This document shows positions 1 through 64,000 of a stretch of DNA of 64,000 bases, one piece after another (position 1 is the first letter of the stretch; every line of letters starts with the position of its first letter). The notes under the pieces are model-generated. The model had not been told where the DNA came from and did not search any database. It saw only the letters and a program-made list of their open reading frames with translations. The stretch spans positions 21,517 through 85,516 of the IMG/VR virus record IMGVR_UViG_3300033074_001483. One strand, 5' to 3'. The DNA is from a virus (lineage: Duplodnaviria; Caudoviricetes). Made by a program: the position numbers and the translations under genes.

Positions 1-452
1 GTGGAAACCACCAATAGGGAATTGTTAACAGAAGCGGATAAGTCGCTTACCACTGTATCAACAGAAAATGACCCAGTTACCATAATTTCGGTCCCATCTT
101 CAAACTTAATCATATCCCCGGCTTGAAGTGACCCGGAATAACCTTCATATATGGAGGAAGAAAAATCTTGGATTCCACCCGGCTTAACATCAAGATATAA
201 AAATCCATTGATTACAGACCCCGAAGAAGCACTGCTCGTGATGAAATTCATTCTGGTTCCAGTTCCCGCAATACCAAGTCTCATACACGTCATATAAGGA
301 TGGGCTGCAACAGCATCCATACCGTTATTAAGAATAAGGTTCTTTCTCCATTCCGGCTGACGCCAGATTTCTTTTCCAGTATTGGTATCTACAACGGCTA
401 CTTTGTAAAATCCTTGGAGCATTGCCCCGCATTGATGTGGTACGTAATTCAT
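1..452 (-). CDS. Virion structural protein, third tandem paralog (cut by window edge)
   Basis: Hand translation MNYVPHQCGAMLQGFYKVAVVDTNTGKEIWRQPEWRKNLILNNGMD matches the N-termini of the next two ORFs. Confidence 0.75.
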   Translation of the reverse strand, partial: MNYVPHQCGAMLQGFYKVAVVDTNTGKEIWRQPEWRKNLILNNGMDAVAAHPYMTCMRLGIAGTGTRMNFITSSASSGSVINGFLYLDVKPGGIQDFSSSIYEGYSGSLQAGDMIKFEDGTEIMVTGSFSVDTVVSDLSASVNNSLLVVS

Positions 453-456
453 ATGT

Positions 457-1764
457 TTAACTGCTTGTTAGTACTCGGTTCCAACTCCACAAATAACGGA
501 AAGTAAGTGCCTGAGTGTTGTATTTAGATTGAGTTTGCTCAAACATCACTGCAAACGTTTGTCCATTTGACGTGGAAGTTCCATATCCACCATTATTATT
601 TCCAAATCCAGTAGTCTTCAGAGTTGTAAAGTTGATCTGTGTCGGATTGAAAGTAGCATATTTAGTCCTCTGATAACTTCCAAGAACATACTCGTCCAAT
701 TCCGAACTTGCTGTTGCCGCTGTCCCAAAACTTGTTCTGGTTGGTGGAGACGATGGCATCTGAACAAGTGATTGAGAATTTGTGGATAACCAAAACCCGC
801 ATATTTGTCCAGAGGAAGGTACATCCAATGTTCCGTTGTTCGTAACAGATGTTCCGTTCGAATTATTTATGTAGGAATAAAACGGTCTTCCAGTAACCGT
901 TGTATGTTGCATCGCCTGTAAAGATTGAGTTATATTTGTGTTTTTGGCCGGTGAAACTGGCCAACCAGAAATAGAGGGATTGGTCATATAGCTTGCAGAT
1001 TCAGGAGAATAACACACATTCAAAGTGTAGTACAATCTTAACCTTTCACTTATTCCAACTGCCACTGGCGAGGTCAAAAGTATTCTTGAAAAAGTGCTTT
1101 TTTGAGGGGAATCGTCTGCATCCCACGCTACTCCTACTTCATTATAATTTCTTAAAATGCTTTCAGAGGCAAAGTCAAAAATCCTTTGGTGATGGATTTG
1201 ATTTACAGATGACGAGTAAGAATAACAAGACGTTGCATTTTCTATGAAATAGGACGCATTGGTTATTCCAGTTCTGGCACATCTTTTAACTTCTATTTGA
1301 AGTCCTGTTTGTGATGTTTTCCATATAGCAAACGATTGGCTGGCAACAGTTATAGTTGAACTTAATGATGCAGAAAAGTCACTGACTCCTGTTACTACAA
1401 CATCCGTTCCATCGTTAAAACGAATAAGATCACCTGCATCCAGAATTCCTCCAATCCATCCTCCATATGTTGTGGTATTCAAATCTTGAATTCCGCTTCC
1501 AACGGGTAATAAATAAAACCATCCACCAATCGCAGACCCCGAGGATTCTCCTCCTTGAAGATTGTTTACACGAGTTCCCCCTCCAGCAATTCCGAACTCC
1601 ATCACTTCAACTGGATACATCGAAGCAAGAGCGTCCATTCCCTGATTTAGAATCAGGTTCTTTTTCCACTCTGGTTGTTTCCAAATCTCTTTTCCAGTTG
1701 CATCTACTACCGCAACTTTATAGAAACCTTCGAGAGTTAATCTAATTTTTCCGTCATAGTTCAT
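457..1764 (-). CDS. Putative virion (tail/baseplate) protein, tandem paralog
   Basis: GFYKVAVVD..KNLILNQGMD..GIAGGGT motif; S/T/G-rich; start moved to the ATG overlapping the upstream stop (TAATG). Confidence 0.7.
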   Translation of the reverse strand: MNYDGKIRLTLEGFYKVAVVDATGKEIWKQPEWKKNLILNQGMDALASMYPVEVMEFGIAGGGTRVNNLQGGESSGSAIGGWFYLLPVGSGIQDLNTTTYGGWIGGILDAGDLIRFNDGTDVVVTGVSDFSASLSSTITVASQSFAIWKTSQTGLQIEVKRCARTGITNASYFIENATSCYSYSSSVNQIHHQRIFDFASESILRNYNEVGVAWDADDSPQKSTFSRILLTSPVAVGISERLRLYYTLNVCYSPESASYMTNPSISGWPVSPAKNTNITQSLQAMQHTTVTGRPFYSYINNSNGTSVTNNGTLDVPSSGQICGFWLSTNSQSLVQMPSSPPTRTSFGTAATASSELDEYVLGSYQRTKYATFNPTQINFTTLKTTGFGNNNGGYGTSTSNGQTFAVMFEQTQSKYNTQALTFRYLWSWNRVLTSS

Positions 1765-3023
1765 TATGCCAAGACTCTGCTCCACGTCCATCGGTAAGTG
1801 AATGAAAGCGTTTGTGTATTGTACTTCGATTGTGTTTGTTCAAACAACATTGCGTATGATTGTCCCGTCGAACGATAAGCATAGTATGTTGTTGGTGAGT
1901 GATAACCAAATCCAAATGAAGCCAGATCTTGGTAGTTCATTTGGCTAAGTCCAAACGTTCCATTCTTATACAATGTATATGAACCAGCAATATAAACATC
2001 TTGTGTAGATGTAGTTGTATCTGCGGTTCCAAAAGAATCTCTGTTGACGGGAGTATTTCCAAACGTCACGAGAGATTGTGAATTGGTTGATGCCCAAAAT
2101 GCACATTGGTTTCCAGTTGAAGCTGGTTCCAGCGGCGTGATAGTTGTTGCAGAAACACCATTCGTGTTAATTGATGATACCAAGATTTGTTGGATAGATT
2201 CCGTCATATTGGTATTCGTAGATGGTGCTACTGGCCATCCATTAACAATTGCATTTGAAACATATTGAGACGATGTTGGTAAGAACGTTACTTGTAATTG
2301 ATAAACCAGACGCAACCTTTGTCCTGTATCAATGGATACAGTTACGGGCAAAAGAATACGTGAGAACGTAGTTCCTACTCCCGATGTCGCCCTAGATACT
2401 CCGACTTCCGCATAAGTAGTAGGAGATACTTCTACTGCAAAGTCATAGGTTCTCAAATATGTTACCACATTTTCTGAAATACTGGATCCACAATTGCCAA
2501 CACCAGTTAGATAGGAGGAACCTACAATACCGCTGCCGCCACGCTTTGATTCATATTGCATCTCCGTTTGTGATGTTTTCCAGATGGTGAATGATTGGGA
2601 AGAAACAGTGTCGGTTGGAGTAACCGCACAAGTTGTTGACCCAACGCCTCCGACCTTTACTTCAGTTCCATCGTTAAATCGAATTATATCACCCGTGGCC
2701 AAACTTCCACTCCATCCACCCCAAATTTCGGTGTCAAAATTTTGGATTCCTCCCGGTTGAGGATCAAGGACCAATCCTCCAAGAATGACGGATGCGGATG
2801 ACGCACTACTGGTAATTGAATTTACACGACTCCCAGTGCCGGCAACTCCGTAACGCATTACTTCGGCTAAGTAAAAAGACGGGAGCATATCCATTCCCTG
2901 ATTAAGAATAAGATTCTTCTCCCACTCTGGTTGTCTCCAAATTTCATTTCCATCAGCACCTACAACGGCGACTTTGTAGAAGCCTTCAAGTCCCAGTTTG
3001 AATTCTTGTGTTATTTCTTTCAT
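1764..3023 (-). CDS. Putative virion (tail/baseplate) protein, tandem paralog
   Basis: Clear paralog of 457..1764 along its length; start moved to MKEITQEF. Confidence 0.7.
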   Translation of the reverse strand: MKEITQEFKLGLEGFYKVAVVGADGNEIWRQPEWEKNLILNQGMDMLPSFYLAEVMRYGVAGTGSRVNSITSSASSASVILGGLVLDPQPGGIQNFDTEIWGGWSGSLATGDIIRFNDGTEVKVGGVGSTTCAVTPTDTVSSQSFTIWKTSQTEMQYESKRGGSGIVGSSYLTGVGNCGSSISENVVTYLRTYDFAVEVSPTTYAEVGVSRATSGVGTTFSRILLPVTVSIDTGQRLRLVYQLQVTFLPTSSQYVSNAIVNGWPVAPSTNTNMTESIQQILVSSINTNGVSATTITPLEPASTGNQCAFWASTNSQSLVTFGNTPVNRDSFGTADTTTSTQDVYIAGSYTLYKNGTFGLSQMNYQDLASFGFGYHSPTTYYAYRSTGQSYAMLFEQTQSKYNTQTLSFTYRWTWSRVLA

Positions 3024-3036
3024 ATGTTTGTTTTGG

Positions 3037-4176
3037 TTATTCTGGAATAACTGTTCCGTTGGAACTTGTGGCGAATCCTGTTCCTCCATAAACAATACTC
3101 CTTGTTCCATTCAAAAATCCTATACTCATAGTTTGATATGCATTCTTAGCAGGTGCAACTATTGCTTCATTCTTTATGGATGCACTATAGAAATTGACAT
3201 CCCACGATGCACTTTCTGCATGTTCGATTTCGACAATTATATCAGAGAGCGACCCGCTATAGAATGTGATGTCCAACGATTGCGACTCCACACTTGCACT
3301 AATTGTCATAACCCGATCAAATATCGAACCACTTAGGAATATAATATCCAGTGATCCAGTATCATTACCATACATTTCTACCGCTTGATCAAACAAAGTT
3401 CCTTGATAGAACCTTGTAATGGCAGTAGTCATGATATCTTCCTCAGTTCTATAATCCAAAGAACCATATACATATCCAACTCCAATTCCAGCTTGAATTC
3501 CTCCAACGCTTATCACTTCGTTAATGTGGGTGTCGTCATAGACTTCACAACTATTGGTGACTTCACCATCTATAATTATGTTTCCAAGTGATCTTATCTC
3601 TTGAACTTTGGAAAACAAATTAGTGCCTGCCAAGAGGTTTTGATATCCATCATCATGAATTTCTACATTATCATCAAGTGAAGTATCATACAATTGAATG
3701 GTATTGGGTACAAGACGATCTCCCCAGAAACGTTGGGGAATGTTAAATAAACGAATGAATTCGGAAATTTGTCGGTCAGTTTTACCAAGCGGGAAATCAA
3801 TGTGGTCCATCCCGAAGATTTTGGTGGGGTCTCGGTAAAGATTATAAAAACTCCTCCACGTTTGATCCCAAACGAGGCGTTTATAGGTTCCGTCTTGATT
3901 CTGAGGAGCATCGGGGAAAAAGAATCCCGACCCGCTCACTCCTTCTTGATAAATAACCTCATTTCCATCCTGTTGCTCAAGAGCAATATTACAGACACGG
4001 TTTAGAATGGGGCTGGAGCCGCCATAGTCAACATAGTCCATCGCAACTGGTACTTCTGGACTATCAGGAGGTTCGATTAAGACTACATCATCATTCTGAA
4101 CATTGTACAGCTCCCACTGCTTACTCGCAGCGAAGGGAGTTGTCAGAAAGTTCTGGTGATTGATGTGCTTGATCAT
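3037..4176 (-). CDS. Hypothetical virion protein
   Basis: 379 aa ORF in structural operon. Confidence 0.55.
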   Translation of the reverse strand: MIKHINHQNFLTTPFAASKQWELYNVQNDDVVLIEPPDSPEVPVAMDYVDYGGSSPILNRVCNIALEQQDGNEVIYQEGVSGSGFFFPDAPQNQDGTYKRLVWDQTWRSFYNLYRDPTKIFGMDHIDFPLGKTDRQISEFIRLFNIPQRFWGDRLVPNTIQLYDTSLDDNVEIHDDGYQNLLAGTNLFSKVQEIRSLGNIIIDGEVTNSCEVYDDTHINEVISVGGIQAGIGVGYVYGSLDYRTEEDIMTTAITRFYQGTLFDQAVEMYGNDTGSLDIIFLSGSIFDRVMTISASVESQSLDITFYSGSLSDIIVEIEHAESASWDVNFYSASIKNEAIVAPAKNAYQTMSIGFLNGTRSIVYGGTGFATSSNGTVIPE

Positions 4177-4186
4177 TCATTCAATC

Positions 4187-5332
4187 TTAGAAGTCGAGAC
4201 GAACTTTGATCAGCAGTTCTTGGTCAAACGATTTAACAGCCGGTCTGCTCATTTTGGCAACTGCTACAAGTTCGTTGCTATCATTGTACAATCCAACCGT
4301 TGTGATATAAGTTTTTGGGTCGTTGATGAAATCAGTATTGAAAATCGTTCCCTTGGAATGACCAGCAATACCATCGGTTCCATCGTACACGTAAGTTGGA
4401 TTGTTGCTGTAGTTGAAGTCTCGGTTCATAACACGCACGAAATAATGTCGTGCGGGAACATATTCACTTTTACGGATCTTAATAGTAGTATCAGCACTTT
4501 GAAGCATTGCTGCTAGAGTTTTGTGATTGTAAGTGTAATCGGTCGAGATCGTAGTGCCAGGAGTATATGGCCACGTACTGTCAGTTCCCGGGCCTCCAGT
4601 ACCTATGCCAGCACCAGTATTTCCACTAAGACCAAGTTTTTCCGCAATTATGGCAGCGTTGAGAATTATGATACCATCATTTGGATAGAAAAGTCCAAAC
4701 CCTTCATAAGTCGGTTCGGCAGGAGGATTATTCAAAGTTCCACGAATGATTTGATAGACAGATGATTGTTGAGTCAAATACTGAGAATTATCAATGAACG
4801 TAATGGAATTTCCATCAGAACCGCTTAACGTAAATTCAATTAGCCCTTCATCAATTCGGTCTTTCATCTTGTACGCTGAAAAATTCATGACCCATATATC
4901 CGTTGCATCTGTTGTCGTACTCGCACTCTGCATTGTGAAAACACCATCCAAATCAGATGTTCCAAGAAGAATATTTTTGTACTGAGTGTAAACGGTTTTG
5001 GCAGGAGAAGCCATAATATTTGCCGTTTCATTTGGGAATGATCCGCTACCAATATCTCCTGCCACACTTCCATAAGCAATCGAGAAGTACGGATCGTTAT
5101 TCACATATGCCGTGTCGCCAGGATACATGTTAAGGTAATACATCGTGCGGCGAACATCATAAAAAGATGTCCCATACGATGGATTTCCTGCGGAACCTGT
5201 TAGTGAAAAGAAGTCATCACGCAATGTGCTTTGACTGATATTCGTAATACCACTTGGCCAAAATCCACTTGCCACACGGGTCGTACGTCCAGCTACAACG
5301 TCTTGATCGGGATTAAATGTTTTGAATATCAT
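4187..5332 (-). CDS. Jumbo-phage structural protein
   Basis: 381 aa; C-terminal YFVRV..FNYSNNPT..YITTVGLYND.NELVAVAK motif typical of large-phage virion genes. Confidence 0.6.
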   Translation of the reverse strand: MIFKTFNPDQDVVAGRTTRVASGFWPSGITNISQSTLRDDFFSLTGSAGNPSYGTSFYDVRRTMYYLNMYPGDTAYVNNDPYFSIAYGSVAGDIGSGSFPNETANIMASPAKTVYTQYKNILLGTSDLDGVFTMQSASTTTDATDIWVMNFSAYKMKDRIDEGLIEFTLSGSDGNSITFIDNSQYLTQQSSVYQIIRGTLNNPPAEPTYEGFGLFYPNDGIIILNAAIIAEKLGLSGNTGAGIGTGGPGTDSTWPYTPGTTISTDYTYNHKTLAAMLQSADTTIKIRKSEYVPARHYFVRVMNRDFNYSNNPTYVYDGTDGIAGHSKGTIFNTDFINDPKTYITTVGLYNDSNELVAVAKMSRPAVKSFDQELLIKVRLDF

Positions 5333-5338
5333 AATCTA

Positions 5339-5977
5339 TTAGGATGTTGGTGCGGTAACGGTGACTTCAATTGCAATGCTTCCGCCAGATTCATTTCCAA
5401 CAATCGTCAAGTTGGTCGTGGTTGTTCTACCAAGACTGCTGTTTGGGACAAAGCGAAAAGTGTTGCCCACAACGACTTGAGCACTAGTCGTGTTGACATC
5501 ACCTGCAAATGTTGGAATTGTATTTGAAACGGCGTTTACCGCATTGGTTTGTTGAACAATGAGAGTTCCTACATTTTTGTTTCCAAGAATGGCAGTGTAC
5601 CCGGCCTGAAGGTTATATGCTGGATTCGTGGAAGGGCTGATGATGATTTCACCAGTGTAGTCTCGTGTTACCAAAATCTTATCTTGAGCAATCGTGATGA
5701 CTGGAATCGCCGTCACACCTTGGTTCAAGGTTACAAGTTTGTACTTCATCACTTGCGTCTCATCCGTCAACGGTTCAAAGATAGGAGTATTCCTCAACGC
5801 AATATCATAGAATGCGCTGCCGTTGGGGTGGTTGGGCTGATAGAGCCGGTAGTCAATCTCATCATCCGCTAAAGCGAACGACGTGATATTCAAATTGCCG
5901 TTTTTTGCAAGAAGTTCACGACCCTTCTTGGTCAGAACGGCATCAACCGTCACAGTTTGATTGTCGAGATATGCCAT
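5339..5977 (-). CDS. Jumbo-phage structural protein
   Basis: 212 aa; MAYLDN..DAVLTKKGRELLA..FALADDEIDY motif. Confidence 0.6.
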   Translation of the reverse strand: MAYLDNQTVTVDAVLTKKGRELLAKNGNLNITSFALADDEIDYRLYQPNHPNGSAFYDIALRNTPIFEPLTDETQVMKYKLVTLNQGVTAIPVITIAQDKILVTRDYTGEIIISPSTNPAYNLQAGYTAILGNKNVGTLIVQQTNAVNAVSNTIPTFAGDVNTTSAQVVVGNTFRFVPNSSLGRTTTTNLTIVGNESGGSIAIEVTVTAPTS

Positions 5978-5983
5978 AAGTTA

Positions 5984-6757
5984 TTATACTCCAATACGTT
6001 GTAAAAGTTTCTGCATAGAAGATGGATTTATTCCATATTTGAATGCTAATTGTCTCTTGTTTATATTACCGGATAAATACATTTCTTTTATTGTTTCATA
6101 TTCTTCTTTTGGAACTTTATTTTTGTGGTATCTGCCTTCGGCAACTGCTTTCTTTACTCCATCTTTTATTCGATTTCGTTCTTTATCCGTGAACATCTTC
6201 GGAGATTCTAATTTACCTTCCGAAATATGCAAACAATGCTCTGAAGAATAAATCCTTCCAAGATTTGCCTGTTGTGCTTTTTGTATATTTTGACGTGAGG
6301 TTACTCTTCCCGCCATTTTCTTTATGGTTTCCACAGAATGGGTTCTTCCCGCTCGGTCAACAGACATCTTCATCTTCTGCTCATTAGTCCATCGTGGAAC
6401 TCCTTTTTGAGCCGCCGATATTTTTTCACGTACCCATTGTGGCCTAACCGAGCCGGAAGCTACAGGACATACTGCACTTTTTCGTATATTGTAACAGTTT
6501 GGTGTTCCAACATATAAATCCAATTCGGTTTGTTCTTTTACCAATAATTCTTCGAGAGAACATTCTTTATAAATTTCAAAAATGAATGAGTCGCCACCAT
6601 ACTTATTCCACGCATTTTGCAAATATGGATTATCGTGTCTGTTTTTCTTCAGATCCAACAAGTGCCTGCTCCATCGGCGAACAACATCATCGGAACTTCC
6701 GATGTAGAATTTCCCATTCTGTTTATTTGTTATTCGATATACACCGACAAAAGCCAT
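5984..6757 (-). CDS. GIY-YIG homing endonuclease with NUMOD3-like repeats
   Basis: GVYRITNKQNGKFYIGSS..RRW..H motif; HSVETIKKM repeats; C-terminal HTH. Confidence 0.9.
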   Translation of the reverse strand: MAFVGVYRITNKQNGKFYIGSSDDVVRRWSRHLLDLKKNRHDNPYLQNAWNKYGGDSFIFEIYKECSLEELLVKEQTELDLYVGTPNCYNIRKSAVCPVASGSVRPQWVREKISAAQKGVPRWTNEQKMKMSVDRAGRTHSVETIKKMAGRVTSRQNIQKAQQANLGRIYSSEHCLHISEGKLESPKMFTDKERNRIKDGVKKAVAEGRYHKNKVPKEEYETIKEMYLSGNINKRQLAFKYGINPSSMQKLLQRIGV

Positions 6758-6811
6758 ATTCTTTTATAAAAAGGTACTCATCTATAAGTATTATCCTGAG
6801 ACCTTTTTCTT

Positions 6812-7489
6812 TTACTTGTTTATGACGTTATCACTCTGAATCAGGTTCAAATTGCTCACTTGAGTCGCCTGAACAGGAGATGTTCCGTCTTCCAATCCAT
6901 CTTCCCCCACTGTAGAGAGATTTGTTTGTTGATTTCTCTTATACGATCCCGAGGTAATTTGGTTGTTTTCTTTACCATAAGTCACAAGACTGTACAGCGA
7001 AAACAAATGTCTTTTGTGAGTAAAGTGATTTCTGGGGTATCCACCAACAATTTCAAAATAAGTACCATCATCCCTAAAAATTGGGGGAGGACCATAAACA
7101 TCCCTCGATTCCAGACTTGAACTCAGAGTGTTATAGGTGTACGTATAATTATTGGTAACGGCGTTTGGGCTGTTTCTAAATGTACTCTCCGTATGTGACC
7201 ATAAGTCGGGAGGATATTGATACTGTGGGGCTGCTGGGGTACGATCTTCTATGCTTGCAGAATAAACAATAGAATCAAACCATTCCTTTGATACGACTAC
7301 ATAATCGTACAAATAAATTGAACAAGTTGAATACAATGCATCTTTTGGGTTATCTGTTCTGCTGTACGATCCACTACGAGCATAAATGGTATGCTTGGTC
7401 CATCTCTTTAACAAAAAGGACGAACTCCCATACAAAGGATGGGTTGTTTTAGTCATGTCAAAAAATATTTCGCCTTTTCGGTTATGCAT
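6812..7489 (-). CDS. Hypothetical virion protein
   Basis: 225 aa ORF directly downstream of the large structural ORF. Confidence 0.5.
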   Translation of the reverse strand: MHNRKGEIFFDMTKTTHPLYGSSSFLLKRWTKHTIYARSGSYSRTDNPKDALYSTCSIYLYDYVVVSKEWFDSIVYSASIEDRTPAAPQYQYPPDLWSHTESTFRNSPNAVTNNYTYTYNTLSSSLESRDVYGPPPIFRDDGTYFEIVGGYPRNHFTHKRHLFSLYSLVTYGKENNQITSGSYKRNQQTNLSTVGEDGLEDGTSPVQATQVSNLNLIQSDNVINK

Positions 7490-7499
7490 AGTCTCTAAA

Positions 7500-10400
7500 T
7501 TATGTTGGGCATCCCAATGTTAAACTCCACGCCGTTCCTCCAAGAGGAGCATAGATTTTAACCGTGGCATAACGACTACTTTCATTCTTAATGAATGACG
7601 TACTTCCCGCTCCCGGTCCTGTAATTGCTTCGGGTGGGTATCCGAGAGAAGTTAACGCATTGTTCAATTGAGATTGATAGCTAGTACTACCTCGGTATCC
7701 AGTGTTAATTACAACACCACCATTCCATTCAACGATAAATTTATCTGGAACATTTTGAGCATTAAATGTTAAATTGACAGTTCCGGTTCCGGTTCCCAAA
7801 TCAACAGTGAACGTAGATGGCATGGTTTGTCCTCCCGAGAACGATTGTGCTCCACCACACGGGATAGATGGAATCAATACATCAATTACATTGTTTGCAT
7901 AATCAACATCTTCACCACGGGAAGCAGTTAGTGCCACATAATATGTTCCACCAACAGCGTAAGTATGAGATGGATTTTCTTCCACACTTGTCCCTCCATC
8001 ACCAAAATCCCATTCGAATCCATTAGCATTTTGACTTAGATTCTGAAAGACTACCGTAAGTGGTTCAAAACCAGTAGATGGAATTGGAATAAAATTGGCC
8101 ACTGGCACAATAGGTGGGGGTTGTACCACTTCGGGGTCTCCAATAAGGTATCCACCGGCAAACGTACCCAGTTGATATACGTCAGCAAAATCACCTATGT
8201 AATTTCCTCCGTAATTAACTGGCAAATCTCTTGTTGAAAGGTTTATGTAGGACAAATCCAAATACATGGAACTACTTTCTTCCAAAGACATTGAAAGACG
8301 TAGAAGTTTTGTATTTGGGTCTTGAAAATAATGAGATGCAGTAATGTCAGCATAGAATACTGAACCAGTATTCATTTCACTCATTATCTCCTTATGAGTG
8401 TATTTTGGTCTTTCCAAAACAGTTGGCTCAATCAAAATTCCGACAATAGCATTTGAACGTGCTGGAACAACATTCTTGATTGCTTCAAAGATGGATCTAT
8501 TAAAGTACATCTTGTAGAGAATCATCAGTTCATTAAACAATGTATTACTTCCACTGTATTCATTCAAAGAAGTAGCATATTGCTTACGGAAATTTTTCAA
8601 TGTCTGGTAACTGGAAGAGTACTGATTTGTTGGATCTCCAATAGCATCCATGAAATCATAGTTTCCGAAATAACGGATGATATCTTTATTCCTGAAATCT
8701 TGGGGGTCTGCAAAAAATCCAATTTGATTGGAGTCTGGTGCTACACTTATTGGGTTTACCCAAGTGGAACGCTCTTTATCATCAAATCTTGTTTCAATGG
8801 ATTGAGAAACGTGGCGAACCTTTTCGTTTCGGAATTTGTTCGGTCCATATTTGGAAACACCCCAAGTGCTCGGATAATCTACAACTTTGAACTGGAATGG
8901 ATAGCAAGATTGAGAAATCCAACATCCCGACCCGCTATCATAAACAAGTTTTTGAGAACCGCTCCAAGGATACCATACTATAGAGTAATCCATAGTAGAT
9001 ACCTCAATTCCAAGGTATTTATCAATTTTTATAGATGAACTAACAGCATAAAATGGATTTGCATTTTTCCAAATGCCCCAAGGTTGGGAAGACGCTCCTA
9101 CGATTGGATCTGCAACGCCAATAGGATTTTGTCTCAAATCAAATGGGTAGTCCGTATGTTGACGGAACATCAAAAATTCATGGAACGGGCGGGATCCACT
9201 AAAAGCATACGAATTGATGTTATTGACGTAATCTTCGAAATTGGAATCTGTCAGTGGATCATACCATACCTGAAGTTTGTCAAATACTCCATGAAATCCT
9301 TGACCATTGTGGTAGGTAAACCATCCACCCCGTAGCAAATAATTCCCGACTCCAATTGAAGAAAATTTCTGGTTGGAGTCATAATCATATGATATCGCAC
9401 TTGAAGTTAAGCGCATTAGTGTCTGTCCACGCTCATTCTTTTGTACGTACAAATCAAAGACACACGGTACAGCATCAGGATTTTCATCAAATTCAAATCC
9501 ATCTGGTGAAAGGTTTCGGCGAATCATTACGCTATAAATGCTTCCATCGAACAGAGGAAATGTATCACTGTACAACTTCAGTTGTGGATTATCTTTAAGT
9601 CCTATTCTAAACCACATCTGTCCAACATTTGGACGTTCACGACGAACAAACCCAACTGCCCATGCCCCAGAACCAGATGGAGTATTTGCTGCTATACTTG
9701 ATGTAACCGCACCCATGATAGCAATTTCTTGGTTATAATTGTAAATGGATGCGTCATCTAGGCACAATTTGAATAAGAATGTCTTGGCATCTGTCGGGTA
9801 GTTGTTGTACATTGTATTGTACTGCGACGATGTATCAAACATGTATAAATACGTTCTTTCATACGTTGTATAAGATGCCCGAGCATCTGTATAAGAAATT
9901 CCACCATACTCACGCATGGTAAGAAGCGTGGACGGAATTCCATAACATGCCAGAATCAACTTAACTGCTTCTTCCGTACCTTTGGTCTTGTAAATCTGTG
10001 GAAGATTTATGAGAAGACGATTGCGGATAGCCTTGAAGCGTTCTTCCGCCGACATCTCATTCAATCCATCTATTTGTTCCGAAGTCAAATAGTTGTTTAA
10101 GAGGTTGGATTGTTCTAACGAGTCGTCTAATGTCCAACCAAAAGTTTCCAACATATAGTCAACGACATGTCGAGTGAACTCTTCCGTTGCTCCATGTCCA
10201 ATTCTTCGTTCGGATGGAATGTTGGCAACATATTCATAAATCTGGTCGAAGAAATGACCAATCATAGACAAGAAAATGATGTAATCATCATTATCGGTAT
10301 TGGTCAAAATGTGTTGTGGGCAATTGTTGACTAAACTATCCAAATTGTTCTTATCATAGGCACTTGCCGAAATATCCATGTCGGCAACATAGCTGGCACT

Positions 10401-12083
10401 GATAAATGCCCCACTAACATAAGTGTAAGCACCACTTCGATAGAGATACGATTCATATCCATCAAAGGAGTTTACAATTTCTGTCATCTTCCCCTGAAGA
10501 TTATTGTACTCTTCTGTATAGAAGGGGTAATAGCTACCACTCGCCAGATAGAATATTTCATTCTTATCATTCAAAGTTTGAAGCGACGAGGTATAAGATG
10601 CCAAACTTATAACCTTATTCTTGAAAATGTTAAGGCGAAGTTGTACCGATGAAAATACAACGAAATTGCTAAAGTTGGTATAGTCAACGCTGAGTTCGGT
10701 CAAGTTTCTGCTGACTGTCAAATCTCTATCCGTTTGATCATCTACCGCCAAATCTTCGGCAGTATAAATCATGTTGGTATTGGTCAAACTAACATTTGGA
10801 ATCGGAAGGGAAAAGTTTGGAGGACCAATTTGATGAATTATTCCATCTTGCGGACTCTTAACAATAGCATTGAGAACGTATGGTGTAAGCGATATGTTAG
10901 AAACCCAACACTTATCTTGAATTGAAATATTGGCCGGAAGCTCATCCTTCAACTTTACGATTAGCGTTAAAGGATCACTTGGATTGACCTTTTCATCCAA
11001 CATCCCATGTTGTAAAATCGGAAGGAGGAGATTGTTTCCAAAATCCAAAGCATTTCGTAAATACGAAAAGTATTTCTCTTTGTAAGTTGTTGCTAGAAGA
11101 TTTGATATTGGTTGATAGTAGTACTTCGTAAAGAAATCATAGACAAATGCCTTTGCCTCTACATAAGGTTGAAGAGGATGTGCTCCAATTGGTTTGAACT
11201 TACGTTCAATAGATGCCGAAACATATCCGTTGAACTGGCGGTCTAGCTCAGAAAAATCAACAATCTCGGACGAATTGGAGAGGAGATAATTGCTGAAGTA
11301 TGTTTGAATACCTTGAATTCGGACGATACTTCCAGTAATAGTATCAATGCTGCCCTGTGCTCTTGGAACAGTAGTATAGATAATCAAATCTTCGTAAAGG
11401 TTACGAAGGAAAGTAAGCATAGCACCATCCGTTGCCAAAAAGAAAATGCTCTTGACAACATTGATCTCTTTGGTGTAGAGAGGACTTATTTTATTGTAAA
11501 TCTGTTCGTATGGGCACTTTGCCGTTGATGTGAGGTAAAGAGGAGAAACATCTTGGACAATGACTTTCTTATTACAAAATGCATTGTAAGTTGGAGAATC
11601 CGTAGCTAACGGAATGAGCTTGACTTCTTTTCTCGATGGAGAGATATCTTTGATAATCAAAGGATCGGCAGAACTTCCTGCCATCTCTCGTGCAAAGTTG
11701 TAAGTGAAAAAGTAGCTTCCAGAATGAACATTGATAGACTCTGAAAGTTGTTCTGGAGGACTGGTCAGAATCTTTTCATTCTTGAAAAGAATGAAATCAG
11801 GTTTTAATTCAGCATAAGAATATGTTACAACCGAGTCAAGAGTATTCAGATAAGAAAGAGTCGTGATATTGTAACTCTTGGACTGATTTAGAACATTCCA
11901 TCCTACAAAATTGTTTTGTCTATCCCACGCCCCAAACTCAATGATATCGTTCGCAGAAAATCCATACCATAGATCGGAAGTAAATCCCTTTACAAACAGG
12001 GAGTGTTCCGTACGGTTCAAATACGAACCCGTATTCAAACTTGCAGTATTCTCTGCAACCATTTGGTATGATGTAAACTCCAT
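7500..12083 (-). CDS. Large virion/baseplate-associated protein with C-terminal PKD domain
   Basis: 1527 aa; PLTVVFQNLS..FEWDFGDG..ENPSHTY PKD signature. Confidence 0.7.
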   Translation of the reverse strand: MEFTSYQMVAENTASLNTGSYLNRTEHSLFVKGFTSDLWYGFSANDIIEFGAWDRQNNFVGWNVLNQSKSYNITTLSYLNTLDSVVTYSYAELKPDFILFKNEKILTSPPEQLSESINVHSGSYFFTYNFAREMAGSSADPLIIKDISPSRKEVKLIPLATDSPTYNAFCNKKVIVQDVSPLYLTSTAKCPYEQIYNKISPLYTKEINVVKSIFFLATDGAMLTFLRNLYEDLIIYTTVPRAQGSIDTITGSIVRIQGIQTYFSNYLLSNSSEIVDFSELDRQFNGYVSASIERKFKPIGAHPLQPYVEAKAFVYDFFTKYYYQPISNLLATTYKEKYFSYLRNALDFGNNLLLPILQHGMLDEKVNPSDPLTLIVKLKDELPANISIQDKCWVSNISLTPYVLNAIVKSPQDGIIHQIGPPNFSLPIPNVSLTNTNMIYTAEDLAVDDQTDRDLTVSRNLTELSVDYTNFSNFVVFSSVQLRLNIFKNKVISLASYTSSLQTLNDKNEIFYLASGSYYPFYTEEYNNLQGKMTEIVNSFDGYESYLYRSGAYTYVSGAFISASYVADMDISASAYDKNNLDSLVNNCPQHILTNTDNDDYIIFLSMIGHFFDQIYEYVANIPSERRIGHGATEEFTRHVVDYMLETFGWTLDDSLEQSNLLNNYLTSEQIDGLNEMSAEERFKAIRNRLLINLPQIYKTKGTEEAVKLILACYGIPSTLLTMREYGGISYTDARASYTTYERTYLYMFDTSSQYNTMYNNYPTDAKTFLFKLCLDDASIYNYNQEIAIMGAVTSSIAANTPSGSGAWAVGFVRRERPNVGQMWFRIGLKDNPQLKLYSDTFPLFDGSIYSVMIRRNLSPDGFEFDENPDAVPCVFDLYVQKNERGQTLMRLTSSAISYDYDSNQKFSSIGVGNYLLRGGWFTYHNGQGFHGVFDKLQVWYDPLTDSNFEDYVNNINSYAFSGSRPFHEFLMFRQHTDYPFDLRQNPIGVADPIVGASSQPWGIWKNANPFYAVSSSIKIDKYLGIEVSTMDYSIVWYPWSGSQKLVYDSGSGCWISQSCYPFQFKVVDYPSTWGVSKYGPNKFRNEKVRHVSQSIETRFDDKERSTWVNPISVAPDSNQIGFFADPQDFRNKDIIRYFGNYDFMDAIGDPTNQYSSSYQTLKNFRKQYATSLNEYSGSNTLFNELMILYKMYFNRSIFEAIKNVVPARSNAIVGILIEPTVLERPKYTHKEIMSEMNTGSVFYADITASHYFQDPNTKLLRLSMSLEESSSMYLDLSYINLSTRDLPVNYGGNYIGDFADVYQLGTFAGGYLIGDPEVVQPPPIVPVANFIPIPSTGFEPLTVVFQNLSQNANGFEWDFGDGGTSVEENPSHTYAVGGTYYVALTASRGEDVDYANNVIDVLIPSIPCGGAQSFSGGQTMPSTFTVDLGTGTGTVNLTFNAQNVPDKFIVEWNGGVVINTGYRGSTSYQSQLNNALTSLGYPPEAITGPGAGSTSFIKNESSRYATVKIYAPLGGTAWSLTLGCPT

Positions 12084-12084
12084 A

Positions 12085-12546
12085 TTACGTATTCTTGTTC
12101 TTCACGATTGGGGTGTATGGGAAATCTTCCGAAAAATCCGTCTCAACTCTACCTTGTCCAAGTGCTTTCCTGAGTTCCAAGATAACGGTCTTGGTTGCCA
12201 TTTGATCGGCGACAGACCCACTTACTTCATTCTGTGTAATCACTGAATCGAGTTGTGTTTTGAGCGTGACATTCTCTTGTTGCACAATATCCAATTGCTG
12301 CTGTAAATTGCTGACGCTTTCTTGTGTATCTTGAATTACTTGAGGAACAAACTCTTCAAAATTGACATTGTACATCGTCTCAATTTTGGAGTTATCGTAC
12401 ACCGGATTTTGCAATGGGAAGGCGACATAAACTTGATTGAAGTTTACCGAACAACTATCAAAAATCATATTACCTACACTATCAAATTTGTAAGTGTAGG
12501 TGCCATATTTTTGAAAGTTCCAGATGTCTTGTGAAAAGTCTGCCAT
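12085..12546 (-). CDS. Hypothetical protein with coiled coil
   Basis: 153 aa ORF in operon. Confidence 0.5.
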   Translation of the reverse strand: MADFSQDIWNFQKYGTYTYKFDSVGNMIFDSCSVNFNQVYVAFPLQNPVYDNSKIETMYNVNFEEFVPQVIQDTQESVSNLQQQLDIVQQENVTLKTQLDSVITQNEVSGSVADQMATKTVILELRKALGQGRVETDFSEDFPYTPIVKNKNT

Positions 12547-12547
12547 A

Positions 12548-15127
12548 TTACGGTGTCTGACTTGCGCTGATGTATGGAATACCCAACGGCCAAGTAAAGA
12601 ATGTTACGCTAGATGGATATTCTACTCCACCACGGACAATTTTGAATGTTTTACCAGTGTCAATGGTATAGATTTCATCCTCATCTTGAACTCGGATTAG
12701 AACTCGATAGTAACGCTCTTGTGGAAGTGCCGTTGTATCCACAAAGAAGTAATTGCCATGAGGGTAATTACAACTTATCTGAGTATAACTATCAAAATTG
12801 AGCACAATTTCCTCAGTTTGATCATCTTTAAGCGCATAGAAAGACGACGATGGAAGGTACTCTGGAATCATGTATTGTTCTTGCTGAGTTGCCTTTCCGA
12901 AGTATTTCAATGGAAACTTTTTACGTCCAAACACATTCATTCTTACAACATCTCCCACTCTATATTGGGGTTGGAGGTTCTGTAAGTTAATGCTAAACGG
13001 ATATGAAATGTCCATAGCAGTCATAACACTGGCAGACATTTCTACGCTGCTGGTGTATTGATAGCTTGACGTAAACACGCTTCCGCTCAGTTGGAGATTG
13101 ACTGCTGCTCCGAGAAGCGGACCATCAATTAACTGGCCGACAAAACTTGCACTATTTGCTCCCGCACTTGCTGTATCAGGAGAACCATTGGAACCACTGA
13201 TTGTATAGAGACCAATAGCATTTCCCCAAACGTAAGTTCCATTGATGTAGGCATACGCATATGGTTCAATTGCAGACGGCAATATAATATTGACTCTTGC
13301 GCCAAGCAAGGATGCCTCTGTCCAAGAACCAGTCAAATATGCATTTTCAAACTTATGGTCCACGTAGAATGCACCAAATGTGCTTCCACTCCACACTCCG
13401 TTCAAAAACGATCCGGATGCAAATGATGCACTGAAAGATTTTCCGCAAGGTCCATTGACAAGTGATTCAGAAACAGAAACCAATCCTGAGACATTTCCGA
13501 TAACCGGCAATCCGAGAATATTTCCGCCCAATCCTTGACCAACAACAAATCCATAGAACCAGTTACTTGCTGTATCGAAGTAGAATCCATTAAATGAACC
13601 CGAGAAATCAATTACAGAAGCAGTTACTTCTCCAACATAGGCATAAATACTACCAGTTGTCTCAATAGACCCACTCAGAATGCCAATGATACTTCCAGAA
13701 ATTCCAGTATCACTGACTTCAACATCTATTCCTTCTACCGACCCGCTGAAATATGATGATGTGAAAATGCCACTGCCCGACAGAGATCCTGACACATAAG
13801 ATGCTCGCCCATCCAAAGCTCCCGAAACATTTGCTTCTACTCGATAGATAACACTATCAAAACTAGGATTGCTTTCTGTAATGTAGTGAGAAGTAAGCGT
13901 TAATAACGCACTTCCTGAAAATATTCCGGCTACTCCACCAGCAATTGTTAATGATGAACCACTCTGAATAGACGCAGAAATTCCAGAACCAGTTGTGGCA
14001 ATAGTCACGCTTCCTGTTGAAATACTGCCGGTGACATAAACGGAGTCATTCCAACAAACATCCAGAACAGGTGAGTAAATTGTATTGGTATCTTTGCTGA
14101 AGAACTTCAGCACAAAACCAGAACCAGTAGAAACTAGTTCGTCGGAACTGATAAGAATAAATCCATTGTTCGGATGACTACCACTAATCCATCGCATTAC
14201 CATTGCCGTGACATCCATATCAATGTCGGCAGATTTGTATCCGAAATTTTGATGGCTGTACATGTCAGTGTACCATGTTCCACCACCATATCCGAATGAT
14301 TGAGTAGCAAGAGAAGGAGTGTTGATGAAGTCAATATCCCCACGAGTTCCGCTCACATAGGTATTATACCAAGGAGTTCCATCGTTGTTATCCCTATACA
14401 ACCAACTCACACCTTCATCTGACCCACCATCTGACCAATAACCATTACCCATGTTCCAACTTTGACTTACTGCCAAAGCAAAAATGGTATAGTTGATTGG
14501 AAGTTGGTATTCATTACATATCTTTATCTTGAGATAGAACTTGGGGTCTGTAATGACACCCTCGGCAATTGATTGCGAAATCACAGTCAAATCAAATCCA
14601 AGCATGGCTCTATCAACGTATTTGACTGTTCTCGTTGTCCAATTTCCTTCGTTGCGTGTATCTATACCCGACCCCGTTCCCGTCAAGCACCCACTGGAAC
14701 CGCTCAAAGTTCCTTCAAATAATCCTGTGGAATAGGTAGCCGAAATAGAACCAGTGATGTAACCATCAACCAAACTTCCCGAGACTACACTTGCACTTAA
14801 CTCTTGAGGAGTTCCATCAATTGAACCCGAAAAATATGAGGCACTGAAATCAAGATTGCTTCCTGAAATGCTTCCACTTGCGAAATCTACCGTTCCAGAA
14901 AAAGAACCCGTGAAGATAGCTGTAAAATAAGTAACCTGTTGGTTATTGAAGATGGCATTGGTATATGGATAATCCTTTGTGGCACTATACACTCTCTGAG
15001 GAATGTTTGTTGTACCTATTTGTAGGATTTCGTCAATACCAAAGTTCTTATCTTCATAACCTGAGCGGTTACTGATGTAGGTATCTTCTGCTGGATATAT
15101 GAAATGATGCACGGTTATCCCTTCCAA
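12548..15127 (-). CDS. Ser/Gly-rich virion protein
   Basis: 859 aa; many SGS/ASF beta-repeat-like motifs; structural operon. Confidence 0.55.
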   Translation of the reverse strand: MEGITVHHFIYPAEDTYISNRSGYEDKNFGIDEILQIGTTNIPQRVYSATKDYPYTNAIFNNQQVTYFTAIFTGSFSGTVDFASGSISGSNLDFSASYFSGSIDGTPQELSASVVSGSLVDGYITGSISATYSTGLFEGTLSGSSGCLTGTGSGIDTRNEGNWTTRTVKYVDRAMLGFDLTVISQSIAEGVITDPKFYLKIKICNEYQLPINYTIFALAVSQSWNMGNGYWSDGGSDEGVSWLYRDNNDGTPWYNTYVSGTRGDIDFINTPSLATQSFGYGGGTWYTDMYSHQNFGYKSADIDMDVTAMVMRWISGSHPNNGFILISSDELVSTGSGFVLKFFSKDTNTIYSPVLDVCWNDSVYVTGSISTGSVTIATTGSGISASIQSGSSLTIAGGVAGIFSGSALLTLTSHYITESNPSFDSVIYRVEANVSGALDGRASYVSGSLSGSGIFTSSYFSGSVEGIDVEVSDTGISGSIIGILSGSIETTGSIYAYVGEVTASVIDFSGSFNGFYFDTASNWFYGFVVGQGLGGNILGLPVIGNVSGLVSVSESLVNGPCGKSFSASFASGSFLNGVWSGSTFGAFYVDHKFENAYLTGSWTEASLLGARVNIILPSAIEPYAYAYINGTYVWGNAIGLYTISGSNGSPDTASAGANSASFVGQLIDGPLLGAAVNLQLSGSVFTSSYQYTSSVEMSASVMTAMDISYPFSINLQNLQPQYRVGDVVRMNVFGRKKFPLKYFGKATQQEQYMIPEYLPSSSFYALKDDQTEEIVLNFDSYTQISCNYPHGNYFFVDTTALPQERYYRVLIRVQDEDEIYTIDTGKTFKIVRGGVEYPSSVTFFTWPLGIPYISASQTP

Positions 15128-15750
15128 TCCAAATGATTGTGTTTTTTGAGATTATCCTCTTTTGATAGAGGTTGTAAATTGGTATAATGAAATGCTTTTT
15201 TCTGTTCGTCTTCATCAGCCAAATTGAACTTACTAATTGGATTTATATGGTCAATATGCCACACAAGTCCATGATTTTCCCACGTCCATTCTTGTCTAAA
15301 TTGACGTTCTAAATGAAGTTTTAGATCATTCAATGTACATCCAAACAATTCCGCCGATTTTTTGACTAATTTATTAGCGTTTTGAGTTTTCAATGCATTG
15401 CGTAATCTGCTACGATGCAATGATATAATTTTGTAAATAGGGTCCGTATGATATTTGTTTTTTGTATAGTGTTTATGATGATTTTTATATTCAATACTAC
15501 TGTATTTTTTCAAATATCTATCACGCACCAATTTCTTGTTTTCAGTTCTGTATTTTAGGCAGGTATCTAAAATGTGTTCCTTTTTCTCCAAATATCTATC
15601 GGCATTATAAGTAGCGATTTTATCCTTATTTTTGTCTTGCCATTTTTTACAAGCCATAAGAATTTGCTTTTTATTTTGTTGATAATAAAGACGTTTACGT
15701 TCTTTTTCACGCTCTTTATTAGCTTGATAATATGATTGATTCTTATTCAT
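15115..15750 (-). CDS. HNH homing endonuclease
   Basis: WHIDHINPIS..FHYTNLQPL..DNLKK motif; basic repeat N-terminus; start moved to MNKNQ. Confidence 0.8.
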   Translation of the reverse strand: MNKNQSYYQANKEREKERKRLYYQQNKKQILMACKKWQDKNKDKIATYNADRYLEKKEHILDTCLKYRTENKKLVRDRYLKKYSSIEYKNHHKHYTKNKYHTDPIYKIISLHRSRLRNALKTQNANKLVKKSAELFGCTLNDLKLHLERQFRQEWTWENHGLVWHIDHINPISKFNLADEDEQKKAFHYTNLQPLSKEDNLKKHNHLDWKG

Positions 15751-15751
15751 A

Positions 15752-17731
15752 TTATAATACCGATCCTCGTATGTCGGAATCTGGGTATTTGACCTCAAAA
15801 ATTGATGGATCAACAGATGGATAAATGATTCCATTTTTGGTTGCCGAAACAATGTCATACTCTACGGTAGAGTAATCACCATCTAGTGATGTCTTATTGT
15901 AAACCTTAATGTCCACCACTGCTTGAACCCCATCTCTTTTGGCAATCTCAAGACTCAACTGACTCAAGTTAATTGGTTGTGAGAAGTTCCATTGGTCAAT
16001 GTTGAAAAAGTCCTTGACTGTATTGATACAATCTAAGAGGACATCCTTCTTGTTAAATCCTTTGTACACCGTAATTGTAAAATCCACACCGATGTTAATA
16101 ATATAACCATCAATGATGTTTACAGCATCGGTCAACATCCTATACTGCTTCAAGTAAGTGATTAGATTTGTAATCAGTGCTTGATTTGGTCTCGTCAGTT
16201 TTTTATTGGCATCAAATGAAAGCAAATATAAGTTGATGGCAAATGGATTCGTGGTATCATATGTCAATCCTCGGAAATAGTTAGTACTGACATTATTGAC
16301 CAAGGATGCCATGTTATCTTGGTCAACGACTCCTACCAAAATCTTATTTACACCAACTGCCAGATTTGTATCTGTAATCACCTGTGCTTTAGCAATAGAA
16401 CCAAATTTGGGTGGTAATGAATAAATACGAGCAAGGAAATCGTTCTGGGTTACAGCACGATTTTGGGCGGCAAAGTTTGCCATTGCGTTGAGTTTGATTT
16501 CCTCGTCTGTTTCTGCCTCGCCTCCTCCCACGATTGGTGCAAGATTGGTTACTCTTAAAGAATTCTTGACCGTGGTGAGCATATCCACTTGTTCTGGCAA
16601 CAATCCTTCGGACGAGTTATCAAACTCTGCCTGAACAACATTTCGTATTTCATCTCCTTGACAATTGCTTGCCAACCCTCCCCCAACAAGATACTTAATG
16701 GTCAATGTTGTATTCTGCGGTGCAATACCATAATTTTCACTCTTGAGGAAATTACTTGGATCAATTGGAACATTGACATTTCGGATGTTCCCGAGTCCTT
16801 GCCCAATCAGGGCAGAATCGAACGTGACAAGTTCATCATCCATTCCATTGATGCCTGCTCCAAATTGTAAAGTGGTAATATTGTTTTCATCTACCCGTGT
16901 AATGAAGCGACGAGAAGTTTTGAGATACTTCAAAATATATGGAACAGAATCCTTGTACTGTTTCAGCGATCCTTCATATTCAGCATCGTTGGGAACAGAA
17001 GTTGGGACCAATTCTTGTGCCAAAAAATCTACTTCATACCATTTATTGTTATCCGAATCTACCACTTCAAGTACTGCCAGAACATTATTCTCCTCCAACT
17101 GTACTTCATAGAAAGATGTCGGGTCATTAACTGTTATTTCTTTTGTCAATATTTGACCAGCACTTACCGGACCTTCTTTTCCAAGAAGGAAAAATTCAGG
17201 AGTTCCGTCATCATTTCTTGAGTAAACTGTTTCCGTTCTTGGAGAATTGGAAGAACTAACTGAAAAATCAACCCCCGAAGTCAAAACGTAATAGGAATTG
17301 GCGTTGTTTGAAAACTGACTATTTTCTCTAACCAACAACATGTAATCGGGATCTGGATAGTAGTTTCCTGCTCCATCGTCGGCGGATGGACAAATTTGAT
17401 ACAACATGACATTACCAGAAGCTGCACGAGAAGTCTTTACTCTGTATCCAAGAAAATTAGCAAGACTAAGAATATTCCTACGTTCCGTTGCACTCAACAT
17501 CAAACCTTCTTTGAATGCATAATCGGTATAATAACTCAGAACATCACCTACATATGCCGCTTGTTCAATGAACATCATGCCGGGGGAAGCTGCCGAAAAA
17601 TCTTTGTAGGTATTTGGATAGTAGGTCTTGGCAAAGTTAATCAGGGCATCTCGCAACTGTGCAAAATCACGGTTTAGATAGCGAATATCCTTGCTATTTG
17701 GGGTGAATGACTTTTGTACTGTGCTTGGCAT
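15752..17731 (-). CDS. Baseplate wedge subunit (T4 gp6 / baseplate J-like)
   Basis: YLNRDFAQLRDALINFAKTYYP, GGGEAETDEEIK..AQNRAVTQNDF motifs. Confidence 0.85.
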   Translation of the reverse strand: MPSTVQKSFTPNSKDIRYLNRDFAQLRDALINFAKTYYPNTYKDFSAASPGMMFIEQAAYVGDVLSYYTDYAFKEGLMLSATERRNILSLANFLGYRVKTSRAASGNVMLYQICPSADDGAGNYYPDPDYMLLVRENSQFSNNANSYYVLTSGVDFSVSSSNSPRTETVYSRNDDGTPEFFLLGKEGPVSAGQILTKEITVNDPTSFYEVQLEENNVLAVLEVVDSDNNKWYEVDFLAQELVPTSVPNDAEYEGSLKQYKDSVPYILKYLKTSRRFITRVDENNITTLQFGAGINGMDDELVTFDSALIGQGLGNIRNVNVPIDPSNFLKSENYGIAPQNTTLTIKYLVGGGLASNCQGDEIRNVVQAEFDNSSEGLLPEQVDMLTTVKNSLRVTNLAPIVGGGEAETDEEIKLNAMANFAAQNRAVTQNDFLARIYSLPPKFGSIAKAQVITDTNLAVGVNKILVGVVDQDNMASLVNNVSTNYFRGLTYDTTNPFAINLYLLSFDANKKLTRPNQALITNLITYLKQYRMLTDAVNIIDGYIINIGVDFTITVYKGFNKKDVLLDCINTVKDFFNIDQWNFSQPINLSQLSLEIAKRDGVQAVVDIKVYNKTSLDGDYSTVEYDIVSATKNGIIYPSVDPSIFEVKYPDSDIRGSVL

Positions 17732-17733
17732 AA

Positions 17734-18153
17734 TTATACTTTGCTCTTGTTAAGGACAATTTCAACAACATCCTCTTGATTGATAGCATCAACAGTAAAT
17801 TTTACTGCGATGTACAGTTTATAAATATCTCGTAGGTCTGTACTTTCGTCGTTTTCAAAGTATTTCACTTCAACAGAATTTACTGTGACCCCGGGAATCC
17901 ACTGGGCGATGTCTTCTTTTATCGTATTTTCTACCTTGGCTGGTATAAAATCATCATTCGGCTCAAAGGTAATATTCCACAAACGACTCCCGAATGTTGG
18001 GTTCATTCGACGTTCTCCCGGTGCTGTCCGAATGAGATTGATGATATTCATTCGGTACGCAGTAAAGGTATCAGTAGATTGGTCAAAATATCCTACTGGT
18101 CCGCTGGTGATTGGAAGGTTAATCCCAATCGGAGTATTTTTGACTACTGCCAT
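17734..18153 (-). CDS. Baseplate wedge subunit (T4 gp25 / GPW-like)
   Basis: NIINLIRTAPGERRMNPTFGSRLWNITFEP motif. Confidence 0.9.
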   Translation of the reverse strand: MAVVKNTPIGINLPITSGPVGYFDQSTDTFTAYRMNIINLIRTAPGERRMNPTFGSRLWNITFEPNDDFIPAKVENTIKEDIAQWIPGVTVNSVEVKYFENDESTDLRDIYKLYIAVKFTVDAINQEDVVEIVLNKSKV

Positions 18154-18830
18154 TAGTGTCTTGGTCCTTTAGATTGTTGGAGAATTTTTCTCATACGATC
18201 AAAATTCGTCAACGCCGCTCCAACTGCTCCCGGCACTATTCCCGCCCGAGCTACGTCCAAGGCCGATACTTCGCCCATCGCTTCCATAGGGATATGTGTA
18301 CTTTCTTGACCTTCGACAAGTTGAGGAGGACGTGCTAACGGTACTCCGGGGCTTACTCCCGGCATACTTGGCATACGAGCAAATGATGGCATTTCAGATT
18401 CATCCATCATTTCTCCAACCCCAGTCATTGCCGTTGGACCTGTTGGCATACTTGCCATTGCTGCCACAACTCCCGGTCCACCACCCATTGCCATTCTTTC
18501 TTGGCCACTAAATGGACGGGTTTGATTCAAAATTGAATTGAGAACTGGGTCTTTAGTAAATTGTTTAGGTTGTTTTGGACCCGACGGTTGATTTTTCATT
18601 ACTGGAGTACCCGCAAACATTTCTCGTAATGATTGTTTTAGCGTAGTTTCTTCGGTTTCCATTTCCTCTTGAACAGGTTGAGATTCTGGTTGCCTTGCTT
18701 CGGCAACGACAGTTCTACCCATCATGTTTTGGAATGTTTCGGCAATAATCCCGGGAAGTTGCTTTCGCACTTCCTTTGCTACAAGGATTTCGATTATCTG
18801 TGTGAGTTGTGTAAGTTCGGACTTTTTCAT
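18153..18830 (-). CDS. Hypothetical protein (Met/Pro-rich)
   Basis: Start moved to MKKSEL, 3 nt after a TATTTATA motif. Confidence 0.55.
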   Translation of the reverse strand: MKKSELTQLTQIIEILVAKEVRKQLPGIIAETFQNMMGRTVVAEARQPESQPVQEEMETEETTLKQSLREMFAGTPVMKNQPSGPKQPKQFTKDPVLNSILNQTRPFSGQERMAMGGGPGVVAAMASMPTGPTAMTGVGEMMDESEMPSFARMPSMPGVSPGVPLARPPQLVEGQESTHIPMEAMGEVSALDVARAGIVPGAVGAALTNFDRMRKILQQSKGPRH

Positions 18831-18844
18831 AGGTATAAATATCC

Positions 18845-20443
18845 TTACGCTGGCCGATAGTTCGCACCTTTCCATCCTCCCGGTACTCCATTTCCAGACC
18901 CCACGCTTATTTTTATAGGCGCAGAACCTTCGGGAATTGAAGCACCATCTTGCCCCGGGGCTAATCCACCACCCGTGGTGAATACTCTTCGGCTCATTAG
19001 TGTGTGTAGTTTGTCTCGTAATGCAATCAACTGTTGTACTTGCACTGGCAATTGAGTCTGAGACGGGGACTCTTTACCAGCATCCGTGTGCGAATGCTTA
19101 TACCAATGGGTATGTGCAAGTAACCAATTGCAAAGTTCATAAAGCCAATTGACTGCCGTTTGACCAAGAAGAACAGGCTCGCTTGTTTGGTCATATTCTC
19201 CCAAATAAATGGCGGGGGAGTTAATGACAGTCTTCGTGTGCGTTGTCATGACAATCTGTTGGTGGGCATCCACTGTATATTCGTTGTCGGTTACAACAGC
19301 ATAACGTTTCTTAGAGTAATGGAATGTTTCGCCATAACGTGCCGAAAGAACTAGACGGTCTGTATTGATTACGATCTGATCACCATTGAGTTTTGGATAT
19401 TTGAATGAACTTTGTCCTTTGAATTTGGACACTTCTTCACCCTTTTCATCTCCAAACATTCTCTTATAGCACGTCGTTACCCATTGACTTATGGTCTGAC
19501 CGCACGAAATGAAAATTGTTGACCCATCGTGATTGATATTCTCATCCAAAAATCCCCCAACATTTTTTTCCATTTTTGTCCCGACAACAGTTGCGGGGTT
19601 CGGACTGTGTTGTAAAGAAAGAGGTTGTCCTTCTTTTAATAATGGACGCTGGCGATTGCGAATGATAATCATTGGATTACCACCATCTTTGTAATCCTTG
19701 TATTTGGGATCTCCTACATCGTTTCCTCTATTGGTGTCATATGCCGTGAAATGAATTCCCTGTCCATGACGACTTTCCAGTAACAAGTCTCCTTCAAACC
19801 GACGAATAGTACGAATTTTCGGGTTAGCCCAGAAATACTTTCCAGCGTATCCATGATATCCACTGTCCTTTTGAAGCATTTCTTTGGAAGGAGCTTTGAT
19901 GAGAGACTCTTTTCTACCAGTATAAGGGTCAGTTGAAAACAACTCGGTATTTGATTTTCCCGCAACCGATGTATTGGCAGTAAAATCCAGATTGTTGTTT
20001 GGCCAGTTATGATAATTAAGTTTTCGGGTGTAATACAACTTCCCGTTTTGTGTCAATAGGATTACTGTTTCATTGATGAGGGGGTACTCGGAAATGTTGG
20101 CATCCAGAGGATATGCCCATTGAAGTTGATCCTTGTCCGTCAGTTTTTCCGATACTAGTGGTCTTACCAGTGCCCGTCCGATCCAAGTGTAATCTAAATC
20201 GTCTTTGAGAGGTTGGGCATCGTTCAAATCAACAGGCCATCGGTCAATATCAATCTTTTTATGAAGCTTATCTCCTTTAGTAAAAATAGGATGCCTTTCA
20301 TCCATGACAACATCCAACACAACACCCGGTTCCATCTCATAAAATTCGCCCATCCCACCGCCCTGCCCGGGAGTGTGTGTCGTTGCTAGACCAAAGCTAT
20401 CTAGCGTACGAGAGTTTTTTGATAGATTTTTCCAGTAAGACAT
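18845..20443 (-). CDS. Putative baseplate hub/spike protein
   Basis: 532 aa next to gp25/gp6-like genes; FEGDLLLESRHGQGIHF, GDQIVINTDRLVL motifs. Confidence 0.5.
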   Translation of the reverse strand: MSYWKNLSKNSRTLDSFGLATTHTPGQGGGMGEFYEMEPGVVLDVVMDERHPIFTKGDKLHKKIDIDRWPVDLNDAQPLKDDLDYTWIGRALVRPLVSEKLTDKDQLQWAYPLDANISEYPLINETVILLTQNGKLYYTRKLNYHNWPNNNLDFTANTSVAGKSNTELFSTDPYTGRKESLIKAPSKEMLQKDSGYHGYAGKYFWANPKIRTIRRFEGDLLLESRHGQGIHFTAYDTNRGNDVGDPKYKDYKDGGNPMIIIRNRQRPLLKEGQPLSLQHSPNPATVVGTKMEKNVGGFLDENINHDGSTIFISCGQTISQWVTTCYKRMFGDEKGEEVSKFKGQSSFKYPKLNGDQIVINTDRLVLSARYGETFHYSKKRYAVVTDNEYTVDAHQQIVMTTHTKTVINSPAIYLGEYDQTSEPVLLGQTAVNWLYELCNWLLAHTHWYKHSHTDAGKESPSQTQLPVQVQQLIALRDKLHTLMSRRVFTTGGGLAPGQDGASIPEGSAPIKISVGSGNGVPGGWKGANYRPA

Positions 20444-20444
20444 A

Positions 20445-20834
20445 TTATTTTGTTGGAGGGGTTGGAACCACTACAGAATCGAGTTCTTTCTTGATTTCTG
20501 TAAGTTTTGCTGTAGTAGCACTTTGAAGAAGTTGCTCTTTCTCTTCGTCACTCAATCCGGTGGTATCTCCACCAGTTGCTTCGATCTGAGTAGATTGCAG
20601 ACGTTGAACTACCGAGGCGAGTTTCACAAGTTGCTCATCATTTTTGATACCTACATCGAGTAGTTCTTTGATGCGTGGAAGAAAGACTTGGGCATCATTG
20701 GCGTTCTTAATGAGGGAACGCACTTCTGAAAACAGGGTATCAAGTTGGTCCTTTTTACTAGTGCTTCTATCTAATATATCTTTACACAAATCCCTAAATG
20801 ATTTCCCGTCAGCAACCTCGAAGTCAAGATTCAT
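20445..20834 (-). CDS. Hypothetical protein
   Basis: 129 aa helical ORF. Confidence 0.5.
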   Translation of the reverse strand: MNLDFEVADGKSFRDLCKDILDRSTSKKDQLDTLFSEVRSLIKNANDAQVFLPRIKELLDVGIKNDEQLVKLASVVQRLQSTQIEATGGDTTGLSDEEKEQLLQSATTAKLTEIKKELDSVVVPTPPTK

Positions 20835-21570
20835 AAATGTTTTCTTTCAGTATTTCTGGAATACGTTCAAATTCAAAATAAGGTATTCGAACAAGTTTAA
20901 TTCCTCTTTGTTTGGCATATTCGTTTTTTATTCCATCCCTCCATTTTGTTTCTTGTAAATCTTTTATAGTTTTATGATTTTTTCCAAGATACATTGGTCG
21001 GAAATGTTGTTCTCCATCATATTCTATAAGTATCTTCTTACCTAAAATATAAAAATCAAACTTGAAAGGATAATTGGTTTTTGGATTTCGACAGTCAGAA
21101 AAGGTTTGTTGTTCTTTGAATAAAACATTGTTAGTTTCTAACCATTGTCGGATAGCTATTTCACCACGAGAAGAATTACATTTTGGGCATCCGTGTTTTA
21201 AGTTTATATGCCACGCAGGAGCTTGCCGAAATATGCCATGTTTTTTACATATTATATCCACCTTTTTCTTTGCATTGACATATTTGACCAGCGAATAGTC
21301 ATATACATCTCCGTGAATTTTGCGTGCGTCTGTGGTAAACTTTTCAAAAGATTTTATACGATTGCATCCATTCCTCAAATATCTACACTTTGGGCATCCT
21401 TGCCCTCTCATATGAGAATATGCAATTTGAGAAAATTGTCCATGTAAAGGACAGATGATTATTACCTTATCCGAACAACAAATGTAGTTCACTAAAGAAT
21501 AATCATATCTTTCGCCATGAAAAAATTTCGATCTTCTAAGAAAAGTTTCTATTGACAATCTATGATTCAC
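20824..21570 (-). CDS. Putative homing endonuclease (zinc-ribbon repeats plus PD-(D/E)XK/Vsr-like domain)
   Basis: Two YDYSLV..ICP.HG.F repeats; FDFYI..LIEYDGEQHF. Confidence 0.8.
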   Translation of the reverse strand: MNHRLSIETFLRRSKFFHGERYDYSLVNYICCSDKVIIICPLHGQFSQIAYSHMRGQGCPKCRYLRNGCNRIKSFEKFTTDARKIHGDVYDYSLVKYVNAKKKVDIICKKHGIFRQAPAWHINLKHGCPKCNSSRGEIAIRQWLETNNVLFKEQQTFSDCRNPKTNYPFKFDFYILGKKILIEYDGEQHFRPMYLGKNHKTIKDLQETKWRDGIKNEYAKQRGIKLVRIPYFEFERIPEILKENIYES

Positions 21571-21648
21571 ATAAATAAATATGGGTCAATACCTGAAAAT
21601 CAAAGTTATTTATTCAGAACCAGCATTTATTTTAACTTTACGCTTAGC

Positions 21649-22542
21649 TCAGCTATAGCGTTCAGTTACCACATCCCCATTCTCAATGTAAGAACGCTGA
21701 ATGTTATCGTGATATTGCTTCATCTTGTTAATAACCTTGGTTATCTGCTGTGTTTTACACGATGCCATTTCACGGATGTAAAGGTACAATGCTTTTTTGT
21801 TGAAGGCGTCAATTCTCTCCGAATTTCGGAACAGATTGACCACGGCATTGGCAATGTTTAAGTCTCGTTGTTTAGTGAAGATTTTGTCAACATTCTTTTC
21901 CCAAAAGTCAACAATCAATCTGATAAAGTCGGACATCTCCTGTTGGGCATAGTACTTATCATGTGCTTGAAGTTGGACTGTATGCTCGTCTCTTTCCTCA
22001 CTTATCTCTACATTTTGATTGAACTTCTTGTAGTTTGTATTATTGAGAAGAATGAGATAGTGCTTGGCAATGATGGAAAAGTAAGCGAATGCTTTAGTCT
22101 TCTTGTTGGGGTCGGTCTTACTCTTGCGTGATGGGTCAAACTTGTGCATGTTGGCAACAAGGTGAGTTAGACATTCCTTCTGAACATCTTGGGGACCAGT
22201 TTCAAAATAGGAAAACTTGAAAGTATTGAAAACATTCTCTACCAATTTTTGGAATGGATGAAGAATCTGTTCACGAAAAATTTTCTCACGAACATCTTGG
22301 TTTGTTTCTTTGTTGTACAAAATAATAGCATCCTCAGTTTCCTGAGTAAAATACATTCGTGAAACGTTTTTGGTCCGTCGTCTTCGCCGACGTTTAGGAG
22401 CTTGAACGGGGGGAGAAGAAACCAAAATTACAGGAGATTTAACGACGATTCGCTTTATGCGTCTTGTCTTTATTGCCCTGGTGATTTTCTTTTTTGGTGT
22501 GCGCCGTGCCTTAACATGTATAACCTTTTTCTTTTTATGCAT
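21649..22542 (-). CDS. Late sigma factor, T4 gp55-like, with very basic N-terminal extension
   Basis: KFDPS..KAFAYFSIIAK motif resembles the gp55 family. Confidence 0.65.
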   Translation of the reverse strand: MHKKKKVIHVKARRTPKKKITRAIKTRRIKRIVVKSPVILVSSPPVQAPKRRRRRRTKNVSRMYFTQETEDAIILYNKETNQDVREKIFREQILHPFQKLVENVFNTFKFSYFETGPQDVQKECLTHLVANMHKFDPSRKSKTDPNKKTKAFAYFSIIAKHYLILLNNTNYKKFNQNVEISEERDEHTVQLQAHDKYYAQQEMSDFIRLIVDFWEKNVDKIFTKQRDLNIANAVVNLFRNSERIDAFNKKALYLYIREMASCKTQQITKVINKMKQYHDNIQRSYIENGDVVTERYS

Positions 22543-22548
22543 ACGGAG

Positions 22549-22839
22549 TTATTGTGTCCTCTCATTCAACTTCTCTATGAGGTCCAATAACTCCTTGAAG
22601 ATTCGTCCCACTTGATCATCCGATTCGAAATTCCCCTTATCATTTAATGATGTAGCAAACGTACCTTCTTTGTCTATCGCTCGCATCTCTTCGAGAGTAT
22701 TTACCAAATCCATTTTGAATTCCAGTATCCAGTTCTCGTAAGTTTTGATTTTGAAAAGGAGTCTTCTGATAAGAATGAAAGCAGCGAAACAAAATCCTAA
22801 CGAGATAATCAGGCCGAAAGTCAATAGAAAAGTAATCAT
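22549..22839 (-). CDS. Hypothetical membrane-anchored protein
   Basis: N-terminal hydrophobic helix. Confidence 0.5.
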   Translation of the reverse strand: MITFLLTFGLIISLGFCFAAFILIRRLLFKIKTYENWILEFKMDLVNTLEEMRAIDKEGTFATSLNDKGNFESDDQVGRIFKELLDLIEKLNERTQ

Positions 22840-22842
22840 GGT

Positions 22843-22980
22843 TTAATCTTCTTCACTGGGAGCGTCAGAATCAAGAAATTCCTTTAAGGTTTCGTTTGCT
22901 TCTTCGACGATATCCCAATCTTTATTTGCAATTGCATCTGTCAGTTGCTCTATGATGTATTTTATGTCGGATTGATCCAT
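22843..22980 (-). CDS. Small acidic hypothetical protein
   Basis: MDQSDIKYIIEQL; start moved to internal ATG. Confidence 0.4.
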   Translation of the reverse strand: MDQSDIKYIIEQLTDAIANKDWDIVEEANETLKEFLDSDAPSEED

Positions 22981-23108
22981 AGAATGTTTTGCCTTTTCCA
23001 AGGTTAACCGACCCATACATATAGACAAATTTTCAAAAAAGGTAAAAATCTACCTTCATTGACGTAATAATATACTAACCAATTCGATCTGTCAACTTAT
23101 TTTAAGTG

Positions 23109-24110
23109 TTACATCCAAGGCTGACGATTGTTGATTGGATGATGTCCTTCCTCATGTGGATGCTCATGAGTAGTTCCATCTTCGTGGGTATGTTTCTCAG
23201 TTTCTATTTTGGGTTTTTCAGCAGGAGTTTCAATTATTTCTTCTGGAAGGGAGGATTTTATAAACGGCATTGGAGGTTCCGGTTGAGGATTGCTAGTTGC
23301 TTCTTCCTCCCTGTTCTTATACGTTGCCACGTTATAGGCCAGAATTAAAGCAACGGCTAGTGGGTCAAATACGAAGATAAGAGTGATGATAAACCACTTG
23401 GCAACTTTGTCAAGACTTGTTCCGAATTGATCTGCTACAAACTTGAAGGTCTGAATGTCTTTCTTTTCCGCCGAAGAAAACTTCATCTCATTTACTTGTT
23501 GGTCAATCTTAGCAATTTCATCCACGGTAGTCTGAATTTTATCGTTTTCAGAGCGAATATCACTATCCGCAGACTTGATAAGTTCGGCGGTCTGGTCTTG
23601 AATCTGCTTCAACTGAATAGGATTGCGGGTCAAGAAAGCATTGGTGAGTGCTTCGTTCATACGGCTTTCTTGCATAAGACGCATATCATTGAGGGTCTTG
23701 ATACGAGTCTTGGACTGTGAAATCTTGTCTTGAAGATAGGTCTTTTGCTCCTCCACCATCACAATCTTGTCCTGTGCTGCCTTAAACTCAAGGGAAGACT
23801 TCTGATATGCTGCTGAAAGGTATCCAAAAATACCCAAGGAAGTCACGAGCATTAAAACAAGTGTTGCGATGCTAAGGTACGTCTTTAGAAATCCCTTGGT
23901 CTTCTTCCAGTAGCGGTAAAGGTAGGTTACGGCAACCAATTTACCAACCTCTAATGCAGATGCCATGATTGCTGTAAGGACAAATGCCCCTGCGAATAAA
24001 GTAGCAATACCATATACAGAGAAAAATGCTGCCACGAGTGCGATAACGATGGCAGTAATGCCAAGCAATCTATCGAATCGGATGAATCGGTCAATTATAC
24101 GATCTTTCAT
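23109..24110 (-). CDS. Membrane protein with long coiled coil
   Basis: Three N-terminal TM helices, coiled coil, C-terminal FDPLAVAL TM segment. Confidence 0.65.
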   Translation of the reverse strand: MKDRIIDRFIRFDRLLGITAIVIALVAAFFSVYGIATLFAGAFVLTAIMASALEVGKLVAVTYLYRYWKKTKGFLKTYLSIATLVLMLVTSLGIFGYLSAAYQKSSLEFKAAQDKIVMVEEQKTYLQDKISQSKTRIKTLNDMRLMQESRMNEALTNAFLTRNPIQLKQIQDQTAELIKSADSDIRSENDKIQTTVDEIAKIDQQVNEMKFSSAEKKDIQTFKFVADQFGTSLDKVAKWFIITLIFVFDPLAVALILAYNVATYKNREEEATSNPQPEPPMPFIKSSLPEEIIETPAEKPKIETEKHTHEDGTTHEHPHEEGHHPINNRQPWM

Positions 24111-24139
24111 ACGTGGTTATAAATATCCCCTGTACATGC

Positions 24140-24162
24140 AAAAACCCCCGATTTCTCAGGGG
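24140..24162 (-). terminator. Intrinsic terminator after Hsp20
   Basis: CCCC-TGAGAAATC-GGGG hairpin followed by a T-tract on the minus strand. Confidence 0.55.
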
Positions 24163-24183
24163 TGTGCATAACTACATACGTAC

Positions 24184-24657
24184 TTATTGAACCGCAATCT
24201 GTCTTACTTCGACGGGTTTGGGGTCTGGTTCTCTTTTTGGAAGAGTGACTTCAAGAACACCATTTTCAAACTTGGAAGCAATCTTATCGGTGTCAATGTT
24301 TTTTCCGAGGGCAAACGAGCGACAGAAGGCAGAATGCTTCAATTCACGATGAACGTAAGACTTACCTTTCTTTTCATCTACATCCTTCTTTTCGCCTTTG
24401 ATACGAAGGATACCACCCTCAAGTTCTACTTTGACTTGCTCTTTTTTCAAGCCGGGAACCTCGGCCTCAATAACCATCTGAGTTTCTTCGTCACGAACGT
24501 CAACTTTTGGATAAGTTCCCTTTTCAAAAAAGTCCTTCCCAAAAACGTCAAACGAATCATTGAAGAAGTCGTCAAATAGAGTTGAGAATGGGGTTAAGAA
24601 CTCGTCCTTGTTGAAGACCGCAGGACTAAACGGAGATGTAATTCTTGCGAGTTGCAT
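24184..24657 (-). CDS. Small heat-shock protein (Hsp20)
   Basis: YPKVDV..IEAEVPGL.KE..KFENGVLEVTLPK alpha-crystallin motif. Confidence 0.95.
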   Translation of the reverse strand: MQLARITSPFSPAVFNKDEFLTPFSTLFDDFFNDSFDVFGKDFFEKGTYPKVDVRDEETQMVIEAEVPGLKKEQVKVELEGGILRIKGEKKDVDEKKGKSYVHRELKHSAFCRSFALGKNIDTDKIASKFENGVLEVTLPKREPDPKPVEVRQIAVQ

Positions 24658-24786
24658 AGCTTTTTTCCTTTCTTTAACTACAAGTTGTCAGTTAAAATAT
24701 CTGCCCTCACAAGAGGCACAGATATGAATGCTAAACAGCATTCTATGGATACATATAATACATCCAACAAAAATTGTCAAGAATTT

Positions 24787-26163
24787 TTAGTACACCACAA
24801 TCTGAAACCACACATTTTCTGGATATCCAGACCAGTCACCTGTACCTCTTACGGAGGCAGTAAACTTGGTTGTCGTTCGACGTGCCCAAGGATAAGTCAT
24901 GACAGTAAACACTTCGTTACCTTGTTCTCCACCCGCACCAAATGCAAAATACGTTGTATCAGACATTGCGGTTGTTAACGTAACGATAAAGTTTCCAACA
25001 TTCGTTGATCCATTGTAACTTTGTGTATATGGATAAGGAAATGATCTCACAAAGCTTGTGTTTATATCTGTAATTGTGTTAAACCCAACCGCTGGGTTGA
25101 TATCTCGTCCTGCCCATGATACATCAGAGATATTATGTCCGGCAACAATCATTGGTTTATTAAGAGCGTTTCCAGTGATTTGATCTGCGGGAGTATTTGT
25201 GCTATAGTTCGAGGCTGTTGGCACAATAACATATGCCCACGCCTTTGCCGATCCGGGCATAAGTGCTCCATCAACATAGCTTGCAGTTTTTGCTTTGTCA
25301 GACCAACTGGACGTTCCAAGAAAACCTACCCGTTCTTCCCCAACAAGACTTGCTGTGAAATCAGTTGCTTCAACTTTTCTGACATAAAGTTCTCCATTAG
25401 TTGAAAGAAACATGAGACTTGAACTATCCGAAGTTGAATAATCCCAAGTGGACCAGAAAAATCCCGGCTTATTAACGTATTGCAAATCAATATTGGGACC
25501 CAGAGGATATGGATCATCGTTATTATCAAGATGATCAAACCGAATATGTCCTTTATCCTGAACTTCTTCAATGAAATAGAGCCTTCCCCAGTCATTTTTC
25601 AAAGGATCAGGCCCGCCACTATTGGATCCTCCTTGGAAGAAAATACAGTTTGTGTGATTATCATAAGCCAGACTTTGTTTCATAGGAATGATAAGTCTTG
25701 ATCCGGATGCCACCCTTATAGCAATGCTTGCGGTAAGAGTGCTTACATGACCACTTCCAGTAAGATAACTAGCCGTAAGGGATGAAGTAGCATAAAGTGA
25801 CTGGGTAGAAAATAAACTTTGTGTAGCAAATCGTGACTGGGTAGCAAATGCACTTTGAGATGCATATAAACTACTGGTTGCGAACAAAGATTGAGTTGCA
25901 AACTCTGCTTGAGTTGCATTTTCTATTGTTATTGCACTAATATTAACATAGCTGGCAGTTTCGGCAAAGCTTGCGGTTTCTGCATAGGACGCAGAAATAG
26001 ATGCAGTCGCATGTCCAACGGGAACACTTGCGGAAATAAACGCTCCAAGTGCGTCTAAGCTTGTGCGATACGTAGTCAATGAGCTACTATCAACAAGAGG
26101 AATGAAATCTTCTGCTATTACAGCAGAAAAGTCATTGAGTTCACTGATTTTGATGCTGGCCAT
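24787..26163 (-). CDS. Tail fibre-like protein
   Basis: IKISEL N-terminus; AS(Y/F)A / ATQS repeats. Confidence 0.6.
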   Translation of the reverse strand: MASIKISELNDFSAVIAEDFIPLVDSSSLTTYRTSLDALGAFISASVPVGHATASISASYAETASFAETASYVNISAITIENATQAEFATQSLFATSSLYASQSAFATQSRFATQSLFSTQSLYATSSLTASYLTGSGHVSTLTASIAIRVASGSRLIIPMKQSLAYDNHTNCIFFQGGSNSGGPDPLKNDWGRLYFIEEVQDKGHIRFDHLDNNDDPYPLGPNIDLQYVNKPGFFWSTWDYSTSDSSSLMFLSTNGELYVRKVEATDFTASLVGEERVGFLGTSSWSDKAKTASYVDGALMPGSAKAWAYVIVPTASNYSTNTPADQITGNALNKPMIVAGHNISDVSWAGRDINPAVGFNTITDINTSFVRSFPYPYTQSYNGSTNVGNFIVTLTTAMSDTTYFAFGAGGEQGNEVFTVMTYPWARRTTTKFTASVRGTGDWSGYPENVWFQIVVY

Positions 26164-26164
26164 A

Positions 26165-27256
26165 TTAGAATTCGATTACTGTTAAGCTAGATGTTCCAAA
26201 CTTGGTTCCGTTGAAAGACCGATTGATATAATAGTCCCCATCGTCATTGTATGCCCGAGCTATGTAGTAAACCGTTTCTCCTTGCAATGCTGTTGGGGTA
26301 TCAAGATAACTTGTACAAATTGTATCAACACTGTCTAAACTTGATGAAGATATACCAATTGTATTGATCAGAGCAACATCCCCACCTATGGACGCACTTC
26401 TCCACAAGGATATACCTGTCACTCCTCCAACGGCTACGGACAGATTTACCAAATATGTTGGAGCATCATTTGTAACAGACATGGTAACAACCAAATCAAT
26501 AATGTTATCGGGAGAAGTTTCAGTAATACTATTTCCTGTTTGTTTTTCGACCGAAATGGCAGATTGTTTATCTTGAATACCATTGTTTGCTGTTCCCGCT
26601 GTTCCTGCCACAGTAGCATAAGTTGCCGTATTTGCTGTTCCAGTAACAAGACTGAATGAAGCAGTTATGGCATTGGATGCTGTAACAGCACTGGATGCTG
26701 TGTACATAAACGAAGCGGTATAAGCATATGCCGACGCTGTAGCATAAGAAGCTGAAAATGCAAAAAATGATTGTGTTGCATAACTGCTACTTATTGCATA
26801 AGATGCAGTTCCATTTCCCACCAATGGCGAGTAAATCAAATAGGAAGCACTACGAGCATAATCAGCAAAAGCAGATGAATAAATCAACTGAACAGAAGAT
26901 GTGAGAGCATAGGAAGCAGTTATAACATACGATCCACTTAATGACCAAGATGCTGAAAGTGCTGTAAGAGCATGTGATGCTGTAATAGCACTCAATGCAA
27001 GAGCGGCAATAGCGGCATAAGAGGAAGACGCTTGTGGGGGTGCCCAAGATGCTGAGACTGCTTTTTCCGCCCAACTTGATGTCCCAAAAAGTGAACCAGA
27101 AAGGTTGCCGCCTGAAAGCAGATAGCTGCTAAGTTCTGTGAGCGTTAACTTTTTGGATTCAGGATTCGGCGCAACATCTGCTAAGAGCAGGAGGTCGGAA
27201 GGACTCAACTCCGCAGCTGTGATTTGAACCAGTTCTGATACTCGCTTATTTGCCAT
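26165..27256 (-). CDS. Tail fibre-like protein
   Basis: KRVSELVQIT N-terminus; many ASYA/ASWA repeats. Confidence 0.6.
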   Translation of the reverse strand: MANKRVSELVQITAAELSPSDLLLLADVAPNPESKKLTLTELSSYLLSGGNLSGSLFGTSSWAEKAVSASWAPPQASSSYAAIAALALSAITASHALTALSASWSLSGSYVITASYALTSSVQLIYSSAFADYARSASYLIYSPLVGNGTASYAISSSYATQSFFAFSASYATASAYAYTASFMYTASSAVTASNAITASFSLVTGTANTATYATVAGTAGTANNGIQDKQSAISVEKQTGNSITETSPDNIIDLVVTMSVTNDAPTYLVNLSVAVGGVTGISLWRSASIGGDVALINTIGISSSSLDSVDTICTSYLDTPTALQGETVYYIARAYNDDGDYYINRSFNGTKFGTSSLTVIEF

Positions 27257-27286
27257 ATACGATAAATAGCGACCACAGAGCTTTTT

Positions 27287-28075
27287 TTACTTGGCATTTG
27301 ACGTATTGAGCGGGGTCGTCTCTTTTCGTATCTTACGAATAATGAACTGAACTAGACCACTTCGGACAATATCATCTTCAGTAAAGCGGAACACATGAAT
27401 ACCATTCGCACGGCTTTCTTCGTCGTCCAAATGTCCAAGCATTTTTATAAAACCACTCTTGCCATTGATGTCGCTTTGCTCTGGATCACCCAATATAAAT
27501 ACTTTTGAAAACTCCCCGGTGCGTGTAATAAGCGTGAAAAGTTCCTTGAAGGTCATGTTCTGAGCTTCATCGGCTATAATAACTTTCGCATTCCAGTTCA
27601 ATCCACGGAGGAATCCTACGGGAATGCCGGTGACACGTTCTTCTTTCAAAAGAATATCAATATCACCCTTTGGAAGCATTTCCGACATCTTATCCAGTAG
27701 AGGTTGAATATAAGGTGCCAGTTTTTCATCCGCTTCACCGGGAAGAAATCCAAGTTTGGCGTCAGCACTCTCAACAGCACTGCGAATGTACACAAGATCA
27801 CTGACTCGCTTTTCGTTAATCATGGTGAGAGCATGAAATACAGCAAGAAAAGTCTTGCTGGTTCCAGCAGGACCAGAAACAAACATGATTTTAGTTGTCT
27901 TGGATGCTGCAAGAGTTAGAAACTCTTTTTGTTTTTCGGTCAAGTCTCTTTGATACAATTTCAAGAGACCTTTCAGTTTAGATCGTTGTGGAATAATATG
28001 GCTTTTGTCTGTTCTTACTGACTCATTCGTTATCGGATTGATCTGGTCTTGGGCGATTCGGTTTTTCTTTTTCAT
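27287..28075 (-). CDS. phoH: PhoH-family ATPase
   Basis: GPAGTSKT, LGFLPG, RG, DEAQN, GDPEQSD, DIVRSGLV motifs. Confidence 0.95.
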   Translation of the reverse strand: MKKKNRIAQDQINPITNESVRTDKSHIIPQRSKLKGLLKLYQRDLTEKQKEFLTLAASKTTKIMFVSGPAGTSKTFLAVFHALTMINEKRVSDLVYIRSAVESADAKLGFLPGEADEKLAPYIQPLLDKMSEMLPKGDIDILLKEERVTGIPVGFLRGLNWNAKVIIADEAQNMTFKELFTLITRTGEFSKVFILGDPEQSDINGKSGFIKMLGHLDDEESRANGIHVFRFTEDDIVRSGLVQFIIRKIRKETTPLNTSNAK

Positions 28076-28400
28076 CAGTTTTTTCTTTAAGCAGTTTGCG
28101 TAACGCTTCTACTCTCGGGCACAACTCAAATATTTGATTTTCCGTATAGTATTTGCCAATGTGCTCCAAATTGATACCAAATTCTCGTTCATTGAGGGTA
28201 ATAACAAACGGAGAATTGCTGAACTGAAAGACTTCCACAATAGGAAGTTTGTTTTCGATAGCGAACTTGATTGAAGATACAACATGTTCCATCATGTCAA
28301 CTTTGAATTTGTTGACGAAGACTCTCATCTCGTCATTAGGTGACGGGAGAACATATAACTCATTTTCTTTCATATTGGTCCGCTTACTTCTTTTGACCAT
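28023..28400 (-). CDS. Hypothetical protein
   Basis: Start moved to MVKRSK after a TATTTAT motif. Confidence 0.5.
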   Translation of the reverse strand: MVKRSKRTNMKENELYVLPSPNDEMRVFVNKFKVDMMEHVVSSIKFAIENKLPIVEVFQFSNSPFVITLNEREFGINLEHIGKYYTENQIFELCPRVEALRKLLKEKTDEKEKPNRPRPDQSDNE

Positions 28401-28498
28401 ACCAATAAATATGACGAAGCGTGATGAAGCACATAAACAAAGATCGGAAATGTACACAAAAAAGCACTATGACGTGCTTTTCTATGATACTTATTTGT

Positions 28499-28942
28499 AT
28501 GAATACTGAAATATGGAAAGATGTTTGTGGATATGAAGGGTTGTATCAAATCTCATCATTTGGAAACGTGAGACGAACAACGGAGAAGTATAAACGTATG
28601 AGGACTATGAAGTTTATGAAGTCTAAGCGAGGTTATCTAAGGATTATGTTGTGGAAAGATGGCATTCGAAAACCGTATGCAGTTCATCGTTTGGTAGCAA
28701 TTGCATTTATTTCTAATGATTGCCCAGAAAAGATTTTTGTTCATCATAAAAATCATAAACGAGATGATAATAGAGTGGAAAATTTAGAGTGGGTCACTGC
28801 TAAAATGAATTCAGATTACAATCCATCTGTTAGTGATGTAATCAATCATACTCTAAAAGAAGTATTTTATATTATGAAAATAAAAAAACCGAGCAGTATC
28901 ACCTGCTCGGTCATTATGGACTCTCTTTACAGAGATATGTAG
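28499..28942 (+). CDS. NUMOD4-HNH homing endonuclease
   Basis: EIWKDV.GYEGLYQISSFGNVR; VHRLVAIAF..VHHKNHKRDDNRVENLEWVT. Confidence 0.92.
   Translation: MNTEIWKDVCGYEGLYQISSFGNVRRTTEKYKRMRTMKFMKSKRGYLRIMLWKDGIRKPYAVHRLVAIAFISNDCPEKIFVHHKNHKRDDNRVENLEWVTAKMNSDYNPSVSDVINHTLKEVFYIMKIKKPSSITCSVIMDSLYRDM
28882..28911 (-). terminator. Intrinsic terminator
   Basis: ACCGAGCAG/CTGCTCGGT hairpin with T7 on the minus strand. Confidence 0.65.
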
Positions 28943-28972
28943 CAACATTTCATCCCCAATTGCTACACAAAC

Positions 28973-29230
28973 TTACCATACTCGATGTTTCTTCGGGTCG
29001 AAGACTTCCACTTTCACGGGTGCTCCATGAGAATGGTATCTCTCCACCTTTGACCAAAATTCCAACTCGCTGACACAAGCTGGATCATTAACATCGGAGT
29101 ACTCCTTATCGGAGACCCGATAACCAGCACGAAGTACAACGTACGTTACTGGTCTCGCCTCTGCTGTTTTTCCGTCTGTCACCTGTTGAGGTTCAGGTGC
29201 GGCCTTCTCAGTTTTCTTTCGTTTTCCCAT
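28973..29230 (-). CDS. Hypothetical protein
   Basis: Start moved to MGKRK. Confidence 0.45.
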   Translation of the reverse strand: MGKRKKTEKAAPEPQQVTDGKTAEARPVTYVVLRAGYRVSDKEYSDVNDPACVSELEFWSKVERYHSHGAPVKVEVFDPKKHRVW

Positions 29231-29501
29231 TTTGTAGGTACTTGTTGATGAACTCGGCAACCTGTTTTGCATGTTCTGGAGTTACGATGATATTGTCTGC
29301 CCACGGGTTGCCCGTACGTAGGATATTCCAACACCATCGGATTCGTTCACGCCAACAGAGAGGTCGGGAAGGGGCGTGCTCCCAAATAGAAAACCAGAAT
29401 TCGTCAGGACAATCTTTATTTGGCCAAAAAGTGACTTCAATGGCTTCGCCATGACATTCACACTTAACCATTAAGGACTGTTCTTTTAGTTCTTCAGGCA
29501 T
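29208..29501 (-). CDS. Hypothetical protein
   Basis: 97 aa ORF. Confidence 0.5.
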   Translation of the reverse strand: MPEELKEQSLMVKCECHGEAIEVTFWPNKDCPDEFWFSIWEHAPSRPLCWRERIRWCWNILRTGNPWADNIIVTPEHAKQVAEFINKYLQNGKTKEN

Positions 29502-29546
29502 TGTGCGAGAACTTTACCACGGATGTAACCTGTTGTCAAGTCCAAT

Positions 29547-29900
29547 TTACTGAGTCGGAGATGCAAAATTGGTCACGACTGATGGAGAACTCGCAGGGAG
29601 TTGAACAATGGCAGATTGATTAGTGCCGGTGCCAACTACATTGACGGCAAATGCTCGAAACTTGTAAATGAATCCGGGCTGGAGATTTCTTACTACAGCA
29701 GAGTTAGTTGTGGACGGAACATACGTGATGTAAGTCCAATTCGTCACGGCAGGAATCTTTTGGTATTCAATTCGGTATCCAGTAACCAGCTCGTGTGCTG
29801 GGTTTGGTGTCCAAGTGAAAGTTGCATTGTAAGATACAACTTGTGCAATGGCGACTGCCAAAGTTCCAACGAGTAGAATGGATGCGAGTAGTTTCTTCAT
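29547..29900 (-). CDS. Secreted fibronectin type III domain protein
   Basis: Signal peptide; FTWTP..VTGYRIEY..VRNLQPG..YKFRAFAVN. Confidence 0.85.
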   Translation of the reverse strand: MKKLLASILLVGTLAVAIAQVVSYNATFTWTPNPAHELVTGYRIEYQKIPAVTNWTYITYVPSTTNSAVVRNLQPGFIYKFRAFAVNVVGTGTNQSAIVQLPASSPSVVTNFASPTQ

Positions 29901-29916
29901 ACCTATAAATAGTTGT

Positions 29917-30264
29917 TTATTGTATCACCAGCCTAAAATCTTTTACCATACTTGGGAGACTTTGAGCATCTGATGGAGTTATTACAGCTATCTCATTGCC
30001 GAGGTCGCCTTCTAATCCATTATATGCTTTCGCTCTTGAGGAAAGATAAAGTAAAGTATTTGGAGGTAGATTGGAAATTGTTGCACTTGTCATATACCCG
30101 ACATTGATTGAGTTAGTATAGTTTTGACTGGATGGACCATAGTACAAAACAAAACCCGCCGTATCATTAGTACTTCCTTGATAAGAAATGTTGACTTTCA
30201 AATCCGAAGCAAGTACAGCGCATACGGCGGCAATGCAACAAACAATGGCGAGTAGTTTTTTCAT
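29917..30264 (-). CDS. Secreted fibronectin type III domain protein
   Basis: Signal peptide; AGFVLYYG.SS.NYTNSINVG..ATISNL..AYNGLEGD. Confidence 0.8.
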   Translation of the reverse strand: MKKLLAIVCCIAAVCAVLASDLKVNISYQGSTNDTAGFVLYYGPSSQNYTNSINVGYMTSATISNLPPNTLLYLSSRAKAYNGLEGDLGNEIAVITPSDAQSLPSMVKDFRLVIQ

Positions 30265-30269
30265 GAAAT

Positions 30270-30357
30270 TGGCGGATGGTAAGAGAATCGAACTCTTGCT
30301 CGGTTTACCGAGGCCACAGTTTTCGAAACTGGCCCATTACCTCTCTGGCAACCATCC
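30270..30357 (-). tRNA. tRNA-Ser(CGA)
   Basis: Loop TT-CGA-AA, long variable arm, CCA. Confidence 0.9.
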
Positions 30358-30408
30358 AAATTTTGACGGATAAGTGTGTTTTTGAAAATTTGTTTCATAT
30401 TTATTTGT

Positions 30409-31122
30409 ATGAAACTTCTTATACCAATAAATACACTTGATAAATATAAAAGTCGTGATCAAATACCATTAGAATGTGAAATCTGTAAGATTACCTTTTA
30501 TAGAAACAAAAATGATATTCAATGGGCATTGAAATGTAAAACCAAAAATTGTTTGAAGGTCTGTGGGAAAAAATGTCAACAGATAATCAATGATAAACGT
30601 CTCACTCTTGAATGTTATCAGTGTGGAACTTCTATCAAACGACAAAGACAATCAATCGCCAAATCAAAATTCCAATTCTGTTCAAGCAAATGTTCCGCAA
30701 CATATTGGAATTCTCACAAAACTTGGGGAAGTAATCGTTCCAAACTTGAAATGTGGATTGAACAACAACTCACTACTACATACCCCAACCTTCCCATTGA
30801 ATATAACAAAACCGATGCCATCAATGCTGAGTTAGATATTTACATTCCATCTTTAAAACTTGCGTTCGAGCTCAATGGCATATTCCATTATGAACCCATC
30901 TTCGGGATAGACAAACTAAAATCATTCCAAACAAATGATGCTCGAAAATTCCAATCTTGTATGGAAAATGGAATAGGACTTTGTGTTATTGATACATCTT
31001 CAATAAAGTACTTCAAAGAAGAACGAGGAAAGAAATTCCTTTCGATAATCACCCAAATCATAGACAAGAAAGTGGCGGAAGGCACAGAGCACGATTCTGA
31101 TGCACATTTAAGGCACGTATAG
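30409..31122 (+). CDS. Zinc-finger plus PD-(D/E)XK/Vsr-like endonuclease (putative homing endonuclease)
   Basis: CxxC motifs; ELDIYIP..AFELNGIFHY; antisense between two Ser tRNAs. Confidence 0.75.
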   Translation: MKLLIPINTLDKYKSRDQIPLECEICKITFYRNKNDIQWALKCKTKNCLKVCGKKCQQIINDKRLTLECYQCGTSIKRQRQSIAKSKFQFCSSKCSATYWNSHKTWGSNRSKLEMWIEQQLTTTYPNLPIEYNKTDAINAELDIYIPSLKLAFELNGIFHYEPIFGIDKLKSFQTNDARKFQSCMENGIGLCVIDTSSIKYFKEERGKKFLSIITQIIDKKVAEGTEHDSDAHLRHV

Positions 31123-31161
31123 ATTTCCAATCTATCCCCACACCTAGCAGGTTTACCTTCC
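31073..31161 (-). tRNA. tRNA-Ser(GGA)
   Basis: ATAGA-TTGGAAA-TCTAT; long variable arm; atypical T-loop ATCGTGC; CCA. Confidence 0.85.
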
Positions 31162-31413
31162 AGTTCTTGGCATAGTCTTATGGAAGTTTAATACCTAGAC
31201 CATTTCGCCGTCATCGCTATCCCTCTTTAGGCTGGGAGACCTGTCATGGTCTTCGGGTGAACTTAACACCTTACTTATTGTCCATGATTTCCCCGTGTGT
31301 CCACACTACGGGAGTTCATTTTTCGGTATTCCTGCTATGTCAAAGAACTATAAATCTTCGAGCATAAATATAGCAGAAGTTTTCCAAGGATGCAAGAAAA
31401 AAGTTTAAGAAAA

Positions 31414-31737
31414 TTACTGTTTGAGTTCCCAGTGTAAAATATCGTGGCAATTACCACATAGAACTTTACACTTGGCAATTTCCAAAAGAATTCTCTCCTT
31501 ACACCAGTTGTGTCGCCTGACAGCTGTGCTGACATCCAAATCTTTTTTGGAAGGATCGAGATGATGAAATTTGATTACTGCGGGATGCTTGAAACCACAT
31601 CCCTCACACTTCAATGTAGATTTGTAATCATCAAACCATTCAATGATTTCACGTTTGCGAGCATCAACACGTTTTCTATGGTGAACTTTATTCTGTTCAT
31701 ACCACGACTTGTTTTGTTGTTTAGTGGCCATAGACAT
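31414..31737 (-). CDS. HNH homing endonuclease
   Basis: CEGCG..FHHLDPS.K..EIAKCKVLCGNCH. Confidence 0.85.
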   Translation of the reverse strand: MSMATKQQNKSWYEQNKVHHRKRVDARKREIIEWFDDYKSTLKCEGCGFKHPAVIKFHHLDPSKKDLDVSTAVRRHNWCKERILLEIAKCKVLCGNCHDILHWELKQ

Positions 31738-31772
31738 AAATATGTCTGAACCACAGAAAGAAGTTCAGAAAA

Positions 31773-31846
31773 TGGCTGGGACGGAAGGAGTTGAACCCTC
31801 ACTGAACGGGTCAGAACCGTGTGTGCTACCATTACACCACGTCCCA
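31773..31846 (-). tRNA. tRNA-Gln(CTG)
   Basis: Loop TT-CTG-AC; U1:A72; CCA. Confidence 0.9.
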
Positions 31847-31903
31847 GTAAAGCGGGGAAACCATATTTCAGATCGCCCCATCGCCTTGCGGCGAGAAGTA
31901 AAT

Positions 31904-31977
31904 TGGTGGAGCCACGGGGAATCGCACCCCGATCTCAAGTATGCCATACTCGTGTCCTACTGTTGAACGATGGCCCC
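31904..31977 (-). tRNA. tRNA-Ala(GGC)
   Basis: Loop AT-GGC-AT; G3:U70; CCA. Confidence 0.9.
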
Positions 31978-32231
31978 GACACCAAGGGGAAGTGCCCCTC
32001 GGGTGGATTCGCTACACCATAAGGTGCAGGAGTTCCGACGTTTTTTACAAGATTGTCTCAAACTTGTTCTCGGCAGAGGTCGCTAACTACAAAACTATGA
32101 CCGCCTTGCCTTCTTGGAATTCTCCTAGAGCAGTGGACGGAATGACATTTTGTAATTCCCTCAGTCACCGAAAAGTAGCACGGCGTCTGGTGCGATTGTT
32201 GATGAAACATTTCGTACGCCGTTTGTTAAAT

Positions 32232-32306
32232 TGGTGGAGCTACGGGGAGTCGAACCCCGATCTGCGGCTTGCAAAGCCACCGTATTACCGTTATACAGAT
32301 AGCCCC
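32232..32306 (-). tRNA. tRNA-Ala(TGC)
   Basis: Loop TT-TGC-AA; G3:U70; CCA. Confidence 0.95.
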
Positions 32307-32310
32307 ATAC

Positions 32311-32396
32311 TAGATGCCAGTTTTATACTCACTACGAGTCCCTTTCGGAGTTATGGTGAGCCCGGAGGCTCAATTATTGGTTGCAGTGTGCATCTA
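32311..32396 (-). ncRNA. RCAGCWA-helix family RNA (variant ACTGCAA)
   Basis: TAGATGC/GCATCTA closing helix, ACTGCAA, GAAA hairpin, A-rich linker. Confidence 0.6.
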
Positions 32397-32518
32397 TTTC
32401 TAAACACTTAATGTCCGTTTGGGTGTCACCCCACGCTCTTAGCCCGACAATTAGGCGGCTCGGTAGTCCGAAAGTTATGTTGACAACATAACACACTCTT
32501 TAGCACAAGTGAATTGGA

Positions 32519-32629
32519 AATTGTTCTTGGGTTACAGGACTTATTGGCCAATGCCTACTCGCTCTCCATCATTCTAACCGGAGATCATCCCGGCAGAGTA
32601 TCAGCATCACGAGCTTGCTGAGAACAATT
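32519..32629 (-). ncRNA. Possible RCAGCWA-helix family RNA (divergent)
   Basis: 9-bp AATTGTTCT/AGAACAATT closing helix followed by CAGCAA. Confidence 0.45.
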
Positions 32630-32633
32630 AAAT

Positions 32634-32723
32634 TGGTAGCGGAAGTAGGAGTTACACCTACCATAGTTAGCAGTGCTAACGCACGTTATGAGCGTGCTTG
32701 GCGTCTTCCGGCCTGTCCCCGCA
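32634..32723 (-). tRNA. tRNA(CAT) with long variable arm
   Basis: GCACG-CTCATAA-CGTGC; variable hairpin GTTAGC/GCTAAC; T-loop TGTAACT; 1:72 mismatch; CCA. Confidence 0.8.
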
Positions 32724-33170
32724 ATAAATCTCAAAGAACTTTTGTCTGTACGACTGGCATTGAATACCTGTCCGTATCCGATGGCATTTTGCACATCTCA
32801 CCGAACACTTTTCAATCTCCAATCTAATCTTATCCCACGAAAATCCTCTCACAAGCATTGCATACACGGCGTCTTCTTTTTGTGAAGGGTCTTCGTGATC
32901 AAAGTCTAATACTCGTATGTCTGTTTCCCCACAATCTACGCACGGATGTATCATCAAATACTCACACACTTTTTGCTGTGAGTCTGCCAGTCTGCGTTTC
33001 GTTCCTTTGTTTGAACGAGTGATATACTCCCGTCTATTCTGTTTGTAATGCTGTTTTACGTACTTCCCATGACACTCTTTACATTCAGAACAACGAAGAT
33101 TTTTCGCTTTATTTCGGAATGAGAAACACTCATCCTCTTTTGGCTTTTTACAAGTACAACATTCTCTCAT
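32676..33170 (-). CDS. HNH homing endonuclease
   Basis: PCVDCGE.DIRVLDFDH..EIEKC.VRCAKCH; 3' end runs into tRNA(CAT). Confidence 0.88.
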   Translation of the reverse strand: MRECCTCKKPKEDECFSFRNKAKNLRCSECKECHGKYVKQHYKQNRREYITRSNKGTKRRLADSQQKVCEYLMIHPCVDCGETDIRVLDFDHEDPSQKEDAVYAMLVRGFSWDKIRLEIEKCSVRCAKCHRIRTGIQCQSYRQKFFEIYCGDRPEDAKHAHNVR

Positions 33171-33223
33171 ACTCATAAATATCATCGTGGAGTCAAAAAC
33201 ATCAAAGTATTTTGACTACAAAG

Positions 33224-33295
33224 TGGTTGCGGTCGCTGGAATCGAACCAGTCCCTCACCTTATGAGAGTGAGATGCACCATTACAACTCCCCGCA
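33224..33295 (-). tRNA. tRNA(CAT) (Met or Ile2)
   Basis: TCACT-CTCATAA-GGTGA; two acceptor mismatches; CCA. Confidence 0.75.
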
Positions 33296-33322
33296 ATTCA
33301 AAGAACAATCTTACGTTCTGCC

Positions 33323-33354
33323 TATAAATATAGCAGGACTTTTGAAAATGTCAA
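33323..33354 (-). promoter_or_regulatory. Sigma70-like promoter overlapping a TATTTATA motif, followed by boxA-like GTTCTTTGA
   Basis: TTGACA-16-TATATT. Confidence 0.55.
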
Positions 33355-33365
33355 GCCTCCACGAA

Positions 33366-33581
33366 TTATTTTATTCGGTCCTGAATATCCTTGGAAGTCA
33401 AAGATTTCAATGCTTCCCGGTCCTCTTTTTTGAGGCGATTTACCAAATACCCCGGCTTTTTCGGACCAGTACCCAATGCGGCATGAAGAAGCAAACTATC
33501 AAAAACTTCTTGTGCTCGGCGTCGTTGTCGTCTAGTCAGTGATGACATATTTTCGGTATTCCTCGGGAGAAATTTTTTCAA
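33366..33581 (-). CDS. Small hypothetical protein
   Basis: 71 aa ORF downstream of coaD. Confidence 0.4.
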   Translation of the reverse strand: MKKFLPRNTENMSSLTRRQRRRAQEVFDSLLLHAALGTGPKKPGYLVNRLKKEDREALKSLTSKDIQDRIK

Positions 33582-33987
33582 TTGCTCTCAATGCGCTGGA
33601 ACTGATATGTCTCAAATTTGGATTGCAATAAAATGCAACAATCTTGACATAGGGTTCCATACTTCTCAGAAATGCAACGAAATTTTGTTCGTATTCCAAA
33701 TCTGCACCGCTGCGGAGTCCACGAACAAGTGTTACATCGTAATCCAAATTCCTTTCAAGACCCCGAATGTAATCGGAAAGTAATCCCCCGAATTCATCAC
33801 TATCCACATCCATATCTTTCAAGAAATTAACAGGAAGAGGGTGAGTAGAAAGTGGTTTTTCTGGATTAACACCACGAGCAACAATCACTTTGTCAAAAAC
33901 TTTAGTTGCCTGTTTGACAACATCTAAATGCCCAACGTGAAAGGGGTTGAACGAACCGGCGTAAACTCCAACTTTTAGTTTGCTCAT
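33532..33987 (-). CDS. coaD: Phosphopantetheine adenylyltransferase
   Basis: YAGSFNPFHVGH, RGLR..ADLEYE, ISSSALR motifs. Confidence 0.9.
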   Translation of the reverse strand: MSKLKVGVYAGSFNPFHVGHLDVVKQATKVFDKVIVARGVNPEKPLSTHPLPVNFLKDMDVDSDEFGGLLSDYIRGLERNLDYDVTLVRGLRSGADLEYEQNFVAFLRSMEPYVKIVAFYCNPNLRHISSSALRAIEKISPEEYRKYVITD

Positions 33988-34583
33988 ACTTTTACGATTA
34001 GTGCTTTATAACTCGGCAAACCCTTGACTCCCATCAATGGTACAATCTTCTCGGGTTTATCTTTGAAAAATTCATCTGTGGCAACTTTTGGTCCGGGCCA
34101 CAAATCCGTTCCGTAATCATCTATCAATACCACTGCACCTTTTTCCAGATGATTGTATATCAATCTTAATGCCGACTCAGTACTTGTTTTCAAATCACCA
34201 TCAAGATGTGCGAATGAAATCTTTAACGGAATGTCGGATTCGGTCAACTGTTCAAACCATCCTTTATGGATAATTGGGATAGGAACATTATACGATCTGA
34301 ATGTCAATAGAAAAGACTCTACCGAACTTGACATTTCTCCACCATGACCTTCAGCCCTTGGCAATCCCATAAAGCTATCATAAACATGAACGGGACGATT
34401 TGTGAGAGCATTTATCATTCTGGCAGTGTAACCCTCATGACATCCAAACTCAACTACATCACCTTCCAAATGCTCGGTTTCCATGACATAATGGCAAATG
34501 TGTACTATCCGTGAAAAGTCCTGCATTCCAATACAGGACTTCAACATTGTGGCAAGTTTTTGTGATAATGTTTCATCAAACAT
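33984..34583 (-). CDS. TylF/MycF-family O-methyltransferase
   Basis: GDVVEFG..G, YDSFMGLP, FAHLDGD, IDDY motifs. Confidence 0.88.
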   Translation of the reverse strand: MFDETLSQKLATMLKSCIGMQDFSRIVHICHYVMETEHLEGDVVEFGCHEGYTARMINALTNRPVHVYDSFMGLPRAEGHGGEMSSSVESFLLTFRSYNVPIPIIHKGWFEQLTESDIPLKISFAHLDGDLKTSTESALRLIYNHLEKGAVVLIDDYGTDLWPGPKVATDEFFKDKPEKIVPLMGVKGLPSYKALIVKV

Positions 34584-34584
34584 A

Positions 34585-34971
34585 TTACCACCATAGATGT
34601 CGGAACCACTCGGCAAATAATTCTATTCCCGCTTCATAGCGTTTCCAGTTTTTGTCTTGTTCTTCGGCAGTAAGTTTTGAATACTTTTCGTTTTCATGAT
34701 TAAGAGACCAATCAAATGCAAAAATCATTTCGTCCAAGTAATCATCCCATTGTTTAGAAGTCAACTGGCCGGGGAATCCCATATTGACTTCTTTGAAGCG
34801 AATAAGTCGTGGAAGAATAAACTCCGCAATCACCGAATCCAGACCCCAAGTTTCAGCATCCGAAAACCCTTGGGTTTTCAATTGTCTAAAATGCTTTTTG
34901 TATCGTTTGTCGGTTTTCTCAAGGTATAATGGTTCTTTGAGAGACCAACGACTTGTTAGTTTTTTGCTCAT
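34585..34971 (-). CDS. Hypothetical protein
   Basis: 128 aa, translationally coupled in the operon. Confidence 0.55.
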   Translation of the reverse strand: MSKKLTSRWSLKEPLYLEKTDKRYKKHFRQLKTQGFSDAETWGLDSVIAEFILPRLIRFKEVNMGFPGQLTSKQWDDYLDEMIFAFDWSLNHENEKYSKLTAEEQDKNWKRYEAGIELFAEWFRHLWW

Positions 34972-35423
34972 AGTGATGCATATAGACGACGAAATGCTGC
35001 TTCTTCATCCCACGTTCCTCCTGTCAGAACCTCGATACATCTTCCATGTGGGAGTTCAAAATCTGGAACATGATACTTTTCTCTTCCTCGGATTTCTCCT
35101 GTGAAAACATGAATTTCAACAACATCATTTCGTGAACCTTTGAATTCTTCTCGAACATCACGATACGGATTAACTGTTGACACAATGACATCAATTCCTT
35201 GATCTGCTATATGTGCTACAAACCGTTGGAGAGCACGAGTCTGTTCAATACGATATTCTTTGGTGAAATTTTCAGGTTTGTCGTAAGGAACAGCAAAGAT
35301 TTTTCGGAGGTTATCACCATCAAGATGGAGAACTGCTGAACCTTTGGCACGCAATTCAGAAGCGAGTCGTTTTGCCAATGTAGTCTTGCCACAACCGGGT
35401 TGTCCTATAAACCAGTAAATCAT
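34968..35423 (-). CDS. Adenylylsulfate kinase (CysC)-like P-loop kinase
   Basis: WFIGQPGCGKTT, LDGDNLR, VIVSTVNPY..R motifs. Confidence 0.8.
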   Translation of the reverse strand: MIYWFIGQPGCGKTTLAKRLASELRAKGSAVLHLDGDNLRKIFAVPYDKPENFTKEYRIEQTRALQRFVAHIADQGIDVIVSTVNPYRDVREEFKGSRNDVVEIHVFTGEIRGREKYHVPDFELPHGRCIEVLTGGTWDEEAAFRRLYASL

Positions 35424-35465
35424 GCCGTTATTATAGCATGGATACTATTGAAGTCAAGTGGAAAG

Positions 35466-35539
35466 TGGTGGAGCTAAAGGGAATTGAACCCTTATCTTCG
35501 CAGTGCGAGTGCGATGTCCTGCCGTTGAACGACAGCCCC
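35466..35539 (-). tRNA. tRNA-Ala(CGC)
   Basis: TCGCA-CTCGCAC-TGCGA; G3:U70; CCA. Confidence 0.92.
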
Positions 35540-35544
35540 ATTCG

Positions 35545-36225
35545 GGCAACTTGTCAGTCACCCACGATGTTACTCGTTATCCAAACCTATTTCTACGAGC
35601 TGCACGTAGATGCCAGTCTTGACCCTACCTCGGAACCTCGGTCAATCCTATAGCACGTTACTACAACAAAAGCCGCCGTTCCGCAGCGACGTGTCAGTTT
35701 AGAAATTCGGTGCTCATGGTCTGCTTATAGTACTCTGGAGGTCTCGCAGAAGCCCTGACCCAGACACGAGCAAAATATCGTTTGCAGATCGTATCGTCGA
35801 ACGATACGCTGTGCAAACGGAAAAATGGTGAGATGGGCAGTGCAAACTGCTTTCTACAGGGGGGACGGCACCACGTCTGTCCCTTATGGAGTACTCCTTT
35901 CGGGACGCCCATCTCATTCTGTTTTTGTCGCAGCCGTAGCCGCAATTCTGTTCTATCTCTACATTTTTCTCAAGGTCAACCATACGGTTGCCAAGTCCCT
36001 CACGGGATGCCTCAACCCGGGCTTTACAATGGGAAGCACTACCCTTTGCCCTGTTTGAGTTGCTGTTACTTTGTGGTGTTAACGAATGGTTTGCCCACGG
36101 TCAAGAGGGCGTCGGTAAAGACCCATTCTCCCAAACAGCTGCTTTACAGTTGCGAACTTCCTCTGGTTGCTCCTGTTCAGGCGGAACCAGCGTAGAGTCG
36201 CTTACGACAAAATTCTCAAAGAACT
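35545..36225 (-). ncRNA. Large structured ncRNA candidate (GOLLD/ROOL size class)
   Basis: ~680 nt without a credible ORF, many long hairpins, own promoter and boxA-like motif, adjacent to a tRNA. Confidence 0.6.
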
Positions 36226-36231
36226 GGTGGT

Positions 36232-36259
36232 ACGATACCACACTTCGTCAAAATGTCAA
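36232..36259 (-). promoter_or_regulatory. Sigma70-like promoter for the large RNA
   Basis: TTGACA-16-TATCGT with extended -10 TG; GTTCTTTGA at 36216-36224. Confidence 0.6.
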
Positions 36260-36264
36260 CCTTT

Positions 36265-36576
36265 TTATGGGATGACTGCACCTTGCCCCGGTGCTGGAGG
36301 GGGAGTAACCACTGGTGGAGTTACAACTGGAGGCGTAACCACTGGTGGTTGAGTATTGACTCCTGTTTTATTCTCCAAAAATCGTCTTGCTGTATAAGTT
36401 CCACAGAGGACCAGAGTTACATAAACATATGGTTCTGGTACATCGGCAAGTTTGTCCGTTTTGAAAGTGACGTATCCGATAAGTGTCATAAAGAACACCA
36501 TCCATATGAGAAACATCAGTCCTGTGCGGGACATTCTTCCTCGGTGGTCCAAGAGTAGTTCGATTGGTTTTGCCAT
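36265..36576 (-). CDS. Small membrane protein (holin-like topology) with PPVVT repeats
   Basis: Two TM helices; (PPVVT)3 tail. Confidence 0.55.
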   Translation of the reverse strand: MAKPIELLLDHRGRMSRTGLMFLIWMVFFMTLIGYVTFKTDKLADVPEPYVYVTLVLCGTYTARRFLENKTGVNTQPPVVTPPVVTPPVVTPPPAPGQGAVIP

Positions 36577-36689
36577 ATGTGATAAAAGTTGGTGCTGCCT
36601 ATCAGATTCGAACTGATACATTCTACCTTCTCAGGGTAGCGACTCCTTCCAGTTGGTCTAAGGCAGCGTTTGACTATCTATAAATAGTT

Positions 36690-37046
36690 TTAGAACCCCT
36701 GTTCCGACTCACGAAATTTCTTGATGTCTTCTAGCAATCCTTCTCGGTCATCACGGTATTTCTGAATCATGTAGGCAAATCCCTCACGGTCTTCTTCCTC
36801 CACCATTTCTGTAACGAATCTGGCAATGTCTTCGTCGGAGGGTTGCCAGTCAAACTCTTCACAAACAGCGGCGATTTTGGTTCCCATCGGGGTCATGTTG
36901 AATGCACATTCTACAAGACCAAGCTTTTGAATTTGGTCAAGGTAATGGATAATCATCATTACCGAAATGGTTTGGGTTGGTTCTTCAAACACACCCTCTA
37001 ACTTGAGGCGTTCGAGAATTGCCTTTACTGTTTCGTCAATTGTCAT
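36690..37046 (-). CDS. Hypothetical acidic protein
   Basis: 118 aa ORF with own promoter. Confidence 0.55.
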   Translation of the reverse strand: MTIDETVKAILERLKLEGVFEEPTQTISVMMIIHYLDQIQKLGLVECAFNMTPMGTKIAAVCEEFDWQPSDEDIARFVTEMVEEEDREGFAYMIQKYRDDREGLLEDIKKFRESEQGF

Positions 37047-37100
37047 AGGAAATTTTACCTTTCGGGAAGACTATAACATACATCTTCCCGAAAGTCAAGG

Positions 37101-37472
37101 TTAAAACCAGAGCCAATCGGCGTCCTTCTTGAAGGTGGGCATTACAGCATCGTAGTCGCCTTGGCGGATTTTCGCCAAGACACGACGCTCTTGTGCCTTG
37201 CGTTGTTTCCACAGAGTTTTACGGAAGTGTTTGGGAGCGTGATTCCAGTGTTTGTGAGTCCCATTTTCGATGGCACGGGCTTGACGCTCAATGCTTTCGA
37301 AATGACTTTTGATTTGTTCCAAAGTATCCCACAATCGCACCCAGTAGTCACGGGGAGCAACGTCAATGCGATACGGACAGAGAGTCTCGTAGGGATGATT
37401 TTGGTTACGGATACGATTCCAGTGTTTGACACGGAAGCGTCGGTTGCGAATGTACTTGTTTTCAGTTCTCAT
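37101..37472 (-). CDS. Hypothetical basic protein
   Basis: 123 aa ORF. Confidence 0.5.
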   Translation of the reverse strand: MRTENKYIRNRRFRVKHWNRIRNQNHPYETLCPYRIDVAPRDYWVRLWDTLEQIKSHFESIERQARAIENGTHKHWNHAPKHFRKTLWKQRKAQERRVLAKIRQGDYDAVMPTFKKDADWLWF

Positions 37473-37551
37473 TGGTTATGCGAACCTACACCTTTATGAT
37501 GTAAGTCACATACCAAAGAACATGAGTTGAGTTGTCATATACATAAGAAAT

Positions 37552-37629
37552 TGGTCGGAGTGATAGGATTTGAACCTACGACCTTCTGCTCCCAAAGCAG
37601 ACGCACTAGCCAAGCTGTGCTACACTCCG
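37552..37629 (-). tRNA. tRNA-Pro(TGG)
   Basis: TCTGC-TTTGGGA-GCAGA; CCA. Confidence 0.95.
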
Positions 37630-37642
37630 TTGTCTATAAATA

Positions 37643-37990
37643 TCAGTACGGTCTTGGTTTAGTTTTACCATCAACAATTGTTAAAGTTCCTTTTATTTTT
37701 GGCAATTCTTCAACTAATCCACCTACCGAGACGAGCGATTCGTTTTCGATTTTCGCTTTCTCTTGCAAATTCTTCTCGTCACGAGCAATGGTTTCGTCGG
37801 CGAGTTTCTTGTATTCGTCGGGGAGAGACTCTCCAACAGCTTTAAGAACGTCTCTAGCGAACTCTGCGTCCTTCTGGAGCCTTTCTTTAACAAACTCTTG
37901 GGCGAGTTCGACCTTTTTGCGTTGCACTTCTTGTGCGATCCAAACGTTCTTGGCATTCAGTTTTCTCTTTGCTGATCTTAATCCACCCAT
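37643..37990 (-). CDS. Hypothetical coiled-coil protein
   Basis: Start moved to MGGLRS to avoid overlap with the upstream gene. Confidence 0.45.
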   Translation of the reverse strand: MGGLRSAKRKLNAKNVWIAQEVQRKKVELAQEFVKERLQKDAEFARDVLKAVGESLPDEYKKLADETIARDEKNLQEKAKIENESLVSVGGLVEELPKIKGTLTIVDGKTKPRPY

Positions 37991-38006
37991 AACTAATTCT
38001 TTCTCA

Positions 38007-38339
38007 TTACTTGTTTTTATTTTGCCCCTGTCCTTGCCCTTGCCCCTGACTTCCCGAGTTTTGGTTTCCACCACCCTGATTGCCGCCTTGATTCCCCTGA
38101 TTTTCTTTGTCTTTCTTTTCCTTAATCTTTTTTCCATAGAAAAGACGACGAATCTTTTTCCATTCTTTTTCGTCATCGGTCAACGGCTTCCCGTGCTTGA
38201 CATCTGCTTCGATAAAAGAAGCAAGACTAGAAGATTCTGTAGTCATTACTTCTTCAGGGTCCAATGGACCAATGAAAGTAATATCGAGAAATGCGTACTG
38301 CCTTGTCTCAATGAATTCTTGTGCTTGATCTTCTGTCAT
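38007..38339 (-). CDS. Hypothetical protein with Q/G/N low-complexity tail
   Basis: Start moved to MTEDQ. Confidence 0.5.
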   Translation of the reverse strand: MTEDQAQEFIETRQYAFLDITFIGPLDPEEVMTTESSSLASFIEADVKHGKPLTDDEKEWKKIRRLFYGKKIKEKKDKENQGNQGGNQGGGNQNSGSQGQGQGQGQNKNK

Positions 38340-38343
38340 AAAT

Positions 38344-38417
38344 TGGTGGGCCATGATGGTTACGCTCCATCGTCTCATCAGTGTCAGTGATGAATTCTAC
38401 TATTAAACTAACAGCCC
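38344..38417 (-). tRNA. tRNA-Val(GAC)
   Basis: CATCA-CTGACAC-TGATG; T-loop AGCGTAA; CCA. Confidence 0.9.
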
Positions 38418-38489
38418 GTATTCCGTGATTAAAGCGGGTTCACGGAAAAAGAAACCATATCGCACGCCATAAGGCTGCGAGGAGCGACA

Positions 38490-38861
38490 TTAAGGAATGT
38501 CTCCGACCTTTAGCCACGTTGGGATAAACCCAATGTCATCAAGGACTCTTTTCTTGGTCTGGTTTATCACCGACTTGTAAACCCAATCGGGATACCCTTG
38601 ACAATACTCACGAATCTCTTGAGGAAAGAACAAAGGACACTGCAATTGCCGATCCCACATTCCTTCTGACCAAAGTTTGATTTGAAGATTGACCGACTCT
38701 TTCCCTTCTTGGGCACGCTTCACTAAGTCCCATTCCCGTGTCGGCACCATCAATCCATTTTCCAAACAGAGAAAGCTATACATTCCACTTTCACCATTTG
38801 GTTCATTCGGAGGTAAAAATCCCGGATGACATTCAAAGAGCTTTGGGAAATTGATGTACAA
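38490..38861 (-). CDS. Hypothetical protein
   Basis: 123 aa ORF. Confidence 0.5.
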   Translation of the reverse strand: MYINFPKLFECHPGFLPPNEPNGESGMYSFLCLENGLMVPTREWDLVKRAQEGKESVNLQIKLWSEGMWDRQLQCPLFFPQEIREYCQGYPDWVYKSVINQTKKRVLDDIGFIPTWLKVGDIP

Positions 38862-38973
38862 CTCCCAATTTTCAACAAATTCTTTTCTCTTAACCGCCCG
38901 ATACTTCGGGAGATTAACAGGCTTTAGATTCCCTTGTCCTTCATTGCGTTTGGCATTGTCATAGCATCCTCCG

Positions 38974-39159
38974 TCATTTGTTTTGTTGATGTCGCAGTAT
39001 GCGAAACACCGTACTAAGAATAATTACTATCGGCCACACCAAAACATTCAGTAACCAGAACGATATTCTCTCTTGCCAATTACCAAGGGGTGCCATTTCC
39101 ATGTACAGCAAAAAACCCCATACTAACCCGACCAGTAAATAAAGGACGATGTATAGCAT
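38974..39159 (-). CDS. Small membrane protein
   Basis: Two hydrophobic helices. Confidence 0.5.
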   Translation of the reverse strand: MLYIVLYLLVGLVWGFLLYMEMAPLGNWQERISFWLLNVLVWPIVIILSTVFRILRHQQNK

Positions 39160-39173
39160 GGGAGAACTCTACA

Positions 39174-39338
39174 CTATTTTGAAGTATCTGTCAAGTGCCA
39201 TTTCTTGCACGCCTTACATCGGTAAGGGCGAAGACAAGCCCCGAAACCGCCAAGCGACTCTTGAAGGATGCGATGAATCTCCCGCATTACTTCTTCTTTG
39301 GAAGCGTACTCACGCTTTCCTTGGCAGTGGAACTTCAT
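39174..39338 (-). CDS. Small zinc-ribbon protein
   Basis: Hand translation MKFHCQGKREY..RPYRCKACKKWHLT. Confidence 0.55.
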   Translation of the reverse strand: MKFHCQGKREYASKEEVMREIHRILQESLGGFGACLRPYRCKACKKWHLTDTSK

Positions 39339-39343
39339 GAATG

Positions 39344-39417
39344 TGGTAGGCGATATTGGAGTTGAACCAATGCCTGTTCTGTGTGAGAGAACTATTCTAC
39401 CGTTATAATAATCGCCT
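39344..39417 (-). tRNA. tRNA-Val(CAC)
   Basis: GTTCT-CTCACAC-AGAAC; CCA. Confidence 0.92.
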
Positions 39418-39421
39418 ATTG

Positions 39422-39718
39422 TTAGATTTTGACAAACTTACCGATGTTTCTTTCAATTGACTTCTTGGATTTGGGATCAAATCCCATTTCCCAACAATTG
39501 TCTTCGGCATCGGAATGACACCATAGAGATGGACTTCCCATTTCACCACCCGTATCAAAAATGACAACTTTCACTTTACTGCCATCCTTGAGTTCCATCT
39601 CGTCTTTACATTCTCCCCAACAAATCATAAAGACATCAGCAAGTTTATGAATCTTGCGCTTCTTTACGAACTTCAATCCGAGGGACTTCCAGTTTGTAAC
39701 TAATTCTTGGTTTGTCAT
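39422..39718 (-). CDS. Hypothetical protein
   Basis: Start moved to MTNQ. Confidence 0.45.
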   Translation of the reverse strand: MTNQELVTNWKSLGLKFVKKRKIHKLADVFMICWGECKDEMELKDGSKVKVVIFDTGGEMGSPSLWCHSDAEDNCWEMGFDPKSKKSIERNIGKFVKI

Positions 39719-39722
39719 AAAT

Positions 39723-39813
39723 TGGCGGTAGGCTGAGGTCACGCTCCCCACACCCGTCTAAGGGGTGCAATCACGTTAGCACCGTGTTCTGGGCCTCGCC
39801 CAGTTAACCTACC
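39723..39813 (-). tRNA. tRNA-Ser(GCT)
   Basis: Loop GT-GCT-AA; long variable arm; T-loop AGCGTGA; CCA. Confidence 0.85.
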
Positions 39814-40178
39814 AAAAACTGCGGTATTGTCGAAACACTTATTTGATTTCTTCCATCGAGAATGTTTGATGGAATGAGATACTTTTTCTCATCCCCATCT
39901 ACAATGAATACCAAATCACAATCTTCTTTGGATAAATGTTTGATGTCCAACTTTTTTCCTCGTGTGTTACTTACGGTTCTCAACTCAACATTATAAGTGT
40001 TGTGTTTGTTTTTCTTAAAGCACGTTTTTACTTGAACTCTAAGACACTTACCGTCCTTTTCCACAATCAAATCATAAGGTTGACTATCAGATAGTGGAAC
40101 TGCAACTGTATATTCCATTTTGAGGAAATACGCAATCGCATATCCAGTTCCAACATCACCTTGTTTTCGACTATTCAC
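39804..40178 (-). CDS. PD-(D/E)XK homing endonuclease, I-Ssp6803I-like
   Basis: QGDVG..PLSDSQPYDLIV..RVQVKT motif; stop codon inside tRNA-Ser(GCT). Confidence 0.85.
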   Translation of the reverse strand: MNSRKQGDVGTGYAIAYFLKMEYTVAVPLSDSQPYDLIVEKDGKCLRVQVKTCFKKNKHNTYNVELRTVSNTRGKKLDIKHLSKEDCDLVFIVDGDEKKYLIPSNILDGRNQISVSTIPQFLVG

Positions 40179-40304
40179 TTAAATCGGTCCAGTATTTTCA
40201 TATTGAAAACCTGTGTAAAAAGTCACGGATCAAGTTCGCCACAATTTCCTGCCTGTGGACTTAACCACTCAGCTCATGGTCGGTGTTGACCGAGTACCTC
40301 AGAT

Positions 40305-40574
40305 TCAACGAATGTATTTTGCTTTCTTTATTCGCTCAACACATTCAAATCCATATTCGTCTTGCCACTTTGCCGAAGCCGCCCACATCGTTCTTACTTC
40401 TTCCAAAGTTGGTGGAGGCATTGCTCTCAACTTCGCCATTCGATCTTTCAACCATTGTGGTGCCCCAATAACCCATTCACCAAGTACCTTTGTCCATCGG
40501 TCTCGATGCTCACACTGGCAAAACCCCGGAATCAACCCGTGACATGTACCACATGTTTTCATGACATGCAACAA
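40305..40574 (-). CDS. Hypothetical protein
   Basis: 89 aa ORF with N-terminal CxxC. Confidence 0.45.
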   Translation of the reverse strand: MLHVMKTCGTCHGLIPGFCQCEHRDRWTKVLGEWVIGAPQWLKDRMAKLRAMPPPTLEEVRTMWAASAKWQDEYGFECVERIKKAKYIR

Positions 40575-40730
40575 ATAATTGCTGCCATCATCATTGCATC
40601 GTCAGAATCACGTCGGCGACGATCATCATCATCTTCATCTCGTTTGCGCTTACGCTCACATTCATCACATTCATTGCGATAGTTGAGATTTTTCACTTCT
40701 CGGTTGCATTTGTAGCACTTTTCATAAATC

Positions 40731-40809
40731 TGGTGCGCTTGACAGGACTCGAACCTGTGATGATAAGTTGCGTGTAAAGCAACCGCCGTCGCCGCTGGGC
40801 CACAAGCGC
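40731..40809 (-). tRNA. tRNA-Val(TAC)
   Basis: GTTGC-TTTACAC-GCAAC; CCA. Confidence 0.93.
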
Positions 40810-40898
40810 ATTGTCGGGTATAAATATGCCACAAACTTCCAAAAAAGTCAAGCTGTTTCAGGGTTTAGACCACTACTTATAGTAGAGATGGTCTAAAT

Positions 40899-41318
40899 AT
40901 GAAACAGCAAAGCAATTGTTTATCTTGTAATTCCCTTATTGAGTATGATGACGGAAATGAGTACGGTCATTTTTGCAACAACCGCTGTCAACAAGAGTAT
41001 CGGTATTTACACAATACGAAACCACGAATAGAAATGGGTAAGGTGTCCGAACGACATACCCTTAAAAGGTATCTAATTCGAGAGCGTGGAGAAAAATGTG
41101 TTATCTGTAACAATCTTCCTGTGTGGAATGGAATGCCCCTCTCATTGATTGTAGATCATATAGACGGAAATTCCGACAACCATTCCCCAATCAATCTTCG
41201 TTTAGTATGTCCTAACTGTAATTCTCAACTTCCAACTACAAAAAATAGGACAATGAAATCTGCGAAGCGAAACGTGTACCTGCGTAAGTATAAACAAACA
41301 CACGAGGTTAGAAACTAA
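40899..41318 (+). CDS. HNH homing endonuclease
   Basis: CVICN..LIVDHIDGNSDNH..NLRLVCPNCNSQ. Confidence 0.9.
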   Translation: MKQQSNCLSCNSLIEYDDGNEYGHFCNNRCQQEYRYLHNTKPRIEMGKVSERHTLKRYLIRERGEKCVICNNLPVWNGMPLSLIVDHIDGNSDNHSPINLRLVCPNCNSQLPTTKNRTMKSAKRNVYLRKYKQTHEVRN

Positions 41319-41321
41319 AAT

Positions 41322-41409
41322 TGGCGGTAGGCTGAGGTCACGCTCCCCACACCCTTTCAGGTGCGATCCGATTTCAAGTCGGTCCTGAGTCTCACTCAGT
41401 TAACCTACC
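41322..41409 (-). tRNA. tRNA-Ser(TGA)
   Basis: Loop CT-TGA-AA; long variable arm; acceptor and T arms nearly identical to tRNA-Ser(GCT); CCA. Confidence 0.88.
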
Positions 41410-41562
41410 GTTTATTTGGGTCAATACAGTAAACGTCAAACATTCTTCCGTTAGGAAGACGAAAACGTATCACTCGTTCTTTCGACTTCTCTTGTCTCCT
41501 AAACAGTGATTTGATCCATTTCATCATATCTGTCTATAAATATACCACGTTCCCGATAAAAG

Positions 41563-41991
41563 TCAAGGAGAAGTTCTCAACTCTTTTGGAGGAACTGGTT
41601 TATCGTTCTTGTTGGTAATTGTGAACCCACATTTCGCTTCTTTAATGTAGGCGGTTTCCGTTCCGTCGGGATAAATGAATGTATAGGCAGTGAAAATCTG
41701 GTTACTCAATACTAATCCATAAATCGGTATGCTGACGTAATTTGATACAGTTGATGGAACACAATTGTATTGGTCATACCCTGTGTATGGAGTAGAAGTA
41801 AAATTAGTCACCGCAACCGTTACACTATTGGTATATGTATTGGTTCTACTACCATAGTAAACACGAATGTATGCCGGAGGTTGCCCATCTTTGAGCGGAG
41901 CATTGTCAGGGTTCCATCTGAAAATAACCATTGCTGGATATGCTATGTAAATGGAGAGACATAGCACAAGCATCATGAATATCTTTTTCAT
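41563..41991 (-). CDS. Secreted FN3-like protein
   Basis: Signal peptide; FRWNP..YIRVYYG..YTNSVTV. Confidence 0.65.
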   Translation of the reverse strand: MKKIFMMLVLCLSIYIAYPAMVIFRWNPDNAPLKDGQPPAYIRVYYGSRTNTYTNSVTVAVTNFTSTPYTGYDQYNCVPSTVSNYVSIPIYGLVLSNQIFTAYTFIYPDGTETAYIKEAKCGFTITNKNDKPVPPKELRTSP

Positions 41992-42158
41992 TCATCTTTT
42001 TTGATTACTTCGTCCCGATAGTACCCGCACGGACACCACAGACGAATTGTGTTTTCTTTGTCAACTACCAAGTGTTCATCCCTTTTAGGGATTCGCCTAC
42101 GTAATGGACCATGACATTTTGGGCAATGGTCATTGTTGAGAAAATACTGTTGCTCCAT
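41988..42158 (-). CDS. Small zinc-ribbon protein
   Basis: CPKC..CPCG. Confidence 0.5.
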   Translation of the reverse strand: MEQQYFLNNDHCPKCHGPLRRRIPKRDEHLVVDKENTIRLWCPCGYYRDEVIKKDE

Positions 42159-42169
42159 ACCTATAAGTA

Positions 42170-42571
42170 TCAAGCAATTGCACTGTCTTTAGCGATAGTG
42201 CAATGAAAACATTTAGAATATCCCGGTGGGGGAATGGTAATGCGACTCTTTATAGAAAGACCAATCTCTTTACGAATGTCTTCCATCGTCACACACCACA
42301 GATTGAACCACCAAAATCCACCTTCGTATAGAATTGTGGGGTCATAAACAAAGGGAACTATTTCACCCTCATGCTTTCCCCAATTCTCAAGATTTGTTGG
42401 ATTATCTTCGGGACGAACTACAGTAACGTGTGCTTTCCACCGAGGGCGAACGACCCGAAGCGATTTCGGGATTAGAGAATAGTAATAGTCAGCGAGTTGT
42501 TGATTTACGCTGACGTTGCACCAATGCCCTTCGGCAGTGTCATAGTGAACTATTCCGTTGGATGAATACAT
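42170..42571 (-). CDS. 2H phosphoesterase-family protein
   Basis: Two HxT motifs (AHVTV, FHCTI) about 70 aa apart; start moved to the ATG after tRNA-Gln. Confidence 0.7.
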   Translation of the reverse strand: MYSSNGIVHYDTAEGHWCNVSVNQQLADYYYSLIPKSLRVVRPRWKAHVTVVRPEDNPTNLENWGKHEGEIVPFVYDPTILYEGGFWWFNLWCVTMEDIRKEIGLSIKSRITIPPPGYSKCFHCTIAKDSAIA

Positions 42572-42574
42572 GGA

Positions 42575-42648
42575 TGGTTCCCCGTCCACGATTTGAACGT
42601 GGACTAACAGATCCAAAGTCTGCTGTGCTACCGTTACACCAACGGGGA
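42575..42648 (-). tRNA. tRNA-Gln(TTG)
   Basis: GCAGA-CTTTGGA-TCTGT; CCA. Confidence 0.9.
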
Positions 42649-42654
42649 GTGATG

Positions 42655-42921
42655 TTACCCGTTATACGGAGAATCCTCTACCTGCATTTCTCTCACAACT
42701 GCCGCATGGCGATTGAACTTGAAAGATGCCTTATCTTGAACTACCTTTTGAATGTAAGTCAAAAAGCATCCTTCGCAGCAAAAGAAATAGGTTGTAGTAT
42801 CCGTCCGAGTGTTGTAACACTTGTCGCAGTGATGCGACTTGTTCAGTTCTACATGGACGCTAACGGAATCCAGACCGATGCTGGTTCCGTTGCAGTTGTC
42901 ACAATGTACTAATTGCATCAT
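42655..42921 (-). CDS. Small Cys-rich protein
   Basis: CDNC, CDKC, CCEGC motifs. Confidence 0.5.
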   Translation of the reverse strand: MMQLVHCDNCNGTSIGLDSVSVHVELNKSHHCDKCYNTRTDTTTYFFCCEGCFLTYIQKVVQDKASFKFNRHAAVVREMQVEDSPYNG

Positions 42922-42927
42922 AAAGTT

Positions 42928-43009
42928 TGGTGGGCGAGGCGGGAGTCGAACCCGCATTTGCATTCCAATTATGCACGTACTCTTTAGGAAAGAGTGCCAT
43001 TACACGCCC
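42928..43009 (-). tRNA. Atypical tRNA-Arg(CCT): no D-arm, D-like arm in the variable position
   Basis: ACTCT-TTCCTAA-AGAGT follows the acceptor via a 7-nt linker; canonical T arm; CCA. Confidence 0.75.
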
Positions 43010-43016
43010 ACTTGTT

Positions 43017-43583
43017 TTAGTAACGATTGCGGCGAGGGTAACTCGGTTCCGCATCAGTCACTACTTCTTTCTCCTTTTTCGTTTCCTTCACCGTGAACTT
43101 ACCCACTGCACGATTAGAAATGTTCTGATAGACGTTGGCAAGAGCCTCGTAAATCATGTTGAAGAAATCACCCGTCAGAGTCCAGAACAAATCCCAAGGC
43201 CAGAAAGCGATCCATCCAGTAATGAGTGCTTTGTGTTCAGAAGCAGAAACCTCACGTTTCAACTCATGGAGTTGAGATTCGGTTAGAGAATCCCCATACT
43301 TTTCACGGTAATATGCTGCTTTTTTGTTGACACGTCTGAACCACTGGAATGTTGACCAGATAGCACCGGCAACGGCGAATCCGCCTACAATTAGAGCCAA
43401 AACAGCCCACGGAACGGCGACGAGAGCTTTCCAGTAAATGATTGCCAAGAGAATGGCGATGATAGAAGGTGTTGGATAATGCTCGTTTTCAACGCAAGCG
43501 ATAATGATAACGCTGGCAACGGCAACGATTAACCAGAACCAAAAGGTTCCGACAGCAAGTGCGGCGAGTAATGTTTCAATCAT
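43017..43583 (-). CDS. Membrane protein
   Basis: Several TM helices. Confidence 0.6.
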   Translation of the reverse strand: MIETLLAALAVGTFWFWLIVAVASVIIIACVENEHYPTPSIIAILLAIIYWKALVAVPWAVLALIVGGFAVAGAIWSTFQWFRRVNKKAAYYREKYGDSLTESQLHELKREVSASEHKALITGWIAFWPWDLFWTLTGDFFNMIYEALANVYQNISNRAVGKFTVKETKKEKEVVTDAEPSYPRRNRY

Positions 43584-43627
43584 AGGACGCCATTATAGCA
43601 TACCTACGAATGAAGTCAAGTAGAAAA

Positions 43628-43709
43628 TGGCAGCCACGGAGGGAGTTGAACCCTCATTTTCATTCCAATTATGCACATCCTGCTTAGAAGGCAGAGCCAT
43701 TACGTGGCC
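43628..43709 (-). tRNA. Atypical tRNA-Arg(TCT): no D-arm, D-like arm in the variable position
   Basis: TCTGC-CTTCTAA-GCAGG; same architecture as 42928..43009. Confidence 0.75.
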
Positions 43710-44071
43710 ATTTTTGTTACAGGAAGATAGGAAGTAATCATCCATCCCTTCTTCCATTTGACAGTACCATTGGGTTCGCCAAAAATACCATCGTAAATCT
43801 TATCTCCATCTACCACAACCCAATGCCAACCACTTTTCCGTTTGGGGTCGCTTAGATGACCAATGCCAAGTGGAGGGCGGGGTATTTTCTGACATCTATC
43901 GGGGCAATCAAATCCCAATGCTCGCAAACCACGAGCAAGGTCTTTGGTAGTGGTGCTGCCTTTCTTTCCAATTGCAGTCTCGGCAACAGAAAGAGAAACA
44001 TCGGCGATGACTGCTACAGCAATGACACCGCAGTTTTTCTTGTTAGGTAACTGTCTGATCCATTTTCTCAT
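43700..44071 (-). CDS. Papain-like (C39-like) peptidase domain protein
   Basis: NCGVIAVA..HWVVVDG..IYDG motif; last codons overlap the tRNA-Arg(TCT) 5' end. Confidence 0.6.
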   Translation of the reverse strand: MRKWIRQLPNKKNCGVIAVAVIADVSLSVAETAIGKKGSTTTKDLARGLRALGFDCPDRCQKIPRPPLGIGHLSDPKRKSGWHWVVVDGDKIYDGIFGEPNGTVKWKKGWMITSYLPVTKMAT

Positions 44072-44571
44072 TTTCGATTCCTTTCACTATTTCTTCCAGA
44101 AAAAGTTGGAGTTTGAGAATTGCAGTTGGGACAAATAAAGCGTAGATTACTTAGCCGGTGATCAGAATGTTTTCCATTGATATGATCTAAAACAAAAGTC
44201 AGTGGCATCCCATTCCATTCTGACGTTTGCTTACAAATGGAACACGCTGCACACGAAATTAGACCCCACTTCAAGATCAATCTTCGCAACGTAGAGTTGT
44301 CTTTGATTACACCATTATTGATAGCATCAACGATGTTTTCTTGTGTATATTTTCTTACGAAGCGGCGACCTTTGTTGCTATTAAGTCCAGTCTTAATGTG
44401 GGCAATATCAATACCATCTTCACGAATGCGTTTTTTGAGGGTATTGTAATTTCCGGCTTCAGCTTCAAGTCCAAAACTTCGGATGATTTGGGCGAGGGAC
44501 GAATGTTGGCGGCAAAGTGCATAAAAGTCATCTTTCGATAACTTCCATATTGGCGATGTTCTATTTCTCAT
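44068..44571 (-). CDS. HNH homing endonuclease
   Basis: CSIC..FVLDHINGKHSDHRLSNLRFICPNCNSQT. Confidence 0.9.
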   Translation of the reverse strand: MRNRTSPIWKLSKDDFYALCRQHSSLAQIIRSFGLEAEAGNYNTLKKRIREDGIDIAHIKTGLNSNKGRRFVRKYTQENIVDAINNGVIKDNSTLRRLILKWGLISCAACSICKQTSEWNGMPLTFVLDHINGKHSDHRLSNLRFICPNCNSQTPTFSGRNSERNRK

Positions 44572-44628
44572 ACCAATAAATAGCAATAAGGATAGGATTA
44601 TTCACAAGAAAATAATGTCCTATCAAAA

Positions 44629-44707
44629 TGGTATCGGTAGGGGGATTTGAACCCACCAAGTCTTCTGCGTGAAAGGCAGATGTGTTAGCCAATTACACCA
44701 TACCGAC
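44629..44707 (-). tRNA. tRNA-Glu(TTC)
   Basis: TCTGC-CTTTCAC-GCAGA; CCA. Confidence 0.92.
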
Positions 44708-44712
44708 ATAGT

Positions 44713-44763
44713 TGCCTGCCTACAGGCTTAACGGTCTTGTTGTAGCCTACTACAATAGCGGTC
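44713..44763 (-). repeat. GTAGGC double-hairpin element, copy 1
   Basis: Near-identical to 53456..53506 with compensatory stem changes. Confidence 0.75.
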
Positions 44764-44775
44764 TTAAAGCAAGAA

Positions 44776-44943
44776 CTATTTCTGCAACACACGAAGAACG
44801 AGTTTCGCTTTCTTCAACTTTTGTTCAGTCTTCTCGTACTCTTCTTGTGAGACATTCTTCTTGAAATTCGCACTGCGAAGACGATTCTCAAGGAACTTGA
44901 TGTAGTCCTCTTCGTGCTTAATGCGCTTTTCATTTGTTGTCAT
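44776..44943 (-). CDS. Small coiled-coil protein
   Basis: Hand translation MTTNEKRIKHEEDYIKFLENRL (55 aa). Confidence 0.5.
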   Translation of the reverse strand: MTTNEKRIKHEEDYIKFLENRLRSANFKKNVSQEEYEKTEQKLKKAKLVLRVLQK

Positions 44944-44947
44944 AAAT

Positions 44948-45032
44948 TGGTGCTACTGGTCCGATTCGAACGGGCAAAGGATACTTGGTCCTAAGCCAAG
45001 CGGTTGTGCCAGCTTCCCTTATCCACAGTAGC
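44948..45032 (-). tRNA. tRNA-Leu(TAG), enlarged D-loop, short variable region
   Basis: CTTGG-CTTAGGA-CCAAG; CCA. Confidence 0.85.
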
Positions 45033-45192
45033 AAAAGTATATGTAGTGAATCGTCTTTTTATTGTCTCGGCTCATTAGGCCGGTGTGGACAGACGGCGTT
45101 ATGGTTTTGAGTGGGAACGCCGTTACTCTGCTCACTCCACGATTACCGTAGCCACGCACGCATAGTGCCTTGTTAGGCCACTACATACAAAT

Positions 45193-45267
45193 TGGTCAGG
45201 ATGGAGAGATTTGAACTCTCGGTCTCTTGCTCCCGAAGCAAGCGTGTTGCCGCTACACTACACCCTG
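45193..45267 (-). tRNA. tRNA-Pro(CGG)
   Basis: CTTGC-TTCGGGA-GCAAG; CCA. Confidence 0.93.
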
Positions 45268-45477
45268 AAAAATGTCATGGGTTGAGGGCAATCTCTCGCC
45301 GACAGTCATGACTATCATCAACCTACGTGAGTCTTAAGCCTCGTAGGACAGCTACTGCGTATCACCCTATCGTCAAATGCCGATCAAGCACATATTTTCA
45401 GGTGAAGTTTTACGACACTCAACCCATAACGTACATATCGTAGCACATCATGAGAAGAATGTCAAGTAGGAAGAAAT

Positions 45478-45553
45478 TGGTGGCCCCGTGGGGACTTGAA
45501 CCCCAAACCTTGTGATTAAGAGTCACCTGCTCTACCAATTGAGCTACAAGGCC
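45478..45553 (-). tRNA. tRNA-Lys(CTT)
   Basis: Loop CT-CTT-AA; CCA. Confidence 0.95.
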
Positions 45554-45757
45554 AGAAATACCGCACTACTCTGGATGGGGAGAGCGTGTGCGGAGCAATT
45601 TCCCCTTGCCGGGGTTAATATGTTACCCATCTGTTAACCGATACGGAGTGGAGCCTGTCGGTGTCCAATTCTTCAATCCACCATTAGCAACATGATTCAC
45701 ATGCTTTGTTGTCGGCCCCTCAGTGTATAGACAACTCTCACCCGAGGGGAATCTGTT

Positions 45758-46012
45758 TCACTTGGCATCTGGTAAAGATGACTCAAGGTTAAACTCGTAC
45801 TGCCCGTTCGCCTCTTTCGGAGCGAACGGTCTCAACATTGCCGACAACTCTTTCGGGAAGTCGAAATAGAAACAGAGAGAGTCACTCCCAACATAAACAT
45901 TGGGTCCGAGTTGCCGTTTGACTGCTTTATCAAACGCTCGCATGTTCTCAAAATCTGCTTCTGTAAATGTCAATTGCAGTTTCATAAAAAGAGTCGCTTT
46001 TCTAACCTCCAT
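45758..46012 (-). CDS. Hypothetical protein
   Basis: 84 aa ORF. Confidence 0.45.
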   Translation of the reverse strand: MEVRKATLFMKLQLTFTEADFENMRAFDKAVKRQLGPNVYVGSDSLCFYFDFPKELSAMLRPFAPKEANGQYEFNLESSLPDAK

Positions 46013-46147
46013 GAGCCAGATATTCCTCTATGAGCGGCGGTCCCAAGGGGGTCGGGACTTGTGCCTCTGGTTCAGCGTCCGATTAGGAGGCTTTGTATGT
46101 CCGTAGAGTATCACATCTACGGAATTTGTCAAGAAGAAATAGAATAA

Positions 46148-46386
46148 GGGGAGGATTTCACGGGCGTTCCATTGTCTCCAGCGTGCTGCCATTGACACTA
46201 CCGCCCCATAAGCGGGGCAGGTGGGACTCGAACCCACACTTCACGGATTACTGTCTATCTCCATCAGAGGATTATCACTTGGAAACACGTCTGTTTCAAC
46301 CTTGTTCCACCCACACATGGCCTTGCGGAGTTTGAATCCGGTTCTTCGGCGTAGAGGCCGACATTTTACCACATAAACTATCGGGC
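46148..46386 (-). pseudogene. Three degenerate tRNA-like sequences (46148-46207, 46212-46316, 46318-46386)
   Basis: Recognisable D or T arms but broken acceptor or anticodon arms; the last has a 6-nt loop CTCTAC. Confidence 0.55.
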
Positions 46387-46419
46387 GGGGTGTCTATCTC
46401 TGACTTTACCTATTCAAAT

Positions 46420-46497
46420 TGGCGGGATGCACGAGATTCGAACTCGCAAGTCTTCTCCGTGACAGGGAGATATGTTAGCCAATTACACCAGCACCCC
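46420..46497 (-). tRNA. tRNA-Asp(GTC)
   Basis: TCTCC-CTGTCAC-GGAGA; G73; CCA. Confidence 0.95.
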
Positions 46498-46502
46498 AAA
46501 AT

Positions 46503-46580
46503 TGGTCAGGATAGGCAGATTTGAACTGCCGGTCTCAAGTCCCCCAGACTTGCGTGTTGGCCAGACTACACTATACCCTG
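46503..46580 (-). tRNA. tRNA-Pro(GGG)
   Basis: CAAGT/ACTTG stem with CT-GGG loop; C1:G72; CCA. Confidence 0.85.
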
Positions 46581-46608
46581 ATATTTACACGGGTGTCAAT
46601 TCCGTGTA

Positions 46609-47049
46609 TTATGAAATTCTGTTTTTGTACCAATGATTATTCTTAGCAAACTCTCGTTTGATATGGCAGTGGGCACATAAAAGATCACATTTCGCAATCT
46701 CTTTCAATATGCGTTTCCAACCGAATATCGTTAGCATTGTTGAAACATCATAATCCTTTTCGTTGGGATCACGATGATGAAATTGAAACAAGCGGATGTC
46801 GGTCTCGGGACAATCTTTACAAGTCTTACCTTGTAAAAACTGAATCATATTTTCCCGATTTCTATCACGCTGAATGCGTTTATTTTTGTAAGCTCTTTTT
46901 AACGCATCTTTTCTATGTTTTTTGTAATGTTTTCTGCTGTAAGAATCGTGGCATTCTTTACATTTGCTTTGCAAGATTCCCATTGCTTTGTTACGGAATG
47001 AGAAATGCGACTCGTCTTTTGGATTATGACATGCACTACATATTTTCAT
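46609..47049 (-). CDS. HNH homing endonuclease
   Basis: CKDCPE.DIRLFQFHH..EIAKCDLLCAHCH; paralog of 31414, 32676 and 49019. Confidence 0.88.
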   Translation of the reverse strand: MKICSACHNPKDESHFSFRNKAMGILQSKCKECHDSYSRKHYKKHRKDALKRAYKNKRIQRDRNRENMIQFLQGKTCKDCPETDIRLFQFHHRDPNEKDYDVSTMLTIFGWKRILKEIAKCDLLCAHCHIKREFAKNNHWYKNRIS

Positions 47050-47103
47050 GGTAATACATATCGTCGGAGGACTTGAAACTACGGAAAAGTTTCAAGTCAA
47101 AGA

Positions 47104-47181
47104 TGGTCTGTGGGGTGAGATTTGAACTCACATTTTTCTTGGCTCCAGACCAAGTACCATCCCAAGTTAGGCGACCCACAG
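47104..47181 (-). tRNA. tRNA-Pro(TGG), atypical C33/A37
   Basis: CTTGG-TCTGGAG-CCAAG; C1:G72, A73; CCA. Confidence 0.8.
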
Positions 47182-47193
47182 AGTTTGTTGTTT

Positions 47194-47364
47194 TTACTTA
47201 CTATACACTACCGAACGTGCTTTACGTGCGAGCAGTGCCTTTTCCTCGTTGGAAAGTCTCCGACCAGATTTCTTGATCTTCTCAACTTCCTTCAGGAAGT
47301 CCTCAGTTGCTTGCTGGTTTCCAAGTCCTAGATGATACTGGACCAGCTTTTCGTTTTCATTCAT
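47194..47364 (-). CDS. Small hypothetical protein
   Basis: Hand translation MNENEKLVQYHLGLGNQQATEDFL (56 aa). Confidence 0.5.
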   Translation of the reverse strand: MNENEKLVQYHLGLGNQQATEDFLKEVEKIKKSGRRLSNEEKALLARKARSVVYSK

Positions 47365-47367
47365 ATT

Positions 47368-47502
47368 TGGAGCCGTGCGATGGACTTGGCACCATCAGTT
47401 CATCTGGCATTATTCATCGCAGGGCAATCACCCCGCTAACTTCTCCGTTCAGGGAGACTCTTTGCTTTTCAAGAGACGTGTTCTACATTGAACTAGCACG
47501 GC
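47368..47502 (-). ncRNA. Oversized tRNA-like RNA (135 nt)
   Basis: 7-bp acceptor GCCGTGC/GCACGGC + TCCA, D arm, T-like arm, ~60-nt multi-hairpin insert. Confidence 0.75.
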
Positions 47503-47603
47503 ATAAAGTCTGCTTTATCGGACATTATCCCACATAACGTCAGACAAATAAGGCTTCATATATGATACGTTATGCCTTATTACGTATCATACATGTTACA
47601 TTG

Positions 47604-47713
47604 TGGTCGCACCGATAGGATTTGCACCTAACTTTTCCAAACTCCTTGTAAGGCGTTGGTTACTTGCAGATACCTCCGGGGTACGCCTCGGCCCTACTGC
47701 CAACTACAGTGCG
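47604..47713 (-). ncRNA. Oversized tRNA-like RNA (110 nt)
   Basis: 7-bp acceptor + ACCA, T arm TGCAAAT loop, 7-bp GAGGCGT/ACGCCTT stem with large loop instead of an anticodon. Confidence 0.7.
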
Positions 47714-47818
47714 ATAAATGACTTTTGATAACATATTTATACACATATGCCATCTGACCATCTGTGGTTTCATCTAATGGAAAGCGTCTCCTTCCCTTCT
47801 GAGGAATAACTTATTGTT

Positions 47819-48736
47819 ATGAAATCCGTGATGGACGGAAAAAATCTTGCGGATGCTGCCAAAGACCTCTCTATTTCTACCAAAGAGGCGAAAGAACTTC
47901 TCAAATCTGGAATGCAACGTGCCAACCTTCAAAATCTCTACGAACTAATCATATTTGGACTGAGAAGTGGTATTATCAAAGATGACCCCATTGACATTAA
48001 AGATGTAGAAAAACAATTTGAAACTCCCGGGTTTTACGAGGCTAACCCAACTTGGTTGCACATTATGAATCAACTTGTCACTGGCAAAACTCTTCAAGAC
48101 ATTGAGCGTGAAGGTGGTGGTGCAAAAACAAGCATTCAGAACGCAATCAAAAAACTTTCAGGAAAGTTTGGACTTGGGGATTCGATGGCAAAACTCATTC
48201 GTTTTTCTTTGGCAGCTTTGAATCCCATCACTCCAAACCCCCGTGTTCGTGGATTCAAACCATTTGTTTCATGGGCACAAAAACAAGGAGTTGGTTCTCA
48301 ATTTCCATTGATAAAAAGTAAGTTTCGTTCTGCCGATGTTGACCCAGAGATTCCCGTTTACAATGCATCCAAAAAATACAATGTTGGTGACACGGGTGAT
48401 AAACCCAAACTTCCAAAACCAGCAATGTCTTTTGCTGATAGGAAAAAACTTCCACCACCAATTGTAAGAAATACTTCCATTCAAACCGCATTGTGGTTAT
48501 TGGGTATAGATAAAAAAGTCATTACTCCTACCGCACTTCAAGGATCGTTTTGGAACAGACCCTCTTCTTTCTTATGGAAGCTTCTGGAACTTGCCAAGAG
48601 ACGATATGAACTTGAAATGTTGCATAATCATCCTGACAGAGGCGGCGACTCACGACGAGCGGCACAAATTAGTGCTGCTTGGGAATTAGTGAGACACTTG
48701 TTCGCCAAGCACGGATACGAACTTCACAAGCGGTAA
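47819..48736 (+). CDS. Tandem LuxR-type HTH protein with C-terminal J-domain-like HPD motif
   Basis: GKNLADAAKDLSIST.. and GKTLQDI.. HTHs; RYELEMLHNHPDRGGD..ISAAWE. Confidence 0.65.
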   Translation: MKSVMDGKNLADAAKDLSISTKEAKELLKSGMQRANLQNLYELIIFGLRSGIIKDDPIDIKDVEKQFETPGFYEANPTWLHIMNQLVTGKTLQDIEREGGGAKTSIQNAIKKLSGKFGLGDSMAKLIRFSLAALNPITPNPRVRGFKPFVSWAQKQGVGSQFPLIKSKFRSADVDPEIPVYNASKKYNVGDTGDKPKLPKPAMSFADRKKLPPPIVRNTSIQTALWLLGIDKKVITPTALQGSFWNRPSSFLWKLLELAKRRYELEMLHNHPDRGGDSRRAAQISAAWELVRHLFAKHGYELHKR

Positions 48737-48738
48737 AT

Positions 48739-48822
48739 TGGTGCTACTGATAGGAGTCGAACCTACATGGTGTTACCCGCTTGCCCCTCAAGCAAGTGTG
48801 TCTGCCATTCCACCACAGTAGC
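48739..48822 (-). tRNA. tRNA-Leu(GAG)
   Basis: CTTGC-TTGAGGG-GCAAG; normal type II; CCA. Confidence 0.93.
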
Positions 48823-48828
48823 ATAAAT

Positions 48829-48933
48829 TGGCGAGATGCCGAACCCTTTCGGGCTTGCCGGGGTTTGAACCCAGCTCACTGTTCATTTTCAATATGAATG
48901 TTTTTCCTTTTGGGATTTGCTGCAAGCATCTCG
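48829..48933 (-). ncRNA. RCAGCWA-helix family RNA with anticodon-like and T arms, CCA end
   Basis: CGAGATGC/GCATCTCG + CCA; GCAGCAA; TTCAT/ATGAA arm; T arm TTCAAAC loop; GAAA hairpin. Confidence 0.75.
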
Positions 48934-48939
48934 TAAATT

Positions 48940-49028
48940 TGGTGCAGCCGACAGGATTCGAACCTGCGTGGGAAATGGTTATCCATCAGCTTAAAAGGCT
49001 GTTGCCTCGGCCACTTGGCTACGACTGC
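48940..49028 (-). tRNA. tRNA(TTT) (Lys anticodon) on a type II-like scaffold
   Basis: Loop CT-TTT-AA; Leu/Tyr-type D arm; ~18-nt variable region; A73; CCA. Confidence 0.85.
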
Positions 49029-49435
49029 ATTTGACGTTTTTTCCACTCCAACTTTCTATGACAATTGGAGCAAATAACATCGCATTTTTCAATTTCAGCA
49101 AGAAGTTTCTCTTTTGGCCATCCAGCATAAACAGCCTTGCTGATTTCCATCTCTTTTGTAGATGGGTCTCGATGATGAAAATCCAATGTAGCAATATGAA
49201 TTTCTGGGCATAGCAAACATTTGGATTTTGCTTTGATGTCATTGACTAAATCCAGAAGCTCCGCTTTTTTGCTCTTGATATATGCCTTGTGTTTTTGTTT
49301 ATTTGAGGCATAGTATTTCTTGGATGATTTGCGATTACACTCTCGGCACACGCCCTGCAATCCATCTTTTTTGGATGCTTTGCGATTAAACTCGGAGAGC
49401 GGTTTTTTCTTTTTACAAGTATTACATCGTTTCAT
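49019..49435 (-). CDS. HNH homing endonuclease
   Basis: CLLCPE..LDFHH..EIEKCDVICSNCH; TAG stop inside the tRNA. Confidence 0.88.
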   Translation of the reverse strand: MKRCNTCKKKKPLSEFNRKASKKDGLQGVCRECNRKSSKKYYASNKQKHKAYIKSKKAELLDLVNDIKAKSKCLLCPEIHIATLDFHHRDPSTKEMEISKAVYAGWPKEKLLAEIEKCDVICSNCHRKLEWKKRQMQS

Positions 49436-49487
49436 ATACTCATAAATAGTGATTTTAACTCTCAAAAGAGTTAAAATCCAAAAGAAC

Positions 49488-49622
49488 TAGATACGGTTTT
49501 TTTCTTCCCTTGCGGGACCGACGTTCTACATTAAACTACAGCCCCGATATGTGGCGGGGCCGACTGGGTTTGTCCAGTACTTGCGGTTTGACATAAGAAT
49601 GTTTTCTTGCTGTCCGTATCTA
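49488..49622 (-). ncRNA. Circularly permuted tRNA-like RNA (Asp-like) in an RCAGCWA helix, 135 nt
   Basis: 3' half + GCCA, 6-nt linker, then 5' half; 9-bp closing helix. Confidence 0.8.
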
Positions 49623-49630
49623 AATTGAAT

Positions 49631-49860
49631 GGGAAAGATAGTGTGCTATTACGCCAAAGACCTCAGACCGTCGCTTTCTCTTTCTCTTTGATTAGAATGA
49701 TTTGCTGCTTCTGCCTGTACCTCTGACGAGATACGAATGCGATACTTGCGATTAGGTGTGCCTCTATCCCTATGTTTCCACGGGGCGAAAAAAGACAAAC
49801 ATTTGCACTCAGTCACTCATTATAGGATTGCTGCCTCTAAGCCAACCTCCTAACTTTCCT
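49631..49860 (-). ncRNA. 23S rRNA L11-binding (H43-H44) domain mimic with internal insertion
   Basis: GGAGGTTGGCTTAGAGGCAGCAATCCT..GAGTG and GCGTAATAGCACACT, closed by GGAAAG/CTTTCC. Confidence 0.75.
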
Positions 49861-49865
49861 CAAAT

Positions 49866-49942
49866 TGGTAGCCCCACTCGGCATCGAACCGAGTTTCTCT
49901 GCTTGAAAAACAGAAGTCCTTACCAGACTAGACGATGGGGCC
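49866..49942 (-). tRNA. tRNA-Glu(TTC), copy 2
   Basis: TCTGT-TTTTCAA-GCAGA; CCA. Confidence 0.9.
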
Positions 49943-49950
49943 ATAAAAGC

Positions 49951-50085
49951 AAGATGCGTTTTTTTGTAGGCTTTCGCCGACTCCTGCTCTACTCACTGAG
50001 CTACCCAGCCATATGGTGGCTGAGGGTGGATTTGCACACACCGACACGGAGTTCCTCATACATTTTGTTTAGCTGTACGCATCTT
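49951..50085 (-). ncRNA. Circularly permuted tRNA-like RNA (Phe-derived) in an RCAGCWA helix, 135 nt
   Basis: 3' half + ACCA, 3-nt linker TAT, then 5' half; 9-bp closing helix. Confidence 0.82.
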
Positions 50086-50089
50086 AAAG

Positions 50090-50164
50090 TGGCCCGGACA
50101 ATCGGTAACGCTCCGATCTCTTCAGTTTTTCAGACTGACGCTAATCTATCTCAGCTATGTCCGG
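50090..50164 (-). tRNA. tRNA-Phe(GAA)
   Basis: TCAGT-CTGAAAA-ACTGA; T-loop AGCGTTA; G73; CCA. Confidence 0.85.
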
Positions 50165-50229
50165 AAATATCAATAGGCATCATCACGGGTACTCTTGAAT
50201 AGGTATTTGATAACCATTGATATAGAAAT

Positions 50230-50305
50230 TGGTCCCGCCCCCCGGTATCGAGCCGGGTTGTCTCGCTCTTCAGGCGAGTGCATTGACCTCAATTGCTTGA
50301 GCGGG
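50230..50305 (-). tRNA. tRNA-Phe(GAA), copy 2
   Basis: CTCGC-CTGAAGA-GCGAG; CCA. Confidence 0.85.
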
Positions 50306-50416
50306 GAAAACGAATAGCTGCTACTACCGCACCGCAATTGTCAGCACGGATTTGCCTTATTTAACCGATCCTATCGGCACTAGACGTGCTGTACAACCTA
50401 GTACAACACGACAAAT

Positions 50417-50491
50417 TGGTACACCCATCAGGACTCGAACCCGAAACTCTACGTTCGAAGCGTAGAATGATTTCCATTTCACCATGAGTGC
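50417..50491 (-). tRNA. tRNA-Arg(TCG)
   Basis: CTACG-CTTCGAA-CGTAG; CCA. Confidence 0.92.
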
Positions 50492-50759
50492 ATTGAAGAC
50501 GCTTATTTTAGAGCGGCTAACGTCGTCCCGCCCCAACATGCGTCACGATTTACAACAAAAATGTTGTATTTCGTGAAACCGATGATCATCGTTGTTTATC
50601 GGTGTTGAAAAGACACCCGCAGAACGGGTGTCCAACTTTTTCCACCATTGGTGGATAAGATATTGCTCGCAGGGCACCCAAGATACGAGTGTCTTCTTTA
50701 CTCCGTCTGTGCTGACTGGAAGTACTACTCCACTTGGCCTGTAGCAAATTGTTTAAGAA

Positions 50760-50835
50760 TGGCTCCTCCCGCAGGACTTGAACCTGCAACCTACTGGTTA
50801 ACAGCCAGTCGCTACTACCATTGAGCTAGAGAGGA
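50760..50835 (-). tRNA. tRNA-Asn(GTT)
   Basis: ACTGG-CTGTTAA-CCAGT; CCA. Confidence 0.95.
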
Positions 50836-50843
50836 ATGTAAAT

Positions 50844-50939
50844 TGGCTCTCGGGGATGGACTCGAACCACCATACGGGCTATCACGCCCGATTGCACGGC
50901 ATTAACAGTGCCGCCACTTACCAATTAGTGTACCCGAGA
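50844..50939 (-). tRNA. tRNA-Asn(GTT) with long variable arm
   Basis: CGGCA-CTGTTAA-TGCCG; variable hairpin CGGGC/GCCCG; G73; CCA. Confidence 0.85.
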
Positions 50940-50940
50940 A

Positions 50941-51103
50941 TGGCTCCAACAACGAGACTCGAACTCGCACATCCAGCTCAAATTGCCGGAATGCTTCCTA
51001 CTAGAAATGCGGAGTGTTTTCATGCTTACTTCATCATCCTTATTACGTAATTCGGGATGCCTTCATCCATTACTTCTCCGACTAGCGATTACATCATGCT
51101 GGA
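50941..51103 (-). ncRNA. Oversized tRNA-like RNA (163 nt)
   Basis: 7-bp acceptor TCCAGCA/TGTTGGA + GCCA; canonical T arm; ~115-nt core with CTAG and CGGAG/CTCCG helices. Confidence 0.75.
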
Positions 51104-51111
51104 ATTGAAAG

Positions 51112-51201
51112 TGGTGCCAGAATTTGGATTTGAACCAATACATACCTGTGGTTTATTGCGGCAAACATCTTGATGAAAAGCTAGATGTCTTTTCATTCTG
51201 G
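51112..51201 (-). ncRNA. tRNA-like RNA (90 nt) without canonical D or anticodon arms
   Basis: GCCAGAA/TTCTGGC + ACCA; TTCAAAT T-loop; 8-bp AGACATCT/AGATGTTT arm. Confidence 0.65.
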
Positions 51202-51207
51202 CGTAAA

Positions 51208-51285
51208 GTGGTGGGGTAGGGAGAATCGAACTCCCAACCGCTTGTGTGTAGGACAAGCACTCTTCCGTGTTGAGATTACCACCCC
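51208..51285 (-). tRNA. tRNA-Val(TAC), copy 2 (C33)
   Basis: CTTGT-CCTACAC-ACAAG; CCA. Confidence 0.8.
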
Positions 51286-51348
51286 GAAGAACTTGGCTGA
51301 TTTTCTTGACTCATTTAAGGTGTCCCTAAACACCACCGAGTTCAAAAA

Positions 51349-51433
51349 TGGTGGGCGGGATACCTCGTCATTATTTAGACAAAATCACAAGTAGAATCCT
51401 CAGATTCAGTTGTATGTCTATCAGACGCCGCCC
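51349..51433 (-). ncRNA. CCA-terminated irregular hairpin RNA
   Basis: GGGCGG/CCGCCC + ACCA; nested TAGACA/TGTCTA and GAATC/GATTC stems. Confidence 0.45.
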
Positions 51434-51439
51434 ATAAAT

Positions 51440-51523
51440 TGGTGGGAGCGCAAGGAATCGAACCTTGTACCTATGCGGGTTAGACGGGTTACAGCCGCCC
51501 GAGGCCCATGCCACTTCACTCCC
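51440..51523 (-). tRNA. tRNA-Tyr(GTA)
   Basis: GGCGG-CTGTAAC-CCGTC; variable arm; CCA. Confidence 0.85.
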
Positions 51524-51884
51524 AAACATCCATATACACACCACCATTTGTATCATCAATGATTTCGGTAGCGTGATATTTTTTTGCAAGCTCCATCAGA
51601 GAATCTGACTGAACTTTAGAAGGTCTTTTTCCTTTGCGAGTATTGAAGTGAACTCCATTAACTCCAAGATAACCGAAAATTGAAACTCTTATCCAACCCA
51701 AATCGTACATCGCACCATAAACATCTTCGGGTGCTTTGCCGAATTGAGTCATTGAAAGATATTGTGCTGCCCAAGGCGCATGACCTTCACGAGGAACACG
51801 GGTGATTTTTCCATCGGGGTCCATCCAAATGAAAATCTCTTGAATGTGCTCTGCTTCACGCAATAATAATTTGAGCTTTATCAT
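51516..51884 (-). CDS. Hypothetical protein
   Basis: 122 aa; stop overlaps the tRNA-Tyr 5' end. Confidence 0.55.
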   Translation of the reverse strand: MIKLKLLLREAEHIQEIFIWMDPDGKITRVPREGHAPWAAQYLSMTQFGKAPEDVYGAMYDLGWIRVSIFGYLGVNGVHFNTRKGKRPSKVQSDSLMELAKKYHATEIIDDTNGGVYMDVWE

Positions 51885-52204
51885 CGGTCCTTGCGTTCAA
51901 TGTCATCCATTCCCATGATGACTGGTTTCACACCTTCAAGTAATTTGGCAACCATTTGAAGTTGAACCAGTGCTCCACGAGTATTGGGTAACGGACCATG
52001 AAGACGTGGAGAATAAAGAGAAGGAAAATCCATCATCTCATTGATGACATCTTCAAGAGCAGAAATCATTTTGAACCAAGGTTCACCAGTCATTGTTCTG
52101 GTAGAAATACCATCATGAAGATGCTCAAGATTTACTCTTCCCTCTGCGAGAAGAGCTTTTTGTACTTCTTCCTTGATTAGTGCCTTGAGTTGTTCTGGAT
52201 TCAT
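51881..52204 (-). CDS. Hypothetical protein
   Basis: 107 aa; TATTTATA 3 nt before the ATG. Confidence 0.55.
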   Translation of the reverse strand: MNPEQLKALIKEEVQKALLAEGRVNLEHLHDGISTRTMTGEPWFKMISALEDVINEMMDFPSLYSPRLHGPLPNTRGALVQLQMVAKLLEGVKPVIMGMDDIERKDR

Positions 52205-52234
52205 ATCTATAAATATGACTCAGATTGCCAAAAG

Positions 52235-52309
52235 TGGCTGGGGCAGAAGGAGTCGAACCCTCACTAGCTGGGTAACAACCAGTCGTGCTACCATTGACAC
52301 TACACCCCA
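52235..52309 (-). tRNA. tRNA-Asn(GTT), copy 3
   Basis: Loop TT-GTT-AC; U1:A72, G73; CCA. Confidence 0.88.
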
Positions 52310-52566
52310 ATAAATCACTTATTACTACCAACTTCCTTCTCAAGTTCGCTGGCACGAGATTCCAATGCCAAACGTTGAGCGGCGACGAGTTCGCCAGTAG
52401 CGAGTTTCTTACGACATCTCTTCAAACGATTGCGCTTTCTTCCGATAATGTGTGCTGCATTCATATACTTTTTCCTTTTGAAATTGGTGCGTTCTCTCCC
52501 GCCGCCAAGCTTCCATCCCCGCTGTACTGGCGGTTAGGGATTGCAGGGTGCTTTACCTGTTGAATC

Positions 52567-52651
52567 TGGTGCCCAAGGACGGATTCGAACCGACAAAAGA
52601 TAGGACGTTTTAAGTGTCCCGGTTGTACCAGCTTCCCTTATCCACTTGGGC
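52567..52651 (-). tRNA. tRNA-Leu(TAA), enlarged D-loop, short variable region
   Basis: Loop CT-TAA-AA; CCA. Confidence 0.83.
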
Positions 52652-52656
52652 GAAAT

Positions 52657-52743
52657 TGGTGCGCCGTGATGGAGTCGAACCACCCGAGCCTTAAAGACAA
52701 CAGATTTACAGTCTGTCCCGCTACCCCTACGGTATAACGACGC
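52657..52743 (-). tRNA. tRNA-Tyr(GTA), copy 2
   Basis: ACAGA-CTGTAAA-TCTGT; variable arm; CCA. Confidence 0.93.
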
Positions 52744-52847
52744 ATGATGATAAATAGTGTATGGGGATGGGGATTCTCCAACATTTTCGTGGTGGTCCCG
52801 AGCTAACGGGGTCACGATATTCTGTAGTTTGAATTACCCATACAAAT

Positions 52848-52920
52848 TGGTCCTCCAGAGGAGACTTGAACTCCTATACTGCGCTCATCAGGCACAGGGA
52901 CTACATTATCTTACCGGAGG
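52848..52920 (-). tRNA. tRNA-Ile(GAT) with G37
   Basis: TGTGC-CTGATGA-GCGCA; CCA. Confidence 0.8.
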
Positions 52921-52924
52921 AAAT

Positions 52925-52999
52925 TGGTAGCCCATGTCGGTGCTGCCCCGACGTTTTTAGATTGAGAATCTAATGTCCTAGCTGTTAGACGAATGGGCC
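52925..52999 (-). tRNA. tRNA-Glu(CTC)
   Basis: TTAGA-TTCTCAA-TCTAA; T-loop GGCAGCA; CCA. Confidence 0.88.
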
Positions 53000-53079
53000 A
53001 AAACGGCGTACTCAGGGGTTTCACGAGCGTTCCACAAGTTACGTACGATACCTTGTGTCTATCCCTTTCTGCTACAAAA

Positions 53080-53154
53080 TGGTGCTGCACCCGAGAGTCG
53101 CACTCGGAATTCAACCTTCGCAGGGTCGTGTGATATCTATTTCACCAGCGCAGC
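53080..53154 (-). tRNA. tRNA-Arg(GCG)
   Basis: CGACC-CTGCGAA-GGTTG; CCA. Confidence 0.88.
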
Positions 53155-53161
53155 GTGGTTT

Positions 53162-53224
53162 TGGTGTAAGAAATTGGTTTGAAGCTGTTCACATCTTGAC
53201 AAGATGCTATTATTTTCTTACCCA
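53162..53224 (-). ncRNA. Armless mini-tRNA-like RNA of the RCAGCWA family (Asp anticodon loop, ACCA end)
   Basis: GTAAGAAA/TTTCTTAC + ACCA; GCATC-TTGTCAA-GATGT then GA-ACAGC. Confidence 0.6.
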
Positions 53225-53228
53225 AAAT

Positions 53229-53313
53229 TGGTACACTCGGAGAGACTTGAACTCTCATATAGCTTTCGCTCTTGGTTCGTAGCCAAGTGCCAATCCAGTT
53301 TGACGACGAGTGC
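53229..53313 (-). tRNA. tRNA-Arg(ACG) with extra variable hairpin
   Basis: CTTGG-CTACGAA-CCAAG; AGC-GAAA-GCT; CCA. Confidence 0.85.
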
Positions 53314-53374
53314 ATAAATTTGCGAGGTTCTTCCCCTCGCCGTTCCCAATCTTTCGATCAGACTAGGAACAAAT

Positions 53375-53450
53375 TGGCTCCCTCTGCACGAATCGAACAT
53401 GCGCTTCCGAGTTCAAAGCTCGGGTTGCTACCATTACAAACCAAGAGGGA
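53375..53450 (-). tRNA. tRNA-Gln(TTG), copy 2
   Basis: CCGAG-CTTTGAA-CTCGG; CCA. Confidence 0.88.
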
Positions 53451-53455
53451 ATGAG

Positions 53456-53506
53456 TGCCTGCCTACAGGCTTAGCGGTCTTATTGGTCGCCTACGACCAT
53501 AACGGT
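53456..53506 (-). repeat. GTAGGC double-hairpin element, copy 2
   Basis: Matches 44713..44763. Confidence 0.75.
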
Positions 53507-53513
53507 TTTAGAT

Positions 53514-53587
53514 TGGTCGTAGTACGTGGTACTGCCCCACGGTCTAGCGATTATCAGTCGCTTGCTCTACTTTTGAGCTATACTACG
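53514..53587 (-). tRNA. tRNA-Ile(GAT)
   Basis: AGCGA-CTGATAA-TCGCT; T-loop GGCAGTA; CCA. Confidence 0.9.
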
Positions 53588-53980
53588 TTTGCTTTGGAGA
53601 TATAAAGCTCCTTCTCGCATTCTTTTTCTACCTTCGTGAGAAGCATTTTTTACTCCCCACGTTTCTGTTTGAGTATGACAGTTGGGACAAATCATTCTCA
53701 AATTTTCACGGCGGTTATCTTTTTTGTTTCCGTTGATGTGGTCTATTTGAAGACGTAGTGGTTTTTTGTTCCACTCCATTCCTTGTCCACATTCTCCACA
53801 AACCTGTGGAAAGTTTTCATATATCCACCGCCTCATTTGTTTATTCATTGTAGAACCAAGAACAAGACGTTGACTTATGGTATAATCACCACGGCATTTG
53901 TTAGAACAAAATTTTCCACGAGTTTGACTTGGGCGGAATTCAAACTGTTTCTTACAGAATTGGCAGATTGCTTCTTGCAT
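53567..53980 (-). CDS. HNH homing endonuclease
   Basis: CGECG..LQIDHINGNKKDNRRENLRMICPNCHTQT; stop inside tRNA-Ile. Confidence 0.9.
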   Translation of the reverse strand: MQEAICQFCKKQFEFRPSQTRGKFCSNKCRGDYTISQRLVLGSTMNKQMRRWIYENFPQVCGECGQGMEWNKKPLRLQIDHINGNKKDNRRENLRMICPNCHTQTETWGVKNASHEGRKRMREGALYLQSKRSIAQK

Positions 53981-54031
53981 ACCAATACATATTAGACTCC
54001 TACCTCAAACACATAGAAGTCTAACGTAAAG

Positions 54032-54106
54032 TGGCCCTCCATACGAGACTCGCACTCGTTACTTGATCGTGACAGGATCATATGATACCTCATTCAACAA
54101 TGGAGG
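54032..54106 (-). tRNA. tRNA-Asp(GTC), copy 2
   Basis: TGATC-CTGTCAC-GATCA; G73; CCA. Confidence 0.88.
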
Positions 54107-54109
54107 AAA

Positions 54110-54183
54110 TGGCGGCCCAACGGGGTTACGCTCCCCGGACTTCCGATAGACAGTCGGTTAGGTTACTATTACTTTACTGGGCC
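54110..54183 (-). tRNA. tRNA-Asp(GTC), copy 3 (U37)
   Basis: Loop CT-GTC-TA; G73; CCA. Confidence 0.8.
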
Positions 54184-54187
54184 ATAC

Positions 54188-54246
54188 GAGATACATTTTC
54201 TTTGTTTGCTTAACAGGCAAGTAGAATTGGTTGCTGTGAGTATCTC
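54188..54246 (-). ncRNA. RCAGCWA mini-RNA with Asn anticodon stem-loop
   Basis: GAGATAC/GTATCTC; ACAGCAA; TTGC-CTGTTAA-GCAA. Confidence 0.72.
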
Positions 54247-54316
54247 AAAAATCGCCGTGTCCCACAAGATAGTGAGATGATCGCTCACGAATTGCGAGCA
54301 CGGACTAAAAAGGACT

Positions 54317-54370
54317 AGGTGCTGTTTTTTCATTTTACAGATGAATGATTTTTGCTTGCTGCAAGCACCT
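54317..54370 (-). ncRNA. RCAGCWA mini-RNA with Tyr anticodon stem-loop
   Basis: AGGTGCT/AGCACCT; GCAGCAA; TTCAT-CTGTAAA-ATGAA. Confidence 0.72.
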
Positions 54371-54375
54371 AAAAG

Positions 54376-54453
54376 TGGTCTCCCAGAGAGGATTTGAACC
54401 TCCATTATTCATGCTCCCAAAGCATGTGCCATACCAAGTTAGGCGACTGAGAG
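54376..54453 (-). tRNA. tRNA-Pro(TGG), copy 3
   Basis: CATGC-TTTGGGA-GCATG; CCA. Confidence 0.92.
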
Positions 54454-54458
54454 GAAAT

Positions 54459-54537
54459 TGGTGCGCCGGGTGGGTACTGCCCCCACACGAATCGTCTGGT
54501 TAAGAGCCAGCTGCCCGTCTTTGATAGCTTCCGACGC
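54459..54537 (-). tRNA. tRNA-Lys(CTT), copy 2
   Basis: Loop CT-CTT-AA; T-loop GGCAGTA; CCA. Confidence 0.85.
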
Positions 54538-54546
54538 ATTTGAAAT

Positions 54547-54621
54547 TGGGGTGATAGACGGGAGTTGAACCCGCTCCTTGAGTTCCACAAACTCAGGTAC
54601 TGCCGTTATACGACTACCACC
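54547..54621 (-). tRNA. tRNA-His(GTG)
   Basis: Loop TT-GTG-GA; G-1, C73; CCA. Confidence 0.92.
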
Positions 54622-54680
54622 ATAAGAGAGGCTCGTTCGGGCAAGCCTCGGGCAAAGGATACTATCCTCTGCGGGGAAAT

Positions 54681-54755
54681 TGGGGTGGATAACGGGTTAC
54701 GCTCCCGCTCTAACAGCTTCACAGGCTGTGATGCTACTATTACAACATATCCACC
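54681..54755 (-). tRNA. tRNA-His(GTG), copy 2
   Basis: ACAGC-CTGTGAA-GCTGT; G-1, C73; CCA. Confidence 0.9.
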
Positions 54756-54763
54756 ATACAAAT

Positions 54764-54840
54764 TGGCAGGCGCAGCAGGATTCGAACCTGCACCAGCGGT
54801 TTTGGAGACCGTCATGCTAGCCGTTAAACACCATACGCCT
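54764..54840 (-). tRNA. tRNA-Trp(CCA)
   Basis: Loop CT-CCA-AA; G73; CCA. Confidence 0.93.
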
Positions 54841-54848
54841 ATTGAAAT

Positions 54849-54924
54849 TGGTGCTGCCAAAGGGACTTGAACCCTTAACCCTCGGATTAAAAGTCCGATG
54901 CTCTACCAATTGAGCTACGACAGC
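54849..54924 (-). tRNA. tRNA-Lys(TTT)
   Basis: TCGGA-CTTTTAA-TCCGA; canonical; CCA. Confidence 0.95.
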
Positions 54925-55262
54925 ATTGAAAAATGATATTTATGATGACATCTCCTACACAAAACTTTCAAATCGGAGAGTTGTACATCATAGAGATTGT
55001 GATATTGAAGATGATGTGGTTCTATTCGCTTATGACTTCCGCATTCTTCGCAAAGTGGATGGAGAAGAAGTTTGATAGCACGAAGTATTTTCCAGTGTGT
55101 AGAATGAAGATATTGTTGTCTGTAAAAATCTCTATCTCCATAGTAATAACGATACTTATTTCGTTTCTTACCACACGATTGAATTCTTCGTCTGCGAGAT
55201 TTTGGTCTCGTAGGAATGAAGTATTTTCGTGCTCTAACAAGAGTACTTGATGCTGTGAACAT
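54915..55262 (-). CDS. HNH endonuclease
   Basis: CEECG..EPHHLQY..DLKVLCRRCHHKYH; TAG stop inside tRNA-Lys. Confidence 0.85.
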   Translation of the reverse strand: MFTASSTLVRARKYFIPTRPKSRRRRIQSCGKKRNKYRYYYGDRDFYRQQYLHSTHWKILRAIKLLLHPLCEECGSHKRIEPHHLQYHNLYDVQLSDLKVLCRRCHHKYHFSMLS

Positions 55263-55269
55263 AGGCAGA

Positions 55270-55298
55270 ATAATACACCTTCCACATTCTCTTGTCAA
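55270..55298 (-). promoter_or_regulatory. Sigma70-like promoter
   Basis: TTGACA-17-TATTAT. Confidence 0.7.
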
Positions 55299-55463
55299 TT
55301 ACATTATCGCCAATACGTCCTCCGAACTCATCGCTCGGCTAGCCGCATGACCAATCACCTTTTTTTAGGGAGAAAAGCAGACACTCGTACCTAAAACCAT
55401 TGCAAGTCTTAGGAGAAGTGCCGATGGAGTTTGCTTAAACCCAATTCAACAAATCTTTTCAAC

Positions 55464-55491
55464 AAAAAAACCGAACCCACTTTGGTTCGGC
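55464..55491 (-). terminator. Intrinsic terminator / putative attenuator
   Basis: CCGAACC-AAAGTG-GGTTCGG followed by T7. Confidence 0.8.
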
Positions 55492-55518
55492 TCTCTTTGA
55501 CGTATGTATGTAAGTACT

Positions 55519-55653
55519 TTACGTCGAGAGCCTTCCTTCTGGGCGATCATTAAGATAAACACTCTTTGCTACGAAACTAATCGAAGCAGAGGGGTTCGTC
55601 ACCCGAAGGACCGGGTTTCTAAACCATTGTTTATGTAATGACTGCATGTTCAT
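55519..55653 (-). CDS. Putative leader peptide (44 aa)
   Basis: MNMQSLHKQWFRNPVLRVTNPSASISFVAKSVYLNDRPEGRLST between a promoter and a terminator. Confidence 0.55.
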   Translation of the reverse strand: MNMQSLHKQWFRNPVLRVTNPSASISFVAKSVYLNDRPEGRLST

Positions 55654-55724
55654 ACTACCAATAAATACTTTGTCGTTTTTGTTTTCGCTCGGTTTTCTTA
55701 ACCGATTTTCATCTTACGTGGCAT

Positions 55725-55753
55725 ACTCTACCACACTTGAAGGAAGTTGTCAA
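55725..55753 (-). promoter_or_regulatory. Sigma70-like promoter
   Basis: TTGACA-17-TAGAGT with extended -10 TG. Confidence 0.65.
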
Positions 55754-55772
55754 CAACTTTCTTCAGAAATTT

Positions 55773-55848
55773 TGGAGGCCCGTGTCGGTACTGCCCCGAC
55801 CTTATTCCGCTTTGCAGGCGGCTGCATTCCCTTGTCTGCCACCGGGCC
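55773..55848 (-). tRNA. tRNA-Cys(GCA)
   Basis: Loop CT-GCA-AA; U73; CCA. Confidence 0.9.
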
Positions 55849-55852
55849 ATAA

Positions 55853-55921
55853 TGCTCGTGCTGGATTAGATCCAGCGTCTTCGCTTTATCAGTGCGGTGT
55901 TCTGCCACTGAACTAACGAGC
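55853..55921 (-). tRNA. Degenerate tRNA-Ile(GAT), no encoded CCA
   Basis: Loop CT-GAT-AA; mismatched anticodon stem. Confidence 0.55.
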
Positions 55922-56003
55922 ATGATTGGACTGCAACTTCCCACGAGCGTCAGAGCCTTTTCAGGCTGCGAGTTGCATCGCTCTGATATTTGTCCAATCA
56001 AAT

Positions 56004-56077
56004 TGGAGCCAGATGTCGGTACTGCCCCGACGCATTTAGTTTACGAAACTAACAGGCTGCTTTTACATCAATCTGGC
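56004..56077 (-). tRNA. tRNA-Thr(CGT)
   Basis: TTAGT-TTCGTAA-ACTAA; CCA. Confidence 0.85.
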
Positions 56078-56078
56078 A

Positions 56079-56152
56079 TGGAGCCGAGTGTCGGTACTGC
56101 CCCGACTTTTGAAGTTTACAAAACTACTGTAATACTTTTATACTAACCCGGC
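56079..56152 (-). tRNA. tRNA-Thr(TGT)
   Basis: Loop TT-TGT-AA; CCA. Confidence 0.85.
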
Positions 56153-56174
56153 ATTCAAAGAACAATCTACAAAT

Positions 56175-56259
56175 TGGTGCCACTGGTCCGATTCGAACGG
56201 GCAAAGGATAACAGGTTTTGAATCTGTCGGTTGTGCCAGCTTCCCTAATCCACAGTGGC
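56175..56259 (-). tRNA. tRNA-Leu(CAA), enlarged D-loop, short variable region
   Basis: Loop TT-CAA-AA; near-identical body to Leu(TAG); CCA. Confidence 0.83.
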
Positions 56260-56272
56260 GTCTCAAAGAACA

Positions 56273-56533
56273 TTACTGCTTCGGCAAGTGATTCCTTAAC
56301 AAATCACCGCTTTCGCTCAAGTGAGATGCAATCGTGCATCCAACTCGGTGCGGACAAGCCGTCGTGCAATACATCTCACGAATTAGCCATCCATAATCCT
56401 TGATAAATGATTCAAGAGCTGTATTCTTGTCATCTATCTGCCGCAAATACTTATGTTCGTCTAAATGCCTCTTGACGACCTCAAGTTGGGTCTTCATGAA
56501 CTCTCTCAAATGTGAACACGAGACCTCTTGCAT
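56273..56533 (-). CDS. Hypothetical protein
   Basis: 86 aa ORF. Confidence 0.5.
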   Translation of the reverse strand: MQEVSCSHLREFMKTQLEVVKRHLDEHKYLRQIDDKNTALESFIKDYGWLIREMYCTTACPHRVGCTIASHLSESGDLLRNHLPKQ

Positions 56534-56542
56534 TTTTCAAAT

Positions 56543-56635
56543 TGGTCGGCGTGCTCGGTACTGCCCCGAGAACTCACACTCATCTAGTGTTTAAGCAGTT
56601 TATAAGGCTGCTGGCTTTCTTTAAGCTACACGCCG
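56543..56635 (-). tRNA. tRNA-Ile(TAT) with long variable arm
   Basis: GCAG(C)-CTTATAA-(A)CTGC; variable hairpin ACACT/AGTGT; A73; CCA. Confidence 0.78.
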
Positions 56636-56636
56636 A

Positions 56637-56915
56637 TTAACGCATCAAAGAATTGAAAATCGGTGGATTATTGGTATCCAATTTAGATCCCAATGAAGGT
56701 GTGTACCACCTTTTTGTATCCAACGGTTCAATCTTTTCCCATAGTTCCACTGTTACTGTGCCGTCTGCATTCGCCATTTCTGGTGAAACAAAACGATACT
56801 TTTGTCCACGAACATCAGTGACCACTGTGGGATCAATGTAAGGTTGCTTTTCAACTACCGGACGACATCCGAGGACGAACACCGATAGCAAAATCACTAA
56901 CCATACATTTCTCAT
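56637..56915 (-). CDS. Putative lipoprotein
   Basis: Signal peptide with lipobox VLGC. Confidence 0.6.
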   Translation of the reverse strand: MRNVWLVILLSVFVLGCRPVVEKQPYIDPTVVTDVRGQKYRFVSPEMANADGTVTVELWEKIEPLDTKRWYTPSLGSKLDTNNPPIFNSLMR

Positions 56916-56921
56916 ACAAAT

Positions 56922-56995
56922 TGGAGCCCAAGGACGGTTACGCTCCGTCGTCTCAGCTTTACCAAAGCCGTGTACTGCTATTGTACTACATGGGC
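56922..56995 (-). tRNA. tRNA-Thr(GGT)
   Basis: CGGCT-TTGGTAA-AGCTG; CCA. Confidence 0.88.
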
Positions 56996-56996
56996 G

Positions 56997-57071
56997 TGGA
57001 GCACTATGTCGGTAACGCCCCGACTACTGATGGTTGGAAGCCACCTGTGTATCTATAAACACCTATAGTGC
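56997..57071 (-). tRNA. tRNA-Gly(TCC)
   Basis: GGTGG-CTTCCAA-CCATC; U73; CCA. Confidence 0.87.
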
Positions 57072-57073
57072 GT

Positions 57074-57147
57074 TGGAGCATCGTGCGGGAATCGAACCCG
57101 CTTGGCCAGCTTGGAAGGCTGGAGCACGGCCAATATGCCAACGATGC
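57074..57147 (-). tRNA. tRNA-Gly(TCC), copy 2
   Basis: CCAGC-CTTCCAA-GCTGG; U73; CCA. Confidence 0.92.
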
Positions 57148-57246
57148 ACTTACAAAGATCAAATCCGTTAGACAGACTCGGAACCTCACATCATACGGAG
57201 GGTTTATCCGAATGGCTCTTTTTGGCACTTCACATCTGTCAAAAAT

Positions 57247-57320
57247 TGGAGCGGATGAAGGGAATCGAACCCTCACTTCGGCCTTGGCAAGGCTGTAGGC
57301 TACCACTACATCACATCCGC
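57247..57320 (-). tRNA. tRNA-Gly(GCC)
   Basis: Loop TT-GCC-AA; U73; CCA. Confidence 0.92.
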
Positions 57321-57339
57321 ATCAAAGAACAATCAAAAT

Positions 57340-57413
57340 TGGTAGCTGATACTGGTTCTGCCCCAGTGTCTTGACCTTATGAGGATCTTGTTCTACTATT
57401 GAACTAATCAGCC
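57340..57413 (-). tRNA. tRNA(CAT), probably elongator Met
   Basis: Loop CT-CAT-AA; T-loop GGCAGAA; CCA. Confidence 0.85.
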
Positions 57414-57424
57414 ATTACACCGCT

Positions 57425-57453
57425 ACTCTACCTGATAAATAGATGCTTGTCAA
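57425..57453 (-). promoter_or_regulatory. Sigma70-like promoter heading the tRNA region
   Basis: TTGACA-17-TAGAGT; TATTTAT in the spacer. Confidence 0.65.
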
Positions 57454-57567
57454 ACAAAATCGCATTTTTCTGCGACTTTTTTTAACCGCCATTTGCTCGG
57501 GTTGAAGGCGTTCTCAACGTTACGGGAAGAAGTATATCACACTTCTTGGATTTGTCAAGCCCCTATT

Positions 57568-58056
57568 TTAATCGTCTGGGGAATCGCCTCCCAGAGGGTC
57601 TCCGTGTTGTTTGTGGTATCGAATCTCTTCCGCATTGTTGTCAACATAATCGGCATATTCTTGTTCCATATGTCCTTCAACAAGTCTGTCAATTCGTTGA
57701 GCAGCAAGTTTAGCTTTACGCTCGTCCAAAATGTCTTTTTCAGTGAATGCTACATCAGCATCCAGCTTATAAACAACATCTTTGTTGCTTCCACCTTCAA
57801 TGAAAATTTCTGCATAGATGGTGTACTCGGGGAAAAACGTAATGTTATCATCCGATGCCAGCTTCAAATCAATATGAGTTTCAACATCATCTTGCCATTC
57901 TTCATCATCCATTGATCCCATGACGGAAACTTGCTTTACCAATGGAACATGACCCTCACTTTTGAGAGTAATCTCCCAGTCTTTACCAGCAGACCATTTT
58001 TGTTTCTGCAATTCCCGCACAATCCGCAGGAGAATGGCTTGGATTCGTTCGTTCAT
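57568..58056 (-). CDS. Hypothetical acidic protein
   Basis: 162 aa; TATTTATA upstream. Confidence 0.55.
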   Translation of the reverse strand: MNERIQAILLRIVRELQKQKWSAGKDWEITLKSEGHVPLVKQVSVMGSMDDEEWQDDVETHIDLKLASDDNITFFPEYTIYAEIFIEGGSNKDVVYKLDADVAFTEKDILDERKAKLAAQRIDRLVEGHMEQEYADYVDNNAEEIRYHKQHGDPLGGDSPDD

Positions 58057-58077
58057 ACAGGTATAAATATAACCGTA

Positions 58078-58395
58078 TTAGGGTAAAGTGATATGTTTGA
58101 TAAACTCCTTTACCTCATCCTTGAAAGGATATGGCAGGGGAGGTTCCACGGGGGCGGTTGAATAAACTCCCCAAGCACACCACCAACCACATTCTGGACA
58201 AGAATTGCTTCCTCCACCATCCTTGGTCTTGACCGTAATCATGTTTGGGTGGGGACATTTCGCCTGATAGTCAAACTCTTGCTGAACTATCTTCATTACT
58301 TCTTCATTGAAGATGTCATCAATGCACTTTTTCAAATCTTCTTGCTGCTTGCGAAGAAGATTCTTCTTCTCGGTCATTCGTTCAGTAAAGGTCAT
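58078..58395 (-). CDS. Hypothetical protein with zinc ribbon
   Basis: CPHP..CPECG. Confidence 0.55.
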   Translation of the reverse strand: MTFTERMTEKKNLLRKQQEDLKKCIDDIFNEEVMKIVQQEFDYQAKCPHPNMITVKTKDGGGSNSCPECGWWCAWGVYSTAPVEPPLPYPFKDEVKEFIKHITLP

Positions 58396-58399
58396 GCGC

Positions 58400-59536
58400 T
58401 TATTCCTTTTTGAATTCTTTCTCAGGGGCGTTGTACGCTTCCTTCAAATACTGTGTTGGGTCTTGAAGGTAATGAATACTTTTCTCATATCCGTCAGATG
58501 GTTTGTAATATCCATGAGGATACATTTCAATGTGGAGCATACTTGGCTTCCAACCCTGAAGTTCTGGATGCTGTGGTCTATCTGGCGGAATTACCCGCAG
58601 TACTTCACCAATGCGAGTATCGCCCCGACGAACTTTGTCACCAACACGTACGCACGGCTTGATTTCGCCATAGCACACCACACCCGTTGCTCCTTCAACA
58701 AGAACACAGTCGGTATCCAACCACCAAGGACTGTTATCTTTTGGACCCGTGAATGGTTCAACCGCTACAACTATACCATTTTCAACTGGCACAACGGGTG
58801 TACCAACATCACAATACAAATCCACGCCTGTATGCGTAGAGTTCTTTCGCTTGGCATTGAATGCTCCCGGGTGAGTGCAAACGGGAATGCCTTCACAAAG
58901 TTGTTTCTCCCACGGATATTGGCCGGGGATGGGGAAAGACCATCGCAACGCCTCTTGGGTCGCTTCTACAATATCCTCAATGTTTGCCATAGCACCCATT
59001 CCATAGGTATTACAGGCAAGCATCTTTGCTTGGGGAGGAACAATTTTGTATCCCCAACTACGAAGCGTCTTGATATGCTGCTCTGTAATGGGATGATTCC
59101 ACATGTGAGTATTCATTGCGGGTGCAATGATAACAGGACGATTTTGATCCCACGCCCGAGCAACAGACGTAAGAAGATTATCGCACAATCCATTTGCCAG
59201 CTTCGCAAGTGTATTGGCAGAACATGGAGCAATCACCAAAACACTATACTTATCCCGAAGCTCAATATGGAGAACGGGGTCATCTTTTCTCCATTTGGAT
59301 TCCATGTGGTCATCATGGTTGAAAAACTTGCCTTTGCTCGGCGTATCCGAATGAAACCAGTGCCACTCGTGCCATTCACGCAAGACTTTGATTCCATTGA
59401 ACTCGTCTGAGACAAAATGCTCCGCTCTCGGTGTGAGAACAGTCGTTACATCTCCAACTTTCTGAAGCTCATTGACCAGTTTCACGTACAAAACTGATGC
59501 AACGCTTCCAGTTAGTCCAAGCAATACTTTTCTCAT
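58400..59536 (-). CDS. coaC: Phosphopantothenoylcysteine decarboxylase fused to an M23 peptidase-like domain
   Basis: GLTGSVA, HIEL, APCSANTLAKLANGLCDNL, PAMNTHMW, LAC..G.GAM; C-terminal HTGVDL..LHIE. Confidence 0.88.
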   Translation of the reverse strand: MRKVLLGLTGSVASVLYVKLVNELQKVGDVTTVLTPRAEHFVSDEFNGIKVLREWHEWHWFHSDTPSKGKFFNHDDHMESKWRKDDPVLHIELRDKYSVLVIAPCSANTLAKLANGLCDNLLTSVARAWDQNRPVIIAPAMNTHMWNHPITEQHIKTLRSWGYKIVPPQAKMLACNTYGMGAMANIEDIVEATQEALRWSFPIPGQYPWEKQLCEGIPVCTHPGAFNAKRKNSTHTGVDLYCDVGTPVVPVENGIVVAVEPFTGPKDNSPWWLDTDCVLVEGATGVVCYGEIKPCVRVGDKVRRGDTRIGEVLRVIPPDRPQHPELQGWKPSMLHIEMYPHGYYKPSDGYEKSIHYLQDPTQYLKEAYNAPEKEFKKE

Positions 59537-59880
59537 AATCCTCTTTCTCTTACTTCCAACTCGCCCAAATTACCAACAGCGTGTGCCAATTCGTGATAGT
59601 AAACTTGTCTCACAGATTCCATCGCTCCTTTCATATCTTGATTGCAGTGTTCATAAATCTGCCCTGCAAAAATAGCAATGGTGTTTGTCCATTTGTTATA
59701 ACACCCCAAAACCGTAGCATTCTTCCACACATCAAGCGGAAACTGATACTTATCCACTATAGTAAGAATCTGGTCTGCTTTCTTCCCCACTTCTGGTGGA
59801 AGATCATTTTGTGCCTGTACAATAGTTGTATCTACTGCATCACAAATCTCATTCCACTGTTCGTCGGTGAATTCAATCAT
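59533..59880 (-). CDS. Small zincin-like metalloprotein
   Basis: YYHELAHAVG HExxH motif. Confidence 0.7.
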   Translation of the reverse strand: MIEFTDEQWNEICDAVDTTIVQAQNDLPPEVGKKADQILTIVDKYQFPLDVWKNATVLGCYNKWTNTIAIFAGQIYEHCNQDMKGAMESVRQVYYHELAHAVGNLGELEVRERGL

Positions 59881-60620
59881 AATTTGACAGTGTGTTCGGC
59901 AACCATTCGTGCCAAGAAATTTGGGTCGCTTGGGTTGGTCTTGTAAGTGACGGGTTCTTTATTTGGGAATACCAAATGTACCTGATGTTTATTTTCCTTG
60001 ATGTCCTGCAAATCATTGGCAACAATCATATCACATTTGTTATCGGCGATACTCTTCTTAGCAGCATCAATGAGTTGATAATCTTTACTACCAACGAGAA
60101 GTTTGAACCCCACCAATTTGGTTGTAGGCAACCACTCTTTGATAAAGTAAATCAACTTTGGCAATTGCTCCAACTCAATCTTGAGAGCATCATTGGAGCG
60201 AATCTTTCCTTTGACGGGGTTCTTGACGCCATAATCGCTAACCGCAGCAGCGAGAACTACAACATCTGGACGATAGATTTTGAGAATGCGCTCAAGGCGT
60301 TCCTTGTAATCATCGAAGGTGCGATATTCCATCTGTTTGTAGCGATTGAGCATCGGAACTTTTTCCTTCATCATCTCAATCGCCAGAAGATGTTTCATCG
60401 TCCAGCCTTCCGTATCACCCACACCATAACCTTCGGCAAGGTCAATCTCAAATTTGAATGGAGTACGTCCTCCTTTGGCAGTAAAGAAAAAGACTTCATG
60501 CCCCAACTTGAGCAACTCCAAGGCAATCTTGCTGCCGAAAGTGCCACGAGACATATTCGTAATGTCCCGCACCATATCAATGGGTATTTTAGTGCCGCCC
60601 GACGTAACGAGGATATTCAT
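59877..60620 (-). CDS. coaB: Phosphopantothenate--cysteine ligase
   Basis: LVTSGGTKIPID.VR.ITN.S.G.FG, LAAAVSDY, LVGFKL, IVANDL motifs. Confidence 0.9.
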   Translation of the reverse strand: MNILVTSGGTKIPIDMVRDITNMSRGTFGSKIALELLKLGHEVFFFTAKGGRTPFKFEIDLAEGYGVGDTEGWTMKHLLAIEMMKEKVPMLNRYKQMEYRTFDDYKERLERILKIYRPDVVVLAAAVSDYGVKNPVKGKIRSNDALKIELEQLPKLIYFIKEWLPTTKLVGFKLLVGSKDYQLIDAAKKSIADNKCDMIVANDLQDIKENKHQVHLVFPNKEPVTYKTNPSDPNFLARMVAEHTVKL

Positions 60621-60912
60621 AACCTATTTCCTTCTCCCACGCAATGCGTAGGCATTTGACAACTTGAAGTGGAGTCATGCCCATTCGGTATGCTTTCCGA
60701 AAAGCACGCACCATTCCATTCAAAAATGCTTGTTCTCTTATTTTACTCATATGCTTCCAGCAACGGGTGTCTATTCAAGTAGAATATCAATCCTATTGGT
60801 TGGAATAACGGTTTTACCGATAGAAATTCTTTTCCATCGGGAGACATTTCAACTTCAACTTTGTTGCCGTTATCACATTCGAGCAACAGTTTGACAGATT
60901 GAATCGTTACTC

Positions 60913-61308
60913 TCATACAACGATAGGACCGGACAACCAAAAGTCCGCATAGCTTTCCACATAGTTGTTTGTGCCATCAACCACCAACAACACAATCAAA
61001 TCGGTGGTATCAATATGACAGGAGTGGGTGTACTGACCAACTTGTAGTCCGTATAATCCTCTACCACGACCAAGACCCCCAATCTTCCAGAACTTCATAC
61101 CCGGCTTGATTTCGTATCCAAAACCTTCATAAAGAGCGATCAGTTCTTCCCGAGTCATCACATTGGCATCAGCAATCTTTTTCTGACGTTCTTCGATGAT
61201 GGCATCCAACTTCTCTTCAAATGCCTCAAGTTCATCTTCGTCAAGACTGAGGATTTTGACTACCAACTCGTCGCCGAGTGCTTCTGCTGCTTTTGCTATG
61301 TTCTTCAT
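60913..61308 (-). CDS. Hypothetical protein
   Basis: 131 aa ORF. Confidence 0.5.
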   Translation of the reverse strand: MKNIAKAAEALGDELVVKILSLDEDELEAFEEKLDAIIEERQKKIADANVMTREELIALYEGFGYEIKPGMKFWKIGGLGRGRGLYGLQVGQYTHSCHIDTTDLIVLLVVDGTNNYVESYADFWLSGPIVV

Positions 61309-61309
61309 G

Positions 61310-61606
61310 TCAATGATAGGGGTTCTTGTCCCGAAACTTACCGGGGCTGGATTTGAATAAAGTGGTTGCTGGTTGTTTACGACGCCACTTCAAGAACTTC
61401 TGAAAACCTTCATTGGCAAGGATGCTCTCCACCGAATTGAAGACATCCCGAAGTTCATTGTGTGACCACGTTTTGTGAATGTAGGACTCACACGTTTCAC
61501 AAGTGGGAACAATGGTCGTTCCGCCCTTTGACTTGGGCACAACATGATGACCACGGGTATGCGTGGTGAATCCACAGAAGGCGCACTTGTTAATTTCTGC
61601 TGCCAT
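61310..61606 (-). CDS. Small HNH-like protein
   Basis: [24 protein letters not shown]. Confidence 0.75.
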
Positions 61607-61865
61607 AACACACTTTATGAACGTCTTGTCGGGTGATTGCTTTCTTACCATCTTTGCTCAATTGCTTGATGGCGTATTCTTTCTTCATCGCTTCCGATTT
61701 GCTGTTGAAAGAATCAAACCACAGAAGTTTTACGGGCAATCTGCCTCGGGTGTACTTTGCACCTTTACCTTTGTTATGAACGGCAAGGCGTTTTTGAACA
61801 TCCGTAGTCCATCCAGTGTAGTATGTGCCGTCAGCACAGAACAGAATGTAAACGTAGTACTTCAT
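61590..61865 (-). CDS. GIY-YIG nuclease (UPF0213/YhbQ-like)
   Basis: [37 protein letters not shown]. Confidence 0.9.
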
Positions 61866-61898
61866 CAACAAGAAGGATAGCATAGAGCTATCCATTTG

Positions 61899-62207
61899 TC
61901 AACGACGTTTTTTCTTGCGTCTGTATCCCAATCGCCATAGAAGATTGGCGATAGTTGTGCCTGCTTTCAGGATGAATGCTTCTGGTTTTCTTGGAAGGAG
62001 TTCGTGAAGTGCCTCATGAATAAGCGTGTCCATGTAATCTTTGGGACACTGCCGAGGATCTATTTCTATAACGTAAGTGCGTGTTCCCGGCCAACATCTG
62101 CCAACACACTTATCTTCTTCAAGCAAACGTTTATTGTTGACCACCCACAATTTAAGTGGTCGTTTGGCTTTTGTCTTACCGACAACAGGGTATCGCTTAC
62201 GTTTCAC
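61899..62207 (-). CDS. HExxH metalloprotein-like
   Basis: TLIHEALHELL. Confidence 0.6.
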   Translation of the reverse strand: MKRKRYPVVGKTKAKRPLKLWVVNNKRLLEEDKCVGRCWPGTRTYVIEIDPRQCPKDYMDTLIHEALHELLPRKPEAFILKAGTTIANLLWRLGYRRKKKRR

Positions 62208-62345
62208 CTGCGCTTTTACTGACGATTGTTTTGGTCAGTTCAAACGCTTGTTCGGTGGTGAATCCAACTCGAAGGAATGCATCGAACAAGCTTTTCACTG
62301 CCTTTGCATAAACTTCTTCGGATACTTCTACTTTCTTTGGTTTTC

Positions 62346-62918
62346 TCATGGAATAGAAATGGTCGGAGCATTTTGGAGTGCTCGGTAAACTGATACATAA
62401 CTGGTTACATTCTGTCCCAGAAAGATTTCTGGAGATTTGAACACCAACATATCCTTTCCTATAGTATTGGTTGCCGTATAAACTACCGTTGGCAACGAAA
62501 GTGATGCGACACCGTTTGATGGAGAACTAGCCAACGTAAACAGTGGAACGTTGGTTGAAATGGTATCGAAAACAGTGATAGACGTTGACTTACCGAATCC
62601 GTTGACAAGAATGTTTTGTCCACGAATCTTATTGGATGGGTCGCTTTCCAATCCTGTGTTATCTTTTGCGGTTACGTACAATTCATAAACTACGTTTGGT
62701 ACGGCAGCAATGACACCATTAGTGTTGAGTCTTCCACTGATGTTGGTGGAAGAAAAATTGGTTACGGCAATGTTTCTATAATAAAGAGCGTATTGTGTAA
62801 CATTTGCGTCCGGCGAGGCATCCCAACGAACTCTGAGTTGATTAGGATTATTCGTGGACTGAGCGAACATCGTAACAGCCGTTACGAGCGAAAGGAGAAT
62901 TAAGGAGAGTTTCTTCAT
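62346..62918 (-). CDS. Secreted fibronectin type III domain protein
   Basis: Signal peptide; VRWDASPD..QYALYY..YELYVTAKD..LESDPSN. Confidence 0.85.
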   Translation of the reverse strand: MKKLSLILLSLVTAVTMFAQSTNNPNQLRVRWDASPDANVTQYALYYRNIAVTNFSSTNISGRLNTNGVIAAVPNVVYELYVTAKDNTGLESDPSNKIRGQNILVNGFGKSTSITVFDTISTNVPLFTLASSPSNGVASLSLPTVVYTATNTIGKDMLVFKSPEIFLGQNVTSYVSVYRALQNAPTISIP

Positions 62919-62931
62919 AACAATAAATATC

Positions 62932-62974
62932 AAAAAAACGGGTGGGAAACCTTTTTATAAGACTCCCACCCGTT
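62932..62974 (-). terminator. Intrinsic terminator after the outer-membrane protein gene
   Basis: AACGGGTGGGA/TCCCACCCGTT hairpin with T7. Confidence 0.8.
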
Positions 62975-63022
62975 GGGGGCGTTTTGCCCTTCCACCATTT
63001 GCGGCACAAGTCCGCAAATCAC

Positions 63023-63619
63023 TTAGAATACAAGGCGAAGTCCACCTTGGACAGACACCGCACCATTACCCCAATTTTGGAATTCATGGTTACGATATTG
63101 ACCTTCGGCGAAGATGCCCCACTTCTTATTCAGACGAACTTCTGTACCCACCTTGGCAATGTATGCCCAATCTTGAGCATCATTCCAGTTATAGACGCCG
63201 CCAAGACCGACATAAGGAGCGACATTCTTGAGGATTGCCTTGTCTTCGGACAACGGCAAGCGGAACAACAGACCTGCCTGAACTTCGTCAACACTTACAC
63301 CCTTTGTTTGATAAAACGGAACATTGGCTTCAACACCAACGTTTCGGAATGGAAACCAAAACGCACCTGCGGTCAGGTTAAACGTATATGGTTCGCCAAA
63401 CAGCGTTTCACCATTGATGGTATTTGCTGCACCAACATCATATCCTGTGGACAGACTCAGACCAACTTCACCTGCGTTAAACAGAGAAGTAGATTGAGCA
63501 GCTACCGATTCCACAGCAACACCACTCGTTCCGCTCACTACCTTATCAGCAGCGAAAGCAGAGGTTGCCAGTGCCAAGGCGCAAAAAACGCCAACGATCA
63601 TTTTTGTGAATTTCTTCAT
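63023..63619 (-). CDS. Outer-membrane beta-barrel protein (8-strand type)
   Basis: Signal peptide, amphipathic strands, PYVGLGG, C-terminal GGLRLVF. Confidence 0.85.
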   Translation of the reverse strand: MKKFTKMIVGVFCALALATSAFAADKVVSGTSGVAVESVAAQSTSLFNAGEVGLSLSTGYDVGAANTINGETLFGEPYTFNLTAGAFWFPFRNVGVEANVPFYQTKGVSVDEVQAGLLFRLPLSEDKAILKNVAPYVGLGGVYNWNDAQDWAYIAKVGTEVRLNKKWGIFAEGQYRNHEFQNWGNGAVSVQGGLRLVF

Positions 63620-63733
63620 ATTTTTTTCCTTTGGTTGTTTTCATAGCCTTGCCACATGACAAGACTAGCTTAACTTGGATAAGTATATCCTCTTCCAAGT
63701 AAATGTCAAGATGTTTTTTGGATTTTTTATAAT

Positions 63734-64000
63734 TTAGCGTCTCCGCTCTATACGACGGATATATGCTCGATTGTAAGCGGATTGTCTATCGAGTAGAAGT
63801 TGTTCCCAACGAAGACGTTCCACCCATTCTTGGGGCAAAACAACAAGTTTGTTGGTATTAACTTCTGACACTACATTAGTCGCTGGCACAGAGTTGGTTG
63901 TGGTCACGAAGTAGTTGTTAATGACCACTTGCGAATTCGAAATGTGGATGATATTCGTCTGTGCCCAAGTAGAGCATAGGCAGAATATCGCTCCAAGGAG
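63734..64000 (-). CDS. Secreted protein (5' end beyond window)
   Basis: Frame open to the window edge with signal-peptide-like LLGAIFCLCSTWAQ. Confidence 0.55.
   Translation of the reverse strand, partial: LLGAIFCLCSTWAQTNIIHISNSQVVINNYFVTTTNSVPATNVVSEVNTNKLVVLPQEWVERLRWEQLLLDRQSAYNRAYIRRIERRR

What the first reader, a model, noticed from the sequence alone, without database searches (positions are those of the whole stretch)
32311..54370. Family of 7-8 small RNAs sharing an RAGAURC-N1-2-RCAGCWA helix fused to different tRNA parts
Seen: between tRNA genes, the same module recurs on the minus strand: a 7-9 bp helix whose 5' strand is usually AGAT(G/A)C, then (A/G)CAGC(A/T)A, a variable cargo, often a GNRA hairpin and an A-rich linker, then the complementary strand. 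Copies: 32311-32396, 32519-32629 (divergent), 48829-48933, 49488-49622, 49951-50085, 53162-53224 (topology permuted), 54188-54246 and 54317-54370. Stems vary with pairing kept. Cargo ranges from a lone anticodon stem-loop to whole permuted tRNAs. Known: bacterial Y RNAs (YrlA type) couple a Ro60/Rsr-binding terminal helix to a tRNA-like module. Inference: a protein-docking handle (possibly for a Ro60/TROVE protein) carrying interchangeable tRNA-mimic modules, i.e. a modular RNA decoy or repair-adaptor system. No TROVE or RtcB gene is visible in this window.
Basis: partly seen in the sequence, partly recalled or inferred. Interest (0 to 1): 0.92.

Follow-up and report, generated by a model that had tools for sequence, protein, structure and literature searches.

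The report
Y-RNA-like handle RNAs carrying tRNA parts
Between the tRNA genes of this large phage lie six clear and two probable genes for small RNAs that join one conserved "handle" to different tRNA pieces. The handle belongs to a widespread, uncatalogued phage RNA family that travels with a Ro60-shaped protein, so these are most likely a new variant of Ro60/Y-RNA particles.

Summary
Six copies are firm (32311-32396, 48832-48933, 49487-49623, 49950-50086, 54187-54247, 54315-54372, all minus strand). Two are probable (32519-32629 with a different helix; 53162-53224 circularly permuted). Each is a terminal helix followed by (R)CAGCWA, a tRNA-derived cargo and an A-rich return strand, and most lie within about 10 nt of a neighbouring tRNA gene.

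The family recurs in dozens of unrelated large phage contigs, always in tRNA arrays on the tRNA strand, with a covarying helix. No Rfam family matches it.

Pfam TROVE is absent from 27 handle-bearing phage records. A DUF2828/DUF7788 protein is present in all 10 near-complete ones. Its model superposes on Ro60 over the whole protein (Z 23). Starting from that protein instead, 62 of 79 loci carry same-strand handles, about half of them within 1 kb upstream of the gene.

This contig is a 24% fragment and lacks the gene. A complete 365-kb relative has it. RtcB is not generally linked (1 of 27).

Binding and function remain inferred. This is a new variant of a known kind (YrlA-type Y RNAs). This scan has already flagged the same family on at least 28 other genomes.

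The parts
32311..32396 (-). Handle RNA copy 1. Helix TAGATGC/GCATCTA, core ACTGCAA. Cargo is a closed acceptor-like microhelix followed by ACCA, then a GAAA hairpin. It ends 4 nt (GTAT) before tRNA-Ala(TGC).
   Evidence: Sequence; fold; scan; model R1 25.8 bits, E 0.011.
32519..32629 (-). Probable divergent copy 2. A 9-bp helix AATTGTTCT/AGAACAATT is followed directly by CAGCAA. Cargo is a long irregular hairpin. It starts right after the CCA-ATTT of the upstream CAU tRNA.
   Evidence: Sequence; fold; scan. Not found by model R1. Other helix sequences are normal for the family: only 22 of 127 have AGAU.
48832..48933 (-). Copy 3. Helix CGAGATGCT/GGCATCTCG, core GCAGCAA. Then a CC-CAAAA-GG element, an anticodon hairpin (loop ATTGAAA, UGA), a T arm (TTCAAAC), a GAAA hairpin and the 3' helix strand followed by CCA. 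It lies between tRNA-Lys(TTT) and tRNA-Leu(GAG).
   Evidence: R1 19.1 bits. Same-architecture copies occur in relative G019 (L153:1424-1526) and in L130:4383-4484.
49487..49623 (-). Copy 4. A 10-bp helix TTAGATACGG/CCGTATCTAG, core ACAGCAA. Cargo is a circularly permuted tRNA-Asp-like body: ...TGTCAA, anticodon-stem 3' strand, T arm, acceptor 3' strand, GCCA, 6-nt linker, acceptor 5' strand, D arm, anticodon-stem 5' strand. Then a GCAA hairpin and an A-rich linker.
   Evidence: The re-permuted sequence folds as a cloverleaf, but ARAGORN rejects it. The counterpart in relative G004 (L155:7052-7166) keeps TTATGTCAA and the CCCGCAAGGGAA hairpin but lacks an acceptor stem.
49950..50086 (-). Copy 5. 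A 10-bp helix TAAGATGCGT/ACGCATCTTG, core ACAGCTA. Cargo is a permuted tRNA body (anticodon-loop remnant TGAGGA, ACCA, TAT linker), then a GAAA hairpin and an A-rich linker. It lies between a tRNA (50093-50164) and tRNA-Glu(TTC).
   Evidence: cloverleaf on re-permutation.
53162..53224 (-). Probable permuted copy 6. The handle strands form a closed hairpin (GCATCTT-GTC-AAGATGT) followed by GA-ACAGCTT. An outer 10-bp helix GGGTAAGAAA/TTTCTTACAC forms the termini. It lies between two tRNA-Arg genes.
   Evidence: Sequence; fold. Not scored by R1; the last core base differs (T instead of A).
54187..54247 (-). Copy 7. Helix TGAGATAC/GTATCTCG, core ACAGCAA. Cargo is only an anticodon hairpin, TTGC-CTGTTAA-GCAA (GUU, Asn-type loop), then an A-rich linker. 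It ends 4 nt (GTAT) before a tRNA-like gene.
   Evidence: R1 50.7 bits (seed). 94% identical over 33 nt to the copy in relative G004. The loop is identical to that of tRNA-Asn 50760-50835 while the stem differs.
54315..54372 (-). Copy 8. Helix TTAGGTGCT/AGCACCTAG (a compensated A-U to G-C change in the AGAU box), core GCAGCAA. Cargo is an anticodon hairpin, TTCAT-CTGTAAA-ATGAA (GUA, Tyr-type loop). It starts 3 nt after tRNA-Pro(TGG).
   Evidence: R1 59 bits (seed); the loop equals that of tRNA-Tyr 52657-52743.

Best explanation
**What these are.** They are genes for small non-coding RNAs of a widespread phage family that I call ACAGCAA-handle RNAs. They are a Y-RNA-like class.

**How each RNA is made (inferred).** Each is transcribed as part of the polycistronic tRNA array. 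It is released by the same processing that frees its tRNA neighbours. Its 5' and 3' ends pair into a 7-10 bp helix in the slot of a tRNA.

**The handle (shown by comparison).** The terminal helix and the single-stranded box (R)CAGCWA that follows it form a constant handle.

**The partner (shown by linkage and fold only).** The handle is most likely the docking site of a ring-shaped Ro60-like protein (Pfam DUF2828 plus DUF7788: a HEAT-repeat ring plus a vWA/MIDAS domain). This phage probably encodes that protein in the roughly 75% of its genome that is not on this contig.

**The cargo (shown).** The variable part displays tRNA pieces. There is an anticodon hairpin with an authentic isoacceptor loop, an anticodon arm plus T arm, a whole permuted tRNA body with its anticodon loop opened by the handle, or an acceptor microhelix with ACCA.

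**Function (inferred).** By analogy with Ro60/Y-RNA particles, the handle holds the ring and the tRNA-like part acts as bait or tether. It would bring the ring, and any exonuclease it recruits, to factors or RNAs that recognise particular tRNA parts. Or it would soak such factors up. Either would serve the contest over tRNAs during infection.
For: **Real family**
- 4 strict hits against 0.09 expected in the window.
- A specific pattern gives 35 stretches in IMG/VR. I estimate about 2 by chance, from information content and an assumed collection size of about 90 Gb.
- Positions left free in that pattern pair in 22 of 25 and 21 of 25 cases.
- Helix covariation score 0.352 against 0.130 in shuffles, 0 of 500 reaching it, and it collapses when the partner is slid.
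- 75 pattern hits in 26 records against 3 for the reversed control, same-strand and clustered.

**tRNA-slot placement**
- Copies lie in tRNA arrays on the tRNA strand, mostly 2-10 nt from their neighbours (window).

**Partner**
- PF11443 is present in 14 of 27 records and 10 of 10 near-complete ones, often 0.3-3 kb from a handle. It is absent from 14 control genomes.
- Its base rate in cultivated phages is 710 of 50,697.
- Starting from the protein: ACAGCAA occurs 405 times on the gene strand against 89 on the other strand. Handles number 147 in 62 of 79 loci against 19 in 16. 71 of the 147 lie within 1 kb upstream of the gene.
- Fold: pLDDT 85. The top 13 Foldseek hits are all Ro60. VIA-align gives Z 23.4, rmsd 4.0, 417 residues, spanning the whole protein, against Z about 11 for vWA-only hits. 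DxSxS is invariant.

**Named phages**
- wV8 has three handles in its tRNA array, which begins about 170 nt after the gene.
- LeBron has three handles after its 'RNA-binding protein' gp53. The middle one hits Rfam YrlA at 39.8 bits.

**Kinship**
- G019, G004, G016 and G002 share a 57-60% identical baseplate protein with this phage. The complete G019 carries the gene.
Against: - No DUF2828 or TROVE gene lies on this 85.5-kb contig. For this phage the partner is inferred from relatives.
- In the relative G019 the gene lies about 130 kb from the handles, so linkage there is only co-occurrence in one genome.
- The handle lacks the GNCGAAN0-1G Ro-binding motif of bacterial YrlA (PMC4201824). No copy in the window reaches any Rfam family at E <= 5.
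- Binding is not shown. A host protein, RNase P or RNA tertiary structure could equally explain the conserved handle.
- 17 of 79 DUF2828 loci showed no handle within 10 kb under my strict criteria.
- Nothing in the sequence says what the particle does.
Confidence: 0.68

Rival explanations
1. **Unconventional tRNA genes.** The two 135-nt copies would be permuted tRNA genes. Their ends are cut and joined in the anticodon loop to give decoding tRNA-Asp(GUC) and a GAG-anticodon tRNA. The small copies would be arm-less tRNAs that receive CCA after processing.
For: - Re-permuted copies 4 and 5 fold as complete cloverleaves with 7-nt loops, U33, and NCCA after a 7-bp acceptor stem.
- Copy 3 ends in G-CCA like the phage's tRNAs.
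- All copies occupy tRNA slots.
- The phage has many other non-standard tRNAs (note e1-5870603).
Against: - The same handle carries cargo that cannot be a tRNA: lone hairpins, and closed acceptor stems without CCA (L130:1647-1777 and L130:5587-5723). The G004 counterpart of copy 4 has no acceptor stem at all.
- Most copies end in GTT or GTA rather than CCA.
- No bulge-helix-bulge motif can be drawn at the junctions (by eye).
- A phage RtcB ligase is present in only 1 of 27 records.
- ARAGORN rejects the re-permuted sequences.
- The helix core AGAU/AUCU stays the same whatever anticodon is carried, unlike real acceptor stems.
Confidence: 0.07
2. **Protein-free or host-protein decoys.** The handle would be only a stabilising clamp and processing signal. 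The RNAs would act alone as sponges for host anticodon nucleases, tRNA-modifying enzymes or synthetases. The link to DUF2828 would reflect shared residence in tRNA/RNA-metabolism gene neighbourhoods.
For: - Loops match the phage's own isoacceptor loops exactly while the stems differ.
- The partner gene is far from the handles in G019, G005 and G001.
- Nothing on this contig encodes a partner.
Against: - A mere clamp would not keep ACAGCAA invariant across phages of mycobacteria, enterobacteria and uncultured hosts.
- The strand-specific pile-up of handles within 1 kb upstream of DUF2828 genes and the 10 of 10 co-occurrence are hard to explain by neighbourhood alone.
Confidence: 0.15
3. **DNA-level repeats.** These would be miniature inverted-repeat elements or protein-binding palindromes that happen to lie in the tRNA array, not RNAs.
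For: The flanks are inverted repeats with a conserved core, AGATRC/GYATCT.
Against: - The variable helix positions change in a compensatory way, including G-U pairs, as expected for RNA rather than for terminal repeats bound by one protein.
- Strand bias is strict, matching the tRNA strand.
- The cargo is tRNA-like RNA structure.
- One member scores as YrlA in Rfam.
Confidence: 0.02

Closest known systems
YrlA-type bacterial and phage Y RNAs bound by Ro60/Rsr (Rfam RF02553; Chen et al. 2014, PMC4201824)
   Same: - A terminal 5'/3' helix next to a short conserved single-stranded box.
- An attached tRNA-like domain in permuted order: T arm, acceptor stem closed by a loop, D arm.
- Genes beside a Ro60-fold protein on the same strand.
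- M. smegmatis YrlA even has a 7-bp acceptor stem that is cut by RNase P and receives CCA, which recalls copies 4 and 5.
- One LeBron member of the present family scores 39.8 bits on RF02553.
   Different: - The box is ACAGCAA, not GNCGAAN0-1G.
- The partner is the DUF2828/DUF7788 branch, not Pfam TROVE.
- Several copies per genome are scattered through tRNA arrays rather than one or two beside the gene.
- The cargo is often only an anticodon hairpin with a real isoacceptor loop, or an anticodon loop opened by the handle.
- No window copy reaches RF02553 even at E 5.
Thermus phage phiLo Ro60 with Yrl1/Yrl2 (PMC12135203; PDB 9KOP, 9L5Y)
   Same: - A phage-encoded Ro60 ring with phage-encoded Y-like RNAs upstream of the gene.
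- The RNAs have a 5'-3' stem flanking an internal bulge with a short conserved motif.
- That paper reports in-vitro assembly of a ternary complex with host PNPase (gel shift).
   Different: - The motif there is CGAA.
- No tRNA parts are reported.
- There are two RNAs only.
- The protein is only about 15% identical to the DUF2828 model (Z 15.7).
Circularly permuted tRNA genes of red algae and some archaea
   Same: Copies 4 and 5 have the order 3' half, NCCA, short linker, 5' half, and they re-permute into cloverleaves.
   Different: - There is no bulge-helix-bulge splice motif.
- The ends are held by the family handle, which also carries non-tRNA cargo.
- Counterparts in related phages lack acceptor stems or CCA.
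T4 stable RNAs C and D in the tRNA cluster
   Same: Small stable RNAs of unknown role, encoded inside a phage tRNA cluster.
   Different: Neither has a handle helix followed by ACAGCAA.

Membership tests
YrlA / bacterial Y RNA (RF02553) | Score at or above the Rfam gathering threshold (69 bits) | tested here: not met
   No RF02553 match at E <= 5 anywhere in 30000-58000. A LeBron member of the handle family scores 39.8 bits.
YrlA / bacterial Y RNA (RF02553) | GNCGAAN0-1G Ro-binding motif near the 5' end (PMC4201824) | tested here: not met
   The conserved box is (R)CAGCWA. The only GGCGAAAG in the copies is the GNRA hairpin of copy 5.
YrlA / bacterial Y RNA (RF02553) | Terminal helix formed by the 5' and 3' ends, conserved and covarying | tested here: met
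YrlA / bacterial Y RNA (RF02553) | tRNA-like domain with T arm, closed acceptor stem and D arm | tested here: met
   Copies 4 and 5 have it. Copy 3 has a T arm only. Copies 7 and 8 have an anticodon hairpin only.
YrlA / bacterial Y RNA (RF02553) | Gene within about 4 kb of a Ro60 ortholog on the same strand | tested here: not met
   There is no TROVE or DUF2828 gene on the whole 85.5-kb contig. For the family elsewhere the feature is met with a DUF2828-type Ro60 fold: 62 of 79 loci have a same-strand handle within 10 kb of the gene, and 86 of 147 handles lie within 1 kb of it.
YrlA / bacterial Y RNA (RF02553) | Physical binding to the Ro60 protein | not testable with these tools
   Needs gel shift, RIP or cryo-EM.
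ACAGCAA-handle RNAs (uncatalogued family defined in this scan) | A 7-10 bp terminal helix followed within 0-3 nt by (R)CAGCWA, then cargo, then an A-rich return strand | tested here: met
   Six copies are clear and two are variant.
ACAGCAA-handle RNAs (uncatalogued family defined in this scan) | Located in a tRNA array on the tRNA strand | tested here: met
Ro60 fold (for the DUF2828/DUF7788 partner in relative G019) | HEAT-repeat ring plus C-terminal vWA domain with a MIDAS motif | tested here: met
   Model pLDDT 85. Z 23.4 to 2I91/1YVR over residues 41-499. Invariant D329, S331, S333. Pfam TROVE itself does not match, and there is no sequence-level PDB hit.
tRNA (RF00005) | Cloverleaf recognised by tRNA models in the genomic order | tested here: not met
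   None of the eight copies is called by ARAGORN or by RF00005. Re-permuted copies 4 and 5 are still rejected by ARAGORN.
Permuted tRNA genes (algal/archaeal type) | Bulge-helix-bulge motif at the junction for the splicing endonuclease | tested here: inconclusive
   I could not draw a BHB at the ends of copies 4 and 5 (by eye). No dedicated tool was available.

The most novel reading that the evidence does not exclude
The handle RNAs are interchangeable adaptors that program a phage Ro60-like ring by anticodon identity. Each copy would direct the particle, and a recruited exonuclease or other enzyme, to one class of tRNA-recognising host factor such as an anticodon nuclease, or to one class of damaged tRNA. 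That would make it a modular RNA-guided system for defending or policing the tRNA pool during infection.
Probability: 0.25. Interest if true: 0.85.

Novelty: new variant of a known kind. Interest (0 to 1): 0.6.

Why it matters
Ro60/Y-RNA particles are known from animals, about 5% of bacteria and a few phages, and the purpose of their tRNA-like modules is still unclear.

Here the same architecture appears in a much larger protein branch. DUF2828 homologues occur in 710 cultivated phages, including Felix O1-like, Listeria, Staphylococcus, Campylobacter and mycobacterial phages.

Its RNA partners make the tRNA connection explicit. They carry real anticodon loops of named isoacceptors, swapped from copy to copy. 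That gives a testable handle on what Y-like RNAs do, and it points to a role in the phage-host conflict over tRNAs.

It also matters for annotation. These elements fill "empty" spacers in phage tRNA arrays, and some can be mistaken for split or permuted tRNA genes.

Tried and rejected
- **Rfam.** At gathering and at E <= 5 it gives only tRNA-type and noise hits at the copies.
- **DNA similarity to cultivated phages.** It found only tRNA-level matches.
- **First protein-based search for relatives.** It found nothing.
- **First loose IMG/VR pattern.** It was mostly chance hits and had to be filtered.
- **Pfam TROVE.** 0 of 27.
- **RtcB.** 1 of 27.
- **T4 rnaC and rnaD.** Neither has the handle.
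- **Small self-cleaving ribozyme cores** (hammerhead, hairpin, twister, pistol). I looked for them by eye in the handle and saw none, and Rfam found none.
- **Single-sequence AlphaFold model.** It was useless (pLDDT 37). The alignment-based model worked.
- **Sequence-level PDB searches with the DUF2828 protein.** They found nothing.
- **ARAGORN.** It does not accept the re-permuted copies 4 and 5.
- **BLAST of the eight copies against all fetched loci.** Only copy 7 matched, to its G004 counterpart.
- **Candidate at 47068-47329.** An 11-bp complement plus CAGCAA, rejected because it encloses a small ORF and tRNA-Pro.
- **Model R1.** It is weak on large-cargo copies, so I relied on a helix-plus-core scanner whose background is about 7 per 85 kb at its loosest setting.

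Full report
**Setting.** The window is bases 21517-85516 of an 85.5-kb IMG/VR virus record that CheckV rates 24% complete. It carries tail and baseplate genes of a myovirus. It also carries a 27-kb minus-strand array of about 46 tRNA genes, which generally end in CCA followed by ATTT, interspersed with HNH genes. No cultivated phage is close at the DNA level.

- The strict motif AGATRY-N0-5-RCAGCWA occurs four times on the minus strand, against 0.09 expected.
- A scan for (R)CWGCWA preceded by a helix strand whose complement lies downstream recovers six copies with 7-10 bp helices.
- At its loosest setting that scanner finds about 7 hits per shuffled contig. The listed copies stand out by helix length, the AGAU box and the A-rich return strand.
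- Reading the sequences confirms the described cargo. There are lone anticodon hairpins with loops CTGTTAA and CTGTAAA, and an anticodon arm plus T arm plus GAAA hairpin. There are also two permuted tRNA bodies and an acceptor-like microhelix with ACCA.
- The copy at 32519-32629 has another helix sequence but the same helix-CAGCAA junction.
- The copy at 53162-53224 has the two handle strands closed into a hairpin and the cargo helix open. This is a circular permutation of the module.
- Most copies sit 3-10 nt from a neighbouring tRNA gene.

**Is it a family?** Yes.
- A loose pattern scan of IMG/VR gave many chance hits but also unmistakable relatives.
- A specific pattern (AAGATRC, ACAGCAA, ATCTTGTT) gave 35 stretches. 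I estimate about 2 by chance, from information content and an assumed collection size of about 90 Gb.
- The helix positions that this pattern left free pair in 22 of 25 and 21 of 25 distinct sequences.
- An alignment of 22 small copies shows five helix pairs with changes on both sides. Its covariation score is reached by 0 of 500 shuffles and collapses when the partner column is slid. The rows were chosen for a paired helix, so one search is the cleaner test.
- In 26 records the 5' handle pattern occurs 75 times, against 3 for the reversed control. The hits are clustered and on one strand.
- In every array examined the copies lie among tRNA genes on the tRNA strand.
- Cargo types recur across phages. 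They include anticodon hairpins of many identities and the arrangement of copy 3. They also include tRNA bodies opened at the anticodon loop, and one tRNA body opened at the variable region with a closed acceptor stem.
- Rfam has no family for them.

**Who is the partner?** Pfam TROVE gave 0 of 27 handle-bearing records. Earlier notes of this scan named a DUF2828/vWA protein, and I tested that lead independently.
- PF11443 is present in 14 of 27 records and in all 10 that are at least 90% complete. It is often a few hundred bases from a handle, and it is in none of 14 control genomes.
- Its base rate among cultivated phages is 710 of 50,697.
- I then retrieved 79 viral loci by the protein alone.
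  - ACAGCAA occurs 405 times on the gene's strand and 89 times on the other strand.
  - Helix-plus-ACAGCAA handles number 147 in 62 loci, against 19 in 16.
  - 71 of the 147 lie within 1 kb upstream of the gene.
- The protein of the complete relative G019 (519 aa, DUF2828 plus DUF7788) has an invariant DxSxS motif.
- With a 46-sequence alignment it gives a confident model (pLDDT 85).
- Its 13 best Foldseek matches are all Ro60 structures.
- VIA-align gives Z 23.4, rmsd 4.0 Å over 417 residues spanning the whole chain. vWA-only matches give about Z 11.

**Named phages tie this to the literature.**
- In Felixounavirus wV8 the gene is annotated 'RNA-binding protein' and the tRNA array begins about 170 nt downstream of it. 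Three handles with helix GACCGT or GACCAA plus (A/T)CAGCAA lie in that array, and one has a T arm, a closed acceptor stem and a D arm.
- In mycobacteriophage LeBron three handles follow gp53. The middle one is a sub-threshold Rfam YrlA hit of 39.8 bits.
- Chen et al. 2014 described YrlA RNAs next to Ro60 genes in 254 bacteria and 22 phages, with a GNCGAAN0-1G motif and a tRNA-like domain.
- A 2025 paper showed that Thermus phage phiLo Ro60 binds two Y-like RNAs with a CGAA motif and assembles with host PNPase.
- None of these papers mentions ACAGCAA, DUF2828 or anticodon hairpins. No paper in the library links DUF2828 to RNA.
- Only 22 of 127 protein-linked handles have the AGAU helix. The window therefore holds one sub-type, and ACAGCAA is the hallmark of the family.

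**This phage.**
- Its contig has no DUF2828, TROVE or RtcB gene, but three quarters of the genome are missing.
- G019 (365 kb, complete), G004, G016 and G002 share a 57-60% identical baseplate protein with it.
- G019 and G004 have counterparts of copies 3, 4 and 7.
- G019 carries the Ro60-like gene about 130 kb from its handles, followed by an AAA ATPase gene.
- I therefore infer, but cannot show, that this phage encodes the partner elsewhere.

**Permuted tRNAs or tRNA mimics?**
- Re-permuted, copies 4 and 5 fold as full cloverleaves, and they carry NCCA.
- The G004 counterpart of copy 4 keeps the TTATGTCAA strand and the GCAA hairpin but has no acceptor stem.
- Other phages close the acceptor stem with a tetraloop and have no CCA.
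- ARAGORN rejects the re-permuted sequences.
- A phage RtcB is rare in these genomes.
- The precedent of M. smegmatis YrlA, which is cut by RNase P and receives CCA, fits better than a split-gene reading.

**Mechanism.**
- Shown: a constant, covarying handle; tRNA-slot placement; tRNA-derived cargo with authentic isoacceptor loops on unrelated stems; and genomic linkage to a Ro60-fold protein.
- Inferred: release by tRNA processing; docking of the handle on the ring; and use of the tRNA part as bait or tether in the conflict over tRNAs.

**Verdict.** This is a new variant of a known kind. This scan has met the same family before on at least 28 other genomes.

Noticed in passing
window 54107-54181 (-): A tRNA-like gene directly after copy 7. 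It has acceptor stem GGCCCA/TGGGCC followed by G-CCA, an anticodon hairpin CCGA-CTGTCTA-TCGG (GUC) and a T-like arm. A 19-nt A-rich linker stands where the D arm should be. Neither ARAGORN nor Rfam calls it.
   Followed up: no
window 54248-54314 (-): The spacer between copies 8 and 7 contains a nested hairpin (CCGTG...CTCGC-AATTC-GTGAG...CACGG) of unknown meaning.
   Followed up: no
window 49019-49465 (-) and 53567-53980 (-): Small ORFs inside the tRNA array. 53567-53980 matches the HNH endonuclease families. 49019-49465 has a Cys-rich HNH-like motif by eye but no Pfam hit.
   Followed up: partly
window 47068-47329 (-): An 11-bp long-range complement (AGGACTTGGAA / TTTCAAGTCCT) brackets a small ORF and tRNA-Pro(TGG). 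I rejected it as a handle copy, but the pairing is unexpectedly long.
   Followed up: partly
G009:C1:109541-113516 (L154, L164): In this complete 133-kb phage the Ro60-like gene, at least three handle RNAs and an RtcB ligase gene lie side by side. This mirrors the Salmonella rsr-yrlBA-rtcBA layout. It was the only RtcB among the 27 records.
   Followed up: partly
L176:11661-12668 and 13118-13552 (relative G019): The Ro60-like gene is followed by an AAA ATPase gene and, 1.5 kb further on, by a small RF-1-domain protein that resembles a peptidyl-tRNA hydrolase or ArfB.
   Followed up: no
L152:4814-4888 and L155:14060-14135 (relatives G019, G004): ARAGORN calls CTA-anticodon (amber-reading) tRNAs in the arrays of both relatives. 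L123 carries a handle RNA whose hairpin loop reads CTTCAAA (UCA, opal-reading).
   Followed up: no
L130 (G011, 9.3-kb contig): Six handle-type RNAs of four cargo types (one with a different helix, GAGATCA) and the Ro60-like gene are packed into one 9-kb piece. This is a compact example of the whole system.
   Followed up: partly

What the first reader, a model, noticed from the sequence alone, without database searches (positions are those of the whole stretch)
33532..60620. Phage-encoded coenzyme A pathway core: coaB, coaC and coaD, with a CysC-like kinase as possible CoaE substitute
Seen: CoaD (33532-33987) in a coupled operon with a TylF methyltransferase and an APS-kinase-like enzyme; CoaB (59877-60620) and CoaC (58400-59536) in a second coupled operon, with signature motifs intact. 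Known: CoaB, CoaC and CoaD convert phosphopantothenate to dephospho-CoA; CoaE and APS kinase both phosphorylate an adenosine 3'-OH. Inference: the phage boosts or restores CoA (or dephospho-CoA, a known non-canonical RNA cap), perhaps against cofactor-depleting defence, by analogy with phage NAD+ reconstitution. No pantothenate kinase is visible here.
Basis: partly seen in the sequence, partly recalled or inferred. Interest (0 to 1): 0.75.

Follow-up and report, generated by a model that had tools for sequence, protein, structure and literature searches.

The report
Huge-phage coenzyme A synthesis genes
A roughly 350-kb uncultured phage carries intact-looking genes for the middle three steps of coenzyme A synthesis, plus a virus-specific kinase that may do the last step; they form two separately inherited gene modules, and nothing shows that they counter a host defence.

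Summary
CoaD (33532-33987), CoaB (59877-60620) and CoaC (58400-59536) are real minus-strand genes in two translationally coupled operons, one inside and one at the edge of a 40-tRNA array. The contig is a fragment of a huge myophage (CheckV about 24% complete).

All three fall in the CoA families and not in LanD or NadD: PDB hits, catalytic residues and an AlphaFold model (Z 26 to plant PPC decarboxylase) agree. All three score below NCBIfam equivalog cut-offs.

New points:
- CoaC is fused to an M23/LytM-fold zinc domain with a remodelled active site. I found this fusion only in viruses, next to CoaB in every locus examined.
- CoaB-CoaC::M23 and kinase-CoaD are independent modules. Complete huge-phage genomes carry one without the other.
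- The kinase is an APS-kinase-family member (Z 16-19), not a CoaE (Z about 11). It lies beside CoaD in at least ten contigs. No CoaE was found in any record with this pairing; one other phage has canonical CoaE beside CoaD.

The CoaE-substitute idea therefore gains comparative support but is unproven. The counter-defence idea has no support. This scan had already noted the CoaB/CoaC::M23 pair and CoaE-CoaD cassettes on other phage DNA.

The parts
34968..35423 (-). APS-kinase-family P-loop kinase (151 aa) with a short lid; candidate dephospho-CoA kinase analogue
   Evidence: PF01583 scores 60.3 bits but covers only profile positions 4-107 of 152. The AF2 model has pLDDT 91.9. Its top five structural matches are APS kinases at Z 16.2-18.8, while DPCK reaches only Z about 11. 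The P-loop, D35/D37, R40 and R58 are invariant in 30 homologues.
35430..35457 (-). Sigma-70-like promoter (TTGACT, 16 nt, TG-TATAAT) ending 6 nt before the kinase ATG
   Evidence: Matches 11 of 12 consensus positions and has an extended -10. Sequence read. This is a consensus match only.
34585..34971 (-). 128-aa protein of unknown function, often between kinase and CoaD
   Evidence: No Pfam match. It is 56-66% identical to the ORF at the same position in L047-L049. It is absent in L053 and L057. Homologues occur in unrelated phages.
33984..34583 (-). TylF-family SAM-dependent methyltransferase (199 aa from the ATG at 34583); lineage-specific insertion
   Evidence: PF05711 scores 56.4 bits. It is present next to CoaD only in the closest relative, L222, and absent from the other CoaD and kinase loci.
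33532..33987 (-). CoaD-like phosphopantetheine adenylyltransferase (151 aa)
   Evidence: TIGR01510 gives E 1.8e-24 at 86.5 bits, below the 103.3 cut-off. 34 of 35 PDB hits are PPAT. The motifs GSFNPFHVGH, NPEKP, RGLRSGADLEYE and ISSS are present.
59877..60620 (-). CoaB-like phosphopantothenate-cysteine ligase (247 aa, monofunctional type)
   Evidence: PF04127 scores 102.7 bits. PRK06732 scores 142 bits, below the 265 cut-off. Best PDB hits are 2GK4 at E 1e-25 and human PPCS at 3.5e-11. The motifs SGGT, NMSRG, AAAVSDY, KGKI, FKL and VAN align.
59533..59880 (-). 115-aa zincin-like ORF with an HELAH motif; variable and not part of the conserved core
   Evidence: PF06262 scores 19.7 bits, below its cut-off. 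A homologue exists only in L016. Other loci have unrelated small ORFs or none at this position.
58937..59536 (-). CoaC domain (residues 1 to about 200): FMN-dependent phosphopantothenoylcysteine decarboxylase
   Evidence: PF02441 scores 116.9 bits. Human and Arabidopsis PPCDC score 136-143 bits. H90, N142 and C175 are invariant in 33 homologues. The AF2 model matches 1MVN at Z 26.1, rmsd 2.0 A over 179 residues, 43% identity.
58400..58936 (-). M23/LytM-fold domain fused to CoaC (residues about 200-378); zinc ligands kept, catalytic histidines replaced
   Evidence: PF01551 scores 24.3 bits, below the 28.7 cut-off. Fold matches are EnvC LytM at Z 14.5, StM23 at 14.3 and lysostaphin at 13.8. H235, D239, H335, E291 and M333 are invariant.

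Best explanation
The phage carries two auxiliary metabolic modules of the coenzyme A pathway.

Module 1 is CoaB plus the CoaC::M23-like fusion. It would convert host 4'-phosphopantothenate and cysteine into 4'-phosphopantetheine.

Module 2 is CoaD, transcribed with a virus-specific kinase of the APS-kinase family. It would adenylylate 4'-phosphopantetheine to dephospho-CoA. The kinase would then probably phosphorylate the adenosine 3'-OH to give CoA, the same chemistry APS kinase performs on APS.

With host pantothenate kinase supplying the first step, the phage would control CoA or phosphopantetheine supply during infection, independently of host CoaBC and CoaD.

Shown: family membership by sequence, catalytic residues and predicted fold; operon coupling; conservation and phyletic pattern.

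Inferred: the actual substrates, the kinase's role, the role of the M23-like domain (unknown; possibly an amide hydrolase or an assembly domain), and any benefit to the phage.
For: CoaC:
- 136-143 bits to human and plant PPCDC, against 62 or less to LanD enzymes.
- His90/Asn142/Cys175 invariant.
- Model Z 26 to AtHAL3a.

CoaD:
- Best NCBIfam hit is TIGR01510.
- 34 of 35 PDB hits are PPAT, and the PPAT motifs are present.

CoaB:
- DFP domain.
- Aligns over its full length to the CoaB-type protein 2GK4 and to human PPCS, with the family motifs.

Genes and operons:
- ATGA-coupled operons.
- GC content like the neighbouring genes.

Module 1 conservation:
- CoaB lies next to CoaC::M23 in every fusion locus in which CoaB was searched.
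- It is also next to it in the 735-kb phage LR756501.
- The 120 best-scoring homologues (49% identity or more) are all full length.

Kinase and CoaD:
- Kinase-(small ORF)-CoaD is conserved in L047, L048, L049, L051, L052, L053, L056, L057 and L224.
- The kinase keeps the APS-kinase catalytic DGD and the Arg/Phe substrate residues.
- Canonical CoaE is absent from the own contig and from G001 and G012, which carry CoaD plus the kinase.
- Another phage, G009, has canonical CoaE 66 bp downstream of CoaD. This fits non-orthologous displacement.
- Relatives also fuse an APS-kinase-like domain to another HxGH adenylyltransferase.
Against: - All three enzymes score below their NCBIfam equivalog cut-offs: 86.5 against 103.3, 131 against 261, and 142 against 265.
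- The two modules are not co-inherited. G004 and G007 (complete genomes) have CoaB and CoaC::M23 but no CoaD or kinase. G012 (complete) has CoaD and the kinase but no CoaC; CoaB was not searched there.
- Among close relatives, whole-genome synteny alone could explain the kinase-CoaD adjacency.
- In G001 and G012 the kinase and CoaD lie about 33-35 kb apart.
- Kinase homologues at 35-43% identity lie with HAD phosphatase, GHMP kinase and carbamoyltransferase genes and have no CoaD nearby.
- CoaD occurs without the kinase in G002 and, as far as tested, in Caulobacter and Brevundimonas jumbo phages.
- The invariant, remodelled M23-like domain has no place in the textbook pathway.
- No pantothenate kinase was found.
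- No expression or biochemical data exist.
Confidence: 0.6

Rival explanations
1. Only CoaB, CoaC and CoaD act on CoA intermediates. The kinase is unrelated: a true APS kinase, or a small-molecule or sugar kinase. It sits beside CoaD only because of inherited gene order in an accessory region, and the host CoaE finishes CoA.
For: - The kinase is an APS-kinase-family member by sequence and fold.
- Homologues at 35-43% identity are embedded in HAD phosphatase, GHMP kinase and carbamoyltransferase clusters without CoaD.
- In G001 and G012 the kinase and CoaD are about 33-35 kb apart.
- Neighbouring unknown ORFs are syntenic as well.
Against: - Among loci whose kinase is at least 46% identical, every contig long enough to judge also carries CoaD.
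- Adjacency survives rearrangements: the intervening ORF is present, replaced or absent.
- No ATP sulfurylase or sulfotransferase was seen near it.
- The lid that closes over sulfate in APS kinases is shortened.
Confidence: 0.3
2. The kinase-methyltransferase-nucleotidyltransferase operon acts on RNA or tRNA ends (healing, marking or capping) and serves the surrounding tRNA array. This would be analogous in logic to Pnkp/Hen1 repair.
For: - The operon lies inside a 40-tRNA array.
- The kinase also matches PSTK, KTI12 and the PHROG 'polynucleotide kinase' family weakly.
- Viral relatives of the kinase occur fused to HAD phosphatases, a PNKP-like architecture.
- A HAD_SAK_2 RNA-repair phosphatase lies 5 kb upstream in relative L048.
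- Caulobacter phage CoaD sits next to a ligase-like gene and near an RNA ligase.
Against: - CoaD matches PPAT over its full length, but other nucleotidyltransferases only at the HxGH motif.
- The methyltransferase is TylF-type, not Hen1, and is absent from most relatives.
- No RNA ligase, phosphatase or HAD_SAK_2 homologue is in this contig.
- The rest of the array holds homing endonucleases and unknown ORFs.
Confidence: 0.1
3. CoaB and CoaC::M23 do not feed CoA. The fused zinc hydrolase-like domain cleaves the amide of the product. The pair would then cycle phosphopantothenate to release cysteamine, or would build or modify another cysteamine-bearing compound.
For: - The fusion is maintained over about 43-93% identity, with invariant zinc ligands H235, D239 and H335 plus invariant E291 and M333.
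- I found it only in viruses.
- Complete genomes G004 and G007 carry this pair without CoaD, CoaE or PanK.
- In L037 the M23-like gene, CoaC and CoaB are separate neighbours.
Against: - Both canonical catalytic histidines of M23 peptidases are replaced.
- The closest structural match is the non-catalytic EnvC LytM domain.
- Stand-alone homologues of the domain are common in huge phages without CoaB or CoaC.
- The host's own CoaD and CoaE could simply use the phosphopantetheine.
- In this phage clade CoaD is present.
Confidence: 0.1

Closest known systems
Monofunctional PPC decarboxylases: Arabidopsis AtHAL3a (1E20, 1MVN) and human PPCDC (1QZU)
   Same: Same fold (Z 23-26) at 40-45% identity. 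Catalytic His90, Asn142 and Cys175 are present, as are the PAMNxxMW motif and the ACxxxGxGAM clamp.
   Different: Carries a C-terminal M23/LytM-fold zinc domain of about 180 aa, and an insertion around residues 40-85. Below the TIGR02113 cut-off.
Monofunctional CoaB: S. pneumoniae 2GK4, and human PPCS 1P9O
   Same: Full-length alignment with the family motifs. A separate gene, as in Lactobacillales and eukaryotes.
   Different: Below the PRK06732 and TIGR02114 cut-offs. Nucleotide preference (CTP or ATP) unknown.
Bacterial PPAT/CoaD (E. coli 1B6T)
   Same: Same length. HxGH, K42-like, RGLR and ISSS motifs present. Roughly 30% identity.
   Different: 86.5 bits against a TIGR01510 cut-off of 103.3. 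Phage clade, encoded with an APS-kinase-like kinase instead of standing alone.
APS kinase CysC (2YVU, 2GKS, human PAPSS1 kinase domain)
   Same: Closest sequence family and fold (Z 16-19, 25-31% identity). P-loop, DGD, and Arg and Phe substrate residues present.
   Different: About 150 aa against 175-200. The lid region is shortened and only profile positions 4-107 align. Almost entirely viral family. Linked to CoaD, not to sulfate activation.
Phage CoaD-CoaE 'CoA finishing' pairs and eukaryotic COASY (PPAT plus DPCK)
   Same: An adenylyltransferase coupled with a kinase for the adenosine 3'-OH. One phage record, G009, has CoaD followed by canonical CoaE.
   Different: Here the kinase partner is from the APS-kinase family, not the CoaE family, and the proteins are not fused.
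Phage NAD+ reconstitution pathways
   Same: Phage-encoded cofactor synthesis genes.
   Different: For NAD+ a depleting defence and its rescue have been shown experimentally. For CoA no depleting defence was found in the literature searched.

Membership tests
PPC decarboxylase (CoaC/PPCDC, HFCD flavoproteins) | Flavoprotein domain above the Pfam gathering score | tested here: met
   PF02441 scores 116.9 bits against a cut-off of 22.7.
PPC decarboxylase (CoaC/PPCDC, HFCD flavoproteins) | Catalytic His90, Asn142 and the clamp Cys175 that distinguishes PPCDC from LanD enzymes (AtHAL3a numbering, from established knowledge) | tested here: met
   All three are present and invariant in 33 homologues.
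PPC decarboxylase (CoaC/PPCDC, HFCD flavoproteins) | Score above the NCBIfam equivalog cut-off | tested here: not met
   TIGR02113 scores 131.2 against 261.4, and TIGR00521 scores 130.8 against 219.7. The match covers only residues 84-196.
PPC decarboxylase (CoaC/PPCDC, HFCD flavoproteins) | Decarboxylation of 4'-phosphopantothenoylcysteine | not testable with these tools
   Needs an enzyme assay or complementation.
Phosphopantothenate-cysteine ligase (CoaB/PPCS) | DFP domain above the Pfam cut-off, with the family motifs | tested here: met
   PF04127 scores 102.7 against 22. The motifs align to 2GK4 and human PPCS.
Phosphopantothenate-cysteine ligase (CoaB/PPCS) | Score above the equivalog cut-off | tested here: not met
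   PRK06732 scores 142.1 against 265, and TIGR02114 scores 124.6 against 217.2.
Phosphopantetheine adenylyltransferase (CoaD/PPAT) | HxGH and ISSS nucleotidyltransferase motifs plus the PPAT-type K42 and RGLR motifs | tested here: met
   Sequence and alignments.
Phosphopantetheine adenylyltransferase (CoaD/PPAT) | Closest characterised relatives are PPATs, not NadD, NMNAT or TagD | tested here: met
   34 of 35 PDB hits are PPAT. NMNAT-type models match only residues 3-48.
Phosphopantetheine adenylyltransferase (CoaD/PPAT) | Score above the TIGR01510 cut-off | tested here: not met
   86.5 bits against 103.3.
Dephospho-CoA kinase (CoaE, PF01121) | Sequence or closest-fold membership, tested for the kinase at 34968-35423 | tested here: not met
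   No CoaE hit in Pfam or NCBIfam. DPCK structures reach Z 10.7-11.0, against 16.2-18.8 for APS kinases. Function as a DPCK analogue remains possible.
APS kinase (CysC, PF01583) | Pfam domain, P-loop, DGD motif, and fold | tested here: met
   PF01583 scores 60.3 against 21.1. Motifs. Fold.
APS kinase (CysC, PF01583) | Full-length match including the lid, and a score above the equivalog cut-off | tested here: not met
   Profile positions 4-107 of 152 only. TIGR00455 scores 59.4 against 138.7.
M23 metallopeptidase | HxxxD and HxH motifs and a Pfam score above the cut-off | tested here: not met
   HTGVD is present, but HxH reads MLH and the mid-domain His is Glu. PF01551 scores 24.3 against 28.7. 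The fold itself is M23/LytM at Z 13-14.5.

The most novel reading that the evidence does not exclude
Huge phages have their own version of the late CoA pathway, with two parts not described before. The first is a short-lid, APS-kinase-derived enzyme that replaces CoaE as dephospho-CoA kinase. The second is a virus-only PPC decarboxylase fused to a remodelled M23 zinc domain, which adds an undescribed step such as amide hydrolysis, cysteamine release or complex assembly.
Probability: 0.3. Interest if true: 0.7.

Novelty: new variant of a known kind. Interest (0 to 1): 0.55.

Why it matters
Phage-encoded cofactor synthesis is established for NAD+. For CoA it is so far only an annotation: coaD and coaE appear in AMG lists and jumbo-phage records.

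This work yields three testable items:
- a conserved CoaB-CoaC::M23 module that I found only in viruses and that spans many huge phages;
- a candidate new family of dephospho-CoA kinase derived from APS kinase;
- a clear statement that the two modules are independent.

If confirmed, these would show that large phages take control of CoA or phosphopantetheine supply, and would add a non-orthologous enzyme to a universal pathway. If the kinase acts on something else, the finding reduces to ordinary auxiliary metabolic genes.

Tried and rejected
- DNA-level searches of the phage collection gave nothing useful, only a tRNA-Met match.
- A single-protein scan of IMG/VR with CoaC found nothing; the alignment-based scan did.
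- The ENA and NCBI contigs behind L008 and L010 are not held for whole-record searches. Whole-genome absence could therefore be tested only in IMG/VR records.
- The LanD-type reading of CoaC is rejected. Cys175 is present, and PPCDC matches score far higher than EpiD or MrsD.
- The NadD/NMNAT reading of CoaD is rejected. Those models match only the HxGH region.
- The zincin-like ORF is not a conserved pathway member; it occurs only here and in L016.
- The 128-aa ORF and the TylF methyltransferase are not obligatory partners.
- The Microcystis phage MaAM05 coaD does not count as a phage precedent. It lies beside rplA, rplK, nusG and secE, so that stretch looks like bacterial DNA.
- My first guess that the kinase's 'FTG' corresponds to the APS-kinase FTG motif was dropped, because it is not conserved in the family.
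- Literature searches found no CoA-depleting defence and no description of the CoaC-M23 fusion.
- Sequencing-run search: no RNA holder is listed.
- Pfam scans of 20 further ORFs in the tRNA array found only HNH and PD-(D/E)XK endonucleases.

Full report
**Context.** The window is the last 64 kb of an 85.5-kb linear viral contig. CheckV puts its completeness at about 24%, which implies a genome of roughly 350 kb. The first 20 kb of the window carry tail-fibre and baseplate-wedge genes. Positions 30.2-57.3 kb hold 40 tRNA genes, all on the minus strand, interspersed with small ORFs and with HNH and PD-(D/E)XK homing endonucleases. By baseplate protein, the nearest cultured relatives are a Microcystis phage (44% identity) and Flavobacterium phages (36%).

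**Observation.**
- Operon 1 runs kinase, 128-aa ORF, TylF methyltransferase, CoaD. Its junctions are ATGA, TAA-T-ATG and ATGA.
- A near-consensus sigma-70-like promoter ends 6 nt before the kinase ATG.
- Operon 2 runs CoaB, 115-aa zincin-like ORF, CoaC. Both junctions are ATGA overlaps.
- Gene GC content (0.39-0.46) matches the surroundings.

**Are these CoA enzymes?**
- CoaC, N-terminal half:
  - It scores 136-143 bits against human and Arabidopsis PPC decarboxylases. EpiD scores 62 and MrsD 34.
  - His90, Asn142 and the clamp Cys175 are present. By established knowledge, Cys175 separates PPC decarboxylases from LanD peptide decarboxylases. All three are invariant in 33 homologues.
  - An AlphaFold model (pLDDT 90.8) superposes on AtHAL3a at Z 26.1, rmsd 2.0 A over 179 residues.
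- CoaD:
  - Its best NCBIfam model is TIGR01510, E 1.8e-24.
  - 34 of 35 PDB hits are PPATs, and the HxGH, Lys, RGLR and ISSS motifs are present.
  - NMNAT and NadD models match only the first ~45 residues.
- CoaB:
  - It has a DFP domain.
  - It aligns over its full length to the S. pneumoniae CoaB-type protein 2GK4 and to human PPCS, with the family motifs.
- All three lie below the NCBIfam equivalog cut-offs. They are therefore divergent members.

**The kinase.**
- It is an APS-kinase-family protein (PF01583, 60.3 bits), but only profile positions 4-107 align.
- The model (pLDDT 91.9) matches five APS kinases best, at Z 16.2-18.8. Dephospho-CoA kinases reach Z about 11.
- The P-loop, the DGD motif and the Arg and Phe residues that align with APS-kinase substrate residues are conserved in 30 homologues.
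- The segment between the last two strands is short. I read this as a reduced lid; that is an inference.
- The family is almost entirely viral.

**The fusion.**
- CoaC residues about 200-378 form an M23/LytM fold. Matches are the EnvC LytM domain at Z 14.5, StM23 at 14.3 and lysostaphin at 13.8.
- The three zinc ligands (H235, D239, H335) are invariant.
- The two catalytic histidines of M23 peptidases are replaced by an invariant Glu291 and Met333.
- The 120 best-scoring homologues (49% identity or more) are all full length, on contigs of up to 406 kb.
- A scan of 185,579 species genomes returned only matches to the CoaC half.
- The Atlas cluster with this architecture is 100% viral.
- In one contig (L037) the M23-like gene, CoaC and CoaB are separate neighbours.
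- Stand-alone homologues of the domain occur in many huge phages without CoaB or CoaC.
- The role of this domain is unexplained.

**Module structure.**
- CoaB lies directly beside CoaC::M23 in every fusion locus in which CoaB was searched. This includes the 735-kb phage LR756501.
- The intervening small ORF is variable.
- Two complete IMG/VR genomes, of 527 and 364 kb, carry this pair but no CoaD, kinase, CoaE or PanK.
- Conversely, a complete 365-kb genome carries CoaD and the kinase but no CoaC or CoaE; CoaB was not searched there.
- The closest clade to this window has both modules on the same contigs, 28-33 kb apart with the tRNA array between them.
- The 'pathway core' is therefore two independently inherited modules.

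**Kinase-CoaD link.**
- Kinase-(small ORF)-CoaD recurs in L047, L048, L049, L051, L052, L053, L056, L057 and L224. The intervening ORF is present, replaced or absent.
- 21 contig lengths are shared between the top-120 hit lists of the two proteins, many of them under 12 kb. This is a proxy for shared contigs.
- Another phage lineage has canonical CoaE 66 bp downstream of CoaD.
- Notes from this scan report further CoaE-CoaD cassettes on other phage DNA. I checked only the one case above.
- Relatives also encode a fusion of an APS-kinase-like domain with an NMNAT-like HxGH adenylyltransferase.
- Together these fit non-orthologous displacement of CoaE.
- Against this reading:
  - kinase homologues at 35-43% identity sit in HAD phosphatase, GHMP kinase and carbamoyltransferase clusters without CoaD;
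  - the kinase and CoaD can be more than 30 kb apart;
  - CoaD occurs alone in other jumbo phages.

**Accessory genes.** The TylF methyltransferase is next to CoaD only here and in the closest relative, which has 92% identical CoaD. The 128-aa ORF belongs to a family spread across unrelated phages.

**Comparison with what is known.** coaD is annotated in Caulobacter, Brevundimonas, Myxococcus and Lak phages. coaD and coaE appear among the most abundant AMGs of snow viromes (PMC11097641). I found no paper describing the CoaC-M23 fusion, the APS-kinase-like partner of CoaD, or a CoA-depleting defence. First-reader notes from this scan had already flagged the CoaB/CoaC::M23 pair in several other phage genomes.

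**Verdict.**
- The enzymes are CoA-family members.
- The CoaE-substitute idea is plausible and now has comparative support, but it is unproven.
- The counter-defence reading is speculation.
- I rate this a new variant of a known kind, namely phage cofactor-synthesis AMGs, of moderate interest.

Noticed in passing
window 30270-57320: 40 tRNA genes, all on the minus strand, interspersed with small unknown ORFs. The CoaD operon lies inside this array and the CoaB-CoaC operon at its upstream edge. The same layout is seen in relatives.
   Followed up: partly
window 35430-35457 (-): Near-consensus promoter (TTGACT, 16 nt, TG-TATAAT) whose -10 element ends 6 nt before the kinase ATG. This suggests a leaderless or nearly leaderless transcript starting at A.
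   Followed up: no
L052:9143-9868 and L222:3652-4458: Relatives encode a 241-268-aa fusion of an APS-kinase-like domain with a minimal NMNAT-like adenylyltransferase (RWQPFHEGH ... ISGT). The architecture resembles NadR, a known NAD-salvage fusion of an NMN adenylyltransferase with a ribosylnicotinamide kinase. It is absent from this window.
   Followed up: partly
window 32676-33185, 46609-47049, 49019-49465, 31414-31737 (all -): A family of paralogous proteins of about 110-170 aa with no Pfam match, scattered through the tRNA array (34-40% identity to one another).
   Followed up: no
window 39804-40178, 44068-44586, 53567-53980 (-): PD-(D/E)XK and HNH homing-endonuclease-like genes inside the tRNA array.
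   Followed up: no
L218 (Caulobacter phage C2) and L219 (Brevundimonas phage): In cultured jumbo siphophages the annotated CoaD sits directly after an ATP-dependent ligase-like gene and near an RNA ligase (C2), or two genes after a peptidyl-tRNA hydrolase (Brevundimonas).
   Followed up: partly
L220 (Microcystis phage MaAM05 record, 33391-39846): The annotated phage coaD lies beside rplA, rplK, nusG, secE and a tRNA-Trp. This stretch of the 'phage' record looks like bacterial chromosome.
   Followed up: no
L059-L096 (IMG/VR): Kinase homologues at 35-43% identity share a different conserved neighbourhood: a HAD phosphatase-like gene upstream, then a 197-aa unknown, GHMP kinase, NifU, 2OG-Fe(II) oxygenase and carbamoyltransferase.
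   Followed up: partly
L008 and L010, upstream of CoaB: Relatives carry SIR2, R2K ATP-grasp, dual-specificity phosphatase and NAD-dependent epimerase genes 3-8 kb upstream of CoaB. The corresponding region lies beyond the end of this contig.
   Followed up: no
window 27287-28075 (-): PhoH-like ATPase, 81% identical to that of the 312-kb relative. It lies downstream of CoaD in relatives L047-L049, L052 and L224.
   Followed up: no

Follow-up and report, generated by a model that had tools for sequence, protein, structure and literature searches.

A divergent RNase P RNA homologue with a reduced specificity domain in a phage tRNA array

Introduction

What kind of RNA is encoded in the stretch at 35545-36225, which lies upstream of a tRNA-Ala(CGC) gene within a phage tRNA array? 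The stretch belongs to a window of 64,000 nt, the whole of the DNA analysed here, which derives from an 85.5-kb IMG/VR virus record with a CheckV completeness of 24%. A sequence-only reading had described it as a promoter-driven, structured non-coding RNA of ~680 nt, either a GOLLD/ROOL-class RNA or a giant RNA of a new kind with an embedded CCA-ended module. The analysis presented here points to a different identity for its conserved core. RNase P RNA is the ribozyme that trims new tRNAs; it is regarded as cellular and universal. The preferred reading, with an estimated probability of about 0.8, is that the minus-strand RNA at 36212-35923 is a phage RNase P RNA, a type-A homologue with a complete catalytic (C) domain and a reduced specificity (S) domain, which would process phage pre-tRNAs.

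Results

Organization of the locus

The minus strand of 35545-36225 is a composite of a promoter, a leader, an RNase P RNA homologue, a tRNA-like module, a hairpin and a spacer with a terminator (Table 1). The GC content of the stretch is ~50%, compared with ~40% in the flanking genes. Folding comparisons with shuffled sequences gave z = -4.5 for the minus strand and z = -1.95 for the plus strand. The upstream side is occupied by a 118-aa membrane-like ORF, for which relatives were sought and none were found. Stop codons are present in all six frames of the stretch, in agreement with the earlier statement that it holds no credible ORF. A protein-coding reading was rejected on account of these stops, of insert lengths in the family that do not come in threes and of compensatory changes in paired positions.

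The promoter proposed from the letters (TTGACA/TATCGT) was recovered by a consensus scan with 10 of the 12 consensus positions and a TG upstream of the -10 element, and TTGACA-type promoters occupy the equivalent place in the relatives L007, L010, L011, L303 and L308. It is predicted to drive the RNA from a start near 36225. The boxA-like motif noted earlier is also in place; the leader decamer precedes P1 in at least ten relatives and presumably resembles the E. coli rrn boxA. The same decamer was also found before other tRNAs of the window. The terminator suspected near 35668 corresponds to a hairpin followed by a T-tract, and a primary transcript of ~560 nt is predicted from the promoter to this hairpin.

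Table 1. Positions of the features of the locus in the window. Paired strands are separated by a slash.
Feature	Position	Strand	Description
Small ORF	36621-36265		Borders the stretch 35545-36225 on one side
Sigma-70-type promoter, predicted	36232..36259	-	TTGACA 36259-36254, 16-nt spacer, TGgTATCGT, -10 at 36237-36232
boxA-like leader	36216..36225	-	AGUUCUUUGA / AGTTCTTTGA; at or just past the predicted start, 4 nt 5' of P1
RNase P RNA homologue, ~290 nt	35923..36212	-	Covariation, descriptor, nhmmer link to L297
P1	36212-36205 / 35930-35923	-	
P2	36197-36192 / 35962-35957	-	
P3	36190-36163	-	
CR-I and P4 5' strand	36162-36150	-	Bulged U 36156
P5	36149-36146 / 36066-36063	-	
P6 pseudoknot	36143-36140 / 36038-36035	-	
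Flanks of the variable hairpin	36139-36128; 36084-36067	-	GCUGUUUGGGAG; CGUUAACACCACAAAGUA; pair as a 2-bp mini-P7 and as a UGG:CCA helix
Variable hairpin replacing the specificity domain	36084..36128	-	Helices 8-10 95% paired in 23 homologues
J5/15 CAA	36062-36060	-	
P15	36059-36057 / 36013-36011	-	
P16	36051-36048 / 36022-36019	-	
P17	36044-36042 / 36033-36031	-	
L15 GGGUU	36018-36014	-	
Two hairpins at the P18 position	36007-35996 and 35990-35977	-	TCCC-GTGA-GGGA and CAACC-GTAT-GGTTG; then J18/2-like GAGAAAAAUG
P4 3' strand	35945-35938	-	Within CR-V 35950-35936
tRNA-like module, 91 nt	35826..35916	-	10-bp stem UGAGAUGGGC/GCCCAUCUCA (TGAGATGGGC/GCCCATCTCA), then 3'-CCA (ACCA end)
Long hairpin	35779..35819	-	CGUUUGCA...UGCAAACG (CGTTTGCA...TGCAAACG); inner GUAUCGU-UCG-ACGAUAC, then AUAUUUUG; sequence and MFE fold
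Terminator-like hairpin	35663..35690	-	GUCGCUGCGGAACGGCGGC then UUUUGUUGUA (T-tract); inside the non-conserved 35775-35545
tRNA-Ala(CGC)	35466..35539	-	CCA encoded; ARAGORN; Rfam 59.9 bits; in synteny with the RNase P RNA gene

The view that all 555-680 nt belong to a single giant, ornate RNA, whether GOLLD/ROOL-class or of a new class, would agree with the single promoter and single terminator that enclose ~560 nt and with the better-than-shuffled fold of the entire stretch. However, when 4227 Rfam families were searched against 35400-36400 and 35900-36230, no family except tRNA scored meaningfully at E <= 10, GOLLD and ROOL included. Conservation among the relatives covers only 36225 to ~35775, and the 3' 230 nt (35775-35545) had no match among the relatives retrieved. 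Of 73 members, 59 have the core but no CCA-ended module, and the core is then often followed by a tRNA that starts 3-10 nt away. The parts are thus distributed independently among the relatives, which contradicts a single giant RNA and makes that view very improbable. What had been read as one RNA of ~680 nt is a composite around an RNase P core.

Distribution of the family

A search with the APS-kinase-like neighbour gene retrieved 16 viral loci, of which 7 carry a homologue of the RNA by nhmmer, 6 of these 7 upstream of tRNA-Ala(CGC). The first pattern scans, together with an HMM, gave ~22 distinct members. A strict 24-base pattern matched 36 IMG/VR and 93 metagenome contigs, and a total of 148 loci with 74 distinct cores was gathered. 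With an 18-nt pattern, at least 120 matches were obtained on genome contigs, and among the matches listed all were chance matches by nhmmer. The earlier description of a structured non-coding RNA among phage tRNA genes is borne out by the minus-strand fold, by homologues in many phage contigs and by strong covariation. In the family alignments, invariant blocks alternate with inserts whose widely differing lengths are not multiples of three; judged by this pattern, the family bears the signature of a structured RNA and not of a protein.

The family sits in phage tRNA arrays, and tRNA-Ala(CGC) or tRNA-Ala(GGC) lies downstream of the RNA in most relatives. The tRNA begins only 3-10 nt past P1 in 21 of the 73 distinct members, where it is usually tRNA-Ala(GGC) or tRNA-Ala(CGC). 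A model of the 3' half of the phage RNA (R1) was run on three near-complete phage genomes, 148-365 kb in size, and gave a single copy per genome. Comparison of the region by blastn with 50,697 phage records returned nothing at first and, in a later comparison, nothing beyond a 40-nt match in CR-V with the cultured Stenotrophomonas phage DLP_6. In this phage (KU682439.2) R1 identified a copy with 44 bits (E 6e-9), located at about 105,776-106,020, and a tRNA-Arg starts 5 nt downstream; the GenBank record of DLP_6 carries no annotation of it. R1 found no copy in Microcystis phage Mel-JY01 or the 484-kb uncultured phage LR756508, and none in 151 cyanobacterial genomes. The protein matches of the window to a Microcystis phage and to an uncultured huge phage have only 22% identity, too little to name a host.

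The catalytic domain

The core holds the full catalytic domain of bacterial type A: P1-P6 (P4 with its bulged U), P15-P17, CR-I, CR-IV and CR-V, and the GGU of L15. Covariation over 23 homologues was counted on a hand-written structure whose 14 helices comprise 58 pairs, those of the P4 and P6 pseudoknots among them. The results show that 92.8% of the cells pair, compared with 33-48% in controls slid by 1-3 columns. Compensatory changes occur in 43 of the 58 pairs, and none of 500 shuffles reached the observed values. The covariation among homologues that had been suggested as a check is therefore present.

P1, P2 and P3 enclose the molecule in the canonical order (helices 1-4), one mark of the universal core of RNase P RNA. 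P2 is 97.6-100% paired, with covarying versions such as CUCUAC/GUAGAG, UCUUAC/GUAAGA and CUUUAC/GUAAAG. A second mark is the bulged-U helix P4, which joins CR-I (GAGGAAAGUCC-like) to CR-V (ACAGAAnnCGGCUUA-like); P4 (helix 5) is 95.8% paired over the 23 homologues, with compensatory changes in 4 of its 8 pairs. P5 is paired in all 74 distinct members, in 9 versions, and the CR-IV or J5/15 block (AGCAAG..AAAU-like) follows directly 3' of the P5 3' strand with an invariant CAA. This block presumably holds the equivalent of E. coli A248. The P6 pseudoknot (helix 7), formed by J5/7 with the P17 loop, is 93.6% paired and shows compensatory changes in 4 of 5 pairs. P15 (helix 11) covaries, and each pair of P16 and P17 (helices 12 and 13) shows a compensatory change. 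L15, between P16 and P15, has an invariant GG followed by a nearly invariant U. At the P18 position, all 6 pairs of helix 14 show compensatory changes, and the loop of the second hairpin is of the GNRA type (GCAA or GAAA) in many relatives but GUAU in the window. Both P18-position hairpins are missing from the mini variants L297, L308 and L309. The helices named in the earlier reading, namely these two hairpins and the long hairpin further 3', are all present in the window.

Comparison with bacterial RNase P RNA

The conserved blocks of the phage RNA were compared with those of E. coli rnpB. CR-I reads GAGGAAGUUCG in the phage and GAGGAAAGUCCG in E. coli, and the phage block is one A short of the bacterial consensus. 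The P5 3' strand with J5/15 (GCAGCAAUCCUAAA vs. GGAGCAAGGCCAAAUA) is aligned in both the R1 and the Rfam model alignments. L15 reads AGGUUGG vs. GGGUAGG, J18/2 reads GAGAUAAAUG vs. AGAUGAAUG, and CR-V reads ACAGAAcgGCGGCUA / ACAGAAnnGCGGCUA vs. ACAGAACCCGGCUUA. A descriptor built on the E. coli CR-I, P4 and CR-V was scanned over 4.7 Mb; apart from the phage family, its sole matches were 4 of 6 genuine rnpB genes, and none was false.

Searches with RNase P models, another check proposed at the outset, succeeded for relatives and failed for the window copy, which has no match at E <= 10 with RF00010, RF00011, RF00373 or RF02357 of Rfam clan CL00002. Four relatives are matched by RF00373 along the entire model: L297 with 47.1 bits and E 2.7e-10, L294 with E 6e-7, L292 with E 3e-6 and L309 with E 2.4e-3. 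These E-values are significant, but the scores of 25-47 bits lie under the gathering threshold of 84 by which Rfam assigns membership. The RF00373 alignment of L297 places P1, P2, P3, CR-I, P5, J5/15, P15, P16, J18/2 and CR-V where they had been placed by eye and deletes the columns of the S domain. The window RNA in turn matches L297 from end to end (nhmmer, E 3.6e-17), and the phage family HMM matches L297 with E 7.6e-34.

The reverse test was weak. R1 against E. coli rnpB ranked the correct 3'-half region first and aligned with it from end to end, but with 2.2 bits and E 1.4, which is not significant. On six genuine rnpB loci, R1 was placed correctly, without significance, in E. coli and in a cyanobacterial locus, and none of the five non-E. 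coli loci gave a standout score. The phage HMM (nhmmer) had no match to E. coli rnpB. On these comparisons of sequence and structure, the RNA at 36212-35923 is therefore classed as a divergent homologue of RNase P RNA and not as a member by the Rfam criterion.

The reduced specificity domain

A normal RNase P RNA carries a specificity domain of ~150 nt between the two P5 strands. In the phage RNA, this space holds only a covarying 2-bp mini-P7, a UGG:CCA helix and one irregular hairpin, flanked by the conserved UUGGGAG and CGUUAAUACCAC. Helices 8 and 10 of this region show compensatory changes. The insert is 45 nt long in the window and varies from 13 to 168 nt over the 74 distinct members. 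The family lacks P7-P12 of the S domain, CR-II, CR-III and the T-loop binding site. The Rfam score is no higher for members whose inserts are long than for those with short ones; the long inserts are therefore not cryptic S-domains. The smallest members are ~200 nt long (L297: 9558-9757) and also lack both P18-position hairpins.

This loss bears on whether the RNA acts as a ribozyme. A non-catalytic descendant of RNase P RNA could serve as a decoy that binds host RnpA or pre-tRNAs, throttling host tRNA maturation or regulating the phage array. Such a role would agree with the absence of the S domain, CR-II and CR-III and the T-loop binding site. RnpA (PF00825) is absent from the five phage records searched, one of them 95% complete, so the RNA would need the host protein or work alone. 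A precedent for an inactive viral RNA exists in camelpox virus, whose RNase P-like RNA showed no pre-tRNA processing in vitro (PMC3001073). However, conservation is strongest on the residues of catalysis and docking, namely CR-I, the bulged U of P4, the CAA of J5/15, the GGU of L15 and the ACAGAA of CR-V. Isolated C domains are known to be active (PMC11143913), and the gene lies directly upstream of its presumed substrates. The conservation pattern favours a catalytic role over a decoy, which is considered unlikely.

The CCA-ended module and the long hairpin

The CCA-ended domain with its 10-bp stem, recognized in the sequence-only reading, exists as described and begins 6 nt past P1; its embedding in one giant RNA does not hold, as it is a separate element found by a module HMM in 14 of 73 distinct members, the window included, all in one subclade. 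Its interior consists of two hairpins, A (CCC-GAAA-GGAG...CUCC-AUAA-GGG) and B, together with a variable arm. RNAalifold on seven module homologues gave 18 pairs, of which 9 show compensatory change, and the long stem covaries. Neither ARAGORN nor the Rfam tRNA model calls the module a tRNA. The features that characterize a tRNA, a cloverleaf carrying D, anticodon and T arms and a 7-bp acceptor stem ahead of NCCA, are missing from it; its likeness to a tRNA is confined to the end, with a closed stem, 3'-(A)CCA and an AUUU trailer. Eight of the 14 modules end in CACCA followed by AUUU, as do the phage's own tRNAs. L010 and L011 carry an equivalent long hairpin of different sequence 3' of the module. 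The possibility that the module is an S domain relocated to the 3' side was considered and dropped: most members have no module, and the likeness is limited to GAAA/GUAA-type loops.

Substrates and proposed mechanism

All 40 tRNA genes that ARAGORN called in the window lie on the minus strand; a few further matches come from the Rfam tRNA model. CCA is encoded by 39 of the 40. Other structured stretches of no assigned family also occur in the tRNA array of the window. An ordinary elbow is found in 35 of the 40 tRNAs and an A18/G55 elbow in the other 5, among them tRNA-Ala(GGC) at 31977-31904.

The preferred reading, a ribozyme acting on phage pre-tRNAs, would proceed as follows. A sigma-70 promoter of its own would drive the gene, which would be transcribed within a phage array of >40 tRNA genes. 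RNase P would define the 3' end of the ribozyme by cutting at the 5' end of the element that lies 3-10 nt downstream, which is a genuine tRNA in many relatives and the CCA-ended tRNA-like module in this phage. The RNA would then trim the 5' leaders from phage pre-tRNAs, most likely with host RnpA. Because there is no S domain to read the tRNA elbow, docking of the substrate would lean on pairing of the L15 GGU with the encoded 3'-RCCA. The near-universal encoding of CCA in the array fits an enzyme that keeps the CCA-binding GGU and has lost the elbow-reading domain.

A different set of substrates is conceivable for an active RNase P-type ribozyme: mainly non-tRNA phage RNAs, such as the CCA module, structured RNAs or mRNAs, or only the unusual phage tRNAs. 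Loss of the domain that measures the elbow should loosen the demands on substrate shape, and the A18/G55 tRNAs, the module 3' of the gene in 14 of the 73 members and the further structured stretches of the array would offer such substrates. However, most of the tRNAs have ordinary elbows, most members of the family precede ordinary tRNAs or nothing recognizable rather than the module, and no evidence in this analysis connects the RNA to any mRNA. This set of substrates is therefore judged quite unlikely. An extended form of the preferred reading is offered tentatively and is itself doubtful. Here the phage would possess a private tRNA maturation, in which the elbow-blind RNA docks through L15 GGU:3'-CCA independently of the host and accepts the A18/G55 tRNAs as well, and the module would be a substrate mimic cut by the RNA itself to free its 3' end.

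Discussion

The closest counterpart of the phage RNA is the bacterial type-A RNase P RNA (E. coli M1/rnpB, RF00010). The two share the order and topology of P1-P6 and P15-P17, hairpins at the P18 position, the P4 pseudoknot with its bulged U, the CR-I, CR-IV and CR-V blocks and an L15 GGU facing tRNAs that encode CCA. They differ in that the phage RNA has an irregular hairpin instead of P7-P14 and CR-II/III, has one A fewer in CR-I, and measures 290 nt here and ~200 nt in the smallest relatives compared with 377 nt in E. coli. In addition, the phage gene sits in tRNA arrays, and the RF00010 model misses the window copy.

Loss of the S domain has parallels elsewhere. A passage in PMC7191817, which cites Lai et al. 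2010, describes archaeal type-T RNase P RNAs that have lost almost the entire S domain and are still active. These RNAs (Pyrobaculum and relatives, RF02357) share the loss and approach the smallest phage members in size. However, they are archaeal and cellular and form the sole RNase P RNA of the organism, whereas the phage RNA has the bacterial type-A features P6, P16/P17 and L15 GGU and does not match RF02357. The S-domain reduction is therefore convergent rather than due to shared ancestry. Engineered bacterial RNAs consisting only of the C domain cleave pre-tRNA with or without protein, with weaker substrate binding (PMC11143913). They provide a working model for the phage RNA. The engineered RNAs are laboratory constructs, whereas the phage family is natural, conserved and diversified, with strands of its own in place of the S domain.

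Two other viral RNAs invite comparison. The camelpox virus RNA is likewise virus-encoded and resembles RNase P RNA, but it is a single case from a eukaryotic virus and lies outside any tRNA array. Theta (HDV-like) ribozymes are phage-encoded, lie beside tRNA genes and are implicated in tRNA processing (PMC10879173). In contrast to RNase P, which trims the 5' ends of many substrates, they are small, self-cleaving RNAs of unrelated fold that act on their own transcript only. Full-text literature searches found no published description of a phage-encoded RNase P RNA, and, as far as their texts were searched, a 2024 RNase P review and a 2026 jumbo-phage review make no mention of one; the 2024 review and the P Finder paper were searched for viral terms.

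Standard annotation overlooks these genes: the Rfam thresholds fail for this family and the DLP_6 copy lacks annotation. If the RNA is active, the RNA gene content of phages is therefore underestimated, and phages with large tRNA arrays would carry both the substrates of translation and the ribozyme that matures them. Nature would also have made bacterial-type "C-domain-only" RNAs many times, down to ~200 nt. The cultured carrier DLP_6 makes the question directly testable, and, given activity, the phage family would offer a ready-made series for comparative study of the purpose of the specificity domain.

RNase P RNA carriers and structural variants

The mini RNase P RNA family has a member in a cultured phage, Stenotrophomonas phage vB_SmaS-DLP_6 (locus L409, KU682439.2). 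This copy, which lacks annotation, occupies about 105,776-106,020 and is flanked by a hypothetical CDS and tRNA-Arg(CCG). In cellular RNase P RNAs, the 3' strand of the long-range helix P4 is normally followed without interruption by the 3' strand of the enclosing helix P1. In a subclade (L002, L003, L038 and L291), an extra hairpin (e.g. AACAUGGGCUAUACGCUCAUGGGUGCGAA) separates these two strands. The phage contig L106, which also carries a mini RNase P RNA, encodes a full tmRNA (5523-5903; Rfam RF00023, 123.6 bits) ~1.2 kb downstream of it.

Coordinates of the features, in the window unless a locus is named
Feature	Position	Strand	Remark
Decamer (A/T)GTTCTTTGA	31340-31349, 32731-32740, 33298-33307, 36216-36225, 56155-56164, 57322-57331	minus
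G55 tRNA genes	31904-31977, 38344-38417, 53080-53154, 54032-54106, 56922-56995
APS-kinase-like P-loop protein	34968-35423	minus	PF01583, E 3e-16
TTGACT-16-TATAAT promoter	35457-35430	minus	downstream of tRNA-Ala(CGC)
378-aa ORF	58400-59536	minus	Flavoprotein domain PF02441, E 9e-34
Extra hairpin, ~30 nt	L002 about 3725-3765; L003 about 4035-4075; L038 and L291, equivalent place		subclade

Neighbouring genes

The predicted promoter downstream of tRNA-Ala(CGC) drives the APS-kinase-like gene and further small ORFs (33984-35457, minus strand). In at least seven viral contigs, the RNase P RNA gene and tRNA-Ala(CGC) are directly followed by a gene for a relative of the APS-kinase-like protein. Elsewhere in the window, the 378-aa ORF has, besides its Flavoprotein domain, a match to Peptidase_M23 that is weak (24.3 bits, under the Pfam cut-off of 28.7 bits). 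Phage genes do not usually combine these two.

A recurrent decamer in the tRNA array

The decamer (A/T)GTTCTTTGA lies 1-8 nt from the downstream tRNA genes or RNase P RNA in the window, and some copies occupy inter-tRNA spacers, immediately 3' of the CCA of the previous tRNA. Allowing at most one mismatch, 20 matches were observed versus 8.4 expected by chance. Two of the decamer sites have in common the motif TGCTATATTTAT, which resembles a phage promoter in sequence and is followed ~15 nt downstream by the decamer. Three roles are possible for the decamer itself: an antitermination site of the boxA type, a site for RNase E, or a leader element for RNase P.

Another region of ~330 nt without ORFs (32307-32640, minus strand) is located inside the tRNA array, upstream of tRNA-Ala(UGC). 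It shares only words of 8-11 nt with 35540-35921, and its 5' ~100-120 nt are kept in two other retrieved loci, L035 (E 5e-10) and L005 (E 2e-6).

tRNA elbows and a tRNA-like element

ARAGORN calls showed an encoded 3'-CCA in 39 of the 40 window tRNA genes. T-loop position 55 is G in five of them, with T-loops TGCGxxx or AGCGTAA, while the other 35 retain U55 (TTC in 33). The D-loop GG is replaced by AG in all G55 tRNAs except tRNA-Asp (54032-54106), which retains GG; the 18/55 elbow pair looks altered in a coupled fashion.

In locus L004, a degenerate tRNA-Ala(CGC)-like cloverleaf (about 3450-3545) is situated directly 3' of the RNase P RNA. It comprises a 7-bp acceptor stem with ACCA, the anticodon loop UUCGCAA and an odd T-loop, GGCGGUA, and received no ARAGORN call. 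This cloverleaf may represent an intermediate stage that links true tRNAs to the CCA module, the tRNA-like element that follows P1 in the window.
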